Assembly (NCBI RefSeq): GCF_004010195.1
Contig: NC_057753.1
Coordinates: forward strand, 4,414,060-4,478,059
Reading direction: 5' to 3'
Length of the DNA stretch: 64,000 bases
Origin: Chiloscyllium plagiosum
Lineage: Eukaryota
Shown here: piece by piece, positions 1 to 64,000 of the stretch
Numbering within the stretch: position 1 is the first letter of the stretch
Layout: each line of letters begins with the position of its first letter
Program-made: the position numbers and the translations under genes
Notes under the pieces: model-generated
What the model saw: only the letters and a program-made list of their open reading frames with translations
Database searches by the model: none
What the model was told of the DNA's origin: nothing

Positions 1-438
1 TGTTGTTTCCTCCGGTGTTTATAGTGGTCTTTCCCTGCCGCTTCCGGTTGTCAGTTTCAGCTGTCCTCTTTAGTGGTTGGTATATTGGGTCCAGGTCGAT
101 GTGTTTGTTGATGGAGTTTGTGGATGAATGCCATGCCTCTAGGAATTCCCTGGCTGTTCTCTGTCTGGCTTGCCCTATGATAGTAGTGTTGTCCCAGTCG
201 AATTCATGTTGCTTGTCGTCTGCGTGTGTGGCTACTAGGGATAGCTGGTCGTGTTGTTTCGTGGCTAGTTGATGTTCATGTATGCGGATTGTTAGCTGTC
301 TTCCTGTTTGTCCTATATAGTGTTTTGTGCAGTCTTTGCATGGTATTTTGTACACTACATTAGTTTTGCTCATGTTGGGTATCGGGTCCTTCGTTCTGGT
401 GAGTTGTTGTCTGAGCATGGCTGTTGGTTTGTGTGCCG
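1..438 (-). mobile_element. Penelope-like element 3' fragment encoding a GIY-YIG endonuclease (runs off the window start)
   Basis: Manual minus-strand translation gives ...NVVYKIPCKDCTKHYIGQTGRQLTIRIHEHQ...REFLEAWHS..., homologous to ORF 28935-29387. Confidence 0.85.
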
Positions 439-440
439 TT

Positions 441-600
441 AATGAACACCGGAGGAAACATCAAAGAAGCGCTTCGCAGGAGGCTCCCAAGCACTGATGA
501 TGTCGCCTAGCCAGGGGACGAAACGTTTGCAACAAAAACTTCCAGCTCGGCGAACAGAACCACAACAATGAGCACCCGAGCTACAAATCTTCGCACAAAC
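441..600 (+). mobile_element. Inverted Penelope terminal (pseudo-LTR) segment
   Basis: AACACCGGAGGAAACA at 445-460 is the reverse complement of sequence in the first 20 nt of the window. The segment matches the minus-strand copy at about 58490-58635. Confidence 0.75.
491..530 (+). ncRNA. Minimal hammerhead ribozyme motif in a Penelope end
   Basis: GCA-CTGATGA-T-GTCGCCT-agcc-AGGGGAC-GAAAC-GTT-TGC contains the conserved CUGAUGA and GAAA core, stem II, and a short stem I (GCA/TGC). Confidence 0.6.
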
Positions 601-2044
601 ATATGTAAATGTTTGTAGTACACATTCGAATATCTTGCTGCTGAATATTAATACATTCTTAGATATAAGGTACACCGCTTTAGCTCGAGCAAGTTTAAGC
701 AACAGTGCCCTTATGGCATTAAATGCAAGCCAGCAGAGAGGGATGTGGGCAAAATGTGACTCTAAGTGTTTCTAAGGTGGATACCAGGGACAATATGAAG
801 AGGGAATGGGCAGCGTGGACATAAAGTCAATTGTTAGTGACTGTACCAGTGAACTTGATAACAAGTCTGGGAGGAAATCTCATTGTGGAATCGGACTCAG
901 AAAACACAAACCTCCTTTCTAGTTATCCATAGATTGTGTATGATGTTCAGCTCATTGGTAATAACTAGAGCCTTCTGTCTACAATCTGGCTGGAGGAGCA
1001 AAGGAAGAATTGGAAGACATAGACGAACAGATACAGTGACTGGAAGAGTGGCTGAGATACAGGACAAAGAAAAAAAATCTGAAAATAGGAAGGTGGGATG
1101 GCGGGGTGGGGGTTGCCTGGGTGGAAAAAAAAATGGAAAGCATCAACATCACAGTTCATAGCGCTGATAAGGCACTCATAGGCAACAGTGCATGTAATAT
1201 AACTGGAAAAGTCCTCATCAGAATATATTGAGACAGCCAGGAGACGGTGGTTGAAATCTGCCAATGAAAGAAGGTGAAGATCTCGAAATCCCAGAGTGTG
1301 GAATTATGTGCATAACCTGCTGTGAAGAATCTGGAAGTAGTGCCGTTTTGATTCCTACTTCTGATCTGATATTTTGCCCGTCAACCACCTGTCATTGTTA
1401 GAAAACGCCTTTAATTCTTCTTCCAAGAGCAATGAACAGTGTGCTCTTCTTTGGAAACGTTGGTCCATTTTATCTGTTGGGCTCATCAATTTGCAACCGT
1501 TTCCCTTCGTCTGTTACAGGTCCCGAAATCTGTAGCATTTCGCTTTAGAATGCAAGAAGCCTACTTGGTAGGTTTCGCAATTGCAAAACAAAATCGAATG
1601 GTTAAAATTCCAATTTGTTTAAATAGCAAACATTGTTTTTAGTTGCATTTAAAGGGATTCAACGTAGCCTGTTTTGCGACGCTCATTCTACATATCTCCA
1701 TTGATTCTGTTTAGCAAAATTTCCAAAATACATCCCTGCAGGAGGCGAGCAAAGTGGACGTATGCAGCAGGGAAGCAATACACCAGAACTGTTGTTTGAC
1801 CTCCAATTAATTTCTAGTTTTGCTCCTGTAACTATCTACCGTAAGTTAATTCCTCAACTTATTACTTAACAAAACTAAATTACTGCAAAGTCACTGGTGA
1901 GAATTGCACGTTCATGATAGTGAAAGAGAGAGTTTATTCATTTTCAATAACGTCATTACCATTTGTTGATGTTTCCAATTCATCACTTTCATTAAATTGA
2001 GTTTATCATCCTTGTTAGTAGCAGGGATGACCTCCTATAATAGA

Positions 2045-2390
2045 ATATTATAGATTCCCTACAGTGTGAAAACAGGCCATTTGGCAAAACCATTCCACAC
2101 CGACTCTCCAAAGAGTAACAGAGCCAGATCCATTACTATTTAACACATTTCCCCTGACAAATGCAGCTAACCTTCACTCCCATTAACATTATGGGGAATT
2201 CAGCATGGCCAAATCATCTAACCTGTGCATTTCTGGGCAATGAGAAGAAGCCGCGGTGCCTGGAGGAAACCCACGCAGACAGGGGGAGAATGTGCAAACT
2301 CTACACAGAGAATCAACCGTGGGTAGAACCAAGCCCGGTCACTGGCGCTGTGAGGTTCCAGTATTAACAACTGATCCACCGTGCCATCAC
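2045..2390 (-). mobile_element. HE1/V-type tRNA-derived SINE (diverged)
   Basis: Contains GGAGGAAACCCACGCAGACAGGGGGAGAATGTGCAAACT (reverse complement of the V-domain) and a CR1-like tail. Confidence 0.8.
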
Positions 2391-2756
2391 TAATTGCGAA
2401 TAGAAAGGCAAGGAGGGAATCTAATATAATTTTTGTTTGTATTTGTCTGCCAACATTTCTTCAGTTTGTTGATGTTTGGGTGTAGTCCTGTCGCTCTGGG
2501 ATGGTTGTATTGAATTTTGGTATGAAAGTGCATCTTTTTTATTTCAAAGCTCATTATAACACTGAAGATTAAAACAGCACGCAGGCAAGGTTCTAAATTT
2601 CTATATTTTCGTTATTGCTTGTTTTGTATGACAAATCAGATTGGCTTAGCTATTACCTCATGAGACTAAATGTTGTGGGCTCAGGGTTTGTATTAGGATT
2701 GATTCAATATGCAGACGTAAAGTCGGAATTAAATGGGAAGAGCTTGCAGAAATGGC

Positions 2757-4225
2757 CTCGAATCATAGAGAGATGCAGCATGAAAACGAACCTTTTGGTC
2801 CAACTCGTCCATGCCGTCCAGATATTCTAACCTGATCTAGTCCCATTTGCCATCACTTGGTGCATATCTCTCTACACCCTTCATATTCATATACCCATCC
2901 AGATGCCTTTGAAATGCTGTAATTCTACCAGCATTCAGCACTTCCGCTGGCAGCTCATACATGCAGCACCCTCTGCGTGAAAAAAATACCCTTTTTATAT
3001 CTTTCCCTCTCACCTTCAACCTATGCCCTCGACTCACCCACTCCAGGGAAAAGACCTTGTCTGTTTATCCCATCCATGCCCTCCATGATTTTATAAACAT
3101 CGGCATGGTCACCCCTCAGCTTCAGATACTACAGGGAAAACAACCGAGCGTATTCAGCCTCTCCCTTTAGCTCAAATCATCCAACTCTGGCAAAATCCTT
3201 GTCAATCTTTTCTGGACCCTTCCAAGTTTCACAACATCCTTTCAATAGGAAGCAGACCAGAATTGAATGCAATATTCCAAGAGCAGCCTAAACAATGTCT
3301 TATACAGCTGTATCATGACCTCCCAACTGCTGTTCTCAATAATCTGACCATTAATGGAAAGCATACCAAATGCCTTCTTCACTATCCTTTCTACCTGGGA
3401 TTCTACTTTCAAGGACCTCTGAACCTGCACTCCATGGTCTCTTTGTTCAGCAAAACTCCCTAGGATTTTAATACCAAGTTTATAAGTTCTGCTAAGATTT
3501 GCTTTTCCAAAATGCAGCATGTCACATTTATCTAAATTAAACTACGTCTGCCACTTCTCAGCCTATTGGCCCAACTGATCAAGATCCAATTGTAGTCTGA
3601 GGTAAGTCTCTTCACTATCCACTACATCTCCAATGTTGGTGTCATCTGCAAACTTACTAACTATACCTCCTATGTTCACATATATATCATTTACATAAAT
3701 GACGAAAAGCAGTGGATCCAGCACCGATCCTTGTGGTGCACCACTTGTCAGAGACCTCCAGTCTGAAAAACAACTCTCCACCACCACCCTCTTTCTTCTA
3801 CCTTTGAACCAGTTCTGTATCCAAATGGCTGTTCTCCCGATATCATGAGATCTTACCTTGCTAACCAGTCTCCCATCAGGAACCTTGTCGAACACCTTAT
3901 TGAAATGTATACAGATCACGTTTACTGTTCTGTTCTCATCAATCCTCTTTGTCACTTCGTCAAAAACTCAATCACGTTCGTGAGACATGACCTCCCACCT
4001 CCAAAGCCATGTTGACTGTCCCTAATCAGTCCTTGCCTTTCCAATTACATGTAAATCCTATCCCTCAGGATTCCCTCCAACAACGTGCCCACCATCGATA
4101 TCAGGCTCAACGGTCTACAGTTCCCTGGCTTTTCCTCACCAACTTTCTGAAGTAGTGACGTCCCGTTAGGCACTCTCCAGTCTTCCGGCACTTCACTAGT
4201 GACTATTGATGAGGCAGATACCTCA
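2757..4225 (-). mobile_element. 5'-truncated, degraded CR1 LINE (RT and 3' end)
   Basis: Fragment ORFs contain FNKVFDKVP, SGAPQGSVLDPLLF, SKFADDT and LEYCIQFWS, interrupted by stops and frameshifts. Confidence 0.9.
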
Positions 4226-4364
4226 TAAAGGGGCATTGTTTTTAACGTCAAAGAGTACCAATGCCTTCAAAATATGTATGTGGGATTGTAAGACATGCAT
4301 GAGTAGGATTAGGTTATTGAAATATAGAATGTAACATAGAATTATAATTTTATTTTACTCTGCA

Positions 4365-5272
4365 TCATTCAAACAGTTTGGCAATTAAATTGTATGGATA
4401 CATAAATCCATTCCTTAACTCCTTTCTGAATTTACTCTGGGTTCCTGCATAAATAAATGGGTTTATACAGGAACTCAAAAGTTGAAGCATGTATCCAACT
4501 TCCTCCAGACTAAATGTAGCCTCACTAGTATCAGAACCTGTGTAATAAGAAACATTAACAATTCGTACGTAAACTATGGTCATGAAATACAACGAGTACA
4601 ACAGGATGAAACTGCCAGAGATGGCAAAGAGTAATATAATAGATTTTCTCCGCCTCTCCATCTCTGGGTCAGCGAGTTTGCCTCCATTACTTGAAGTCTG
4701 GAGTCTCCTGCGTGCTCTGTTCGCGACAAGAATGTGCCTGATTGTCAGAGCATTGAGCAGCAAAATCAAAATGAATGGAACACAAGGAGTCAAAATTACA
4801 AGAAGCCAGTCATATGTGGCCCATGCAGGTGATGTATAGTATGTTAATTTTATTCTACAGAACCAGGCAACATTTTTAATGATGTACAAAGGCTCAAATA
4901 TAAAATACAAAAATGAATTTCTTATACAGCTTAATGTACAGATTGTTCCTATTACCCATCTTGCTGTTTTCTTTGTACAGTACCGTGATTTCAGCTTTGA
5001 ACAACAGATGGCCACAAATCGATCGAATGTAAAAGCGACCGTTAACCAGGCAGAACTGTCAATAGCTGCATATATTGCAGCAATACGAAGGCTGCATATT
5101 GGTGTGATGTTAAAATGACTCAATGGGAAATAAATTCCAGTGATCCGGTTCAATATTACAGCAGTGACAATGAGCAAGAGGTCTGTGATTGCCATACACA
5201 CCAGGTAATAAATGATACATCTGGACAGACCGCACCTGTTTCGACACAGAATCACAACAACTGCAAAATTCG
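4365..5272 (-). CDS. GPR139/GPR142-like class A GPCR paralog A, coding exon 2 (joined CDS 8824-8755 plus 5272-4365, 325 aa)
   Basis: The 7TM motifs are MAITDLL, TPICS, FTFDRFVAIC, WFC, TPCVPF, CINPFIY and helix 8 KFRKEL. Acceptor ttacag|CG gives phase 1. TGA stop at 4365-4367. Confidence 0.92.
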
Positions 5273-5644
5273 CTGTAAGAAATACAAAGAAAAGAGCCCA
5301 TTAGAAAGTAATGTGCAATATTTGTTTATGAAAGTGCAGAAGCAAATGCAGAAAAAAAACACTGTGTAAGTTCTAACAAAAGAAGATAACCCTTTATAGG
5401 ATTTGATTGAAGTCTTCTCCGAGAGTTTGAAAGATCCACTTTTGCTTTAGACGTTTGTTTCTCTGTTTATAATCACATTGAAATGAATGTATGATACTTC
5501 AATGAAATTAAACCGAACAATAGCCAATGATAATTCTAAACAGCTTGAAATCATTGCTGGAACATCAAATCAATGACGCATCCTATTTGTGGTTGTAATT
5601 TCTTTCAATATCATTCGTTGAGCAGTTTATACAAAAGCTTAAAC

Positions 5645-5870
5645 ATATGTACCAACGCATTCAAGAATCGCTTCCTCCCCTACTGTTATTAGACTTCTGA
5701 ACGGACCACTTAAATTTTAAATGTAATGTTGATTTCCTCATTGTGCACCTTCTCGGCAGTCATAACTTTGCATTCCTCACGCTGTTTTGCTACCTGAATG
5801 CCGTTTGTATAATGAGTTGCCTGCACCATAGGCAAAAAAAAAAATCTTTTCACTGTCTAGGTGGATATAA
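5645..5870 (+). mobile_element. Probable Rex1/Babar-type LINE 3' end
   Basis: ACCAACGCATTCAAGAATCGCTTCCTCCCCTACTGTTATTAGACTTCTGAACGG resembles the RFKNSFFP.AIRLLN C-terminal coding tail of that clade (recognised by eye). Confidence 0.45.
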
Positions 5871-6069
5871 ATCAAAATCTGCGAGAAAATAATGGATCCG
5901 AAAGTGATGACGGAAATTAATGCAAATGAAAAACAATAATACAGTATGTAAGTGAGGAAGCCAACAACTATGGTTAATACTTCGCTGAGGTAAGAACATG
6001 CCCTCATTCTTTAATAATTTGGAACAATTACTACATTTTAGAAAATTATGCAGTCACTTTGCTTTAAAG

Positions 6070-6330
6070 AATTCCTACAATGTGTAAGTAGGCCATTCAA
6101 CCCGTCGAGTCCACACCAACTTTCTGAAGAAGATCACTTTCAGACACACCCCACAATCTTAACGCTTTAACCCATCATTTCACATGACTAATCTACCCAG
6201 CCTGCTATTCCTGGACCGTGGGACTAAACTAGAGTAGCAGAGGAAACCCACACACACACACCGGGAGAATGCGAAAACTCCATACAAACTGTCGCCTGAG
6301 GGTGAAATCGAAGCCTGCCGCCGCTAGGTC
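6070..6330 (-). mobile_element. Degraded HE1-type SINE in the intron of paralog A
   Basis: Contains GAGGAAACCCAC...GGGAGAATGCGAAAACTCCATAC (V-domain, reverse complement). Confidence 0.65.
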
Positions 6331-6489
6331 GCAATGTTTTTGTTCAAAAAATCTCATCTTCGTGGGGAATTGAACAATAGTCTCTCCTAACAGAATGTTT
6401 GATATCACTCTTCTGTTGATCATTTGAATTTTTGTCCTTGCTGTGACTAAATTTAAAAAGAAACGAGGAAACTTGTTCGAAGAAAGGAT

Positions 6490-7505
6490 CCCATGGAAAG
6501 TGAAAACCTCACAAGGATTGGTTCTGTGTCCACTGTTTTCCGTCATTTACATAAATGGTTTAGATGTGAATATAGAAGGCACGATTAGTCTGTTTTCAGA
6601 TGGCACCAATATAGGTAGTGCAGTGGACAGTGAAAAAGGTTATCTCAGAGTACAATGACACCTTTATCTGATGACCAATGTGCCGAGGAGTGGCAAGTGG
6701 AGATACGTTTAGATAAATGTCAGATGTTGCGTTTAGGTAAGGCAAAGCAGGGAAGGACTTTCAGAGTTAATTATAGATTCTCAGGGACAGTTGCAGAACA
6801 AAGGGTCCAGGAGGTTAATATACATAGCTCGTTGAAAGTGGAGTCACAAGTAGACAGGTTGGTGAAGAATTTATGTCGCACACTTTCCTTCATTGGTGAG
6901 AATATTGAGTAGAGGAACTGAGACGTCATTTTGCAGTTGAACAGGGCAATGTTGAGGCCATTTTAAAAAGACTGTACAATTCTGGTCAGCTCTCTATAGT
7001 AATGATGCTGTTAAAATTGAGAGGGGTGCAGAAAAGTTTTAAAAGTTGTTATTCTAGTGGGAAGATATGATTTATACGCAGGACCTGAGCAGGATGAACT
7101 TTTTCCCCTGGAGAGTCGGAGGTTCTGAGGTGACTTTACAGATTTTATATAATATCGGGAGGGGCATGGAAAAGGTGAAGTGCCAGTCTCCTATAGTGGT
7201 CCACTCTAGTCCAAAACAAGTGTGCATAGGTTTACGCTCAATGGGAAAGGGTTTTTTAAAAAGGACCTGAGTAGTTACTTTTTCATATTCAGTGTGGTCC
7301 GTGTATCGAGCGAGCTGCCAGAAGAAGTGCTGAAGGCAAGGAAATTACAACATTTAAAAGGCATCTGGAAGGGCATATGAGATAGAAAGGTTCAGAGAGA
7401 TATGACCAAACGTTAGCAAATAGTTTGAAGTCAGGATGGGATAACTGTTGGTGCGGACGTGTTAGTCCAAAATGTCTGTTTGAATGCTTTATGCCTCTAT
7501 GACTC
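6490..7505 (+). mobile_element. Degraded CR1 3' fragment in the intron of paralog A
   Basis: Remnants QGLVLCPLFSVIYIN, LFSDGT and SLKVESQVDR, followed by a CR1-type 3' UTR. Confidence 0.85.
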
Positions 7506-8754
7506 CTCATTATTGCTCAGAACTGTGACCAGTGACAATGAACCTCGACAAACACTAGAGGCTTACTCAAGAACTTTTGACTCAGATGCCACATTGAACA
7601 AAAAATATGCAGGACCGGTACAATGTCGAGAAACTAACACTGGACAAAAAGGAATTAAATGCAAAATATCTGACAACAGAAATCTCTGTGGAATAGTCAA
7701 CGGCAACTCATCGGAGGGCAAGTATTCTGTGAATTGGACAATGACACATACATGATCACAGCATAGTCAGAAAAGTTAGTATTAGGGAAATGCGTAACGA
7801 GAAGTTAAAATTGTAGATGTATGGGTGTAAGGGAGAGAGAGTGGAAGTGGAAAGGAAAATTCATGGTTGGCTCCCAGCAGGGGTATCCTTTATAAATAAT
7901 CTTTGTGAGTATCAGAACGTTGAGCTTCCATCTTGCATTAAAAATTCATGCTTCCACTAAAAATTTCCTTCTCTGTTCATAACGATCTATCAGTTAGAAG
8001 TAAGGTTCAGCAACGTAATGAGACCCAACAATGATCATTAACACATTGTAAGTAGTTCAGAATCAACATTGGCTTGGGAGCATCAGGAACTGAGAGCAGA
8101 AATTCTGCAACGTGTAATTCTACAGGCAATGGAGTTCACTTCTAAAATTGTCATGAGAAATGGTTTTCAATCGAACACTCAACGTTAAAGAGTATCCATT
8201 AGATATATTAGTTCAGTGGTTCATTTCAGAAATTAGCCAGTCTTTCATATTGCTAGATCAATCAATTGTTTGTGAAAATTAATTTCATCACGAAAGTCAA
8301 TCACACAGTAGCATCATTGTGATTACAATGAGAAAGTTCCAAATAGTAATTGCCAATAGTTATTTGGAACAATATTTACATTGCATCTATAGTTCAAATT
8401 CATTCGCAGAAACATCATTTATAAAAACTAACTAACACTTGGCTTTCAATGTTGAAATTCATCAAACGTGACGACGGTAATGACATTTCACTTACCTTTT
8501 TACAACATCCTACAATGTCACCGTAGAACCCCAGTACAGGTATCGCAATAAAACAGCAATTCCGATCTGATTATATCATTTTCAGAGACCCACACTTTTA
8601 TTAAGAACAAGAATTACAATTGGATTGAAATCGAGCACCCGTGGAAAATTTGCTGTTAAATGATAGCTGTCGTTCAGATAAGGAGACCATGCAGGTAATT
8701 TGAAACGTTCGTTCAGTTCATCATGATTGCCTTCAAACTAACTGAATACATTAC

Positions 8755-8824
8755 CTAGAACTCCGATAGCAGCAATAGTGGGATAGTAAATGGCAAACAC
8801 CAGACCTTTTGGTATTCCATGCAT
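8755..8824 (-). CDS. GPCR paralog A coding exon 1 (MHGIPKGLVFAIYYPTIAAIGVL)
   Basis: 70 nt from ATG to donor G|GTAAT. It is homologous to the other two first exons and its phase matches exon 2. Confidence 0.88.
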
Positions 8825-8876
8825 ATCTATCAGCAGATCTGAGTAGGTGCTGTAATGCATAGAAGGAAAGTCACAC

Positions 8877-8980
8877 TTATACATGATTCAAGGCTCTAGA
8901 GGCACAATTAACCTGTTTGATTTTGTTTAAAAAAAAACGATATACACTAATCGAAACAGAAGGTACCGCCACCCCTGGGG
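8877..8980 (-). promoter_or_regulatory. Paralog A proximal promoter: TATA-like box, O/E(EBF)-like sites and homeodomain site
   Basis: TATAA (minus strand, 8877-8881), CTCTAGAG (8894-8901), CAATTA (8905-8910), and a second site CCCCTGGGG (8972-8980). The first three are positionally conserved in all three paralogs. Confidence 0.6.
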
Positions 8981-9639
8981 TCATGTTTATACTTTGATGG
9001 AGCAGCAAGCTCTTTGAAATATGTGGAACCAAAATGAAATCCAACAGACTGCACTAAGGTTTAAGTTACATTTTCTCCCTAGAGCAGCACTGGAGCAGAA
9101 GCAGGCCATTCAGCCCCACGATCACGTTCCGCCATTCAATGCAATCATCATTGATTGTTGACCTAACTCCATATACCTGTCTTTGGGCCACATCCTTTAC
9201 TACATTTGCTTAACAAAATAAAGCTATTAGTCCAGTGATTTCAGTTCTTCACACAATTATGCACGCAGTGTAACGAAGAAGAAGTATACCAATGATTGTT
9301 ATTTAAACAAAATTAATTTAGAAGCATAACTATCCATCAATCTGTAACAATGAAGAAGATAATTTAGGATATGCCCTCTTGCATGATTTAATTTAGTTAA
9401 TTTCCTCTTAGATGATAATATACAAGAGCAGCAATCGGTTCTTCAACCCATGGAGTCTGCTGTCCATCTTTCAACATGGTTATAGCTGATCTGATAATTT
9501 CTAACTGAACTTTCAAGCATTCTCAATATAACCATTGATTTTTTTTGCATGACTAAAACTCTATTTCCGCATGGAATATTCTCATTGATCCAACATTGAC
9601 AGCCCTGTTCACGCAATAATTTCTCCAGTCCATTATGCC

Positions 9640-10745
9640 CTGGGATTGATGGGTCATTGACAGCACTGATTAGAAATTGACTAAAAATATAGCAAGCAGA
9701 AGGTTTAAGGAGATGGAAAGTTTTCAGAGATAAGCTGCAAGTGGTATTCCTCGGGATCGGTTTTGGGTCCTTGTTTTTCTTTATTTTCAGATCATTATAA
9801 ATGTGTTGGAGATGGGTCCTTGTTTTTCTTTATTTTCAGATCATTATAAATGTGTTGGAGATGGGTGTTGAGGGTAAATGTTCCAGCTTTTACAGATTAT
9901 ACTAAAGTAGGGAGAAGAACTAATTATGAGGATGACGCTCAGCAACCTCAGAGGGACATTCACAAGTTCGTCAAGTGGGAAGATACCTAGCAGATGAACT
10001 TCAACACGAAGAAATGCATTTTTGTAGAAAAACAGCCACGAACAGACAGTACGGGCTCAATGATGCATAAGAAACTCGAAGTTCAAGTGCATAATGGTTT
10101 GAAGGGAGTTTGGATAGATGCAACCGCTGTTAAGGAGGCTTGAAATGACTCCTGGGTTTCTAAATAGAGGCAAAGAGCATAAACGTCATGCTACAAGTTT
10201 ACAAATTATTGGTCAGACCGCATTTGGTTGCAGTATTGATGCCTTACTTAAGGACCTTCAATCGCTGGAGACAGTGCAAAGGAGACTTACTGGAATGACG
10301 TCAGGCATGAGGTAATTTAGATGCAATGGAAGAGATATTGGAGTCATTTTCCTTGCAGTACGAGAAGATTAAGAGGTGGCCTCATTGAGGTGCTCAAAAT
10401 TATGAACGAGTTTTGACTGTGGATTTTCTATTTCTGCTAGTTACTACCTCAGTAATTGGGGTGACAAAATCATGGCAGTCAGCAAGAGAGCTAGGAGTGA
10501 AATGAAGAGAAATGTTTTACTCACAGATTTGCTCACAGTTGGAATTCACTACCTGACAAGTTGTTGAGGTGGATTCTGTATGAGATTTTAAAAGGGAACT
10601 GGACATATATCGCAAAATAATGAATTTAGGTATCGACTGAGGCAGGGATGGAGAATGGAATAAGATGTGTAGATCTTTCTGAAAGCAGTACATACATGAT
10701 GTTTCGAATGGCCTCATTGTGTATTGTAATATTCTGTATTCTAAC
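9640..10745 (+). mobile_element. Old degraded CR1 fragment
   Basis: Contains AGTGGTATTCCTCGGGATCGGTTTTGGGTCC ([12 protein letters not shown]), an LETVQRRLT remnant and a CR1-type 3' end. Confidence 0.7.
9764..9866. repeat. Perfect 49-bp tandem duplication
   Basis: TGGGTCCTTGTTTTTCTTTATTTTCAGATCATTATAAATGTGTTGGAGA occurs at 9764 and again at 9813. Confidence 0.95.
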
Positions 10746-10960
10746 AATTCCTCATCTGCTATGTCTTAAATCGGTGAATAGCAGTTTCTACCACGTGAAG
10801 CTGGAATATGAGAAGTTTTGAAATCTGAAAAGCAGATGGAATCTCCATTGACGAGAGTGCACCTCTCTCCCAAGGAAGTGAGTGACAACGTGCTAATTCG
10901 ACCAAGGAGACTGTTAGAGTAAGCGTGCCAGAAATAGTGTTCCACGTTACCCAAAAAATA

Positions 10961-11178
10961 GATTAGATTAGATTACAGTGTGGAAACAGGCCCTTCGGTC
11001 CAACAAGTCCACACCGACCCGCCGAAACGAAACCCACCCATACATTTACCCCTTACCTAACACTACGGGCAATTTAGTATGGCCACTTCACCTGACCCTG
11101 CACATCTTTGGACTGTGGGAGGAAACCCACGCAGACACGGGGAGAACGTGCAAACTCTACACAGTCAGTCGCCTGAGG
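10961..11178 (-). mobile_element. HE1-type SINE (5'-truncated)
   Basis: (GATTA)n tail, GGAAACAGGCCCTTCGG and the V-domain in reverse complement. Confidence 0.9.
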
Positions 11179-11451
11179 GCAGCACTGTGGCACAGTGGTT
11201 AGCACTGCTGCCTCACAGCACCAGAGACCCGGGTTCAATTCCCACCTCAGGCAAGTGACTGTGTGAAGTTTGCGCATTCTCCCCGTGTCTGTTTGGGTTT
11301 CCTCCCACAGTCCAAAAAATGCGCAGGTTAGGTGAATTAGCCATGGTAAATTGCCCATAGTATCAGGTGTAGGGAAATGGGTCTGGGCGGGTTGAGGGTC
11401 GATGTGGACTTGTTGGGCCGAAGGGCCTGTTTCCACACTGTAAGTAATCTA
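11178..11451 (+). mobile_element. HE1-type SINE
   Basis: A-box TGGCACAGTGG, B-box GGTTCAATTCC, V-domain, and tail GGGCCGAAGGGCCTGTTTCC. Confidence 0.92.
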
Positions 11452-11499
11452 AAAAGAAAATGCATTGCTTCTGTTGGCATAACCCAGCACTAACACTCC

Positions 11500-13005
11500 G
11501 TATCGCTTACAGTTTATTTAGGCTATTGGGAGTTGTTGGAATCAAAGGCAGCGAGTGGTAGGTGTTAGTTTCTTTTGTTCCAGGTGTGGAATTTGTTTGG
11601 TTTAAATAATGTTTTATGTAGTAATGGCTCTTTCAGTCACCAAGAGTTTTCTTTGGGTAGAAGAAGTGATTCTGGGGGTTTTACAAATTGTGAGTAAGTC
11701 AAACCTGTCGGGGTTGCCTGACATTTGGGGTTGGGGTTGCCTTCATCTGTGCAAAAGGAGATGTAATCGCTTCAATAGCACAACATTCAAATTTGTTGGG
11801 AACAACTACGGAATCTTTGGAAATGGCTAGAATTCAGTTGCAGATGAACAGCTTGAACATGAAAGTGAACTGAAACAGTTTGAATTACGGTTGAAAGCAG
11901 TCATAAATAGGAAAGGAAAGGAAAGGTAGGCCCGACTGGAACACAGAGAAAAGGACAGAGGGAAAGAGGATATGAGTGAGAGGGGAAAGGGATAATAGAG
12001 AGAGTTTGAACATCAGAGGTTGGCAATTAGACTGGGAAGTCGATGGAAAATAATGATGTTTAAGGTAGAAGGTAGGCTTAGAAACTGGCTTTTCCTGTTT
12101 TCCGACATCTGTCTTCCCAGTGTGTTTCTAAACCACCGTCAAGCTTGTTTGCAGTGTAAATACCTGGTGGGGCCTGATAATGATCTGTTTAAATATACCC
12201 AAGCATTGCCTAAATTTGATTAGAACAATATAAAAGGCTTTTGCGTCTCACTTCAGGAGTGGCTAACCAAATGGAGTGGCCATGATCGTTTTGGTTTTGT
12301 TGATCTTGTATGTTTGGTAAGGAGAGCTAGTGAAGTATTTGCAACACTGCCAGAGGAGATATCAAAGCAGTATGAGGAGATGACGAAAGCCATCTGCAGT
12401 GCATATGGGCTTGTGCCAGAACCTTAAAGACAACATTGCAGGGATCTGAGGAGGGATCCTGGTCAAACATACTTGGAATTTGAAAGGATAAAACAAAGTA
12501 ATTTTGACAGGTGGATGAGGGCATTCAAAATTGATCAAACATATGACGCACTTGGAGAGACGATCGTTGTGGAGGAGTTCAAGAATTCACGTCCTGAAGT
12601 ATTGAGAACTGACTTGGAAGAACAGAGAGTTAAAATAGCAAGATTAGCAGCTGAAATGGCTGGTTATCATGATTTGCTTCATAAATCAAAGTTTGGTTTC
12701 CAACATCAATTTCAATCAGTGAGGGATTGAAACTGGGGAGAAGAGAAATTCTCAGACCGTAAGTAAAAAATGGATCTAATTGAAGATAAAAAAGATAGCG
12801 TACCACAGGATGAAAAAAAGAACCACGAAGGGGAAAAAAAAGTTAAAAAGGCGTCGGTGATTTCATTTTACTAAAGTAGATTGCATGAAGTCACAGTGTT
12901 AGTCGTTTTGAAAATACACTCAGTACATGGATGTAGGAAAACAGGGTAAACCAGTGAATTTTGTTAAAGTGGTAAAGGAAACTACAATGAAGGATAAAAA
13001 GCTTT
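11500..13005 (+). mobile_element. Degraded gag (SCAN-like region) of a Gmr1-like Gypsy LTR retrotransposon
   Basis: Remnants ALPKFD and LEFERIKQSNFDRWMRA...EEFKNS...EEQRVK.ARLAAEMA plus a decayed Zn-knuckle. The start ATGGCTCTT (11624) is paralleled at 59464. Confidence 0.7.
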
Positions 13006-13544
13006 AATGCACGGTGTCACCAGAAATGCAGTGTAAGTCAATGATGTGTGAAGTCCCATTCTGATATTTCCTTCTCAAGATCAGGCCAGTGTCCTGTCCC
13101 TTTCTGTTAGCTGGTTTGGTCTTTGGCATCACCTTCAGGATGGTTGCCTTTCCTTACGTTCTTGCACCATTTTTTTTTTCAGTACAATTAAATTCTCTGA
13201 CTAACATGGTTATTTGACGGGCTAGCAGTTTTTATTACTTTTAGCTTGGAAGTAGCATCATACTGAATTAGTTTTGCTGGAAGACCCATTTCGGTACTTC
13301 AATTGCCATCTGTGTGGGTGTGATTCATTTACAAACTAACTCAGAGTTGACGCACTAACTGGTTGACACCCTTTTCCCCATATTGTAAATTGCTGTCATC
13401 ATTTGAAATTTGGCAGCTTTGCATTTGCACGAGTGAGTGAAAAAGGAAATATTTGACAGCATGCCTCCCTTTCCTAACAATATTTGAGAATTTTATTATA
13501 CTTGCCAAGGTCTTTAGAACTCTCTCAGCTATGATGCATTTTAC

Positions 13545-13955
13545 ATCTGAGAGAGGCTGAAAAGGATACAGCAGTTTTCTCTGGAGCACCGGAGGCTGCG
13601 GGCTGACCTTGTGGAGGTTCATAAAATCATGATGGTCATGCGTAGGGTGAGTAGGCTGTGTCTTTTCACTGGGATGGGAGGAGTCCAGAACTAGAGGGAA
13701 TATGTTCAGGGTGAGAGTGGAAATATTGGAAAGAGACCTAAGGGTAACCTTTTCACGCAGACGATGGTGCGTGTATGGAATGACTTGGCGGAGGAAATGG
13801 TGGAGGCTGTTACAATTACAACATCTGGATGGGTATATGAATATAGGGATAAAGGGCCGGGTGCTGGCAAGTGGGATTAGATTATGTTGGGGTATCTAGT
13901 CTGCATGGACAAGTTGAACCAAATGGTCTGTTTCTGCGCTGTTCATCTTTATGAG
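13545..13955 (+). mobile_element. CR1 3' end
   Basis: Sequence resembling RRLR.DL.EV.KIM and FFTQRVV, followed by a CR1 3' UTR. Confidence 0.8.
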
Positions 13956-16054
13956 TCCACATTTCTATCATCGACATTTTGTTGTTTTTGGAGCAGATTT
14001 TGGCATCTTGTTTTTCACAGAAACACGCACATGGTCACTTGTGATTTGTGTATTATCCACAAACCTCACATGAGTCATTCTATGCCCTTCAGTGTTGTAT
14101 TATTCTCCTACATTTGCGACAAAATGAGAGCCAATAACTCTGATCATTTCTGTATTCTTTGTACATGGCCATGTCCTTCACTACTCCAGTAGTTATTCAT
14201 TTTCAAATTGAGTGAGGCAACACAATCTCTTTGTCTCCCCGAGACAGTTTTTAACTTAATATTCACTGTAAAACTAAGTGATTGATTAACCACAACCGGA
14301 CTTACGAAGTGATGTTTGGTCCTTTTATATGACGACACATGTATTGCTTTTATGAGCTGATGATTTAACCATGCATATTGGAAGGGTATCAAGACATTAG
14401 CTGGAAGGTACAGCTACCTTCTCAACAGCATGTCCTCTAACAACGTTGTAAAATACGAAATGTTCAGACATTACAACAGATATGCTTTCTAACAGGGCAT
14501 TATTGTCAGGAATAAAAATCGGATGAGGGTACTTTTGCTTGTCTGCATTGATACATTAAAGCTTGATTGAGAGTTCATTTTCCCCTTGTTGTGTGACCCT
14601 ACTTTTACATTCGATTGGTATAGTTTATTGTCTATGTGTTATTGAACTTGCCAGATAGCCATTTTCCGTTTTCATACCTGTATGCTCTCCGTGAAGATGT
14701 TATTTCTCCATGACATTTAAGTTCATATTTTTAAATTCCAGTGACTTTGGCTTTTTTTTTTCAATTGACAGCTAGCCAATCTGATAGAGGTATGTTTAGT
14801 CATAACATGAAGTATGTAATATTACTAATAACCCTAAGATAGTATACTTCTAGAGAGGCCATAATAATATCATATCGTAAGATTTTGGCTCTTCCCATAA
14901 TATCTAGTCTGTCTTGAGGGAAGTCCACTATTATTTTTTCGATATTGAGTAGGTCTTTAATATACATGGTGTTTAAGAATTAATATCTAACATTTCTACT
15001 TCAAGTCTCTCAATGACAATTTTACATAATTTTTGACAATACTGGCCATGATATCACATGGCTTCCACAGGAATAGAGGGAATTGAGTCCACCTCTCTAT
15101 CAGTTGTAATGATGCTCGAACATTTTCTTTTTGTGAGTGTGAACGGAGGTGCATAAGCTTGTTTCATGCAGATGATAATCAACACCCAAATCGACGATAA
15201 TGTCAAGTACCCCTACAATGTCCAGGTTCCCTTCAAAGTTGCATCAGGGTTGAAGTTCCAGTTCATCTCATTTATGAAACTTCCAGTTGTCAGCTTTATA
15301 GTACTCACTTATATTACACATGCACAGCCATGGTTGCAATTCGAACAGCTATTCCCAGTCTTTCTAAGACAACAATGGTAGGAATACAGGGACTGGCAGA
15401 TGTAACATTGTCAGCTCCATTCTCCTGTTCCTCCCATGGACAGCTCAATATATTGTTCAGCTCGCAGACTATTTTCCACCTTCACTGTTGACGCCTCCTA
15501 CATCTCCGCAGATGTCATATGTTGACACCACCCCCTCTCCCAGCCTATCATAAGGCGGGTATCGCCAAGATTTCTGGATTCTACATGCAGCTTTAGTTGT
15601 GAATAGTATTTCCAACTATTCTCCAAACTCACATCTTTCAGCGGACACATAACAGGTATTATAATGTCCACGTAAAATCTGTGTGGAATTTGGCCATATT
15701 CTGGCCTTATCTTTATCCCTACCCAATCTTCCACTCCTGGTACTTGTTACTTTGTAAACTGCTGATCTCTTCCTATGTCCTTAACTGGGTACCTATACTT
15801 GACTTCATTCCAAATCGTGTATAATTGTTTATTCAAATTCCTGGCATATTTATGGATGTTACTATTAAGTGGTCCTATACCGCTCCCGTTGCCACTTATT
15901 CCTTCCAGCCATTTCATAGTTCAACCTGACCATTGGTTCAAAGAGTGTGAATCACGAGTTCTTGTTTGGGCTGGCTGATGAAGCATCAATGTACTTTGCA
16001 GGAATGTCACCACGCTTTCCCATGTCTGCTGAATCGTCATTGCTATATTGCTTT

Positions 16055-17160
16055 TAGAGCATAGAACTGTACAACACAGTACAGGCCATTCGGCCTTTTA
16101 TCCTACTTTAAATCAGACTAATCGACATACCCTTCGATGTGCCTATCCAAAAATTGCTTAATTGTCCCTGATGTATCTGACTCGACTGCAACTGCCGGAA
16201 ATTGCATAAGGTTTGCGAGACATGACCTGCTCCTTACAAAGCCATGCTAACTATCTCGAATCAAACTACCGTTTTCCAAGTAATCATAAATCCTGTCTCT
16301 CAGAATCTTCTCGAATACTTTGCCAATCACTGACGTAAGACTGACTGCTCTGTAATACCTGGGGTTATCCCAACTCCTTTTTTTGAACGGGGAATAACAT
16401 TTTCGACTCTCCAATCATCTGGGAATACTCCAGTGGACAGTGAGAAGGAAAAGATATCACCAAAGCTGCAGCAATCTCTTTGGTATGAAGAGCTTATGGT
16501 AGAAACTTCGACTCTTCTGCTCTTCGGATGCTGCCTGACCGGCTGTGCTTTTTCAGCACCGCACTCTTTGACTCTGATCTCCAGCATCTGCAGTCCTCAC
16601 TTTTCCTGTATCCCATCTGACTCAGGGGACTTATCTATCTTTAAATATTCCAAACAGTTCAGCACATCCTCCTTCTTCACATCAAATTGTTCTGGCATGT
16701 CAGTCTGTTTCACGCTGTCCTCAGAAACGTCAAGGTCCTTTCCCATCATGAATGCTGAAGAAAGGTATTCATTGAGGACCTCCCCTACCTCCTTCGACTC
16801 CAAGCGCACGTTCCCTCCACTATCCCTGATTGGCCTTGCCCTCACTCAGACCATCTTGCTTCTTACATAAGTTTAGAACGCCTTAGGATTTTCCATTAAT
16901 CCTACCCGCTAAAGCTTTTACAAACCACTTCCAGCTCTCTAAGTCCATTCTTCAGTTCCGTTCTGTCTACCTTGCAACTCTCTGAAGCCATGTTTGTTGC
17001 TTGCCTCCTCAACATTAGGTAAGTTTCCTTCTTCCTCTTGACAAGATGTTCCACATCGCTTGTTAGCTAATGCTGTTTCAACCTACCATTCCTTCCTCTG
17101 TCTGACAAACCTGTGCAGCATTATCAGCAAGTGCTTCCTCAACAGGCTCCACATTTCTGT
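16055..17160 (-). mobile_element. Degraded CR1 ORF2 fragment with an inserted Penelope tail (about 16483-16607, +)
   Basis: Remnants EVLNEYLSSAF, IDKSPESDGI and PDDWRVENVIP. The insert contains GATGCTGCCTGACC...CTCCAGCATCTGCAG. Confidence 0.8.
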
Positions 17161-17919
17161 CTTTTGTTATTTGTTTCATGTTTATAATCATGCAACGATC
17201 CGTGGATGCTAGCATATGGATTTTTTCTGTTTGTTTGTTTAATTCTTATTTACTATCATGTCCGTTACATAAAATTATACGTAAAATGGATCACTTGACC
17301 TGTAGCCATATGGACGGAATCCCCACTTGGGTATGATTTCCTGTACTAATATTTTTGTTGTATTATGATCAAACAACGTTCTTGTTTGAAATGTCTGTAA
17401 CCTCCAGGCAAACGGATTTATAATTAAGTTATTTATAAAATTAGAAATGTTCTTAATTCTGCCATACACACTTGAAGTTCATTTTCTCTAATGAGTTAGT
17501 GTCATTCCCTTGTTACTAAGAAAATGATTGTACTACAATCAAATGATTACAATGACATCTTGAGCTGACAGAATATGGATTGTGCTCCGTAGCAAATACA
17601 AACAGGATGAAAGGAGCTTCAACTATAATAACATATTTTGCATCAACTGCTCCATTCATAATCGAGGACAACATGTGACATAACTTTGAACTGGGGTCAC
17701 CATCTATAGTCAGATATGTCAATGTGCATACTAAAACGTGGGACACCAATACAGTCAAAAAGCATTTATTTGTCTGAAGAGTGACAACAAGAAACTTAAA
17801 CATAGTTAGGATGGATGTTTTTTTGTTTTAAATCTGTTTAGTGCATGCAAATAGAAGATAACAATCAGGAATTTAGAGTTGCAAATAAAGTTGGAAGGCA
17901 ATGACGCTGCTTAGAACAA

Positions 17920-18845
17920 AAACCATAGACCCGTACAATACAGTAATGGGTCATTCAGCTCACCGTTGTACCGAACATGGCGCCACATTAAACTAATTCC
18001 TTCTGCCTGCCCTCAGCCCTTATCCCTGCATTTCTTGAATATTCATATGTTTATCTAAAAGTTTCAGTACGCATCATATATTTGCTTCTACCACCATTGA
18101 CAGCGCGTTCAACACTCCTACCACTCTCTGAGTGAAAAACTTGCCCCTCAATACTCTTTGAACTCTCACCCTCCCACTTAAAATGAGTGCCCCCTAGTTT
18201 TAGACATTTCAGCTCAGGGACAAAGATGCTGTACATTCATGTGCTAATTTAACTCACTTCTATCAAGTCTCCCCTCTGCCGCTGAACAGTAAACAATCCG
18301 AGTTTTTCTATCTTCTCCTTATAGTTCATGCAGTCTAATCCAGCCAGCATACTGATAAACGCCTTTTGTATCCTCTCCAAAGCCTCTGTATCCTTCCTGT
18401 AAAGTGGTGAACAGAACTGAATGCTGTATTCTAAGTGTGACCTAACCAAAGTTTTAAAAAGCTTCAACATTACATCCGGACTGCTGTACTCAATTCCCTG
18501 ACCAATAAAGACAAGTATGCTTTAGCACTCTATCCACTTCCATTGTCACTTTCAGGGAGCTTTGGACATGAATCCCGAGGTTCCTCTGTCAGTCAATGCT
18601 GTTCAGTGTCGTGTATTAATGGGATACATTCACTTGACACTTGGTCTTCCAAAGTGCAGCAACTCACACTTACACGGATTAAAATCCATCTGTCTTTTCT
18701 CTGCCCATATCTGCAACTGCTACATACTTAGCTGTATCCTTTGACAATCTTCTACAAAATCCACAACTCCACTGGTATTTGTATTGTCTGCAACTTACGA
18801 AGCCATCTATCTTTACTTTCATCCAAGTAGTTTATGAATATCACA
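17920..18845 (-). mobile_element. CR1 3' fragment
   Basis: LVRSHLEYSIQFCSP...LERIQK...RGDLIEV. Confidence 0.85.
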
Positions 18846-20432
18846 AATTCAAATTCCCAATTCCTACGTCAAATATGGGAAATTGTGTGCACTCATGCGT
18901 GTTAGGCTTATCAAGGAATTGTTGTTATGAAAACTGATTTAATGCAACCTTAGTATGAGAAACAATCTTATAAGACTTGTCACATTTTGATGGAATTAGC
19001 ATACTTCCGTGATCTTGTGTGTTAAGAGATATAAAGAACATAAAATATTTCTCATGATCTTCACAGAAGAATCAAACTAAGGCAAGCAAAGTGCTAGGGG
19101 TAAGGACGTGTCTGGTTTGTTGGGAATTTCACAATTTAAATCAGAATCGAGAGCGTTCAAGACAACAATCATCGAAGCAGATTACAGAGGCTGCTCTTTC
19201 CAATTAACAGGCAAAGAAACAAATAACAATCTTAGCAAATTCACATAATAAACTTAAGATAGGCAATAAACCCAGAGAAATCTGCCAATTTATGAGACAA
19301 GCCACGGCATAATGGGAGGTGACTTTTGTCAATACTCATCACTCTGAAGTCGCACTTATATTAGGCCAGTCACTCTATTTTAATTAATCATCTTGTGGTT
19401 ATGGATTGGAACAAAATGATAAGCAAACACTTTCGGTGACCAAGACGGTTATCATGAGAAAGGTTAAAGACACCTCACTTTCAACTGGCGAAGAAGGAGC
19501 CTCGATGTGTTCAGAAGAACATTTGATCGACTTGAGCAAGGAATGAAAGGACAAAAAAGTTTGTTTGGTTTTCTGCAGTCACAAGTATTTTGTAACTGCT
19601 AGAGAATGAATACATACAAAGTTATGATTTGGATGAAATAGGCACTTTACTAATTACTTGCAATAGTTGCACATATATTTTGAATTCCCAGAACGAGAAC
19701 GAGAACTTTGCATCTCATAACTTGCAAACTTAAAACATGCTTTTTTTTGTTCAGCTTGGCATAATATTTCACATTTTCTGAACATTATGCGACAGTACTG
19801 ACTTTATGTATAGGATATGGTCGTTGCTGGCTGGGCATGCATTTATGGCGCGTTCCAGTTGCTCTTAAATTAGTGGTGGTGAGCTGTTTTATTGTAAAGC
19901 AGAAGTCCATTTAATGCAGTTATATCAAAAAGGCTATGCAGGCAAGAGCTCGAAGATTTTGACCCCAGCGATGGAATAGTGTTCTAAGAATATCTAAGAC
20001 TGGATTTTTAATAGTTAGAAGGCGGAATTGCAGTAATGGTGTTCTCAAGTATCTAAATCCTTCGTGCACCTCAATAATAGCGTTCATGAGTATGAGAAAC
20101 GTTGTCTCTGGAACTTTCATTGATTTTCATGATGAATTTTGTAGATGTTACACTGTACAGTAGTTAGCACATGTGGGAATAACATGTGGGAATACGCACA
20201 TAGAACAAACTGTGGTACATTCTCCCGGGTGCTGTCAAAAATATTCAAAGTACTTTAAACTGCATTCATTGAGGCAAGTGGAGACAATTCCGCCTAGGTT
20301 CGAATCATGCCTTATTCAGAGTTTTGGCAGGCTTTGGGCATCTGGAAGTAAATTGTTGATTGAAGGATTCTTAACCTTTGAGCTCCTCTTGTAGCCAAAT
20401 TATGTGGTGCACTTCAATAGATTGTGGTTTCC

Positions 20433-21349
20433 TTATCTTGAGAATTGATGTAATTTCGCAATTAGACAGAATAGATACTTCACCCCATTCATTAATTCTG
20501 CTCTGAACTTTCGTTGGGTACCACCATAAATAAATGGGTTGATGCAGGAACTGAAAAACTGAAGCATATAGCCAGTTTCCTCTAGTATAAATTTTGATTC
20601 TGTGAAGTCAGAACCTGAGGAATATGCGACATTCGAAATTCGGACATAGAGAACTGTGACAAAAAATACAGAATACAAGAGAATAAAACTTCCTGAGACA
20701 GCAAAGAGTAAAATCATGGACTTTCTTCGTTTCTCCATTTCTGTGTCACTTTGATGTTCTCTGTTGCTCTGAGTCCAAAGTCTCTCCCTGGCTTTATTCG
20801 CAGTTAGAATGTGTCTGACGGTGAGAGCATTGAGCAGTAAAATCAGAATGAATGGGAGACAAGGTGTTAAGATGGTACGAATCAAATCATACGCAGCCCA
20901 TGCAAGTGAAGTATAAAATTCAAATTTAATGCTGCAATACCAGGGAACATTGTTAACTATGTATGTAGGTTCATAAATAAAATACATAAATATATTCTTT
21001 ATACAGCTTAAAATGGAAACAGTAGCTAAAACTAGAGCTGCTGTATTCTGGGTACAATATTTGATTTTAAGCTTCTGACAACAAATGGCAACAAGTCGGT
21101 CGAAGGTAAAAGCAACAGTTAACCAGGCAGAACTATCAATGGCTGCATATATTAAGGAAGAACGAAGACTGCACAGTGGTGTGATGGAAAGGAAACTGGA
21201 TGGGAAGTAAATCCCAGCGATCCGACTCAGTATTACAGCAGTGATCATTACCAGGAGGTCTGTCACCGCCATGGACACCAGGTAATAGGTAATACATCCT
21301 GAGAGGCCGCATCGTCTTCGAGATAGGATGATAATCACTGCTACGTTAG
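20433..21349 (-). CDS. GPR139/GPR142-like GPCR paralog B, coding exon 2 (joined CDS 25480-25411 plus 21349-20433, 328 aa)
   Basis: Motifs MAVTDLL, TPLCS, FTFDRLVAIC, PWYC, TPCLPF, CINPFIY and KFRAEL. Acceptor tttcag|CT gives phase 1. Confidence 0.92.
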
Positions 21350-21381
21350 CTGAAATTGATGAAAATATACAAAAAGAGCAA

Positions 21382-24300
21382 AGAACAAAGAAAATTACAG
21401 CACAAATACAGTACCTTCAGCCATCGAAAGCTGCACAAATCTACATCATCGATATAAACATGTCACCTATTTTTTTAAGGATCTGTATCCCTCTTCTCCC
21501 TGCCCTTTCATGTATCTTTCTAGGTGCAGCTTAAATGATGCAATTGTGCCCATGTCTACTAATTCCGCTGGCAACGTATTCCAGGAACCCACCACCGTCA
21601 GCGTAAAGAACCTCACAGGCATATCTCCCTTAAACATTTCTCCTTTCATCTTGAATTCATGACCCCGAGTAAATGAGTCCCCTGCTCTGGGGAAAAAGCT
21701 ACTTGCTATCCACCCTGTCTACACCTCGCATGATTTTGTCGACCTCAATCAGGTCACCCCTCAACTTCCATCTTTCTGAGGAAATTAATCGTAATCTCCT
21801 CAACGTCTCTTCATAGCTGGCGCCCTCCATTCCAGGCAACATTCTGGTGAACCTCCTCTGCAACCTCTCGAAAGCATCAACATCATTTTGGTAATGTAGC
21901 GACCAGAACTGTATGCTGTATTCCATTTGTGGATGAACCAAAGTCCGAGATAGATGTTATCTGACCTGCCAACTCTTGTACTCAATACTCCGTCTGATAA
22001 GGAAAGCATACCATATTGATCACTCCATCTACCTAAGTTACCATCTTCAGGATACAATGGATCCAAACACCCAGATCGCTCTGTGCATCAATTTGCCCCA
22101 GGGTTTTTCTATTTACTGCATAGTTCGCTCTTGAATTGACTCTTCCAAAACGCATCACCTCGCATTTGCCTGGATTGAACTCCAGCTGCCATTTCTCTGC
22201 CCAGCTCTCCAATTTATCTATATTCTGCCACGTTCTATGAGAGTCCCTATCACTAGCGCTACTCAACCAATCTTACTGCCATTTGCAAACCTGCTAATCA
22301 GACCACCTATGCATTCCTCCAGATCTTTTATTTGGTTCCACCATGGATCCCTGTGGAACATCACTGATCACAGTTCTCTATTTTTTTGAAATTCCTTTTC
22401 ACTGTTATTCTTTGTCTTCTGTTGCCCAGCGAGTTCTCTATCCATCCAGCTAGTACACCTTGGACCCCATATTACTTCACTTTCTCCAACAGCCTACCAT
22501 GGGGAGTCTTATCAAAAGCCTCACTGAAGTCCATGTACAGGACATCGACAGTGCTTCCCTTATTAAAGTCTTGGTCACTTCCTCAGAAAATTCTATTGAG
22601 TTGGTAAGACATGACCTTCTCTGCACAAATTCACACTGCCTGTCACTGATAAGACCATTTCTTCCAAACGCAAACACATCCTATCACTCCGTATCTTGTC
22701 CAGCAGCTTCCCCACCACTGACGTTTGGCTCTCCGGTCCGTAGTTACCTGGATTATCCCTGATACCTTTCTTAACCAAGGGCACAGCATTACAAATTCGC
22801 CAGTCTTGCGGGACTTCACCCGTGTTCAACGATGCTGCAGATATATCTGTTAATGTCCTGGCTATTTCCTCTGTTACTTCCTTCAGTAACGTGGGATAGA
22901 TCCCATCCAGACATGGAGACTTGTCCACCTTAATATCTTTTGAATACCCAAACTTCCTCCCTCCTTAAGCCGACTTGATCGACATTAATCAAACGTTTAT
23001 CCCTAACGTCAACATCGATTGTGTCCCTCTCCTCGGTCAAAATGGATGCAAATTTATCATTAAGAATCTCAGCCATTTTCTCTGACTTCACCTATAACTT
23101 TCGTCTTTTGTCGTTGAGCATGCCAACATCTTCTTATTTACCTTCTTGCTCCTTATATACGAATAAAGGCTTTGGCATTTTCCTTAACCCTGTTTGTTAA
23201 AGATATATGATGACCCTTTTAGCCCTCTTAATTCCTCGTTTCAGATGAGTCCTACTTTCCCCATATTCTTCCAAAGCTCCGTCTGTTTTCAATCACATAG
23301 AGCTAGCGTATGCTTCCTTTTTCCTCTTTTCACCTGTCATCCATTGGTCCCCCAATCTTGTCAGTTCTATCCCTCATTTTCACAGGGACGTGTCTGCCCT
23401 GCACTCTAATCAATTTCTCGTTCAAAGCCTCCAACATATCAATCGGGAATTTACCTTCAAACTGCTGCTCCCAATCCAGCTCCTGCCGAATTTTGCTATA
23501 GCTGGCCTTCCCCTAATTTAGGGCCAGTCTCGTCTTTGTCCATGGGTATTCTAAAACTTACAGAATTGTGATCACTATTCCAAAAGTAATCCACTACTGA
23601 AACGGCAACCACCTGGTCAGGCTCATACCCCAACACCAGGCTAAGTTTGGCCCCTTTCCACTTTGGAATATTTATATACTGCTGTATAAAACCCTCCTGG
23701 AACCTCCTGACAAACCCTCCTCCATTTTCACCTCTAATACCAAGTGAATCCCAGTCAATGTTGGTAACATTAAAATCTCCTATCACCACCACCCTGTAGC
23801 TCCTACGTTTTTCCATAATCTGTTTATATATTTATACCTTTATCTCATGCTTGCTGTTGGGATGCCTGTAGTACAGCCCCAACGTTGTTACCATATCCTT
23901 CCTATTTTTGAGCTCTGCCTATATTGCCCTCCTTCAGCACAGCTATGATATCCTTTCTGACAAGTAATGCAACTCCTCCACCCCTTTTACCTTCCTCTCT
24001 GCCCTGCCTGAAGCGTCTAATTCCTGGCATATTTAGTTGCCAATCACGACCTTCCCTCAATCAAGTCTCAGTAATAGCAATAATATCATATTCCTAGGAG
24101 CAAATGCAAGACCTAAGTTCACCTGCCTTACCTACTACACTTTGATTAGATTCCCTACAGCATGGAAACAGGCCCTTCGGTCCAGCAGATGCACACTGAC
24201 CATCCGAAGATTTACCGACCCAGACCCATTCCCCTCTGACTAACGCACCTATCACTAGGGGGAACTTTAGCATGGCCAATTGATCTGGCCTGCTCATCTT

Positions 24301-24870
24301 TGAACTTTGGGAGAAAACCAGGGCACCTGTCGGAAACCCACACAGACACGGAGAGAGTGTGCAAACTCCACACAAGCAGCCGCCCGAGGCCGGAATCGTG
24401 CCTAGATCACTGAGCCACCGTGCCGCCTGTAACATCTCACAATAAAACAAATACACCTCAGACCACCTGTCCCTTTGCATTCGTCATCTGCTCCATGCCT
24501 ACTCTTTCCCTTAGTCACGCTGACTTCATTGTCTAGTTCCTTACAGGCTTTAGTTACTACCTCCTTACTGTCCACTAGCCTCGTCATTTGATTCCCATCT
24601 CCCTGCCACCCTCTTCAACAGCGTTAGCAAAAGCATCCTCAAGGACATTGGCTTCAGTCTGGCCCAGGTGTAATCGTTCCACCTTCCCCAGAACTGATCC
24701 CAATGTCCCAAAAGTCTGAACCCCCTCCCTCCTGCACTAGCTCTCAAGCCACGCATTCATTCTGTTAATTCTTTCATTTCTAATCTGACTTGCACACGGC
24801 ACTGGTAGCCATCCTGAGGTTGCTAACCCTGAGGTCCTACCATTTGACTTGGCTCCTAACTGATTCAATT
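21382..24870 (-). mobile_element. Long degraded CR1 (ORF1 esterase remnant plus ORF2 EN/RT) filling the intron of paralog B
   Basis: Remnants GFRLLGHWDQFWGRW (ORF1), VVIGDFNVTNIDW and SDHNSV (EN), DKSPCLDGIYP and EYSIQFWS (RT side), and a 3' tail near 21382-21430. Confidence 0.9.
24144..24428 (-). mobile_element. HE1-type SINE inserted in the CR1
   Basis: V-domain in reverse complement and the GATTAGATTCCCTACAG tail. Confidence 0.88.
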
Positions 24871-25410
24871 CTGCATTTCACCCAGAGGAGCAAACCCACA
24901 ATAATATAATTACTTAGCCTCGGTAACAATGAAATACTGCAATCAAATTTTACTTGCAGAAAGAAAATTATTAAGAGCGTGTAGATCTCCTGAGATGATA
25001 TGGAAAATGAGGCGAACTAAATAATTAAGTACATGCAACGAGATCCATAAGAAGAAAAAACGTGCCACTTGAAAGCTGTTGCATCTTATTATTCAGATAT
25101 TTTAAAGAAAATACAATTTAGATGCTATAACAAAAACATCGCAAAAGTGCAAGAAGTAATAGAAACATATCATGCTCCTCAATGGCGGAATTTATCGGAT
25201 TGAAATCTGCCAAAAATATCCCAAAGCAACAAAAAATATTATCCTGAAAAAGTGATATTTTTAAAAGTTTGATGTGAGAGGGCGACTGAGGAATTAAGAA
25301 GTAATGTACTTTTAATCAGAAGAATTGGTATGTGTATCTTATTGATGCACCGATATTAAATGGGAACATTCATAATGAAGAGTAGGAAACTATTCATTAA
25401 AGCGGCTTAC

Positions 25411-25480
25411 CTGGGACACCAATAGCTGCTAAGATAGGATAGTAAATAACAAACACGAGGCCTGTTGGTGTTACATGCAT
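25411..25480 (-). CDS. GPCR paralog B coding exon 1 (MHVTPTGLVFVIYYPILAAIGVP)
   Basis: 70 nt from ATG to donor CAG|GTAAG, phase 1. Confidence 0.9.
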
Positions 25481-25531
25481 TTCGACCAGAAGATTTTGAT
25501 TTATTCTGTCAAACCGTAAAAAGCAGTCACA

Positions 25532-25566
25532 TTTATGCCCAATGTCAGTCTCTCGGGGGCTAATCA
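25532..25566 (-). promoter_or_regulatory. Paralog B proximal promoter
   Basis: CATAAA (minus strand, 25532-25537), CTCTCGGG (25550-25557) and TAATCA (25561-25566). The two motif offsets from the ATG (70 and 81) are the same as in paralog A. Confidence 0.6.
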
Positions 25567-26109
25567 CAAGCATGTTCTAAATTTAACTAACGAAGAGATT
25601 AGTTCAGCTAATTCTTTGTTGCTGTTGCCTTCTGATGCAGTTAAGAGTTTATTTTATGCGTTCAGGCATTGCACCAAACTGTTCACTCTTTTAGGTATTG
25701 TCCTTCATAAGAGAACAGTGACCTAATCTGAGTGGTCAGGGCCAAGTCAGTGCTTCCTTTGAAAAAACTGCAAAGACAATTTTGCCTGATTCGTTGGCTG
25801 TACAGAAAGTTTTAATCTCTTTGGTGTTTAATATTTGGATAATGAAGGTGGTCAATATATTTAATAGGCACGAGACAATTTCGCGAAAAAAAATAAAAAG
25901 GAATGAGCCAACACTTAGGATCAAACTGAGAGTTGTTTTTGTGTCAACATGTAAGTATTACCTTGTCACAAACACATTGCATATAAATCATGTTCGGAGT
26001 ATCAAACAACTTTCTCAAAATCTGTGCACCAAATGCGCTGTCACAAATTAAGAAAGAGTGATGTTATTGTGCTAGGCACTTGTACAATTAAGAAGTTGAT
26101 CACGTATAG

Positions 26110-26955
26110 CACAGAACATAGAACACTGCCTCACAGAACAGGCCCTTCGGCCCTCGATGTTGTGCCGACATTTTATCTTATTCTAAGATCAAACTAACCT
26201 GGGAAAAAAGTCTCTGGCTATCCAGTCTATCTATGCCTCTCATCATTTTGTACACTTCTATCAACTGACCTAACATCCTTCTTCACTGCAATGAGAAAAG
26301 TCCGAGTTCCCTCTACCTTTCTTTAGAAGACATGCCCTCCAGTCCGAGCAGCATCCTGGTAAATTTCCTGCTCTCCCTTTAAGCTTCCATTTCCTTCCTG
26401 TAATGAAGGGACCAGAATTAAGCACAATATTTCAAGTGTGGTTTAACCAGGACTCTTTAGACCTGCAGCATAACCTAGCAGCTATTAAACTCAATCCCCT
26501 TGCTAACGAAAGCCAACATGCAATGTACGTTCTTATCAAGCCTATCAACGTCGGTGTCAAGTTTGAGGGATTTATGGATGCGGACTCCAAGATCCCTCTG
26601 TTCCTCTACACTACCAAGAGTCCTGCTTTTAACCCTATAATCTACATTCAAATTCGAACTTCGAAAATGAATTCCTTAATACGTTTCCAGGTTGAACTTC
26701 GTCTGCTATATCTCAGCCCAGCTCTGCATCCTTTCAACGCCCCGTTGCAACCTATAACAGCCCTCCACACTACTCATAACTCCACCAAACTTCATGTCAT
26801 CGACAAACTTACTAACTCACCCTTCCACTTCCTCATCCAAGTCATTTATAAAAATCATAGAGAGCAGAGTTACCACAACAGATTCCTGTGGAACCCCACT
26901 GGTCACCGAGCTCCAAGCTGATATTTTTCCATCTAATACCACCCTCTGTCTTCTG
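26110..26955 (-). mobile_element. CR1 3' fragment
   Basis: ACAGAACATAGAACA tail, CAGGCCCTTCGGCCC, and the RT region (ACAAACTTACTAAC, SKF.DD in reverse). Confidence 0.85.
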
Positions 26956-28509
26956 TAAGTCGATCTCTAGGATGATGAGTCAGGCAGAGACAAATGGGGT
27001 GCACAAAGTTCCACTTCAATGAGGTTTGAATATGACCTCTAATATGTCGCATTTAGCAGCTGGTGAAAAGGAAAAATAATGGCAGTTGTTATGTGCTGGA
27101 GCACCGTTCCACGTTCCTCTGTCACATTGGCTGTTTGGCAACTGGTGCCAACAGTGAACACAGCAGGCTGCAAGTAATAAGCTTCATGAGTGGCTAGTAT
27201 GGAAATCCTTTGAGTGCATTGTTCACTATCGCTAATCTTCAGTTCTAAATGCTGTCTTCAGAAACAATCACAAATGTTTAGGTCATGAGTGCAATGGGTT
27301 ACTTTCCACTTAGCTGCAAGGGAGATCTCCATCAACACTCAAGGAGCTTGATACATTCCCGGACAGAGCACCACTTTCATTAACACCGTATCGATCTCCT
27401 CCAATACCCACTCACTCCACTACTGAAGTACAGAAGCAATAATACTTAGACAGGAAGTTTACATATCCAGAAAATCTAGGAGTCACTGTTCTAAACCAGG
27501 GGTAGCCAAGTTAAAATGGAGCATGAAGCAAATTTATTTTTGTCAGAGGTTTCTGAGCCGTTGTGACTCTTTTTTCTTAGAAAAGAAATGACAAGGATGT
27601 CGAACCATTATAGGGAAGGGCGGAATGTTAAGCTCAAGCCACAGAAAGATCATAAATGAATGGTGGAAATGGCGTGGTTGGTAGAATTAACTACTTCTGG
27701 TTTTATTTCTTCCCATTCTTTTCAAATGAGGTGTATTTTTCATTCTCTTTGTTGCAGTTAACATTGACTTGAGCCTTGTGGAAAGAATTGTTGCAATATT
27801 AAGTATTTCCTGAAAATGGTCAAATCCAGAACACTCTTTTTAAATGCTTCCAACACAAACTTCGCTAAACGTTTCATGAACCTCAAACCTTTGACAGTTG
27901 TCATGTATGTTCATCAAGGTGAAACAGTAACCCTGTTTTCTAAACTATATATGCTGCCTGATACAATAACTATTTCCAGTATTGATGGTTTTATTGCATT
28001 ATTAACTGTGTGCTCTATGCCAACAGATTCCTCTGCATGCATTTGTGCACAGTGCCCAAGGTCTCTCTGGACTAGTATCCCTTTTAGGATCATAATCCTT
28101 CATGCCATTCTGAAGAAAAGCTAGATTTTGTCAACGGTTTCCCTGCCCATCATTACGGTAATCCCCAGACAGAAAAGTGAAGGGGAAGTACAGTTTAATA
28201 CTGTAAAATATTTATGTGTTGTGTTGTTGAAAATGGACACTAATTTGGAACATCATTGCCTGTGTGACAAAGTATGTTAGATGGCTAATATTTCCAGCCC
28301 AGGACGTGTTTAAATTTAAAGTAGGCTAAAGTTCGCCCTAACCAATGAAACAGACTGAATGAGGGAATCTCAAGAATTTTGGTCAGTCTGTTGCCATAAT
28401 CTGAGCAGTCATGATAAGTGGAAGGTGAAAAGCTTAAATTTAATGTGACTTCCTTCAAACAATATTCCAATATTTGCTGTGATATTTTCGCCAACAGCTT
28501 TTACAAAGA

Positions 28510-28925
28510 ACTAAAAGCATTGAACAGTACAACACAAGAATAGGCCCCTCAGCCAACCAAAACGCCGTTGACACTTGACACCTATATTTATTCACGTAGA
28601 ACAGAGAACATTGAACATTAGAGCGTAGTATTGGCACTTCAGCTCTCGATGCTGTTCCGACCTGTGAAACCAACCCAAACTACAGTATTCTAATATCATC
28701 CATATGTTTATCTAATGATCATTAAGACGCTTTTAATGTTGCCAAGTCCACTACTGTTGTCGACAAGGCATTTCACGCCCTTATTACTGACTGAGTAAGG
28801 AAACTACTTCTGACATCTGTCTTATATCTATCACTGCTCAGTTTAAAGCTATATTTCCCCATGCTAGCCATCACCATCTGAGGGAAAAGGCTTTCAATGT
28901 TCACCATATCTAATCCTCTGATCAC
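28510..28925 (-). mobile_element. CR1 3' end fragments
   Basis: GAACATTGAACATTA tail and ACTGAGTAAGGAAACTAC (reverse of SFLTQ). Confidence 0.7.
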
Positions 28926-28934
28926 CTTTGGTGT

Positions 28935-29557
28935 GTGTTGATAGAGGTGGAGATAACTGCCATACTACTCAGACCCCGTCGTATCATGGTAGCCCACAAA
29001 TCCACCAACACACTAAAACAGCAACTAATGAACTTGACAGACCCGATACAGACAGCAAGCAAAACTAATGTAAGTTATAAAATGCCGAGCAAGAACTGTA
29101 AAAAACACTACATTGGACAAACAGGCAGAAAATTAGCCATTGGGATGCATGAACATCAACGAGCCATAAAACAACATGACCCTCTCTCACTAGTATCCTT
29201 ACATACAGATGAGGAAGGACACCATTTCAACTGGTACAACACATCCATCCTAGGACAAGCCAAACAGAGACATGCACGAGAATTCCTAGAAGCATGGCAT
29301 TCCAACCGGAACTCTATCAACAAACACATTGATTTGGATCCCATCTACTACCCCCTGAAAAAAGAACAGGAAATGAAATCAGCATAAGTAACGACGCCAC
29401 CACAGGAAATCACCAATTCAAGGAAACGCAAACATGTAAATAGAAAGCCGGAAACAACAGCAGTGCTCTGTTCAGAGGCTCACTGACGATGTTACCTAGC
29501 ACGGTGATGAAACGGCTGAAAATGGACCTTTCAGTTCAGCGAGCAATCCTACATCAA
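28935..29557 (+). mobile_element. Penelope-like element 3' part (GIY-YIG domain plus 3' end with hammerhead-like motif)
   Basis: ORF contains NVSYKMPSKNCKKHYIGQTGRKL...HEHQ...REFLEAWHS. Motif CTGACGA-TGTTACC-tagcac-GGTGAT-GAAAC at 29483-29513. Confidence 0.85.
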
Positions 29558-31910
29558 GTACCATGGTTGCCTCTACTACCCTTCTTTATCAAGGAGCTAA
29601 CATTTGCTATCCTCCAGTCTTTTGGCACAATTCCTGTTGATGACATGAAGACATAAAGGCTCTGTAATCTCCTCGCTATCTTCCCAGAGAATCCTAGGAT
29701 ATATCCCATCCGACCCAGGCTTTTTATCTATTTTCACACATTCCACAGTTGCCAGCATGTCCTCCTTATGAACCTCAATCCCATCTAGTCTAATAGTCTG
29801 TATCTCAGTATTTTCCTCAACAACGTTGCTTTTTTCCTGTGTGAATACTGACGAAACATTTTCATTTAGTCCTTTTCCTATCTCATCGGATTCCACAGAT
29901 AACTTCCCACTTCTGTCCTTATTTGGCCCTAATCTTACCCTAGTCATTCTTTTATTCCTGAAATACCTCTAGTAAGTTTGAGAGTTTTCCATGATCCAAC
30001 CGGCCAAAGATTTCTTATGTCCCCTCCTGGCAATTCTTAGCTCTCAGCACGATTCTTATCCCTATATTGCTATCTCTTCATCCGCCAGTCAAGTTGACTC
30101 TTAAACGTTGCCATTTCATCCACTCTACACTCCTCTGGCAGCGCGTTGCAATTACTTAATATCCTCTGTGTAAAATAAAAAGTGCCTTTCACCCATCTCC
30201 TTTGAACTTTCCGCCTTCTGCCTTAAAACTGTGTCCTCCGCTGCTTGACATTTCTGTAACCTGGGAAAACAACTCCGAACACCCATTCTATCCAAGCCTG
30301 TCATAATTTTGTAAACATTTGTTAGGTCACCTATCACCTTCCGATTTTAAAGAAAGAACATACAATCTTTGTTCAATTTCTCCTCGTAACTAGCACTTTC
30401 CAAACCAAGCAACATCCTGATAACACTTTTCTGCAACGTCTACAAAACCTCCACAACCTTCTGCTAGTGTGGCGAACAGAACTCAAAGCAATATTCTGAA
30501 TATGGCTTAAATAATGTTCTCTACAAATTCAAACTGACTCGACAACAATTATACTTTATATGGGACTGATAAAGGAAACATGCCATGCACTTTCTTGACT
30601 ACCTTTTCCACTTGTGTTACCCCTTCGAGGGAATTGTGGGTTTCTAAGGATTGTACCATCTCTATACATCCCTCCTTCATGAGATCTTCCAAAATGCATC
30701 ACTTCGATTTGTATGGATTAAATTCGATCTGCTATTTGTTTGCCCAATTCTGCAGCCAATCACTATTCTACTATATCCTCAGGCAATCCACATCTCTATC
30801 AAGAGCACCCCAGTCTGTGCTTCATTTATTATTAATCAGAAATCCTGCATTCATCACCAAATCATGTATAATCATAAAATACTCTTCGACCGCAATTCTC
30901 TGTCTTCTATGATGAAGCAAATTCTTTATTCATCTCACCAGTTCACAACGGATCCCACATGGCTTCTCGTTTTGTTACAGCGTGCAACAACAGGACCTTC
31001 TCAAAGGCCTTGCTAAAAGGACTTGCTAGAAAATATTTATCTCCCTGCCCTGATAATCACCTTCATTACTTGCTCAAAAAACTCAATCAAAATGGAGACA
31101 TGTCCTCGCCCGCAGAACGTCATGCTGTTGATGAGAAATATTTTTTTTAATTCCAAATGTGAGTAACTCCTGGCCCAAAGAATCATTTCCGATAATGTTT
31201 GTATCACTGGTCTGTAATTTCCTGCTACCCTTAAATGAACAGACATTACTGGCAATTCTCCCGGCCTCTGGAACATCGTCTGTGACTCAACAGGATACAA
31301 AGAATTCGTACAAGGTCCCCATACAATTTCCTCCCTCACCTCCGTCAGTATTCTGGTCTAGATTCCATTCTGGGCTTTTCTACCTTCATGTATTTCGAAA
31401 CACTCATCAGCTTCACCAATTTTATATCAACGTGGGATAGAAAGTCAGCAAACACCTCCCTCGATTCATCATCCACCATGTCCTTTTTTATTAATACAGA
31501 TTCAAGCTAAAAGTTAAGAATCTCACCCACTTCCTCTGGCTCCTTGCATAAATCCTTCCTTTGTCCTGGAGTGCACTTACTCTTTGCCTATGTACTCTCT
31601 TCCTCCTGATGCAAGTATAAGTCGCCTTGAGGCTTGCTTTGATCCTGTTTGATAGGGGTACTTCGTGCCCTACTTTAGCCCTCCGAATTCATCACATACG
31701 GTCTTTCCTGTTGTTTTTATTTGTGCCGAGTGCTCTGTTTGTCTTGAATTTCATAAACTGTATACATGCCTCATTTTTGACGAAGGTCACAATTTCTATT
31801 ATCATCCAAAATCCTCAAATTTTAACATCTATCCTTCAGTTTCAGAGGACCACGCTGGGCCTAATGGCCTTTGCCAGATTCACACATATCAGATGTTGAT
31901 TTATTCTTAA
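29558..31910 (-). mobile_element. Two adjacent degraded CR1 ORF2 fragments
   Basis: Remnants IDKKPGSDGIYPRILWE, GDLTNVYKIM, GNYRPV and LIEFFE. Confidence 0.8.
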
Positions 31911-34900
31911 GTAGACTAAAATGTTCGAACTTATGCCTTGCTGCGTTATTTGTACCTTATCCTATGAAGCCTATTGATGTTAATTGACATGTTCCGTATT
32001 GCTGCAAAATTTGCGTGTTTTCTTCCTCCACAAGTGCGATCACAGAACAGGTAGTCCTTTGTTACTGATAAATATTCACAAACCAATCAGCTACCTGTTG
32101 CTACCCCGGCCCCTAAACGATCCCAACAATTCGATATCAAGCTTTTCAAACCATTAAAAGAATGAGGAACTGTGCACAAAACACTTGCGTTAGTGCAAAG
32201 TAAATTGCTTTATTTGCAGCAATCCTTCATCCATACTTATTTTCTTTTCGAGAATAATTGTTATATTTCCCGTTTCAGTCCGCAACAGCAGGATAACCAC
32301 ACACACATGTGCACAAGAACATGGTCTGTGTAAAATTTCCGAGTTAACTTTCTGACGGAGTCCCGTGCTGTGACAAAGAATCATCAGAATTGGAAAGATT
32401 GAAATTAAATGGGTTTCATTTGGAGATGATAATTTCGGTTATTCAACGACTTTGAGGATGCGACGTCATCTGCAACAGTATTCTTCACCTGATACCTATA
32501 TTGTACACCCAGTTAAGATATTGGACATGAACATTGCACTGTGCAGACATTTATTGAAACTAACTAACTATCCAATTGTTTAGACAGTGACACAACTCAG
32601 TTAGCATTAAGTTATCAGGTTGTAACAAAACTATTAACTTCGACTCGAGTGTAATGCGTCAATGGAGTAAAAATGAGAATAAGCAAATCAGATCACAATT
32701 TCAATACACTGAAAAAAATCACCAGTGAAAATATCTGAAAGGTACACTGACATATTTACAGTGTATACAATACATGAAGAGCTAATAAAATTGGGGCCAA
32801 TGGAAATATATTGATTATAAAATATTCATGTATCAAAACAGAGTGGTCGACAATGGCTTGGTAAATGAATATACTACTATAAGGACAATCTAGCCCAGAA
32901 AGATTGCATTTCAGGTATTATGTTGATTTGCAATGTCAATTTGAGGAAGAATCATCTAGACTCGAAACATTAGTTTTGTTTTTACTCCCTAGATGCTGCC
33001 TGACCCACTGTGATCTCCAGCATTGTTTGTCTTCAGTTTCCACTCATATAGCCTCTGACACTAAATGATTGATGAAGATTGGGAATCAGCTCTGCAACTC
33101 ATTCCCTGTTTCCATGTTGGAAATCTACAGTGATATTGGTATCACGAGATTTCAAGTTTGTTCATTTATTTTATTCATTCCTAAAGCGTGTGTGTCCCTG
33201 CCAGGCCTATGTTTGTTCCCCATCCAGAGTGGTCCTCGAGAAGATAGCGTCTACCTGAACCCTTTCTGTCCTTCACATGTGGTTCTGCATGCCGTGCTGT
33301 TTTGAGTAGTTTAAACAAATGGTGGTGGGAATGCAATATTTTTCCAAATCTGCCTGACGTTTAACTTGGTGTGGAGGTTACAGGTGGTAATGTTGTCGTT
33401 CATCTTGTCTTTCTGGGTCGTATGTATCGCAGGATTGGAAGCTGCTCTAGAATAAGCCTTGTTGGGTTAGTGCAGAGTATCTTGGCGATGTCACTGTGCA
33501 TCGATGGCAAAAGGAGTGACTGCCAAATGTATTGAGTGGATGGTAATGACGCAGATGTCTTCGTGCTGAACGATTCCAACATTTTGCTGGCGCTGACCCA
33601 TCTAGCAAATTGCAGAATATGCCATCCTGCTTTGCAGCAGGCATTGGGAAGAGTGGAGATCAACCAATTGGCTAAGAATACCGACTGCTTTTGGCTTCAC
33701 ACGATGCACACAGCTGGGAGGGTTTTTGATACAACTGTAGTGTTGCTATCTCTGAACCAGAAGATCTGTAATTAATACCCATTTGCTCCTGTAAAGCGTA
33801 ATAATGTATCAGAACATGTTCATTAGAAAAGATTTCCATCTGGCTGTTTCACTTAAGTCAATGGTAACTTACAGGATATTGAGAATGGGAGACTCAACGA
33901 TAGAAAACTCCAAATTGTTGAGCAATTTTTTGGTAAATAATGTGAAAGAATCACTTTAGACATCGTTTTTTTTTTGCTGAGCCTAATGTAGAAGGCATGC
34001 ATCAAGGGCACTTCTTCACTTTTGCCGTGATGTATTTTCATCCTGCCAATTTCATGACGATTAAGACAGCGTGAGACTTACCGACAGCTAGAAAGAAGAG
34101 GGATTAATACACCCCTCTCACGAATGTTAGTCTTACACAAAAATTTATAATGACGCGAAACTTGTGAACTGTACCTTGTACTACAGAGATAATCAAAGGA
34201 ATTTTTTATTCTGTTTCTGTCTGTCTTTAGTCTTCCCAAGATAGGCTGAAGTGCCATACTCAGGCTGCACCTCACTGAGTTACGAATTCTCATTTGTTCT
34301 CCATCTAGTATACCGTGATCATTCAAACTAATGCAATCATGACCTCATGCATCTGCTACCTGAACACTGGCGAGGCTGAGCTGAAACAGATTATCCAGCA
34401 CTTCAAAACTATTCATTAACAAAGTTACGTGTTTGTGTTCCAGGATTCGGCCTATTCACTCCAAACAACAAACTAATGTTAAGGTGGCAGCATAACATCC
34501 AAATCATTTGAATGGGGAAAACAGCAAGTATGGAATTCCAAACAGCATTCGTTCCTTCTCAGAAAATTCATACTCCACCTAGAGGTCTTCTGCATGCTAT
34601 TGGCTGCAGTGTTCTCGCAGCTGTAGCTCTTCCACGTCCTACTTTCCAGAATGTTATTCTATTCTCTGCTGACCCATGCCATGTCTAAAGAAATGAATTA
34701 CATCGAATCAGCTTTATTGTCATGTGCATTCGGATGAGTGCAGTGCAAAGTTTGCAATGTTGTCCCTTACAATGCCACCACAGACACAAGATACCTCGGA
34801 ACAGATTCTTAAGAAGTTGGTGTAAAAGAGGAAAAGTAAGTCAATAAAAATTCCACCATCGTCATGAAGAGGATCTTTAAAAGAAGTACTCAACTTACAG

Positions 34901-37900
34901 TCTTTCCACCCAAGTCCGTGCCTACAATTATCCTCCCGACTCCACCGGGTCATGTCTCCAGGCTACCTTACTCCCTATCTACAAAGGATCTCTCCTTCCT
35001 GCTTTGGTCTCCAATTTCGCACTTGCCTCCACATGGCAGCCCTTCAGTCCTGGAGACACCGACCTGTAAATGCCTCCAGTCTGGGGATCGTTTCCCCACT
35101 ACATTCTCATGTTTGAGAATTGCCTCTTCCATTCCCATCCGATTAAGTTCAAAACTTTCTTTTTAAGTTAAAGATTTTTTAAAAAATAAACAAAAGAGGA
35201 AACAAAAATGGAGTGAACGAGCTCTGGCATGGGAGCCGCACTCTGCTGTCATGTTGACAGGAGGCTGGATACTTAAAATGTGGACATACTACATAGAAAG
35301 CATCGCCTTCAGTCGTTGTTACTGTGAGACAAGTGTTTTCTTTTTGGTTAAAGAAGTTACACAGCACAGTTCTACCAAATTCGCGAGGAGATTAGAGCCC
35401 GAATTCAAGGCGTCTGATTTTAACAACTTCACGTGAAGGATTGGATGTAACTAATTCATTTGTCAATGTAGATACGTATGGAGATTTGCAATCCCAATGC
35501 CTCTGGTTCACGGTCTCTCTTCTCTCTCTCTGTGTCATGACGTAGAAAGATGAAGGGTTTAAATCTCAAAACAGATTTTTCAGTCTTGAATGTGGAAGTG
35601 TCCTCTGACAGTATTTTGGGCAGACATAAAATTTTCTTTTCCAAAGGTTGGGGAAACTAGATAAATTAGAAATATGAGTAGATTGTAGTTAGTATCTTGC
35701 CCTGAAGTGCCAAGAACAGAGGCGTTGGTGGAATTAAGATGAACAATGATGATGCTTTAATTGAATTGCCAGTTAATCTAGGTTTTATAAAAGACTTAGA
35801 CTCGTTAGATTTGAGTGACAGCAAGTACATGTTATTTCAATATCTTGTCAGATCCAGGAAGCCTCGTGAATCTCCTTAGGATATACAGTTAATAGACTAA
35901 AATACACAGCATTTCAGTGATCTGCATGCACAGAATGTGAATTAATTCTACTGACCATCGCATTAATCAACAACTATCAAAAGGAAAAATGGAATACGCA
36001 TGTTGTAGCTATCAGGTTTTTAGAAATTCGGTGATTACTAGATCTGACTTTGTGAAAGCAGAAGTTAATTGGTCTGACTGTTATTCTGATAGTTTTCAGT
36101 CTGAAGTCTCAATTTGAATGGTCGTTCACAGCTTTGTTTCAAGAATTCAGCGTGTCACCCAGACCTTAGTTCTTTCAAGAAGTATTAAACGTGGAACCCA
36201 ATTATGTAGTTGGAAGGCAACTTAATCACTGTGCTGATAGTAGGCCATTTGGCCTCGGATGCTATTCATCTTGACATAAGCAGCGAGTCAAGCAAATTCC
36301 TATGTGATTTATAATTGGATCGGGAAATTGTCAAAGTGGTAGCTGTTTATCCAAAATATATTTTTAAAAATTAGAACAAAGGGACTTACAACACATCTCA
36401 TTCGTCATCTCCCTTTCATTTATGGACCATCCACAGAAAAGTAAATGCATTGTCTCTACAGGCTGAGTATTACCTGACCTTTCATTCCCTTTTGCGAGTC
36501 AATCAATTTTACTGGCGATTGGGATGTTATCCTGTGGAAAGTGTGGGCTGTAGAATCGCGTCACTCAGTGCCTGGTTTTCATTGCAGGGATGTATGACCT
36601 CATCACTATGACTGCCGTGCTCTTGAAGGAGATCCCTGCTGATAATTTTACAAATGGTTTCCTTTTTGATACTCCAAACTGCAGTCTGAACATTACATTG
36701 ACATAGACAGTAAGGGATCTTTAGACTATTTAAAGGTTGCTAAAAAGCTCAAACCAAATCAGAGTAATTAAAGAATCGCTGCATTGCTGATAGGAACAGT
36801 GATTGCACTACGCATGAATTCATGAACGTAATTGACGATATTCCTTGGTATTGCAGATTGAAAGAGATTCGTTTCACTTCGCAATTATGGGCAACGTTCC
36901 AGTCGACTGGAAGAATTCTAACCCGTGACTTCCATTCTTTCTGATACTTTTTTAATGCTCTGACTGCCAGGCACATTCTGGCGGCAAGTTAGACCTGCAG
37001 GAGACTCCACTTGCAGAAAATGGAGAGAATCCGAGTGAGTCCGAGGTGGAGAATAGGAGGAAGTCTATTATTTCACATTCCTCCATTTCGGATAGTTTCA
37101 TTTTGTTGTTGATGACTAACATCATGCATTCCTTTGCAGAATCATTTTTAACCGATTGTAGCATCTACGGGTTCAGTGATTCTTGAATTACTTTGCAAGC
37201 AAGTGCCAATTTGCCTTAGCGATTGAACGGTTTTTGCAATCATTTTTATTTATGCAGTGACACTGAGTAAATTCGGGAACAGAATTAAAATTTGCTGAAA
37301 AATCCATTACCACTGTCAAGTGCATACATATATTAGGAGCTGGTGCATATTGCTCCACTTTGCACTGAATGCGTCCATGATCTGTCATGTAGGTCGAGTT
37401 ACGTTGAGAGTGCAGGGCAATTGGAAAACTTTAATAATGCTCAAGAGCAATGGGAATATGGCGATTTTGGAATTGATATTGGCTTATGAGGGGGACTGGA
37501 GAAGTAGGTTCTCATTTAAATCTATAAAACTTCAATGAGATGAATGGTGGTTTTCAAAATTAATTGTTGGTTGTCATAGGAAAAGCAATCATTCTATTCT
37601 TCTATTTCAAGTTTGGTTCAAAACTGAACAGTGAAGTGGAGTTGTGCTATTAAATTGGGATCAGTACACTTCTGTAGCTAGGAGAGAGAGTATATTCCCT
37701 CTATTGGAGGGTGGACAAACGGAATTGAGGAGGCTTCCAACAAAGACCAGAAACAGTGGGGAATTCCTCACAGGCTTAATGGACAGTGCTCCTCTTATGG
37801 TCTATTTTCATAAGAGAGTTGATGGTTTGTACAGACACAGATGCGCCAGGTTTGTGAGTGTGCACTAGCAATTGTACAGGAACACTACAGCACTCCCCGG

Positions 37901-38119
37901 CTCTTTCCTTAATTGTGAGATTTTTCTTTAATGTGAAACCTTTGCTTCAAATATCTTTACTGATGCAGAATTCAACAAGATATTTTTAAGTTACAATCTG
38001 TCTTTACTTCAGAGGCGACTATTTCTGACAACTCATAGACAAAGTTTTAAAAGTATTATTAATTCTCTGGCTTGTTTACTCTGAGACATTCCAGTTTGCA
38101 TTCGGGGTTAATAGGTAGC

Positions 38120-38420
38120 CCTTATAGCGTCAGGGACCTGGGTGCGATTCCACCCTCGGGAGACTGTCTGTGTGGAGTTTACACATTTTCCCCGGTGTGG
38201 GTTTATTCTGGATTCTTCTGTTTGCTCCCACAGTCCAAAGTTCTTCAGGTTAGTTGGGCTGGCCATGTTAAATTGTCCGTGCTATGCAGGCCAGGTGAAT
38301 TAGTCATGGGATAGCAAGATTATAGGAATGAGAGAAGGGGTTGGTGCGACTGGGATGCACTTCAAATTGTCGGTGTGGGCTCGATAGGCTAAATTGTCTG
38401 CTGTAGGGATTCTATTGTTC
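38120..38420 (+). mobile_element. Degraded HE1-type SINE
   Basis: GACTGTCTGTGTGGAGTTTACACATTTTCCCCG...CTCCCACAGTCCAAAG (V-domain). Confidence 0.75.
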
Positions 38421-38719
38421 CATGACTTAGTAGTGGTATGATGTTGTTCTATGCCCATCTGTTACTCTGCTTTATCTCATTGATCACCTCTCTATCACAG
38501 TTACCCCCTCTGTTTCTACAAATGAACACATTTTAATCATGTTTATATTTTTATTGTTACATCCGCTGGCCTTCTCTCGATATGATTTTGGCTGATGTCC
38601 ATGTTTTGCTGGTTTATCAGTTTTATCCTCCCATAGTTTTTTTTGTAGGGAAGGACGGTATTTCATGCGTTTTTGAGAGTACGTTGACCATGAATGTTTG
38701 TGTCATTTCTACTAACTCA

Positions 38720-39205
38720 TTTAAAATCAGGAGGGACGTATATATGGTAAATTGACAAGATCTTTTCGCTGGGATGGGGGAGTCCAGAGCGAGAGGACAA
38801 AGGTTTAGAGTGAGAGGGGAAAGACATAACAAGGACCTCAGGGACAACATTTTCACATAGACTCGGCGCAACATCGAGGGCCGAAGGGCCTGTACTGCGC
38901 TGTATTCTTCTATGTTCTATGTTCTATGTTTAGAGTGAGAGGGGAAAGACATAACAAGGACCTCAGGGACAACATTTTCACATAGACAGTGGTGCATGTA
39001 TGAAATGTGCTACAAGAGGAAGTGGTAGAGGGTGGTACAATTACAGCATTTAAAAGGCATCTGGATGTGTATATGAATAGGAAGGGTTTAGAGGGATATC
39101 GGCCAAGTGATGGCACATGGGACTGGATTACGTTAGGATATCTGGTCGGCTTGGACGAATTGGACAAAAGGGGCTATTTCCATGTTGGACGTCTCTGTGA
39201 CTCTG
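38720..39205 (+). mobile_element. CR1 3' end interrupted by a 65-nt CR1 tail flanked by 60-bp direct repeats
   Basis: Identical 60-mers at 38803-38862 and 38928-38987. The insert at 38863-38927 ends in TTCTATG repeats. Confidence 0.85.
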
Positions 39206-40163
39206 TGTAATGTTTGTAAGCTGCACTTCGCAAACTATCATGCCCATCACATAAATACAGTTAGTATTCAGAAACGTGACAACATTTCAAATATCAGACC
39301 CTAAATACTTGCTCAGCTGAATCTGGAATGCTGTCTGAAAACATTCAACTGTTCGCCAAATATATGCAAAAAGGTGTCATCAACAGGAATTCAAAAGAGA
39401 ATTAGGAAGCCAAAACATTTTTGTCCTCTGAATTTCCAACGTAATCTCCAGAAATGATGTTTTAGGAACCCTTCTTATTCATTGTTTTCTTATCTTTAAT
39501 ATCACAGCAGGTTTGCTTTGTCCTGGCTGCGTGCCAATGTGAGTACACGTGTGGGCTTAAGAATCATACAGATTAACTCATCCATAATTAACAATACACC
39601 ATGATTCTGTAGCATAGTTGAGACTCAATGGCATATGACAAGGACACACTAGACATCTGAGAGAGACTGTGATAGCGCAATCATTAATCATGTTCTATGG
39701 ACAGACAGGCGAAACCTAGCATCAGGCTGAAAAGAACAATATCATTCAAGCAAAATACATTGATACAGATTTTACAGAAACCCTGGTCTGAACGTCGGGC
39801 ACAAATTCCTCCACAATGTGTGCACACATTTGGAGAAAGGAGAAGCTAATTCAGGATACCGCAATATCCAGTTTTCAGGCCTAAGAAACATAATTAGAGT
39901 TGGCAAAAGTTCATATCTAGTGAAATAGTTCACAGAAGGGCCTTGGTCAGATGATGAATCAAATTCTATGTTGGCTTTCAGCACAGAGGATGACATGTCG
40001 AGCTTATATCAATCCAGGCAAGTGACCTACCTACCTGCTTAGAGTTTCAGACTGAGTAAGGATTTTAAGATGTTCAAAATGTTAGCAGTAGGATTGTGAG
40101 CTACATGAACGAAAATAAAAAGTGTTGTAGTGGACGCTTAGGTTGCAATAGCTTTTTCATACT

Positions 40164-41074
40164 TCACAGTTTAAATACATTAACTAATGGACTCAGCAGA
40201 TATTTTAATGCTTTTTGTAACTCGTACCTAAACAAACTCTGTGTCCCTGCATAAATGAATGGGTTGATGCAGGAACACAAAACCTGAAGCATGTATCCGC
40301 TTTGTTGTAGAGCAAATGATGAATTAGTGAAATTGTAACTTGAGGAATAAGTAACATTTCCAATTCGAATATAGAAACTCATTACAAAAAGCAGCAAATA
40401 TGATAGGATGAAACCACCGGAGATGGAAAAGAGTAAAACAATTGACTTTCTCCGCTTCTCCATCTCAATGTCACTGTGATTCTCTCCACTACTCTGGGTC
40501 TGGAATCTCTTCCGGGCTTTATTTGCTGCTAGAATGCTCCTGACTGTCAGAACATTAAGTAGCAAAATCAGAACGAATGGAAGCCATGGAGTAAAAATGA
40601 TCCAAATCCAGTCATAAGCTGCCCATGCAGGTGATGCATAATAAGTTGCCTTTATGCTACAGAACCATGGTATATTGTTAATTATGTAGATAGGTTCATA
40701 TATAAAATATATAAAAACATTTTTTACGCAACTCAGTACAGACACAATTCCTATAATCACCCCAGCCATCCTCTTGTTGCAATATTTGTTTTTCAGGTTA
40801 TGGCTGGAAATCGCCACAAATCGATCAAAGGTGAAAGCAACCGTTAACCAGACCGAACTGGATATCGCTGCAAAATATAAAGCGGAACGAAAACTGCAAA
40901 CTGGTGTGATAGACAGGAAACTAGAAGTGAAATATGTCCCAGCAATCCGATTTAATATGACGACCGTGATTATAACTAGGAGATCTGTCACCGCCATTGA
41001 CACCAGGTAGTAAATTACGCATGCAGAAAGACCACACCTTCTTCGAGACAGAACGACAATCACTGCCAAGTTAG
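40164..41074 (-). CDS. GPR139/GPR142-like GPCR paralog C, coding exon 2 (joined CDS 42841-42772 plus 41074-40164, 326 aa)
   Basis: Motifs MAVTDLL, TPVCS, FTFDRFVAIS, PWFC, TPWLPF, CINPFIY and LFRYEL. Pyrimidine-rich acceptor atatag|CT gives phase 1. Confidence 0.92.
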
Positions 41075-42771
41075 CTATATAAAAGAAAATATGAAAGAAA
41101 TGGGAAAATTGAAACTTTCCTCGATTGGCTGCGATCAATGTCAATGTTTCACCAGAATCTGAGTGAAGCACATCACGTTAAGATGATTCTTGAATTTAGA
41201 AGTTATCCCTGAGAGAATTATTGACTGTGTTTGCAGTCATCATCATCCGGATCCGCAAAATAAGACAAGTTCTTTGGAGAATTAATTCAAACAGCCTAAA
41301 CCAATATAGCAAATCAAGGCGAGTAGGAAAGCATCAAAGGCAGAAAGAAACAACATTAGTATCAACAAAAAAATACTGAATCCATTGAGGAGGGTATATC
41401 CAAGTCAAGAGTAATGGAAATAACTTTGTGTAACTGACACAATATTTAGCACCTCACTGAGTACCTAAAGTGGATCGTTTCAATCAATTTATGTCAGCTA
41501 GTATTAGAGAACTCCAATTCTCTTGGTTAAAACAAAAAAAGGACACTCCATCAGAGGGAGTTCATAGAAATTTCAAGTTTCACCAATGCGATGGAAAGGA
41601 TTGTGCAGCGTTTGAATCACAACTTCGAGCTCTTCACATGACAATTCAGTAAATTTTAGGATGTCAAACTGAACTAAGAAAACTCGCAAGTGGCGAGAAC
41701 TCATTTGGAGAAAAATTCCCCGATGTTGCTTTGCACCCTCTGTCGAATCAAAATTATTCCTTGTCGATATTTGAAACGAGAATGCTTCAGCTTAATTGTG
41801 AGGACAGTATTAGTTCTGCTGTATCGCTCAATTTGCAAATAAAATAACGAAGTTTGTAACAATTTGGAAATATTGTTGTGTGGTATTAGGAAAAGGAAAT
41901 TTGGCTTCAATTTATTACTAACAACAGTCAACCATGAAGTCGAGGGAACAGCTAAAACATTGTAAATTAGAGTGAAACACGCCCGTGTTAATGAATACTC
42001 CTTCAATAAATCCATTCATTGAGGTAATTCGGAAAATACTTAATAGTTCAAATTTCTCAATCAGCCGGTGATCTATACTGTTTATGATTTACGCTGTTAC
42101 TATTAAATGCTTAACAAAGTATTCTGCATACGATTATCACAATTTGTCAATATGCCCACTGTAACAGTAGCGATTTAAATGTAAATCCCAATTTCCTTTG
42201 AAATTATGGTCTCACAAATGCAACACAGGCAATTTTAAAGCCACAACATAGCTACGTGTTTGTAATAGTATCATTTTCAATAATACTCTAAAGTTTTATT
42301 TGCGTAGTGATTACAGCAAGAAAATTCATGCACAGTTGCTTTACCAATGATACAACAGAAGTTCATCAACATTGTTTTTGTCAAGCAACTAACCGAGCCC
42401 AGGTACTGTTAACATCTTACAATCAGATGCTATATGTAACAGAAAGTTAGAACTCACCTGAAAATGACATATTATACAGACTAATAGGAAGGAACTTTGC
42501 AATTCCAAGAGGAAAATTACAGTGTTAAATAGATGTAATCACACCGAGTTATCATCGTTAAAAAAAACTCAGAAAATTGAGGGACATCTAATGCTTTGTA
42601 CTGATATTATTGAAGTACATAAGCCACACCGTAAAGTGAGAAATATATATTTTTAAGTCGAACATCCTTCATGGTAATGAGAAAATGTGTAGAAAAGTTT
42701 TTGTTATTTGGGGATAATTGTTGGAACCAAGCTAATATTTCTGCAGCTTTTCAATGACTGCAGTGTCTCAC

Positions 42772-42841
42772 CTGGAATCCCGATCACTGCAACGATGGGA
42801 TAGTAAATTTCAAAGATCAGACCCTGTGATACTGCATGCAT
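42772..42841 (-). CDS. GPCR paralog C coding exon 1 (MHAVSQGLIFEIYYPIVAVIGIP)
   Basis: 70 nt from ATG to donor CAG|GTGAG, phase 1. Confidence 0.9.
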
Positions 42842-42892
42842 CTCCGTCAGAAGTTCTGAATATGCTTGGCATTCTCTGACCACCAATTACTG

Positions 42893-42960
42893 TTATATCT
42901 GAAGTAAGACTCCTGGGAAACAATTAGCTAATTCAAAATTATATATTAATTAATTTAGTC
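42893..42960 (-). promoter_or_regulatory. Paralog C proximal promoter
   Basis: TATAA (minus strand, 42893-42897), CTCCTGGG (42910-42917), CAATTA (42921-42926), and further TAATT motifs to about 42955. Offsets from the ATG are 69 and 80. Confidence 0.6.
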
Positions 42961-43515
42961 TAACAGAGAAATGATATTATTGAAGTACAGTGATTAACAG
43001 TTCACTGCGTGCGTATGGTTTCACAAAACATATTGCTATTTCCATGCAGGCATTCTTGGATGTGAAGTAAAACACGTAATGCCTGCAGTCTGATTAGTTA
43101 CTTTTCGATTATGGTGATAAAGTATAACAGAATAGCCTTTCGGATATCAGTGTAAGATGAAAGTAACTACATTCACTGTTGGCTACCAGTGGATAAAACT
43201 TTAATGGTGAAACACAGCTCGATCCTCATTCTCGACGTATTGTTCAAATGAGATTTTACAGTCAGCCTTTATATCTGAACTAGACAGGTATTGCGCTGTT
43301 TAATACAGAGAATTTCAGTCCTAATCAATTATATCGACTGTGCAAATGTTCAGTTGTTTATGAATACGTTTGGCATGGGCTTGTCTCAGAGCTGTTTGTA
43401 GATACCTTAAAGTCAGTCATTAAATCAATTGGGTATTTCTTGTCTTTTTTTATTTCGTAATTACTAAAAGCCACATGTTGCGCCTGGCACACGGTGTCTT
43501 TACATTATAATATTT

Positions 43516-43806
43516 GTGGGCGGCACGGTGGCACAGTGGTTAGCACTGCTGCCTCACAGCGCCAGAGACCCGGTGTGGAGTTTGCACATTCTCCCCGTGT
43601 CTGCGTGGGTTTGCTCCGGGTGCTCCGGTTTCCTCCCACCATCCAAAAGATGTGCAGGGTCAGGTGAATTGGCCATACTAAAAATTGCCCGTAGTTTTAG
43701 GTAAGGGGTAAATGTAGGGGTATGGGTGGGTTTCGCTTCGGCGGGTCGGTGTGGATTTGTTGGGCCGAAGGCCCTGTTCCCACACTGTAATCTAATCTAA
43801 TCTAAT
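43516..43806 (+). mobile_element. HE1-type SINE (young-looking, B-box region deleted)
   Basis: Head GGCGGCACGGTGGCACAGTGGTTAG, V-domain and (TAATC)n tail. Confidence 0.92.
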
Positions 43807-45059
43807 CGAATTTATTCAGCAAAGGAACTGTAGGCCGACTTTTAATAATGATGCAAAATGATACATGTTTATTTCACACAATTAATGGTATAACAATAAA
43901 GTGTACGAAAACTAACAATAAGCACTACAAAACTATCTTATGCTTGAACTTAACTTTGTATGATTGGAAACCACCACACTGAAACTTGGCCAGACGCTAC
44001 GTGGTTATGCTGTCCGATTTTCTAATAAGGGTCTCAGGAGTGTCCTCTCTTTCAGTAGTTGTTCTCGAGTTACCACAGTGAGCAGAGTTTTGCAGCAATT
44101 CTCATCCCTCAAAATCTTTGCGCCCTTTAAGGAGAGTTTTGAGGATCTGCCAAAGGATTGATTAAATCCGATTACCCTGATGAATCAGACCTAAGCAGAA
44201 GTTGGCATGTTGAATGCAGGGTGCCCCTTGGGTAGGTGCTGCGTGCACGTAGCCACTTTCAAATAAGGGTGTGAGGCGCTTCCATGTCTGGAAAACGACT
44301 CGATGCTCCCATTTGTCTCGAGGGTGACATTCTGTTGTCCCATTCAAGTCCAACTTCCAATATGTATTGCAGGGTCTGCAGCTATCAAGTTCGTTTGCAA
44401 ACCGCCTGTGGATAGCTGCAGCCTGCTTGGATTATGTTGCACGTGGATTGACACAGTCACTTTCGTTAGGGACTCTTCCATTTCCCAGCATGCTTTAATT
44501 TAAAGGCCACCTTATTGTAGCTCGTCATATATCAGTTATTTTGGGCGGCCTGTCCGGCCAAACTCCCTGGTCTTCTCACTGAATATGAAGTATGACGGAT
44601 CACATAATGAAGGACTTAGATATGTGCTGTGGGTATACGACCATTCAAACTTAAATAAAGCACAACATACACTTAAACATCAGACCTGCTACAGAAGGCA
44701 TGAGAAAGCTACATTTGACTATCACCATTCAGGGACAGGAATGGCTGTTGCAGGTCCCGGGATATAGATGTTTCAGTAAGAACACAGAAGATTGTAGAAT
44801 GGAGGAGGTGTGGCATTGTTAGTCAAGGACAATATTATAGTGGCACACAGTTCGTTTGAGGACTTGTATACTGAGGTTCGAAACAGGAAAGGAGAAGTCA
44901 TCCTGTTGGGATCTTTCTGTAGGCGTCTGAATACTTCCCGAGATGTAGAGGAAAGGATAGCAAAGGTGATTCTGGATAAGAGTGGAGAGTAACAGAGTAG
45001 TTGTTATGGGGTCTTTAACTTTCCAAATATTGACATGAAATACTATAGTGCAAGTACTT

Positions 45060-47958
45060 AGTAAGATTAGGGAGGGTGGGAAAAAAGGAGGGGGGGTGGC
45101 ATTGCTAATTAGAAATGGTATAACGGTTGCAGAAAGGAAGTTTGAGGGGGATCTGCCTCTGGAGGTAGTATGGGCTGAAGTCAGAAATAGGAAAGGTGCA
45201 GTCACCTTGTTGGGTGTTTACTATAGGCCCCCCAATAGCAGCAGAGATGTGGAGAAACAGATTGGGAAACAGATTTTGGAAAGGTGCAGAAGCCACAGGG
45301 TCGTAGTCATGGGCGACTTCAACTTCCCAAATATTGATTGGAAGCTCTTTAGATCAAGTAGATTGGATGGGGCGGTGTTTGTGCAGTGTGTCCAGGAAGC
45401 TTTTCTAACGCAGTATGTAGATTGTCCAACCAGAGGGGAGGCCATATTGGATGTGGTACTCGGTAATGAACCGGGACAAGTGGTGGGCTTGTTAGTGGGT
45501 GAACATTTTGGTGATGATGACCACAATTCTGTGACTTTCACCTTGGTTATGGAGAGAGATAGGTGCGCACAACAAGGTAGATTTTATAATTGGGGGAAGG
45601 GAAATTACGACGCTGTAAGGCAGGATTTGAGGAGCATACGTTGGGAGCATAGGCTGTCAGGGAAGGATGTGGAGGAAATGTGGAACTTTTTCAAAGAGCA
45701 GATACGACGTGTCCATGATATGTATGTACCTATCAGGCAGGAAAGAAATGGTCGTGTGAGGGAGCCTTGGTTGACGAGAGAGGTTGAATGTCTGGTAAAG
45801 AGGAAAAAGGAGGCTTACATAAGGTTGAGGAAACAGGATTCAGACAGAGCAGTGGAGGGATACAGGATAGCCAGAAGGGACCTGAAGAAAGGGATTAGGA
45901 GAGCGAAGAGAGGGCATGAAAAATCGTTGGCGGATAGGATCAAGGATAACCCCAAGGCATTTTATGCGTATGTGAGAAACCTGAGAATGACGAGAACGAG
46001 GGTAGGTCCGATCAAGGACAGTAGTGGGAGACTGTGTATTGAGTCGGAAGAGATAGGAGAGGTCTTGAACAAGTACTTCTCTTCAGTATTTACGAACGAG
46101 AGGGACCGTATTGTAGAAGAGGAGAGTGTGAAATGGACTGGTAAGCTAGAAGAGATACCTGTTAGGAAGGAAGATGTGCTGGACATNNNNNNNNNNNNNN
46201 NNNNNNNNNNNNNNNNNNNNNNNNNNNNNNNNNNNNNNNNNNNNNNNNNNNNNNNNNNNNNNNNNNNNNNNNNNNNNNNNNNNNNNNNNNNNNNNNNNNN
46301 NNNNNNNNNNNNNNNNNNNNNNNNNNNNNNNNNNNNNNNNNNNNNNNNNNNNNNNNNNNNNNNNNNNNNNNNNNNNNNNNNNNNNNNNNNNNNNNNNNNN
46401 NNNNNNNNNNNNNNNNNNNNNNNNNNNNNNNNNNNNNNNNNNNNNNNNNNNNNNNNNNNNNNNNNNNNNNNNNNNNNNNNNNNNNNNNNNNNNNNNNNNN
46501 NNNNNNNNNNNNNNNNNNNNNNNNNNNNNNNNNNNNNNNNNNNNNNNNNNNNNNNNNNNNNNNNNNNNNNNNNNNNNNNNNNNNNNNNNNNNNNNNNNNN
46601 NNNNNNNNNNNNNNNNNNNNNNNNNNNNNNNNNNNNNNNNNNNNNNNNNNNNNNNNNNNNNNNNNNNNNNNNNNNNNNNNNNNNNNNNNNNNNNNNNNNN
46701 NNNNNNNNNNNNNNNNNNNNNNNNNNNNNNNNNNNNNNNNNNNNNNNNNNNNNNNNNNNNNNNNNNNNNNNNNNNNNNNNNNNNNNNNNNNNNNNNNNNN
46801 NNNNNNNNNNNNNNNNNNNNNNNNNNNNNNNNNNNNNNNNNNNNNNNNNNNNNNNNNNNNNNNNNNNNNNNNNNNNNNNNNNNNNNNNNNNNNNNNNNNN
46901 NNNNNNNNNNNNNNNNNNNGTTGAAGTCAGAGAGTGGTGGTAGATGGTAAATATTCAGCCTGGAGCCCAGTTACAAGTGGAGTTCCGCAGGGATCAGTTC
47001 TGGGTCCTCTGCTGTTTGTAATTTTTGTTCATGACTTAGATGAGGGAGTCGAAGGGTGGGTCAGTAAATTTGCAGATGATACGAAGATAGGTGGAGTTGT
47101 GGACAGTGAGGAGGGCTGTTGTCGGCTGCAGAGGGACTTAGATATGATGCAGAGCTGGGCTGAGGAGTGGCAGATGGAGTTCAACTCTGCCAAGTGTGAG
47201 GTTGTCCATTTTGGAAGAACAAATAAGAATGCGGAATACAGGGTTAATGGTAGGGTTCTTAGTCAGGTGGAGGAACAGAGGGATCTTGGGGTCTATGTAC
47301 ATAGATCTTTGAAGGTTGCCACTCAGGTGGATAGAGTTTGTAAGAAGGCCTATGAGTATTATCGTTCATTAGCAGAGGGATTGAATTCAAGAGTCGTGAA
47401 GTGATGTTGCAACTGTACAGGACTTTGGTTAGGCCGCATTTGGAGTACTGTGTGCAGTTCTGGTCGCCTCACTTTAGGAAAGATGTGGAATCTTTGGAGA
47501 GGGTGCAGAGAAGATTTTCCAGGATGTTGCCTGGAATGGAGAGGAAGTCGTACGAGGATAGGTTTAGAGTTCTCGGCCTTTTCTCGTTGGAACGGCGAAG
47601 GATGAGGGGTGACTTGATAGAGGTTTATAAGATGATCAGAGGAATAGATAGAGTAGACAGTCAGAAACTTTTTCCCCGGGTACAACAGAGTGTTACAAGG
47701 GGACATAAATTTAAGGTGAAGGGTGGAAGGTATAGGGGAGATGTCAGGGGTGGGTTCTTTACCCAGAGAGTGGTGGGGGCATGGAATGCGCTGCCCGTGG
47801 GAGTGGTAGAGTCGGAATCATTGGCGACCTTTAAGCGGCATTTGGATAGGTACATGGATGGGTACTTAATCTAGGTTAATCTAGGTTAGAGGTTCGGCAC
47901 AACATCGTGGGCCGAAGGGCCTGTTCTGTGCTGTATTGTTCTATGTTCTATGTTCTAT
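45060..47958 (+). mobile_element. Young 5'-truncated CR1 nested in the older CR1
   Basis: Long open EN reading frame (GGGVALL, YYRPP, MGDFNFP, DHN) and RT ([16 protein letters not shown]). TTCTATG-repeat tail. Apparent TSD GTACTT at 45054-45059 and 47959-47964. One frameshift near 47350. Confidence 0.92.
46187..46919. other. Assembly gap (733 N)
   Basis: Run of N inside the young CR1. Confidence 1.
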
Positions 47959-48429
47959 GTACTTTAGATGGGACAGTTTTTGTCCAATGTGTGCAGGAGT
48001 GTTTCTTGACACAGTATGTAGACAGGCCAACAAGTGGTTAGGCAAGATTCCAGGTGGATAGGATGGGGAGGGAAACGGCAGGAGATGGAGACAGTCGATA
48101 TGTGGAGCTTATGTAAGGCATAGCTAACGTGTGACCTTGATAAGTATGTACCTATCAGGCATGGAGGGAGTGGTCGAGCGAGGTAGCTGTGGTTAACTAA
48201 AGATATTGAATCACTTCACAAGTGGAAGTAGAAGGCTTATGTGAGGATGAGACATGCAGGCTCAGTTAGGGCGCTTGAGAATTGCAAAATAGCCAGGAAT
48301 GACCTAAAGCAGGAACTCAGAAGAGCCAGGAGGTGGCATGAAAAGTTGTTGGCAGATAGCATCAAGGAAACCCCTAAAGCTTTCTATAGGTAAATCCGGA
48401 ATAAAAGAATGACTGGGATAAGACTATTG

Positions 48430-48522
48430 TTTAGATCGGAGTGGTACTGGAAAAGCACAGCACGTCAGGCAGCATCCGAGGAACAGGAAAATCAATGTTT
48501 CGGGCAAAAGCCCTTCATCAGG
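48430..48522 (-). mobile_element. Short Penelope tail with hammerhead core, inserted in the CR1
   Basis: The reverse complement reads CCTGATGA-A-GGGC-TTTT-GCCC-GAAAC-ATTG...GGATGCTGCCTGAC. Confidence 0.75.
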
Positions 48523-50664
48523 TAATACTATTGACAATCAAGGACAGTAGTGGGGAGTTGTGCATGGAGTCTGATTAGATAGGAGAAGCGCTGAATGAAT
48601 ATGCTTCATCCGCATTCACACTGGAAAAATGCAAAGTTGTCGAGGAAAACAATGAGTTACAGGCCACTAGACAGATGGGATTGAGTTTCCCAAGAAGGAG
48701 GTGTTAGCAATTATGGAAAGTGTGAAAATAGATAAGTCACCTGGGCCTGATGGGATTTATTCTAGGATTCTCTGAGAAGTCAGGGAGGAGATTGCAGAGG
48801 CTTCAGCTTTAATCTTTATGTTGTCATTGTCCACAGGAACAGTGCCAGAGGATTGGAGGACAGCAAATGTCCCCTTGTTCAAGAAGGGGAGTAGAGACAA
48901 CCCTGACAATTATGAACCAGTGAGCCTTACTTTGGTTGTGGGAAAAGTGTTGGAAAAGGTTGTAAGAGAGAGGATTTATAATCATCCAGAGAGGAAAAAG
49001 TTGATTAGGGATAGTCAACACGGTTTTGTGAAGGGTAGGTCGGGCCTCACAAACCTTACTGAGTTCTTTGAGAAGGTGATCAAACAGGCGGATAAGGGTA
49101 AAACGGTTGATGTGATATATATGGATTTCAGTGAGGCCTATGTCACGGTTCCCAAAGATAGGCTATTATGTAAACCACGGAGGAGTGGGATTGAGGGTGA
49201 TGTAGCCATTTAAGTCAGAAAATGGCTAGCTGAAAGAAGACAGAGGGTGATGCTTGATGGTTATCCTGGAGTTCAGTTAATAGTGTTGTAAAGCAAGGAT
49301 CTGTTTTGGGGCCATTGTTGTGTGTTATTTTTATAAATGATGCAGAGGAGGGATTAGAAGGATGGGTTAGTAAATTTGCATATGACACTAAGATCGTTGG
49401 AGTTATGGAGAGGGCTAAAGGATGTTGCAGATTGCAGAGGGACATAAATAAGCTACAGAGCTGGGCTGAGAGGTGGCAAATAGAGTTTAATGTGGAAAAG
49501 TGTGAGGTGATTCACTTTGGAAGGAGCAAAAGAAAGAAAGAATGCTGGGCTAATGATAAAATTCTTGGCAGTGTAGATGAGCATAGAGATCTCGGTGTAC
49601 ATGTACAGAGATCTCTGAAAGTTTCCTCCCAGGCTGATAGGGTTGTGAAGAAAGCATACGGTGTGTTAGCTGTTTTTGGTAGAGGGATTGAGTTTCGGAG
49701 CCACGAGGTCATGTTGCAGCTGTACAAAATTCTGGTGCGGCCACACTGGTAGTATCGCTTACAGTTCTGGTCACCACATTGTAGGAAGGATGTGGAAGGT
49801 TTGAAAAGGGCTCAGAGGTGATTGACTTGAATGTACCCTGGTATGGAGGGAAGGTCTTATGAGGCAAGGCTGAGGGAATGAGGTTGCTTTCATTTGTGCA
49901 AACAATGTTGAGAGGTGACTTAATTGAGATGCATAAGTTAATCAGGAGTTGAGATAGGGTGGACAGTGAGAGCGTTTTTCCTCAGATGGTGATGACTACC
50001 ATGAGGGGATATAGCTTTAAACTGAGCGGAGATATAGGTATAGGACAGATGTCAGAGGTAGTTTCTTTACTCAGAGTGTAGTAGGTGCGTGGAATGTCCT
50101 GACTGCAAAAGCAGTAAACCCGCCAATTTTAAGTCCACTTAAATATGTCATTGGATAAGCATATGGATGAAAATCGCCTTCAGATTGGTTCCACAGGTCG
50201 GAGCAACATCGAGGTATGAAGGGCCTGCACTGCACTGTCATGTTCTATGCTTTATGTTCTAAACTACATCAGGTATCTGAATAATGGGCAAATACAAACA
50301 AATTAAGAGTTGAAATGCAATGGACAAATACGTTACTGAGTCATAAAACCCATTAACATAAAAAAATGATGACCAGGAGTCATGGCCAAACGTGGGCAAG
50401 ATTCACTAGCCTGATCAAACAGAAAATAAAATGGCAAATCTGAACAATGTGACAGAATCATGAATAAATATACGTACAAAACAAAATAATGGCAAACTTG
50501 AAATTGAACAAGTATTATAAAACATACATTGGAGAAATGGCCAAATAAACCACAACTCTGCAGTATGCTTTAATATCACAAGGTAGGCCAAATCACAACA
50601 ACCCATCAATGCAACTGACGACAGCAGAATCCTTCAGGGCATGAAACAAAGAAGTGAACCAATT

Positions 50665-53345
50665 AGAACATAGAACATTACAGCACAGTACAGGCCCTTC
50701 GGCGCTCGATGTTGCGCCGACCTGTCATACCAATCTGAAGCACAGGGGTATAGGTTTGCTCGCTGAGCTCTAGGTGTGACATCCAGACGTCTCATTACCT
50801 GGCTCGGTAACATCATCAGTGGTAACCTCCAAGTGAAACGAAGCTGTTGTCTCCTGCTTTCTATTTATATGTTTATCCTGGATGGGGTTCCTGGGGTTTG
50901 GGGTGATGTCTGAAGCCCATCTAACCTACACTATTCCATGTGCGTCCATATGCTTGTCCAATGAGGACTTAAATGTACTTAAACTTAGCGAATCTACTAC
51001 CGTTGCAGGCGAAGCATTCCAGAACCTTACTACTCTCTGAGTAAAGAAACTACCTCTGACATCCGTACTATATCTATCACCCCTCAATTTAAAGCTATGC
51101 CCCCTCGTGCTTACCGTCCCCATACTTGGAAAAAGGCTCTCCCTGTCCACCCTATCTAACCCTCTGATTATCTGATGTGTCTCTATTAAGTGACCTCTCA
51201 ACCTTCCTCTCTCTAACGAGAACAGCCTCAGTTCCCTCAGCCTTTCCTCGTAAGACCTTCCCTCCATACCAGGCAACATCCTAGTAAATCTCCTCTGCAC
51301 CCTTTCCAAAGCTTCCACATCTTTCTTATAATGCGGTGACCAGAACTGTACACAATACTCCAAATGTGGCCGTACCAGAGCTTTGTACAGCTGCAGCATA
51401 ACATCCTGATTCCGGAACTCAGTCCCTCTATTAATAAAGGTCAAAACACTGTATGCCTTCTTAACAACCCTGTCAATCTGTGTGGCAACTTTCAAGGATC
51501 TGTGTACATGGACACCGAGATCTCTCTGCTCGTCTGCACTCCCAAGAATCTTACCATTAGCCCAGTACTTTGCATTCCGATTACTCCGTCCATTGTGTAT
51601 CACCTCACACTTGTCCATATTAAACTCCATTTGCCACCTCTCAGCCCAGCTTTGCATCCTATCTATGTCTCTCTGCAACCTACTACATCCTTCGTCACTA
51701 TCCACAGCTCCACCGAACCTTAGAGTCGTCCGCAAATTTACTAACCCATCCTTCTAAGCCCTCATCCAGGACATTTATAAAATGACGAACAGCAGTGGAC
51801 CCAACACCAACCCTTGTGGTGCACCGCTAGTAATTGGACACCAAGATGAACATGTTCCATCAGCCACCACCCTCTGTCTTCTTTCAGCAAGCCGATTACT
51901 GATCTCAACTGCTATATCTCCCACAATCCCATTCTTCCACATTTTGTACAATAGCCTACTGTAGGGAACCTTATCGAACGCCTTGCTGAAATTCATATAC
52001 ACCACATCAACCGGTTTACTCTCATCTACCTGTTTGGTCACGTTGTCAAAAAACTCCATAAGATTCGTTAGGCACGACCTACCCTTCACAAAACCGTGCT
52101 GACTGTCCCTGATCAGATTATTCTTTTCTAGATGGTTATAAATCCTATCTCTTATAACCTTTCCCAACACTTTACCGACAAATGAAGTGAGACTCACTGA
52201 TCTGTAATTACCAGGGTTGTCTCTAATACCCTTTTTGAACAAGGGAACCACATTTGCTATCCTCCAGTCCTTAGGCACTATTCCTGTAGACAATGAAGAT
52301 TTGCAGATCGATGCCAAAGGCTCGGCAATCTCTTCCCTTGCTTCCCAGAGGATCCTAGGATAGATCCCATCCAACCCAGGGGACTTGTCTATTTTCACAC
52401 TCTGCAGTATTTCTAATACCTCTTCCTTGTGAACCTCAATCTCTTCTAGTCTAGATGCAAGTATCTCTGTATCTTCCTCGCCAACATTTTCATTTTCTAT
52501 AGTGAACACTGTCGAAAAATATTTATTTCGTGCCTCCCCTATCTCCTCTGACTCCACACACAACTTCCCACTATTATCCTTGATTGGCCCTAATTTAACT
52601 CTCGTCATTCTTTTATTCCTGACATACCTATGAAAAGCCTTAGGATTAACCCTATCCGCCAACAACTTCTCATGTCTCCTCCTGGCTCTTCTGAGCTCTC
52701 TTTTTAGGTCTTTCCTGGCTTCCTTGTAACCCTCAAGCGCCCTAACTGAGTTTTCACATTTTGTCCTAACATAAGCCGCCTTCTTCTCCTTGACCAGGGA
52801 TTCCACTTCCTTAGTAAACCACGGCGCACGCGTTCTATGTCTTCCTCCCTGCCTGACAGGTACATACCTATCTAGGACACACAGGAGCTTTTCCTTGAAT
52901 AAGCTCCACATTTTTAAAGTGCTCATTCCCTGCAGTTTCTTTCCCCATTCTACGCTTCCTAAATCTTTCCTAATTGCATCGTAATTTTCCCCAGCTTGCT
53001 CGGTGGAGTACACCTATCCCTTTCCATCACTAAAGTAAACCTGACAGAATTGTGATCGCTGTCTCCAAAGTGCTCACCTACTTCCAAATCTAACACCTGG
53101 CCAGGCTCATTACTCAGTACTAAATCTAAAGTGGCTTCGCCCCTTGTTGGCCTGTCTACATACTGTGTCACGAATCCCTCCTGCACACACTGCACAAAAA
53201 CTGACCCATCTATAGTACTCGTACTGTAGTGATCCCAGTCAATATTTGGATAGTTGAAGTCCCCCATGACAATTACCCTGCCTCTCTCACTCCTATCCAG
53301 AATCATCTTAGCTATCCTTTTCTCTACATCTCTGGGACTATTCGG
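50665..53345 (-). mobile_element. CR1 ORF2 (partial EN, RT and complete 3' end); downstream unit of a tandem chimera
   Basis: ORFs 51775-53013 and 50926-51735 carry RT motifs. AGAACATAGAACA tail. Confidence 0.93.
50742..50908 (-). mobile_element. Penelope 3' fragment inserted in the CR1 3' UTR
   Basis: Flanked by TCTGAAGC direct repeats (50734-50741 and 50909-50916), similar to 29400-29557. Contains CTGATGA...GAGACGTC, a mutated hammerhead core. Confidence 0.75.
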
Positions 53346-56300
53346 ACTTTCCAAAGCTTCCACATCCTTCTTATAATGCGGTGACCAGAACTGTACACAG
53401 TACTCCAAGTGCGGCCGCACCAGAGTTTTGAAAACTGCAGCATAATCTCCTGGTTCCGGAACTCGATCCCTCTATTAATAAAAGCTACAACCCTGTCAAA
53501 CTGAGAGGCAAATATCAAGGATCTGCGTACATGGACACCGAGATCTCTCTGCTCATTTACACTACCAAGAATCTTATCATTAGCCCAGTACTTTGCATTC
53601 CAGTTACTCCGACCAAAGTGAATCACCTCACACTTGTCCGCATTAACCACCTCTCAGCCCAGCTCTGCAGCTTATCTATGTCTCCCTGTAACCTACAACA
53701 TCCTTCGTCACTATCCACAACTCCACCGACCTTAGTGTTGTCTGCAAATTTACTAACCCACCCTTCTACGCCCTCATCCAGGTCATTTATAAAAATGATG
53801 AACAGCAGTGGACCCAACACCGACCCTTGTGGTACACCACTAGTAACTGGACTCCAGGATGAACATTTCCTATCAATCACCACCCTCTGTCTTATTTCAG
53901 CAAGCCAATTACTGATCCAAACTGCAATATCTCCTACAATCCCATTCCTCCGCATTTTGTACAATAGCCTACTGTGGGGAACCTTATCGAACGCCTTGCT
54001 GAAATCCATATACACCACATCAACCGGTTTACTCTCATTTACCTGTTTGGTCACCTTCTCGAAGAACGCTCAAAAAGTGCGGCCGGTGGCACAGTGGTTA
54101 GCACTGCCGCCTCACAGCGCCAGAGACCTGGGTTCAATTCTCGCCTCAGGCGACTGACTGTGTGGAGTTTCCACGTTCTCCCCGTGTCTGCGTGGGTTTC
54201 CCCCGGGTGCTCCGGTTTCCTCCCACAGGTCAGGTGAATTGGCCATGCTAAATTGTCCGTAGTGTTAGGTAAGGGGTATGGGTGGGTTGTGCTTTGGCGG
54301 GGCGATGTGGACTTGTTGGGCCGAAGGGCCTGTTTCCACCCTGTAAGTAATCTAATCTAACTCAATAAGGTTTGTGAGGCATGACCTACCCTTTACAAAA
54401 ACGTGCTGACTATCCCTAACCAAATTATTATTTTCTAGATGATCATAAATCCTATCTCTTATAACCTTTTCTAACACTTTAGCAACAACTGAAGTAAGGC
54501 TCGCTGGTCTATAATTACCAGGGTTGTCTCTACTCCCTTTCTTGAACAGGGGAACCACATTTGCTATCCTCCAGTCTTCTGGCACTATTCCTGTAGACAA
54601 GGACGACTTAAAGATAAATGCCAAAGGCTCGACAATCTCCTCCCTGGCTTCCCAGAGGATCCTAGAATTCAATCCCATCCGGCCCAGGGGACTTATCTAT
54701 TTTCACACTCTGCAGTATTTCTAATACCTCTTCCTTGTGAACCTCAATCTCTGTATCTCTGTATCTTCCTCGCCAACATTTTCATTTTCTATAGTGAACA
54801 CTGTCGAAAAATATTTATTTAGTGCTTTCCCTATCTCCTCTGACTCCACACACAACTTCCCACTACTATTCTTGGTTGGCCCTAATCTTACTCTCGTCAT
54901 TCTTTTATTCCTTAAATACCTATAGAAAGCCTTAGGTCTTACCCTGATCCTATCCATCAACAACTTCTCATGTCTCCTCCTGGCTCTTCTGAGCTCTCTC
55001 TTTTGGTCTTTCCTGGCTACCTTGTAACCCTCAAGTGCTCTAACTGAGCCTTCATAAGCATTCCTAACATAAGCATTCTTCTTCCCCTTGACCAGAGATT
55101 CCACTTCGCACATAAACCACGGCTCCCACACTCTACAGTGTCCTGCCTGCCTGACAGGTACATAATTATCTAGGACACTCAGGAGCTTTTCCCTGAATAA
55201 GCTCCACATTTCTAATGTGCCCAATCCCTGCAACTTCCTTCACCAACCTGTTTCCTCAATCTTGCCTAATCGCATCATAATTGCCTTTCCTCCAGCTGTA
55301 ACTCTTGCCCAGTGGTATACACCTATCCCTTTCTATCACTAAAGTAAACATAACAGAATTGTGATCGCTATCACCAAAGTGCTCACCCAGTTCCAAGTCT
55401 AACACCTGGCCAGGCTCGTTACACAGTACCAAATCTAATGTGGCCTCGCCCCTTGTTGGCCTGTCTATATACTGTGTCAGGAAGCCCTCCTGCACTCACT
55501 GGACAAAAACTGACCCATGCTAAATGAATTGGCATTGGCATCGTACTTGTACTATAGTGATCCCAGTCACTATTTGGAAAGTTGAAGTCCCCCATGACAA
55601 CTACCATGTCTCTCTCACTCCTATCGAGAGTCATCTTTGCTATCCTTTCCTCTACATCTCTGGAACTATTCAGAGGCCTATAGAAAACTCCCAACAGGGT
55701 TACTTCTCCTTTCCTGTTTCTAACCTCAGCCCATAGTACCTCTGTTGACGAGTCCCCTAACATCCTTTCTGCAACTGCAATACTGTCCTTGACCAACAGT
55801 GCCACACCTCCCCCTCTTTTACCATCTTCTCTGTTCTGACTGAAATATCTGAATCCTGGAACCTGCAACAACCATTCCTGTCCCTGCTCTATCCATGTCT
55901 CCGAAATGGCCACAACATCGAAGTCCCAGGTAACAACCCATGCTGCAAGTTCACCCACCTTATTCCGGATTCTCCTGGACATTGAAGTAGACACACTTCA
56001 AACCAACTTCTTGCTTGCTGGTGCCATCATGTGTCCCTGAAACTTGATTTTGGACGTCCCTACTCTCAACCTTTTCTATACTCGAACTATAATTTTTGGT
56101 TCCTGCTCGATTAGTTTAAGCCCATCCCAATAGCCTTCGCGAATTTCTCCCCCAGGATATTGATACCCCTCAGGTTCAGATGAAGACCATCCTGCTTGTA
56201 GAGGTCCCACCTACCCCAGAAATAGCCCCAATTATCCAAGAATCCAAAACCCTCCCTCCTGCACCACCGCTGTAGCCACGTGTTCAACTCCTTTCTCTCC

Positions 56301-57000
56301 CTATTCCTCGCCTCACTAGCACGTGGCACGGGCAACAAACCAGAGACAACAACTCTGTTCGTCCTAGCTCTAAGCTTCCATCCTAGTTCCCTGAATTTCT
56401 GCCTTAAATCCCCATCTCTCTTCCTACCTATGTCATTGGTGCTATGCCAGAGCCCTGTGCCCCACTGCTTTCCCCTGGTAAGCCCTCCAACAGTATCCAA
56501 AAAGATATACTTATTGTTGAGGTGAATGGCCACAGGGGATCCCTGCACTGCCTGCCGGTTCCCTTTCCATCCCCTGACTGTAACCATCTGCCTTTTTCTT
56601 GTACCTGAGGGGTGACTACCTCCCTGTAACTCCTTTCAATAACCCCCTCTGCCTCCCGAATGATCCGAATTTCATCCAGCTCCAGCTCCAGTTCCCTAAT
56701 GCGGTTTTCGAGGAGCTGGAGTTGGGTGCACTTCCCGCAGATGTAGTCAGCAGGGACACGAGTGGTGACCCTGACCTCCCACATTCCGCAGGAGGAACAT
56801 TCAACTGCCCTCACCTCCATTCCCACTATTCTAAATTCCCAAAGAGACTGTTGAAAAATAAGGAATAAAAAATAAACTCGTTAGCTTACCAATCTGGGGC
56901 ACAGAACTTTTTTTTGGTTAGAGGAGGAGGATGGGTGGGAGACACTACCCGGATAGTGTTTCGGGTAACGCAACCACACAAAAAATGACTTCCCAGAAGT
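53346..57000 (-). mobile_element. Near full-length CR1 (5' UTR, ORF1, ORF2) lacking its own 3' end
   Basis: ORF1 has CSSCGMW..CGKC Zn finger, coiled coil and SGNH esterase motifs (TNDIG, DGLHLN). ORF2 has [34 protein letters not shown] and PQGSVLGP. Confidence 0.93.
54078..54360 (+). mobile_element. HE1-type SINE inserted in the CR1 RT
   Basis: A and B boxes, V-domain and TAATC tail. It interrupts the LIEFFEK coding segment. Confidence 0.92.
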
Positions 57001-57172
57001 CCTTCACTCCTCCCTCGCACCTCTCGGCAAATTAGATCAGGAGAGACTTAATGAGATCAGAATTAAAGGTTTTCAGTTGTAACAATAGTGACAAAAAGGG
57101 AACTAAAGAGAGTATATGGCATGACCGTCTAATCCCCATAGTAAAAACCTGAGGCGGTCACCAGGAGGTAAC

Positions 57173-57307
57173 CACAGAACTTGTACACGTGGTGGAAAAG
57201 CACATGGTGCACAACGGGAGTACACAGACTTTCCACTTGTGGTCTAAAAGCACTTGAGATCACATCAGGTTGTAGCCACAGAGTATCTACACGTGGTATA
57301 AAAACAC
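57173..57307. repeat. Degenerate tandem repeat, about 50-54 nt period, 3 units
   Basis: CACAGA...GTGGT..AAAA.CAC at 57173, 57223 and 57277. Confidence 0.6.
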
Positions 57308-57487
57308 TTCATTGAACAAACAGTTCTCAGGAACTTGTCTCCATGAATCAGTTTCAAGTACTTTATAGATAAAGCAAACTATCAAAACTGTGGAAAGAAG
57401 CAATGAATGATAACTGCATCCTGTTAATGGTCAACATATTAATGGCCTGATAACAGTATCCTGTTTTCTTTGTTGTCTTGGGAGTAT

Positions 57488-58404
57488 TGTTATGAAGATG
57501 TGGGTGTACTCTACCTTTAAGAGAGTAAAAGCTAACAGTGACAGCACTAAGTGTTCTCAAGAAGAGACAATGCCACATATGCTCCAGCTACGGTGGTAGT
57601 TAGTTGCCTGGAAAGGACAAAACAGATTCGAATTGAGCCAATCAGTTTAAATTATACTCCGAAAAATAGGAAATTGCTATCAAGTTTGAATTGAGTATAT
57701 CTTAAAAGCCAATGACACAACGCAATGCTTTGGGGAATAAAACCGAAGAAAATTGAATACTTGGGGGAGAACCACAGCCAGAGCAACAGCTATAGACTGC
57801 TAGTCAGAACGCTTTGAGAGGTACATGCCTGAAGAAGGAGTTTGAACAGAGAAAAACATCAACACTGATCTACTGACAATGATAAAGAGAAGATTCGACC
57901 ACAGGCTGGTTTTAAAATTTGAATTTTCCTGTAAATCGTAATCTATAGTTGCATTGGACTAGTATTATAGAAGGCAAGGTAACAGATACATTAGAATAAG
58001 TAATTTCAAACCGTTGTTAGTTAATAATTCCCTGCTTTACTCTAAGAAATAACGGTGTTAGTTTTTATTTTAAATACAACTTGGTCACTCGAAAATTTAC
58101 AAATTTCTGCATGGGATAAATCTTTTCGCTGCTGTTGTTGGTTTTAACTTAAGCATGATATGGAGATGCCGGTGTTGGAGTGGGGTGTCCAAATTTAAAA
58201 ATCACACAACACCAGGTTATATTCCAACAGGTTTAATTGGAAGTACAAGCTTTCGGAGCGACGCTCCTTCATCAGCCACAACCACCTGATGAAGGAGCAG
58301 CGCTCTGAAAGCTAGTGCTTCCAATTAAATTTGTTGTACGATAACCTGGTGTTGTGTAATTTTTAACTTAAATTAAGCAAGAGGGTTTACCTCGTGTCGT
58401 AACA
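57488..58404 (+). mobile_element. LTR of a Gypsy (Gmr1-like) retrotransposon
   Basis: Inverted termini TGTTATGA...TCGTAACA, followed after 3 nt by TGGGGGCTC. Confidence 0.75.
58195..58366. repeat. Penelope-derived inverted repeat (arms about 81 bp, 10-nt spacer), each arm beginning with a hammerhead core, inserted in the LTR
   Basis: Arms at 58195-58275 and 58286-58366. Plus-strand CTGATGA-A-GGAGC-agc-GCTCT-GAAAGCTA and its mirror image on the minus strand. Confidence 0.85.
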
Positions 58405-58407
58405 GAC

Positions 58408-58427
58408 TGGGGGCTCTTCGTCAGGAT
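58408..58427 (+). other. Primer binding site, tRNA-Pro-like
   Basis: TGGGGGCTCttcGTCAGGAT compared with the canonical PBS-Pro TGGGGGCTCGTCCGGGAT. Confidence 0.7.
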
Positions 58428-58489
58428 TTGAACTGATTTAGACAGATTCGAATACATTTGGGGGTACAAAAAATCTCCTTGTTCAATTT

Positions 58490-58760
58490 GTTCACTTTCG
58501 ATGACTTGTGATTGCTGAAATTGCTGTGGTTCTGTTCGCAGAGCTGCAAGTTTTTGTTGCAAACGTTTCGTCCCCTGTCTAGGTGACATCCTCAGTGCTT
58601 GGGAGCCTCCTGTGAAGCGCTTCTGTATTGTTTCCTCAGGAAGGGCTTCTGCCCGAAACGTCGATTCTCCTGTTCCCTGGATGCTGCCTGACCTGCTGCG
58701 TTTCTCCAACAACACATTTTCATGTCTGATCTCCAGCATCTGCAGACCTCACTTTCTCCT
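58490..58760. mobile_element. Two Penelope tails back to back (- at 58490-58635, + at 58636-58760)
   Basis: The minus-strand part matches 450-600 and has CTGAGGA...GAAACGTT. The plus-strand part has AAGGGCTTCTGCCCGAAACGTCGA...GATGCTGCCTGACCTGCTG. Confidence 0.8.
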
Positions 58761-58989
58761 CATAGCTTCATTTATTGCCGTTTACCTAACACACAATACA
58801 TGATCTCCTTAAAAGTATTGATTCACTTCCACTGCATTTGATTCCGAGACAATTACGAAGTTTTTTGGGGGCTGGTGACAGGGTGTGTGGAGTGGGGAGA
58901 GGGGGCAATGATGGTGAGAACAGCACATCGTTCCATACGCTAACAACTCATCAGATGTAAATACTATTTTCCTCTGTTTTTGATTTCGT

Positions 58990-60330
58990 TTGCCAAGTAA
59001 GCTATAGCTCTGTTCTCTGATTATCGACTCTACTGCAACTTGTAACATTTGTATTGTAGCGGGGTAGACAAAAGATAGGTTTAGATAAATGAGTTGTAAG
59101 TAGTTGTTGGTTAATGATTCTCTGTTAGACTTTAACAAATTAAAGTTGCTCATTTTTTCTTTAAGTATTGACTTCTGGGGTAGCTCCTTGCCTCTCGAAT
59201 TTTAACAGATTACAGCATCGGGTGAATCTTCTCTGTGTGTCAGTTTTATATAGCAGAGGGGTTTGCTATGTGTTGAAACAGTTTGGGGGCTATCTTCCAA
59301 GGTTTGAATTGGTTTAGACGGATTGGAATAGATTTGGGGGTACGAAAAATCCCAGCAGATTTGAAGACTTGCAAGTTAGTGTCCTAGATCTTTAAATAAA
59401 ACGTAGGTGAGGAAATTCATTTAATTTCGGTGACTTGTAGTTGATTAAATTAGAAGTGAGAGAATGGCTCTTAAAATTCTTAAAGAGGTTCTGGGATTTG
59501 TGGATGATTCTCAACTTTACCAAGAAAGTTTAGAAGGAAAGAATTAGCAGATGAATAGATGTTGGTGCTTATGACAAGCTTCCGTCGATAATTGCATTCT
59601 GTGAGGGATAGAAGTTGAGAGAAGGGGAGATCCTACACTACGAAAGAAAGAGTAGAGAGCACTGGTAAGGATTTACCACAGCTTAAAGAAGCGGAAGTGG
59701 TGGACGAGCGGTGAATGGCCTCCGGTGTCTTCACTGTATTGGAGGTGGACACGGAAAATTACAGCGCCAGTGGTTTCAGAAGTGCACTAAGAAAACATGT
59801 CGTTGAAGAAAGGCAAAGATATTGCAAAAGATGTGGGAAAAGAAGCTAAGCCAGTGGCATTAGTGAAGGAAGTAAAGGAGACCCCAAGAAAATCCGAGGA
59901 GCTGCAGCAGAGTGCACAGTCGAGGCAGGGGCTGGGTATGGAGTTAGTATCTGATATCTACAAAGAATTCGCCTCTGTGGGTAAAGTTTACTTAGAAAGA
60001 ACAGGGGGAGAAGGACAAGAAGTAATAATTTTGAGAGATACAGAGTAATCAATTGCTGGTAGCGAGATATGTGCGAATACGCACTCTTCCTTATCTGTTA
60101 CCCGAGATTGTGATAATTTGTGTGATAGATGGACAGAAATTTAGTGTTCCCCTGTGTAAGATCAGGTTGGAGTGCCAACTTAAGTCTGGAGAGTGGGAGT
60201 GATTGACAGAGTGTCAATTCCAGGAGTTCAGTTTGTTCTTGGGAATGATTTGGCAGGATCCAACTTGGGAGTGACATCTCTTGTTGTGGAGAAGCCCAAG
60301 GAATACCACCAAACCGAAGAGTTAAAACAG
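58990..60330 (+). mobile_element. Second Gmr1-like Gypsy remnant: LTR 3' end, PBS, deleted gag and protease
   Basis: ...GAAACA at 59280 is followed by GTTTGGGGGCT, paralleling 58381-58480. ATGGCTCTT at 59464. IILRDT and GNDLAG are aspartic-protease-like remnants. Confidence 0.7.
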
Positions 60331-60399
60331 AAATGCAAAAAATAAAGGAAAATGCAAGAATGCTGGAATGACAGAATGCAAGAATGGCAGAATGCAGAA

Positions 60400-61060
60400 G
60401 TTGCAGAGAACTGGAGAAGCGCCAATGTTTTCCTATTGCTTAGAAGGGTAGTGGAGATAATCGAGGAAATAATAAGCCTGTGAGCCTCAAGTCGGTGGCA
60501 GGGAAGTTATTGGAAATGATTCTTAAGTACAATATTAATATGCATTTAGAGGAAAATTGATTTATTAGCGATAGACTGCATGGTTTTGTATGGGGAAGGT
60601 AGAGCCTCACTAATTTGATCAATTTTATTTGAGGAGGTATCAAATGTCATTGATGGAAAAAGCAATTGATGGAGCTTTTTCAGGAGATGATCTATAAGAC
60701 AAAAAGTATTGATGTTGTCTACATGGACTTCGGTAAAGCCTTTGACAAGGGCTGTCATGGCACACATGGTATTGCGGTGAGTGGGCAAGATAGATACACA
60801 ACTAGCTTCGTTATAGGAGACAGAGGGTGGGGTGGAAGAATGCTTTTCAGAATTGAGAGTTGTAACTATTGAGGCACAGGGATCAGAGTTGGAAACTCTG
60901 CTGTTTGGGTCTACATAAATGATTTGGAGGAAAACGTGGTTGGTCTAGTTAGTAAGTTTGTGGATGATGCAAAGATTGTTGGAGCTGTGGATAGTGAGGA
61001 GAATTGTCAGAGGATAAAGCAGAATATAGATCAGTTGGAGATATGGGCAGAAAATAGCGA
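60400..61060 (+). mobile_element. Degraded CR1 RT fragment
   Basis: DVVYMDFGKAFDK and SKFVDD. Confidence 0.85.
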
Positions 61061-61413
61061 AAAAGGTTCTGCCCATATATCCAACTGATCTATATTCTGC
61101 TTTATCCTCTGACAATCCTCCTCACTATCAACAGTTACAACGCTCAATTCTGAAAAGCATTCTTCCGCCCCACCCTCTATCGCCTATGACGAAGCTAGTT
61201 CTGTGGGAGGAGCAATGAGGAAACTGCCTTTCACCGTATAATTTCCATCTGTACCCGATCTTTTAAAATGTGTTACCAAAAGATGGAAATTATACAGTGA
61301 AAGGCAGTTTCCTCATTTCTCCTCCCACATCGGTATCCCAGATCCAACCTTCCAACTCGGGACGGCTCTCTTCACCTCTACTCGAACATCAAACAATGTT
61401 CGAGTAGAGGTGA
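60800..61413. repeat. Cluster of inverted repeats (fold-back hairpins)
   Basis: Arm pairs: 60990-61052/61067-61129, 60800-60872/about 61128-61200, 61202-61250/61281-61329 and 61372-61389/61396-61413. Confidence 0.92.
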
Positions 61414-61591
61414 TGTGCTTTTGGTGTGACGGAATAATTATGTGGTGGTCAGTTCGTCTCATGTTAATGTGAATTTAAAATCTGCTTATTGACCAGAAAG
61501 AAATGCACTGACTTAAATACTTTTAGGTAAATTCCATTAGCCTCCATTGTTTAATATGAGCACTTTTCCCTCAAATCTCTCAAATTAAAGT

Positions 61592-61872
61592 TGGGGGCAG
61601 CTCGATGGCTCAGTGGTTGGCACTGCTGCCTCACAGCACCAGGGACCCAGATTCAATTCCAGCCTCGGAGTGGAGTTTACACATTCTCCCCATGTCTGCG
61701 TGGGTTTCCTCCGGTTTCCTCCTACAATCCAAAGATTTGCAGGTCAGGTGAATCGGCCATGTTAAATTGCCCATTAGTCAGAGGGAAATGGGTCTGGGTG
61801 AGTTGCTGTTCGGAGGGTCGGTGTGGACTTGTGGGGCCGAAGGGCCTTTTTCCACACTGTAGGGAATCTAAT
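61592..61872 (+). mobile_element. HE1-type SINE
   Basis: tRNA-like head, V-domain and tail ACTGTAGGGAATCTAAT. Confidence 0.88.
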
Positions 61873-62599
61873 CCAAACTCCTGGATTAAGTTCAACACAG
61901 AAATAATATTTTAGTACATCGGCATTTCTTGATGAATAACCCCAAGTGTAAATGAGAGAATATTGATTGATCAAAGAGATTGATGCAACTTAAAATTTTG
62001 GAACTGTTTCAGATTAACTCAGGAATAATCATTTTGACAGATGGAATTCTGGTTAGAGATGCATTAGACAGGTTCAGTGTTGAAAGATCATTGGCAGGAC
62101 GCAATGTTTCAACAGCACATCTGTTGAAACAATCTCAGAACAAAGCTATTTTACAGACGTGAAATTTTTGATCTTCCTGATGGAATAAATATGTAGTCAC
62201 CAGATCATTCCCTGATCCGAAGTATGTGAGTCGTCAGTTTGTTCATCAAACAGCCGCAGAAGAGCCGGAAAGCTTCTCATGAGCTCAAAAGTGTACATTA
62301 GTAGGTGATGGGAATATTTGAGTGTCCATGCAGTAGAAACATGACCATCTGCGAAGATTGTGTCAAGGTAATGGTAAATGTGAGATAAAGAGGGAAGGCA
62401 ACAGGTTCTGTATGGAAAATATTTATGTAATCGATAATGTTGCAAGAGCAAATGGCAAACTTTGGGAGTGGATGTCTCATAAATCACGTGATTAACTATA
62501 GTTGGATACACAAGTGTGAACATTAATTAACTGGGCTATCAAGAGTGGAAACTTAATTAACTAATAGATAAAAATAGATCCAAGCAAGGATGGTTTCGT

Positions 62600-63525
62600 T
62601 CATAGAACAAGCATAGAACATAAAAGTGTACAGTACAGGAACATGCCCTTCAGACCACGATGCTGTTCAGAACATGATGCCAAATTAAACTAATCCCTTC
62701 TGCCTGCCGTTGTCCCATATTACTCCATTCCTTGCATATTCATGTGCTTATCTAAAATTCCCTTAAATGCCGTTGTCGTGTTTGATTCCACCACTATCTG
62801 TGGCAGTGCGTTCCAGACTCTGACCGTGTACAAAACTTACCTCTCACATCTCCTTTGAGCTGTTCCCCTCTCACCTTAAATGCATGTCCCTTCATATTAG
62901 AGATTTCAACTCTGGGGGAAAAAAGATTCTGACCGTCAAAACTTATCTGTGCATCTTATCAATTTACAAACTACTACCAATTGTTCTCCCAGCCGCCAAC
63001 GCTCCAGAGAAAGTAACACGAGTTTTTCTAACCTCTCGTTATTTCTCATACCCTGCAAAGCTCCTCTGCACCCTCTCCAAAACCTCCACATCCTTTCTGG
63101 AACGTGGTGAACAGAATTGAACACTGTATTGTAAGCATGGCCTGGTCAAAGTCTTAAAATGCTGGCACATGACTTCCAAACCTTTGTACTCATTTTCATT
63201 ACCAAGAGAGGCAAGCATGCCACACGCCTCTTTTAAAGAGTATGTTATCTACTTATGTGACCAATGTCAGGGAGTGATGGACTTAAACTCCAAGGATCCA
63301 ACAATTAACTATATATTTTTCCTTAACATTTGTCCCCCAGAATGCACCATTTCACACCTACTCAGTTTGAACTCCATTTGCCATTTCTCCACTCATTTCT
63401 GCAGTTGATCTCTACCCCACTATATCCTTTGACAATCTACATTGTCGAACACTGCACTAATCTTTGCATCATCTGAATACTTATCAACCTACATATTTAA
63501 ATTTTCATCTAAGTCATTTTTATAT
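62600..63525 (-). mobile_element. CR1 3' fragment
   Basis: CATAGAACA tail and reverse-strand RT C-terminal remnants. Confidence 0.8.
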
Positions 63526-63533
63526 ACATATTT

Positions 63534-63563
63534 ACACACACACACACACACACACATACACAC
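63534..63563. repeat. (CA)n microsatellite
   Basis: Visible ACAC run with one interruption. Confidence 0.95.
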
Positions 63564-63599
63564 TCAAATTAGCAGTGCATTTATTTTTCACAAGGATTC

Positions 63600-63905
63600 T
63601 GGTATGGTGGCTCAGTGGTTTGCACTGCTACCTCACAGCACCAGAGTCCTAGGTTCAATTCCAGCCTTGGGCGACTGTCTGTGTGGAGTTTGTACATTCT
63701 CCCTGTGTCTGCGTGGGTTTCCTCTGCATGCTCTGGTTTCCTCCCATGAAGATGTGCAGGTTAGGTGAATTGGCCATACTAAATTACCTGTAGTTTTAGG
63801 TGCATTAGTCAGAGGGAAATGGGTCTGGGTGTGTTACTCTTTGGAGGGTCAGTGTTGACTGGTTGGGCTGAAGGGCCTGTTTCCATACTGTAGGAATCTA
63901 ATCTA
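63600..63905 (+). mobile_element. HE1-type SINE
   Basis: A-box TGGCTCAGTGG, B-box GGTTCAATTCC, V-domain and tail. Confidence 0.9.
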
Positions 63906-64000
63906 AAATAAAATTTTAACAGGATTGTTACTTTCATTATGGTGATGCAATGTTAAATTGATTAACTTGATCTTGAGTGTCTGTTGAACATCCATCAAAA

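Follow-up and report, generated by a model that had tools for sequence, protein, structure and literature searches.

A large clustered family of GPR139-related receptors in cartilaginous fish, a likely overlooked olfactory repertoire

Three intact receptor genes in the window, i.e., the whole 64,000-nucleotide stretch of the Chiloscyllium plagiosum genome analyzed here, belong to a clustered family of more than 1,200 copies. As this copy number comes with a smell-receptor-type motif in most sampled promoters of the window's subfamily, the family is likely, though far from certainly, an overlooked olfactory receptor repertoire of cartilaginous fish. The first-pass annotation had read the genes as a diverging sensory expansion of the amino-acid sensors GPR139 and GPR142. 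The huge clustered family and the olfactory-type promoter stand from that reading; the expansion of GPR139/GPR142 and pocket selection in the window's subfamily do not. To our knowledge, the family is apparently among the largest GPCR expansions in any vertebrate, and literature searches found no description of it. In databases, its proteins are automatically named 'probable GPR139'.

The window genes and their place among GPCRs

The three genes, gA, gB, and gC, all lie on the minus strand, and each has two coding exons, seven transmembrane helices (TM), and no internal stop. They had been annotated as co-oriented, intact, two-exon genes about 17 kb apart, and frames, introns, and matches to Pfam 7tm_1 (E 2e-22 to 2e-24) agree with this description, the start codons being spaced by 16.7 and 17.4 kb. 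A 70-nt coding exon 1 and a phase-1 GT..AG intron are common to all. In gA, exon 1 (42772..42841, minus strand) runs from the ATG to the phase-1 donor and encodes a short N-terminus and the first half of TM1; after an intron of 1,697 nt, exon 2 (40164..41074, minus strand) continues from TM1 to the stop, giving a protein of 326 aa. The corresponding exons of gB (25411..25480, 70 nt, and 20433..21349, both minus strand) are separated by 4,061 nt and encode 328 aa, and those of gC (8755..8824, 70 nt, and 4365..5272, both minus strand) are separated by 3,482 nt and encode 325 aa. Pairwise identity among the three is 58.8–67.7%. Among the matches listed, the closest relative of each is a whale-shark protein: P0113 for gA (89%), P0001 for gB (86–88%), and P0087 for gC (83%).

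Exon-2 fragments of a fourth copy, missed by the first-pass annotation, lie on the plus strand at about 36518..37109, where tblastn pieces match at 31–41% and blastn at 71–76% over ~180 nt. Judged by these fragments, the copy is a decayed pseudogene remnant in the orientation opposite to gA–gC.

GPR139 and GPR142 belong to the class A receptors, are classed as orphans, and respond to L-Trp and L-Phe. The family resembles them in its TM1, TM3, and TM7 signatures, and the phase-1 intron that immediately precedes the TM1 Asn, noted earlier for GPR139, was verified in the GPR139 and GPR142-like genes of this genome, where the acceptor context AG|xNAAY is identical to that of gA–gC. In contrast to GPR139/GPR142, the family has a TM3 Cys and an ECL2 Cys and lacks the TM6 Pro. 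The expansion of GPR139/GPR142 itself that had been proposed is not supported: both genes exist as separate single loci in this genome, against more than 1,200 family copies, and gA, gB, and gC are only 25–28% identical to them. In an approximately unbiased (AU) test on 24 rows, a clade of the family with GPR139/142 was rejected (p-AU 1.65e-5, log-likelihood lower by 55), and a 39-row mixture-model tree has the same topology, with the family outside GPR139/GPR142. The family is a sister lineage of these receptors and not their expansion.

It is very improbable, by the same evidence, that the copies are duplicated GPR139/GPR142-type Trp/Phe sensors of brain or gut. The shared intron and the automatic names would suit such sensors, as would the structural searches: the family profile finds GPR139 as its best PDB match (56 bits, against 51.8 for TRHR), and GPR139 is the top Foldseek match by a thin margin. 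With a single sequence, GPR139 ranks low (E 0.0016), outside the 12 matches at E <=0.001. The model built by AlphaFold reaches a modest pLDDT of 66, and for this reason and the thin Foldseek lead neither was used for claims about the pocket. Against these sensors, beyond the separate loci, the low identity, and the AU test, stands the binding site. The Trp/Phe site of GPR139/142 is described as F3x33, H5x43, W6x48, and N7x38 (PMC5430874). The aligned residues of gA/gB/gC are F/Y/Y at 3x33, W/R/L at 5x43, Y at 6x48, and Y at 7x38, so that two of the four site residues, H5x43 and N7x38, are replaced.

A GPR139-type superclade uniting the family with GPR139/142 and invertebrate relatives was supported in three trees (98, 92, and 96/93, the last against TRH, neurotensin, amine, melanocortin, cannabinoid, and OR outgroups). 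Outgroup sampling was limited; the outgroup labels of 8–11 shark receptors are our own assumption by recognition, partial for the TRH and neurotensin types. Instead of falling in the GPR139/142 clade, where it had been placed, the family groups with unnamed vertebrate genes, its nearest relatives and among the few close ones in bony vertebrates, namely the P0217 group (amphibians, sturgeon; support 100/99) and, on a wider branch, the P0220 group (sharks, bony fish, amphibians, reptiles; 88/81). Both consist of unnamed 'probable GPR139' paralogues from non-mammalian vertebrates that are 29–35% identical to the family, and neither mammals nor birds appear among the matches listed. This genome's P0220-type gene has the same exon-1/exon-2 split as the family. 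With about one entry per species, both groups look single-copy, unlike the family with its more than 1,200 members, and no description of their function was found in the literature.

Membership in the OR, TAAR, V1R, or V2R sequence families was considered and rejected: PF00001 is the sole Pfam match of gA–gC, the other olfactory Pfam families give none, and ORs are placed far from the family in trees that hold no TAAR row. The invertebrate MIP/sex-peptide and FMRFamide receptors are reported as GPR139 relatives (PMC12208981). They are distant from the family, as are Srw-type receptors, whose domain (PF10324) is carried by the nearest Atlas clusters outside chordates. In nematodes and molluscs, Srw-type receptors form expanded sets of chemoreceptors. 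The invertebrate side of the tree was represented by two unnamed proteins, P0267 and P0269, standing in for named members, and co-option of the family was presumably independent of the invertebrate Srw-type expansions.

Family size, spread, and promoters

Two TM3 patterns gave 1,235 and 1,390 exact matches in the C. plagiosum genome, and their reversed controls gave none. The large, clustered copy number anticipated earlier is borne out far beyond the original guess. Two subfamilies can be distinguished. Subfamily A, that of the window, has a short N-terminus and near one-to-one whale-shark relatives at 83–89%; subfamily B has a long repeat N-terminus, is about a third intact, and is younger. 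Most copies are of the B type (1,119 of the 1,390 matches to the second pattern, which covers Trp-Leu and Trp-Phe variants, the split being obtained by subtraction). Intact copies in the genome may number roughly 500–830. Identity of gB to 129 scored protein matches, self excluded, is 62–73%, and 12 of these top matches sit on small unplaced contigs, where they may be duplicate haplotypes. In three DNA runs, summed contig depth across exon 2 lies far above that of the flanks, a value that is not a copy number.

The family turns over by birth and death, with many pseudogenes, as had been suspected: of 60 loci sampled, nearly all with the Trp-Phe variant, 19 are intact and 32 broken, the other 9 being gapped, so that about two thirds of the 51 judged are broken. 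Members are present in sharks, rays, and one chimaera, which agrees with the cartilaginous-fish family first suggested. Since both subfamilies include shark and ray members, the repertoire has been kept since before the shark–ray split.

The olfactory-type promoter that had been noticed is real in all three window genes. In most of the promoters sampled from the window's subfamily, a composite of a homeodomain site and an O/E site lies 86 nt before the ATG, with a TATA-like box downstream of it. In gA, the composite (42910..42926, minus strand) has no mismatch to the family consensus, and the TATA-like box lies downstream at about 42897–42892 (minus strand). The composites of gB (25550..25566) and gC (8894..8910), both on the minus strand, have three mismatches each and the offset seen in the family, with downstream TATA-like boxes at about 25537–25532 and 8881–8876 on the same strand. 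At held-out loci, the composite was found with <=2 mismatches in 23 of 39 promoters, against 0 of 117 control windows, and it is present in 17 of 23 sampled promoters of the window's subfamily. Of 85 strict motif matches in the whole genome, 52 sit immediately upstream of, and on the same strand as, an exon 1 of the family; the remaining 33 are at background level (36 in the control). Conservation is concentrated in the homeodomain site (0.72), the O/E halves (0.70), and the TATA-like box (0.64), compared with 0.25 in the spacer and 0.33–0.37 in the flanks.

Homeodomain and O/E site are spaced exactly as in the mouse Sfaktiria composite probe, and the O/E half differs from the OMP Ebf probe by 1–2 nt (PMC5608512 supplement 7). 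Two extra bases in the composite are reported to impair binding (PMC5608512), and odorant-receptor promoters require homeodomain and O/E sites (PMC12547500). The mouse composite, the Lhx2/Ebf element of the Greek Islands, marks enhancers rather than promoters, whereas here an element of the same spacing stands in each gene's promoter. It serves the ORs of ciliated neurons in mouse; catsharks appear to be without ciliated neurons.

In subfamily B, only one of nine sampled promoters has the composite with <=2 mismatches. It is degenerate in most, still recognizable as a partly decayed copy, and intact in 12 long-N-terminus genes. At <=2 mismatches, none of 20 six-kb regions ahead of V2R-type genes contains the motif, and neither do the regions ahead of the three ORs; shark olfactory receptor genes in general are therefore not marked by it. 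Like these regions, those of the GPR139-type genes served as positive controls and were negative: the motif was not found upstream of GPR139 or the GPR142-like gene (exon 1 being located for the latter only), and in this genome's P0220-type gene the best site within 400 nt upstream has five mismatches.

Selection in the two subfamilies

Pocket divergence, part of the earlier reading, holds in one subfamily and fails in the other. Subfamily A is under purifying selection, with an omega of about 0.3 in its loops and 0.24 across 32 genes; its TM6-ECL3 region gives 0.26, an earlier 0.78 having come from an unconverged fit. Its loop divergence, having arisen under such constraint, is not a special pocket diversification. 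Positive selection is seen in ECL2 of subfamily B, where omega reaches 1.85 with the synonymous rate freed. All 15 positively selected sites of this subfamily lie in the extracellular half (15/122 against 0/166). The M8 omega of 7.5 for this subfamily is too high, since synonymous rates are raised in the loops, possibly by gene conversion, and the region fits were therefore relied on instead.

A largely neutral expansion, in which an ordinary GPCR gene was carried to high copy number through segmental duplication on chromosomes rich in repeats and the motif merely reflects shared ancestry, would account for the broken majority of judged Trp-Phe-variant copies and for the top matches on unplaced contigs. 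It is quite improbable in view of the low omega (0.24 in subfamily A, 0.37 in the subfamily B scaffold), a motif conserved while its spacer and flanks were randomized, and the shark and ray members of both subfamilies. An immune surveillance repertoire of leukocytes or barrier epithelia, detecting pathogen peptides in the manner of formyl-peptide receptors, is less improbable than that, and is still unlikely. Subfamily B has features of an arms race (ECL2 selection, raised synonymous rates in loops, rapid turnover, a derived promoter), and Ebf1 is a B-cell factor; on the other side, the window's subfamily is conserved, has near one-to-one whale-shark relatives, and carries the full olfactory-type composite, which subfamily B retains in partly decayed form and 12 long-N-terminus genes intact.

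The olfactory reading and its setting

Sharks have large olfactory organs and only about 10–50 known olfactory receptors, a small set that has been explained as sensitivity gained at the cost of discrimination (PMC10116579). This genome fits the earlier statement that sharks have few canonical ORs: three strong matches were found, along with about 40 long V2R-type matches, counted by hand on one contig.

The family shares with ORs, TAARs, V1R/ORA, and V2R/OlfC a large clustered repertoire, pseudogenes, and compact genes, and in the window's subfamily it also shares the homeodomain + O/E + TATA-like promoter of vertebrate olfactory receptor families. It differs from them in sequence membership and in having two coding exons. 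As an olfactory repertoire, it would work as follows. Lhx2/Emx2-type and Ebf factors would bind the composite, switching on individual receptors of the family in dispersed olfactory sensory neurons. Each receptor would use its extracellular loops to sense peptides or amino-acid derivatives in the water and would signal via the Go/TRPC2 cascade, which has been reported for shark olfactory neurons. Subfamily A may be an old, stable set, and subfamily B may track fast-changing ligands.

A bolder proposal, which we put forward tentatively, is that cartilaginous fish smell mainly via several hundred intact genes that make up a fifth olfactory receptor family of vertebrates, derived from peptide receptors and recruited by a per-gene promoter Lhx2/Ebf composite. 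The peptide-receptor lineage concerned stayed single-copy in bony vertebrates. If the proposal is true, the view of sharks managing with 10–50 olfactory receptors is overturned, a family more than ten times larger than the known set under the 'probable GPR139' label would remove the paradox, vertebrate olfaction gains a new receptor class, and recruitment of a new receptor lineage is possible by building the Lhx2/Ebf composite into promoters.

Several observations count against an olfactory role. The motif is absent upstream of V2R-type genes and ORs and degenerate in most sampled promoters of the B-type genes, which are the majority; its mouse counterpart is an enhancer feature and serves ciliated neurons, a cell type apparently missing in catsharks; the window's subfamily is without positive selection; and no GPCR is on the catshark top-50 list considered below. 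Nor are Ebf and homeodomain factors restricted to olfactory neurons, as they have roles in B cells and other neurons too. The likeliest alternative, though still an unlikely one, is a chemosensory repertoire of tissues other than the nose, working like the expanded rodent MRGPR receptors; it could serve trigeminal, dorsal-root, or lateral-line neurons, solitary chemosensory cells of skin or gill, taste buds, or gut cells. Copy number, clusters, pseudogenes, and loop selection fit any sensory repertoire, the V2R-type promoters are without the motif, and other sensory neurons also use Ebf and homeodomain control. The exact spacing of the composite, which equals that of an element described for olfactory enhancers, speaks for the nose instead, and no positive evidence was found for any other tissue.

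About 2% of one single-cell RNA run of unspecified tissue was read and yielded repeats only, with no gB-exon reads, which is evidence neither way. Three further runs behave as genomic DNA, with introns and repeats covered and no splice joint shown. In a catshark brain and olfactory library, no GPCR is among the 50 most abundant specific genes (PMC11979771); single receptors are expected as rare transcripts and could escape such a list.

Receptor genes of the window and the size of their family

A six-frame scan of the window revealed three long 7TM frames on the minus strand (gA, gB, and gC), each preceded by a 70-nt coding exon 1. The joined models (326, 328, and 325 amino acids, respectively) have phase-1 GT..AG introns and no stops, in agreement with the three co-oriented, intact two-exon genes of the first-pass annotation. 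Each product matches only 7tm_1 in Pfam. Pairwise identities are 58.8–67.7%, and the whale-shark counterparts are 83–89% identical. A decayed fourth copy lies between gA and gB in the opposite orientation (~36518–37109, plus strand), and additional copies are found within 20 kb beyond the window on both flanks. The window also contains LINE-type reverse-transcriptase and endonuclease fragments, presumably CR1-like, on both strands (45000–56900), an assembly gap of ~730 N (near 46190–46920), and GIY-YIG-endonuclease-like fragments at 2–460 (minus) and 28914–29384 (plus), which we take to resemble the endonuclease end of Penelope-like elements.

The tandem cluster proposed earlier is real and larger than first thought, belonging to a family of more than 1,200 GPCR loci. 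Two degenerate TM3 patterns gave 1,235 and 1,390 matches in the Chiloscyllium plagiosum genome, and their reversed controls gave 0; the 1,390 comprise 1,119 of a Trp-Phe variant and 271 of the Trp-Leu variant typical of the window's genes. When the genome was searched at protein level, 129 of 8,259 candidates were scored, all 62–73% identical to gB (gB itself aside); by hand count, the window's 15-Mb contig carries ~79 of them and small unplaced contigs 12. No stop is listed for 114 of the 129 which, as the best matches, are biased towards intact genes. Sixty loci were drawn from the pattern lists, on contigs C8, C7, and C4 only; exon 2 was intact in 19, broken in 32, and affected by assembly gaps in 9. 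Scaling from this sample yields roughly 240 + 420 (270–580) intact copies, a rough figure that pattern-missed variants push up and duplicate haplotypes push down. Such copy numbers and broken loci bear out the suggested birth-and-death turnover. For comparison, a PF13853 search retrieved 18 matches with 3 strong ORs, consistent with the earlier statement that sharks have few canonical ORs, and a PF01094 search retrieved ~40 long matches on one contig (hand count), which we assume to be V2R-type from their clustering and a known motif.

Taxonomic range and relation to GPR139 and GPR142

The protein database search returned 1,685 proteins; of the 120 listed, 119 carry the name of a shark species, most under the automatic label 'probable GPR139'. 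A profile search against 50%-identity representatives gave 131 matches at E 1e-30 or better, and stingray, skates, electric ray, and chimaera fall inside the family (30 named of the 150 matches listed). The proteins already stand in databases under automatic names, and the family is apparently undescribed: no literature description was found, with most subscription journals outside coverage and an earlier report possible. A term search of the main text of PMC12294341 yielded no family description, 'GPR' is absent from the main texts of PMC10620051, PMC7677710, and PMC11406177, and 'shark' from that of PMC12208981; the main text of PMC11979771 names neither GPR139 nor GPR142, and its supplement may bear on expression.

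The closest bony-vertebrate relatives (P0217, P0413–P0432) come from amphibians and sturgeon (25 matches, about one entry per species), and the P0217-type gene of Xenopus would be tractable for studying ancestral expression. A second group (P0220), likewise with about one entry per species, extends across sharks, bony fish, amphibians, and reptiles; no mammal or bird is named among the 120 of 145 matches listed. Its loci L225 and L247 (contig C26, ~36.599–36.602 Mb) represent a conserved single-copy GPR139-like paralogue, of which no published description was found. Two entries of this group bear the name of TMEM183A isoforms, a hint that the gene adjoins TMEM183A.

Three trees (75, 39, and 24 rows) agree in topology; their outgroup receptors, some of them partial exons, carry labels that we presume from recognition. 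The family groups with the amphibian and sturgeon genes (100/99), then with the second vertebrate group (88/81) and, further outward, with genes of anchovy and caecilian (99/97) and of amphioxus (93/90). GPR139 and GPR142 lie outside, and together with the family and its relatives they form one group against other class A receptors (96/93). Among PDB entries, the family profile matched GPR139 best, if narrowly (56 bits vs 51.8 for TRHR), and the intron position stated earlier for GPR139 was indeed found in the genome's own GPR139 and GPR142-like genes as well as in the family. The genome's true GPR139, at 529 bits vs the PDB chain, and its GPR142-like gene, at 315 bits, are each present once, on contigs other than the window's. 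With these separate loci and the rejection of a forced family–GPR139/142 grouping (p-AU 1.65e-5, quick LG+G4 tree), the idea of an expansion of GPR139/142 itself is not supported.

Four residues are required for GPR139 activation by Trp/Phe (PMC5430874). At these positions, gA–gC keep an aromatic at 3x33 and 6x48 and have lost H5x43 (replaced by W, R, and L, respectively) and N7x38; unlike GPR139, they carry TM3 and ECL2 cysteines. From the rejected grouping, these losses, and the differing cysteines, it follows that the family is a distant sister lineage of GPR139/142 and is unlikely to share the Trp/Phe ligand. Both the lost residues and the rejected clade make a GPR139-like role hardly credible.

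Selection in the two analysed subfamilies

The window's genes belong to subfamily A. Subfamily B differs from their very short N-terminus by a long one of roughly 14-residue repeats, encoded in exon 1 (L036, L044, and L110 on C8 and C7), variable in number and some with N-glycosylation sequons. The family comprises more than these two clades: L206 and L207 (C8, ~18.8 Mb) and L263–L268 (C30, C37) stand apart in exon-1 or exon-2 sequence, and their promoter elements are weaker or of another kind.

Codon models were run with custom code on fixed trees, without a recombination screen. In subfamily A, a set of 32 genes and 292 codons gave an omega of 0.24 (loops ~0.3), and M8 brought no improvement over M8a. 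In subfamily B, represented by 17 intact genes and 288 codons (two genes from another subfamily excluded), M8 was favored over M8a (2dL 252), and the 15 sites with posterior >0.95 all lie in ECL1, ECL2, the TM5/TM6 tops, or ECL3 (15/122 vs 0/166). Synonymous rates are also 1.5–2x higher in those loops; with this rate freed, omega is 1.85 in ECL2 (2dL 9.9) and near 1 in ECL1 and TM6-ECL3. Positive selection on the subfamily-B ECL2 therefore holds, with gene conversion as a possible further contribution to the signal. Pocket divergence under positive selection is accordingly seen in this loop and not in the window's own subfamily. A neutral expansion, in which the copies would have multiplied without selection, we regard as quite improbable.

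Promoter element and predicted function

The exon-1 pattern matched the genome 160 times, and 30 of these loci were aligned. The alignment shows a fixed composite of homeodomain and O/E sites, TAATTR-NN-TCCC-N-GGAG, ~156 nt before the donor, and a TATA-like box 29 nt past its start. In this first set, 17 of 23 short-exon-1 promoters (gA–gC included) contain the composite with at most 2 mismatches, vs 1 of 875 control windows. A held-out set of 40 further loci was taken at steps along the exon-1 list, blind to the motif; among its 39 short-exon loci, 23 have ≤2 and 31 have ≤3 mismatches (control windows 0/117 and 2/117), which upholds the olfactory-type promoter noted at first. Column identities there, somewhat inflated by anchoring on the best match, are 0.72 for the homeodomain, 0.25 for the spacer, 0.70 for both O/E halves, 0.64 for the TATA-like box, and 0.33–0.37 for the flanks. 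The strict pattern occurs 85 times genome-wide (control 36); 52 of these sites precede a co-oriented family exon 1, including 12 at longer distance that belong to long-N-terminus genes. In the subfamily-B promoters sampled, the composite is mostly degenerate. None of 20 six-kb stretches upstream of V2R-type genes (17 with a located exon 1) contains it, nor do the regions preceding the 3 ORs, GPR139, the GPR142-like gene, and the P0220-type gene, which is single-copy.

The homeodomain-to-O/E spacing equals that of the mouse Sfaktiria composite probe, TAATTGATCTCCAAGGAA, and the OMP Ebf probe of the same source includes TCCCTGGGGA (PMC5608512, supplement 7); two extra bases reportedly impair binding (PMC5608512). 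In mouse, the composite is a feature of enhancers and not of promoters (PMC12547500), whereas in the family it sits in promoters; PMC7804114 and PMC11643329 are further papers on the motif. This difference counts against the olfactory reading, as do the motif's absence upstream of V2R-type and OR genes and its degenerate state in subfamily B. Lhx2/Emx2 and Ebf would be the candidate factors binding this composite, and family members would be sparsely expressed in olfactory neurons, where we lean towards placing their action. Coupling would be to the Go/TRPC2 pathway, a marker of almost all olfactory neurons in catshark (PMC10116579). Peptides or amino-acid derivatives are the putative ligands, since the known ligands of the clade are such (PMC12208981). 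Action in other sensory cells is conceivable though doubtful, and a role in immune cells is unlikely. With its olfactory-type promoter, this family of >1,200 GPCR loci occurs in a group credited with a tiny olfactory repertoire.

In gC, a second O/E-like site, a near-perfect palindrome, lies at ~8972–8980 of the window (minus), ~70 nt upstream of this gene's degenerate composite. The V2R-type promoters (L227–L245, contig C13) have a common TATA-like box ~45–65 nt before the ATG, and several carry, 30–90 nt above it, a pyrimidine-run/GGGA element, possibly an Ebf-like site of another kind.

What the first reader, a model, noticed from the sequence alone, without database searches (positions are those of the whole stretch)
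8877..8980. Olfactory-receptor-like promoter module (O/E-EBF site + 3 bp + homeodomain site + TATA) upstream of paralog A
Seen on the + strand: A reads agg-CTCTAGAG-gca-CAATTA, B reads agt-CTCTCGGG-ggc-TAATCA and C reads aga-CTCCTGGG-aaa-CAATTA. The palindrome starts 70, 70 and 69 nt upstream of the ATG and the TAAT-core site 81, 81 and 80 nt upstream. A TATA-like box lies 52-57 nt upstream, while surrounding bases are poorly conserved. Paralog A has an extra near-perfect CCCCTGGGG site. Established knowledge: adjacent O/E (EBF; core CCCNNGGG) and Lhx2/Emx2-type TAAT sites characterise mammalian OR promoters and enhancers. Inference: these receptors may be driven by the olfactory-neuron programme.
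Basis: partly seen in the sequence, partly recalled or inferred. Interest (0 to 1): 0.8.

Follow-up and report, generated by a model that had tools for sequence, protein, structure and literature searches.

The report
Smell-neuron-type promoter on shark receptor family
A short DNA module (homeodomain-type site, EBF-type site, TATA box) is kept at a near-fixed spacing in front of almost every examined member of a huge, unstudied shark receptor family; it resembles the switch that drives mouse odorant receptors, so these genes are likely, but not yet shown, to be a missing set of smell receptors.

Summary
The motifs are real, at the stated coordinates. They form the proximal promoter of a two-exon 'GPR139-like' class A GPCR, not of an odorant receptor (OR). 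The family is huge: 1,450 exon-1 pattern matches, control 0. The module TAATTR-NN-TCCC-NN-GAG, 12 bp, TATA scores above background in 89 of 94 paralog promoters. Site identity is 75-78%, against 33% in the internal spacer and 50% at fourfold-degenerate sites. Composite+TATA gives 59 genome hits against 1 control; 30 of 30 inspected precede a family exon 1. An E-box (CAGCTG) sits about 60 bp further up in 36 of 93. The closest known element is the mouse Lhx2/Ebf composite of OR enhancers, but the shark spacer is 1 bp longer and lies in a promoter. Against an olfactory role: shark V2R promoters lack the composite, the largest subfamily has a decayed EBF half-site, and expression is untested (reads came from an unknown tissue; none on gene A). 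I give olfactory-neuron expression about 50%. The scan noted the family's size before on other DNA (e1-9870320), not its promoter. Ten paper searches found no description of either.

The parts
8905..8910 (-). Homeodomain-type site TAATTG of paralog A (family consensus cTAATTA)
   Evidence: sequence; column conservation 0.68-0.96 in 94 promoters
8903..8904 (-). 2-bp spacer, near-fixed length, free sequence
   Evidence: gap 2 in 44 of 48 strict pairs and in 63 of 80 relaxed fits; pairwise identity 0.33
8893..8902 (-). O/E (EBF)-type dyad CCTC-TA-GAGC (family consensus TCCC-TG-GAGC)
   Evidence: EBF binding inferred
8875..8881 (-). TATA box TATAAGT, 12 bp after the last conserved G of the dyad
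   Evidence: offset 29-30 from module start in 76 of 93 promoters
8850..8852 (-). Predicted transcription start (CA initiator, +1 about 8851); inferred, not mapped
   Evidence: CA at 30-31 nt from the TATA in 41% of 87 promoters against 0-14% at other offsets
8966..8971 (-). Position of the family E-box (GCAGCAGCTGCAC); decayed in paralog A
   Evidence: CAGCTG in 36 of 93 promoters against 1.4% background; A aligns here but reads TGGCGG
8972..8981 (.). Second O/E-like site (CCCCTGGGG), shared only with A's close sister genes
8755..8824 (-). Coding exon 1 of receptor A (70 nt, GT donor)
4365..5272 (-). Exon 2 of receptor A; predicted spliced product 325 aa, intact class A GPCR
   Evidence: 82% identical over exon 2 to a whale-shark protein named 'probable G-protein coupled receptor 139'
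25531..25567 (-). Module of paralog B: TGATTA 25566-25561, dyad 25558-25549, CATAAAT 25537-25531
20433..25480 (-). Receptor gene B (exon 1 25480-25411, exon 2 21349-20433; 328 aa predicted)
42891..42927 (-). Module of paralog C: TAATTG 42926-42921, dyad 42918-42909, TATAACA 42897-42891
40164..42841 (-). Receptor gene C (exon 1 42841-42772, exon 2 41074-40164; 326 aa predicted)

Best explanation
The element is a selectively conserved module directly upstream of exon 1 in a very large shark family of orphan class A GPCRs; it likely acts as their proximal promoter, is predicted to bind an EBF/COE dimer next to a Lhx2/Emx2-type homeodomain protein, and likely switches the genes on in olfactory sensory neurons. 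Shown: module, near-fixed spacing, purifying selection, restriction of the module+TATA pattern to this family, intact two-exon genes. Inferred mechanism: a bHLH factor of the Ascl1/E-protein type binds the E-box about 60 bp upstream where it is kept. The homeodomain protein and EBF bind side by side about one helical turn upstream of TBP, and transcription starts about 30 nt after the TATA, giving a leader of about 26 nt. Every copy would carry its own composite, so the promoters could compete for these factors, which would suit sparse receptor choice (speculative). The receptors vary most around the predicted ligand pocket while keeping two acidic pocket residues, which would suit amino-acid, amine or peptide cues.
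For: Module above background in 89 of 94 promoters and 32 of 35 non-redundant ones (<72% aa identity). Over all pairs of 93 paralogs, identity is HD 0.76, O/E core 0.78, TATA 0.75 against spacer 0.33, dyad centre 0.44, flanks 0.35-0.37 and fourfold-degenerate sites 0.50; it stays at 0.75/0.80/0.75 in the most diverged bin. Composite+TATA pattern: 59 hits against 1 control. All 30 inspected precede a family exon 1, including a subfamily whose leader differs in sequence and length. The best fit to TCCCnnGGGA is at gap 2. The loose published mouse composite pattern is met with at most 1 mismatch in 69 of 93, against about 1% per background position. In mouse the composite is the signature of OR enhancers and is needed for their activity (PMC5608512, PMC7804114, PMC12547500; passages). 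Shark V2R promoters are also enriched for O/E-like sites (15 of 17 against 41% background) and have a TATA about 50 nt before the ATG. Family behaviour fits chemoreceptors: clusters, at least 1,450 exon-1 matches, 90 of 93 exon 2s open (a sample biased to intact genes), pocket entropy 1.44 against 0.58 intracellular, in a genome with only three strong OR hits.
Against: No expression evidence: no listed RNA holder, and the single-cell run of unknown tissue gave no gene-A-specific depth, no exon-1 reads, no splice joints and no start pile-up. V2Rs, shown in catshark olfactory neurons (PMC10116579), lack the TATA-proximal composite in 17 of 17 promoters found and have no CAGCTG. The two canonical ORs have nothing clearly above background in the 49 kb between them (best 15.6). 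The dyad lies 1 bp further from the HD site than in the mouse Sfaktiria probe and two Lipsi sites (my reading). The long-N-terminus subfamily, which supplies nearly all of the first 100 listed exon-1 matches, keeps the HD site and one half-site but has a decayed first half. Sharks are reported to lack ciliated olfactory neurons, the cell type in which the composite was defined (PMC10116579). The top-50 genes of the catshark brain+olfactory epithelium library included no GPCR (PMC11979771 section 11). EBF, LIM-homeodomain and bHLH factors are co-expressed in many neurons, and EBF with E2A in B cells (recalled).
Confidence: 0.5

Rival explanations
1. Same factors, another sensory or neuroendocrine cell. 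The module drives the receptors in cranial or dorsal-root sensory neurons, taste or solitary chemosensory cells, electro- or mechanoreceptors, or gut endocrine cells, as an MRGPR-like expanded family.
For: The EBF + homeodomain + CAGCTG grammar is neuronal but not nose-specific (recalled). The V2R promoters used in shark olfactory neurons are built differently. The nearest human relative of the sister gene is GPR139, a brain receptor for aromatic amino acids (recalled).
Against: A side-by-side HD/O/E composite of fixed spacing is described for OR enhancers in the papers I read. Families of this size with pocket-centred variation are typical of olfactory repertoires (inference).
Confidence: 0.27
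2. Immune or B-lineage promoter: EBF1 and an E protein (E2A, on CAGCTG) drive a birth-and-death family of leukocyte receptors.
For: EBF site plus E-box is the classic B-cell pair (recalled). Some family reads (up to about 10 per position, strand-biased) occur in a single-cell run of unknown tissue. Massive duplication also marks immune families.
Against: The homeodomain site is as conserved as the EBF site, which a B-cell model does not need. The cross-mapped reads carry the W-F-T variant (9 of 9 at 5043), found in only 4 of 93 genes of this subfamily but common in the others, so they probably come from other subfamilies.
Confidence: 0.1
3. A real promoter module, but the dyad is bound by a factor other than EBF (for example a zinc-finger or STAT/BCL6-type protein), so the likeness to OR elements is coincidental.
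For: The second half-site is GAG, not GGG, in 81% of promoters. Mean mismatch to TCCCnnGGGA is 2.4 of 8. No curated matrix library was available to score competitors.
Against: The symmetry C-Y-C-N-N-G-R-G around a free 2-bp centre is the EBF geometry. Monahan et al. report that the Ebf half of composites tolerates such pyrimidine/purine substitutions.
Confidence: 0.1
4. No function: the likeness among paralogs is inherited from recent duplication, gene conversion or a repeat.
For: The family is duplicated en masse, and some subclades are near-identical.
Against: Site identity does not decay with neutral divergence, while the internal spacer does. The 17-mer alone is not enriched genome-wide (600 against 704 control), so it is not a repeat. 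It persists across subfamilies with unrelated leaders.
Confidence: 0.03

Closest known systems
Lhx2/Ebf composite motif of mouse OR enhancers (Greek Islands, J element); PMC5608512, PMC11643329, PMC7804114
   Same: TAATTR followed directly by a degenerate EBF dyad, same orientation, stereotyped spacing, pyrimidine/purine tolerance in the EBF half; loose published pattern matched with at most 1 mismatch in 69 of 93 promoters.
   Different: Spacer 2 bp rather than 1 bp in most copies (10 of 80 relaxed fits have 1 bp). It lies 12 bp from a TATA box in each gene's own promoter, whereas in mouse it is enriched in intergenic enhancers and depleted from OR promoters. It serves a non-OR GPCR family. 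Binding is untested.
Mammalian OR promoters (O/E + HD + TBP motifs; reviewed in PMC12547500)
   Same: AT-rich, O/E and HD sites within about 100 bp of the predicted start, TATA box.
   Different: Near-fixed geometry rather than scattered sites; no sign of a spliced non-coding leader (0 of 87 with an acceptor signal near the ATG); additional E-box; the genes are not ORs.
GPR139/GPR142 and the GPR139/142-related sets GPR210A/B of Rinne et al. 2019 (PMC6504862)
   Same: Databases name the proteins 'probable GPR139'. A single-copy sister gene (fishes, amphibians, turtles, sharks) has human GPR139 as best solved-structure hit (E 5.7e-18).
   Different: The expanded family itself matches human GPR139 only weakly (E 8.3e-07, below CCK-A receptor) and forms its own clade (100/100). 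The sister gene lacks the module within 400 bp of its exon 1. Whether the sister gene is GPR210A or B was not established.
Shark V2R/OlfC promoters (same genome, C13 cluster)
   Same: TATA about 50 nt before the ATG; O/E-like sites enriched.
   Different: No fixed HD-O/E composite next to the TATA and no CAGCTG.

Membership tests
Greek-Island Lhx2/Ebf composite motif | HD site TAATTR immediately followed by an EBF-type dyad in fixed orientation | tested here: met
Greek-Island Lhx2/Ebf composite motif | Stereotyped 1-bp separation of the two sites | tested here: not met
   gap 2 in 44 of 48 strict pairs and 63 of 80 relaxed fits; mouse register read by me from three supplement sequences and the published pattern; the loose pattern itself fits best without a shift
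Greek-Island Lhx2/Ebf composite motif | Located in intergenic enhancers of OR clusters, depleted from promoters | tested here: not met
   sits 12 bp upstream of a TATA box of non-OR genes
Greek-Island Lhx2/Ebf composite motif | Bound by Lhx2 and EBF in olfactory neurons and required for expression | not testable with these tools
   needs EMSA, CUT&Tag or a reporter
Mammalian OR-type promoter | AT-rich proximal region with O/E, HD and TATA motifs | tested here: met
Mammalian OR-type promoter | Drives sparse expression in olfactory epithelium from a mapped start site | tested here: inconclusive
   unknown tissue, no gene-A reads; start only predicted
Canonical odorant receptors (Pfam 7tm_4) | Match to PF13853 and OR sequence motifs | tested here: not met
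   only PF00001 is hit; the PF13853 genome search lists no place on contig C44
GPR139/GPR142 orthologues | High similarity to human GPR139, single copy | tested here: not met
   E 8.3e-07; at least 140 exon-2 copies (capped); true GPR139 was not in my tree

The most novel reading that the evidence does not exclude
Sharks and rays replaced the odorant-receptor repertoire with an unrelated, GPR139/142-derived family of hundreds to over a thousand GPCRs, an unrecognised vertebrate olfactory receptor family. Each gene carries its own Lhx2/EBF composite in its promoter, possibly an old promoter-borne form of the grammar that mammals use in OR enhancers.
Probability: 0.42. Interest if true: 0.95.

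Novelty: new variant of a known kind. Interest (0 to 1): 0.82.

Why it matters
Cartilaginous fishes have large olfactory organs yet are reported to have very few OR, TAAR and V1R genes and a few dozen V2Rs (PMC10116579), and a 'relative paucity' of GPCRs (PMC8455134). A family with at least 1,450 exon-1 copies, whose short-N-terminus members carry an olfactory-type promoter, is a concrete candidate for the missing repertoire and is testable with existing tissue atlases. It would also show the Lhx2/EBF composite used as a per-gene promoter on a receptor family unrelated to ORs, which bears on how receptor choice evolved. Even if the tissue is another one, this defines the regulatory signature of what may be the largest gene family of sharks, one I could not find described.

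Tried and rejected
No RNA holder was listed for exon 2 (no evidence either way). The read lay was inconclusive: X8 laid nothing at all and is no test; X7 and X9 gave mostly repeat-derived depth and a few paralog reads; tissues are not on record. Cross-species promoters could not be obtained: metagenome scans gave 0 and 1 hit (L207 not analysed), and no other shark genome is held. The OMP search rang nowhere, control included (uninformative). The count of short-N-terminus genes failed because the pattern was too loose, with many chance hits among the listed rows. A family-wide second O/E site was not supported: 45 of 93 at 2 mismatches or fewer against 25% background, 3 of 93 at 1 or fewer against 2%, no fixed position in the non-redundant set. 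A transposon origin was rejected. Two non-family hits of the 1-bp-gap pattern showed no evident gene. The catshark tissue-atlas supplement could not be read and may hold the answer; bioRxiv supplements are closed. One shark genome paper could not be retrieved. Rows dropped: 9 of 103 loci had no exon 1 within about 9 kb; L061 (doubtful exon-1 call) is counted in 89 of 94 but left out of the n=93 statistics; 3 of 20 V2R loci had no exon 1; 5 of 30 first loci were left out of the long-type tally; 29 of 59 composite+TATA hits were not inspected. No structure or complex prediction was run.

Full report
1. Observation. The three motif strings and the CCCCTGGGG site are at the stated places. They lie upstream of three intact minus-strand, two-exon genes whose predicted spliced products are 325, 328 and 326 aa class A GPCRs. 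In gene direction paralog A reads TAATTG (8910-8905), 2 bp, CCTCTAGAGC (8902-8893), TATAAGT (8881-8875), ATG (8824).

2. The genes. Homologues are elasmobranch proteins named 'probable G-protein coupled receptor 139' and similar (best 82%). The name is loose: the family matches human GPR139 at only E 8.3e-07, below the CCK-A receptor. A tree of 40 selected proteins (no true GPR139 included; invertebrate rows on long branches) gives one clade (100/100) of shark, skate and ray members plus two salamander proteins on a long branch. A conserved single-copy gene of fishes, amphibians, turtles and sharks sits beside it with weaker support (86/80). That sister gene has GPR139 as best solved-structure hit. 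The genome search returned 140 exon-2 matches, capped. An exon-1 pattern gave 718+732 = 1,450 exact matches against 0 for the reversed control; this count includes broken copies and possible assembly duplicates. The same genome has three strong OR hits. At least three subfamilies exist: short 'MH' N-terminus (the window's genes), 'MAKPP', and a long tandem-repeat N-terminus that supplies nearly all of the first 100 listed matches.

3. Family-wide test. I fetched 100 of the 140 closest loci and added the window's three; 94 of 103 had exon 1 within about 9 kb. An 18-bp matrix seeded on A, B and C converged on cTAATTA-NN-TCCC-NN-GAG. Leave-one-out scores exceeded the background 99th percentile in 89 of 94 (median 19.9 against about -6.5; background maximum 9.3), and in 32 of 35 non-redundant genes. 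Across all pairs of 93 genes, identity was 0.76 at the HD site, 0.78 at the dyad core and 0.75 at the TATA. It was 0.33 in the spacer, 0.44 in the dyad centre, 0.35-0.37 in the flanks and 0.50 at fourfold-degenerate sites. Site identity did not fall in the most diverged bins. The spacer and centre are internal controls unaffected by indels, so this is purifying selection rather than shared descent. The HD-dyad gap was 2 bp in 44 of 48 strict pairs and 63 of 80 relaxed fits, with 10 at 1 bp, 6 at 0 and 1 at 4; ties favour shorter gaps. The TATA offset was 29-30 in 76 of 93. A CA initiator peaks 30-31 nt after the TATA (41% of 87), and none of 87 has a splice-acceptor signal near the ATG; 27 of 87 predicted leaders hold an upstream ATG. 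Composite+TATA occurs 59 times in the genome against 1 control. All 30 inspected hits (the first 30 in contig order) precede a family exon 1, including the MAKPP subfamily, whose ATG lies 98-115 nt from the module rather than about 86, so the module is tied to the TATA and not the ATG. The 17-mer alone is not enriched (600 against 704). A third element, GCAGCAGCTGCAC, lies about 60 bp upstream: CAGCTG in 36 of 93 (11 of 35 non-redundant) against 1.4% background. It is decayed in A; its assignment to Ascl1/E-protein factors is recalled. A's extra O/E site is subclade-specific. In 25 long-N-terminus loci the HD site and the TGGAG half persist but the first half-site is mostly decayed.

4. Comparators in the same genome. 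Of 20 V2R loci, 17 yielded exon 1. They show a TATA about 50 nt before the ATG, and O/E-like words (2 mismatches or fewer) in 15 of 17 against 41% of background windows; family promoters give 89% against 27%. None has the TATA-proximal composite (two close paralogs score 12.0 and 14.7 about 200 nt upstream) and none has CAGCTG. The 49 kb between the two canonical ORs holds a best score of 15.6, within background expectation. The single-copy sister gene has no module within 400 bp.

5. Expression. No RNA holder was indexed. In single-cell run X7 (about 2% read, tissue not on record) unique parts of gene A and exon 1 had zero depth, with no joints or start pile-ups. Exon 2 collected a few strand-biased reads carrying paralog letters (W-F-T, 9 of 9), a variant found in 4 of 93 MH-type genes but common among the other family representatives. 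X8 laid nothing. This neither supports nor refutes the olfactory reading.

6. Mechanism. Shown: a selectively constrained HD-dyad-TATA module specific to this family. Inferred: it is the proximal promoter (very likely); the dyad binds EBF/COE and the TAATTR site a Lhx2/Emx2-type protein (about 0.8); the cell type is the olfactory sensory neuron (about 0.5 overall). Protein features fit a diversifying receptor repertoire: entropy 1.44 at 18 approximate pocket positions against 0.58 intracellular and 1.07 overall, with nearly invariant acidic residues at about 3.37 and 5.39 (numbering approximate). Rivals are other sensory or endocrine cells (0.27), B-lineage cells (0.10), a non-EBF factor (0.10) and no function (0.03).

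7. Relation to known elements. Monahan et al. (PMC5608512; passages and supplementary files 2, 6 [cells cut] and 7) define a Lhx2/Ebf composite enriched in OR enhancers relative to OR promoters. PMC11643329 (passages) gives a 1-bp separation and a degenerate pattern. PMC7804114 (passages) shows the composite is needed in the J element, and PMC12547500 (passages) reviews OR promoters. The shark module matches the loose pattern best unshifted (69 of 93 with at most 1 mismatch; 47 and 46 at shifts -1 and +1; background about 1% per position). But its dyad centre lies one base further from the HD site than in the Sfaktiria probe and two Lipsi sites as I read them. It therefore looks like the composite but fails two membership features (spacing, location). 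PMC10116579 (passages) reports few ORs, no in situ OR signal, V2R dominance and apparently no ciliated neurons in catshark. PMC11979771 (passages and section 11; supplement unreadable) found no GPCR among the top 50 brain+olfactory genes and does not mention GPR139 in its main text. PMC8455134 (passages) speaks of a paucity of GPCRs in cartilaginous fishes. PMC6504862 (passages) names GPR139/142-related sets in bony fishes only. PMC13113109 (passages) held nothing relevant.

8. Novelty. Ten full-text searches found no paper on the expansion or its promoter. One search was swamped by generic shark papers, one search was aimed at the mouse motif, and subscription journals and supplements are not covered. 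The scan had noted the family's size on other DNA (e1-9870320) but nothing on the promoter. Verdict: observation confirmed and much stronger than three genes suggested; interpretation partly supported; a new variant of a known regulatory grammar on an undescribed giant receptor family. Interest 0.82, because it makes the question of the missing shark olfactory repertoire directly testable.

Noticed in passing
L001-L030 (G000 C1, C5, C7, C8): Largest subfamily has N-termini built from tandem repeats of about 14 aa (MDQNLRTLDWNVPT-like) with N-glycosylation sequons; its promoter keeps the HD site but has a decayed EBF half-site and a different TATA-like word.
   Followed up: partly
L133-L141, L160: 'MAKPP' subfamily: same composite-TATA geometry with an unrelated, longer leader; many near-identical copies on unplaced contigs.
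   Followed up: partly
L181, L183 (G000:C26): Single-copy conserved sister receptor, found in fishes, coelacanth, amphibians, turtles and sharks; no mammal or bird among the 120 listed hits; lacks the module.
   Followed up: partly
proteins P0223, P0272: Salamander proteins fall inside the expanded clade (100/100) on a long branch, so the clade may predate the shark/bony-fish split.
   Followed up: partly
L161-L180 (G000:C13): Shark V2R promoters have a TATA about 50 nt before the ATG and recurring TCTTNAGGGA-type O/E-like sites 90-165 nt upstream.
   Followed up: partly
G000:C6:115562250-115612624: The two canonical OR genes lie head to head about 49 kb apart.
   Followed up: partly
window 45309-56820: Stack of LINE (CR1-like, label recalled) endonuclease/reverse-transcriptase ORF fragments, with an assembly gap at 46187-46919.
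   Followed up: no
window 28986-29387 (+): 133-aa ORF resembling a GIY-YIG endonuclease of Penelope-type elements (recalled motif, not tested).
   Followed up: no
window 9764-9866: Perfect 49-bp tandem duplication upstream of gene A.
   Followed up: no
about 30 bp and 85-100 bp upstream of the module in family promoters: A second TAATTR at about -30 (26 hits in 93 promoters) and a CCATCAAA word (TCF/LEF-like, recalled) recur in part of the family.
   Followed up: partly
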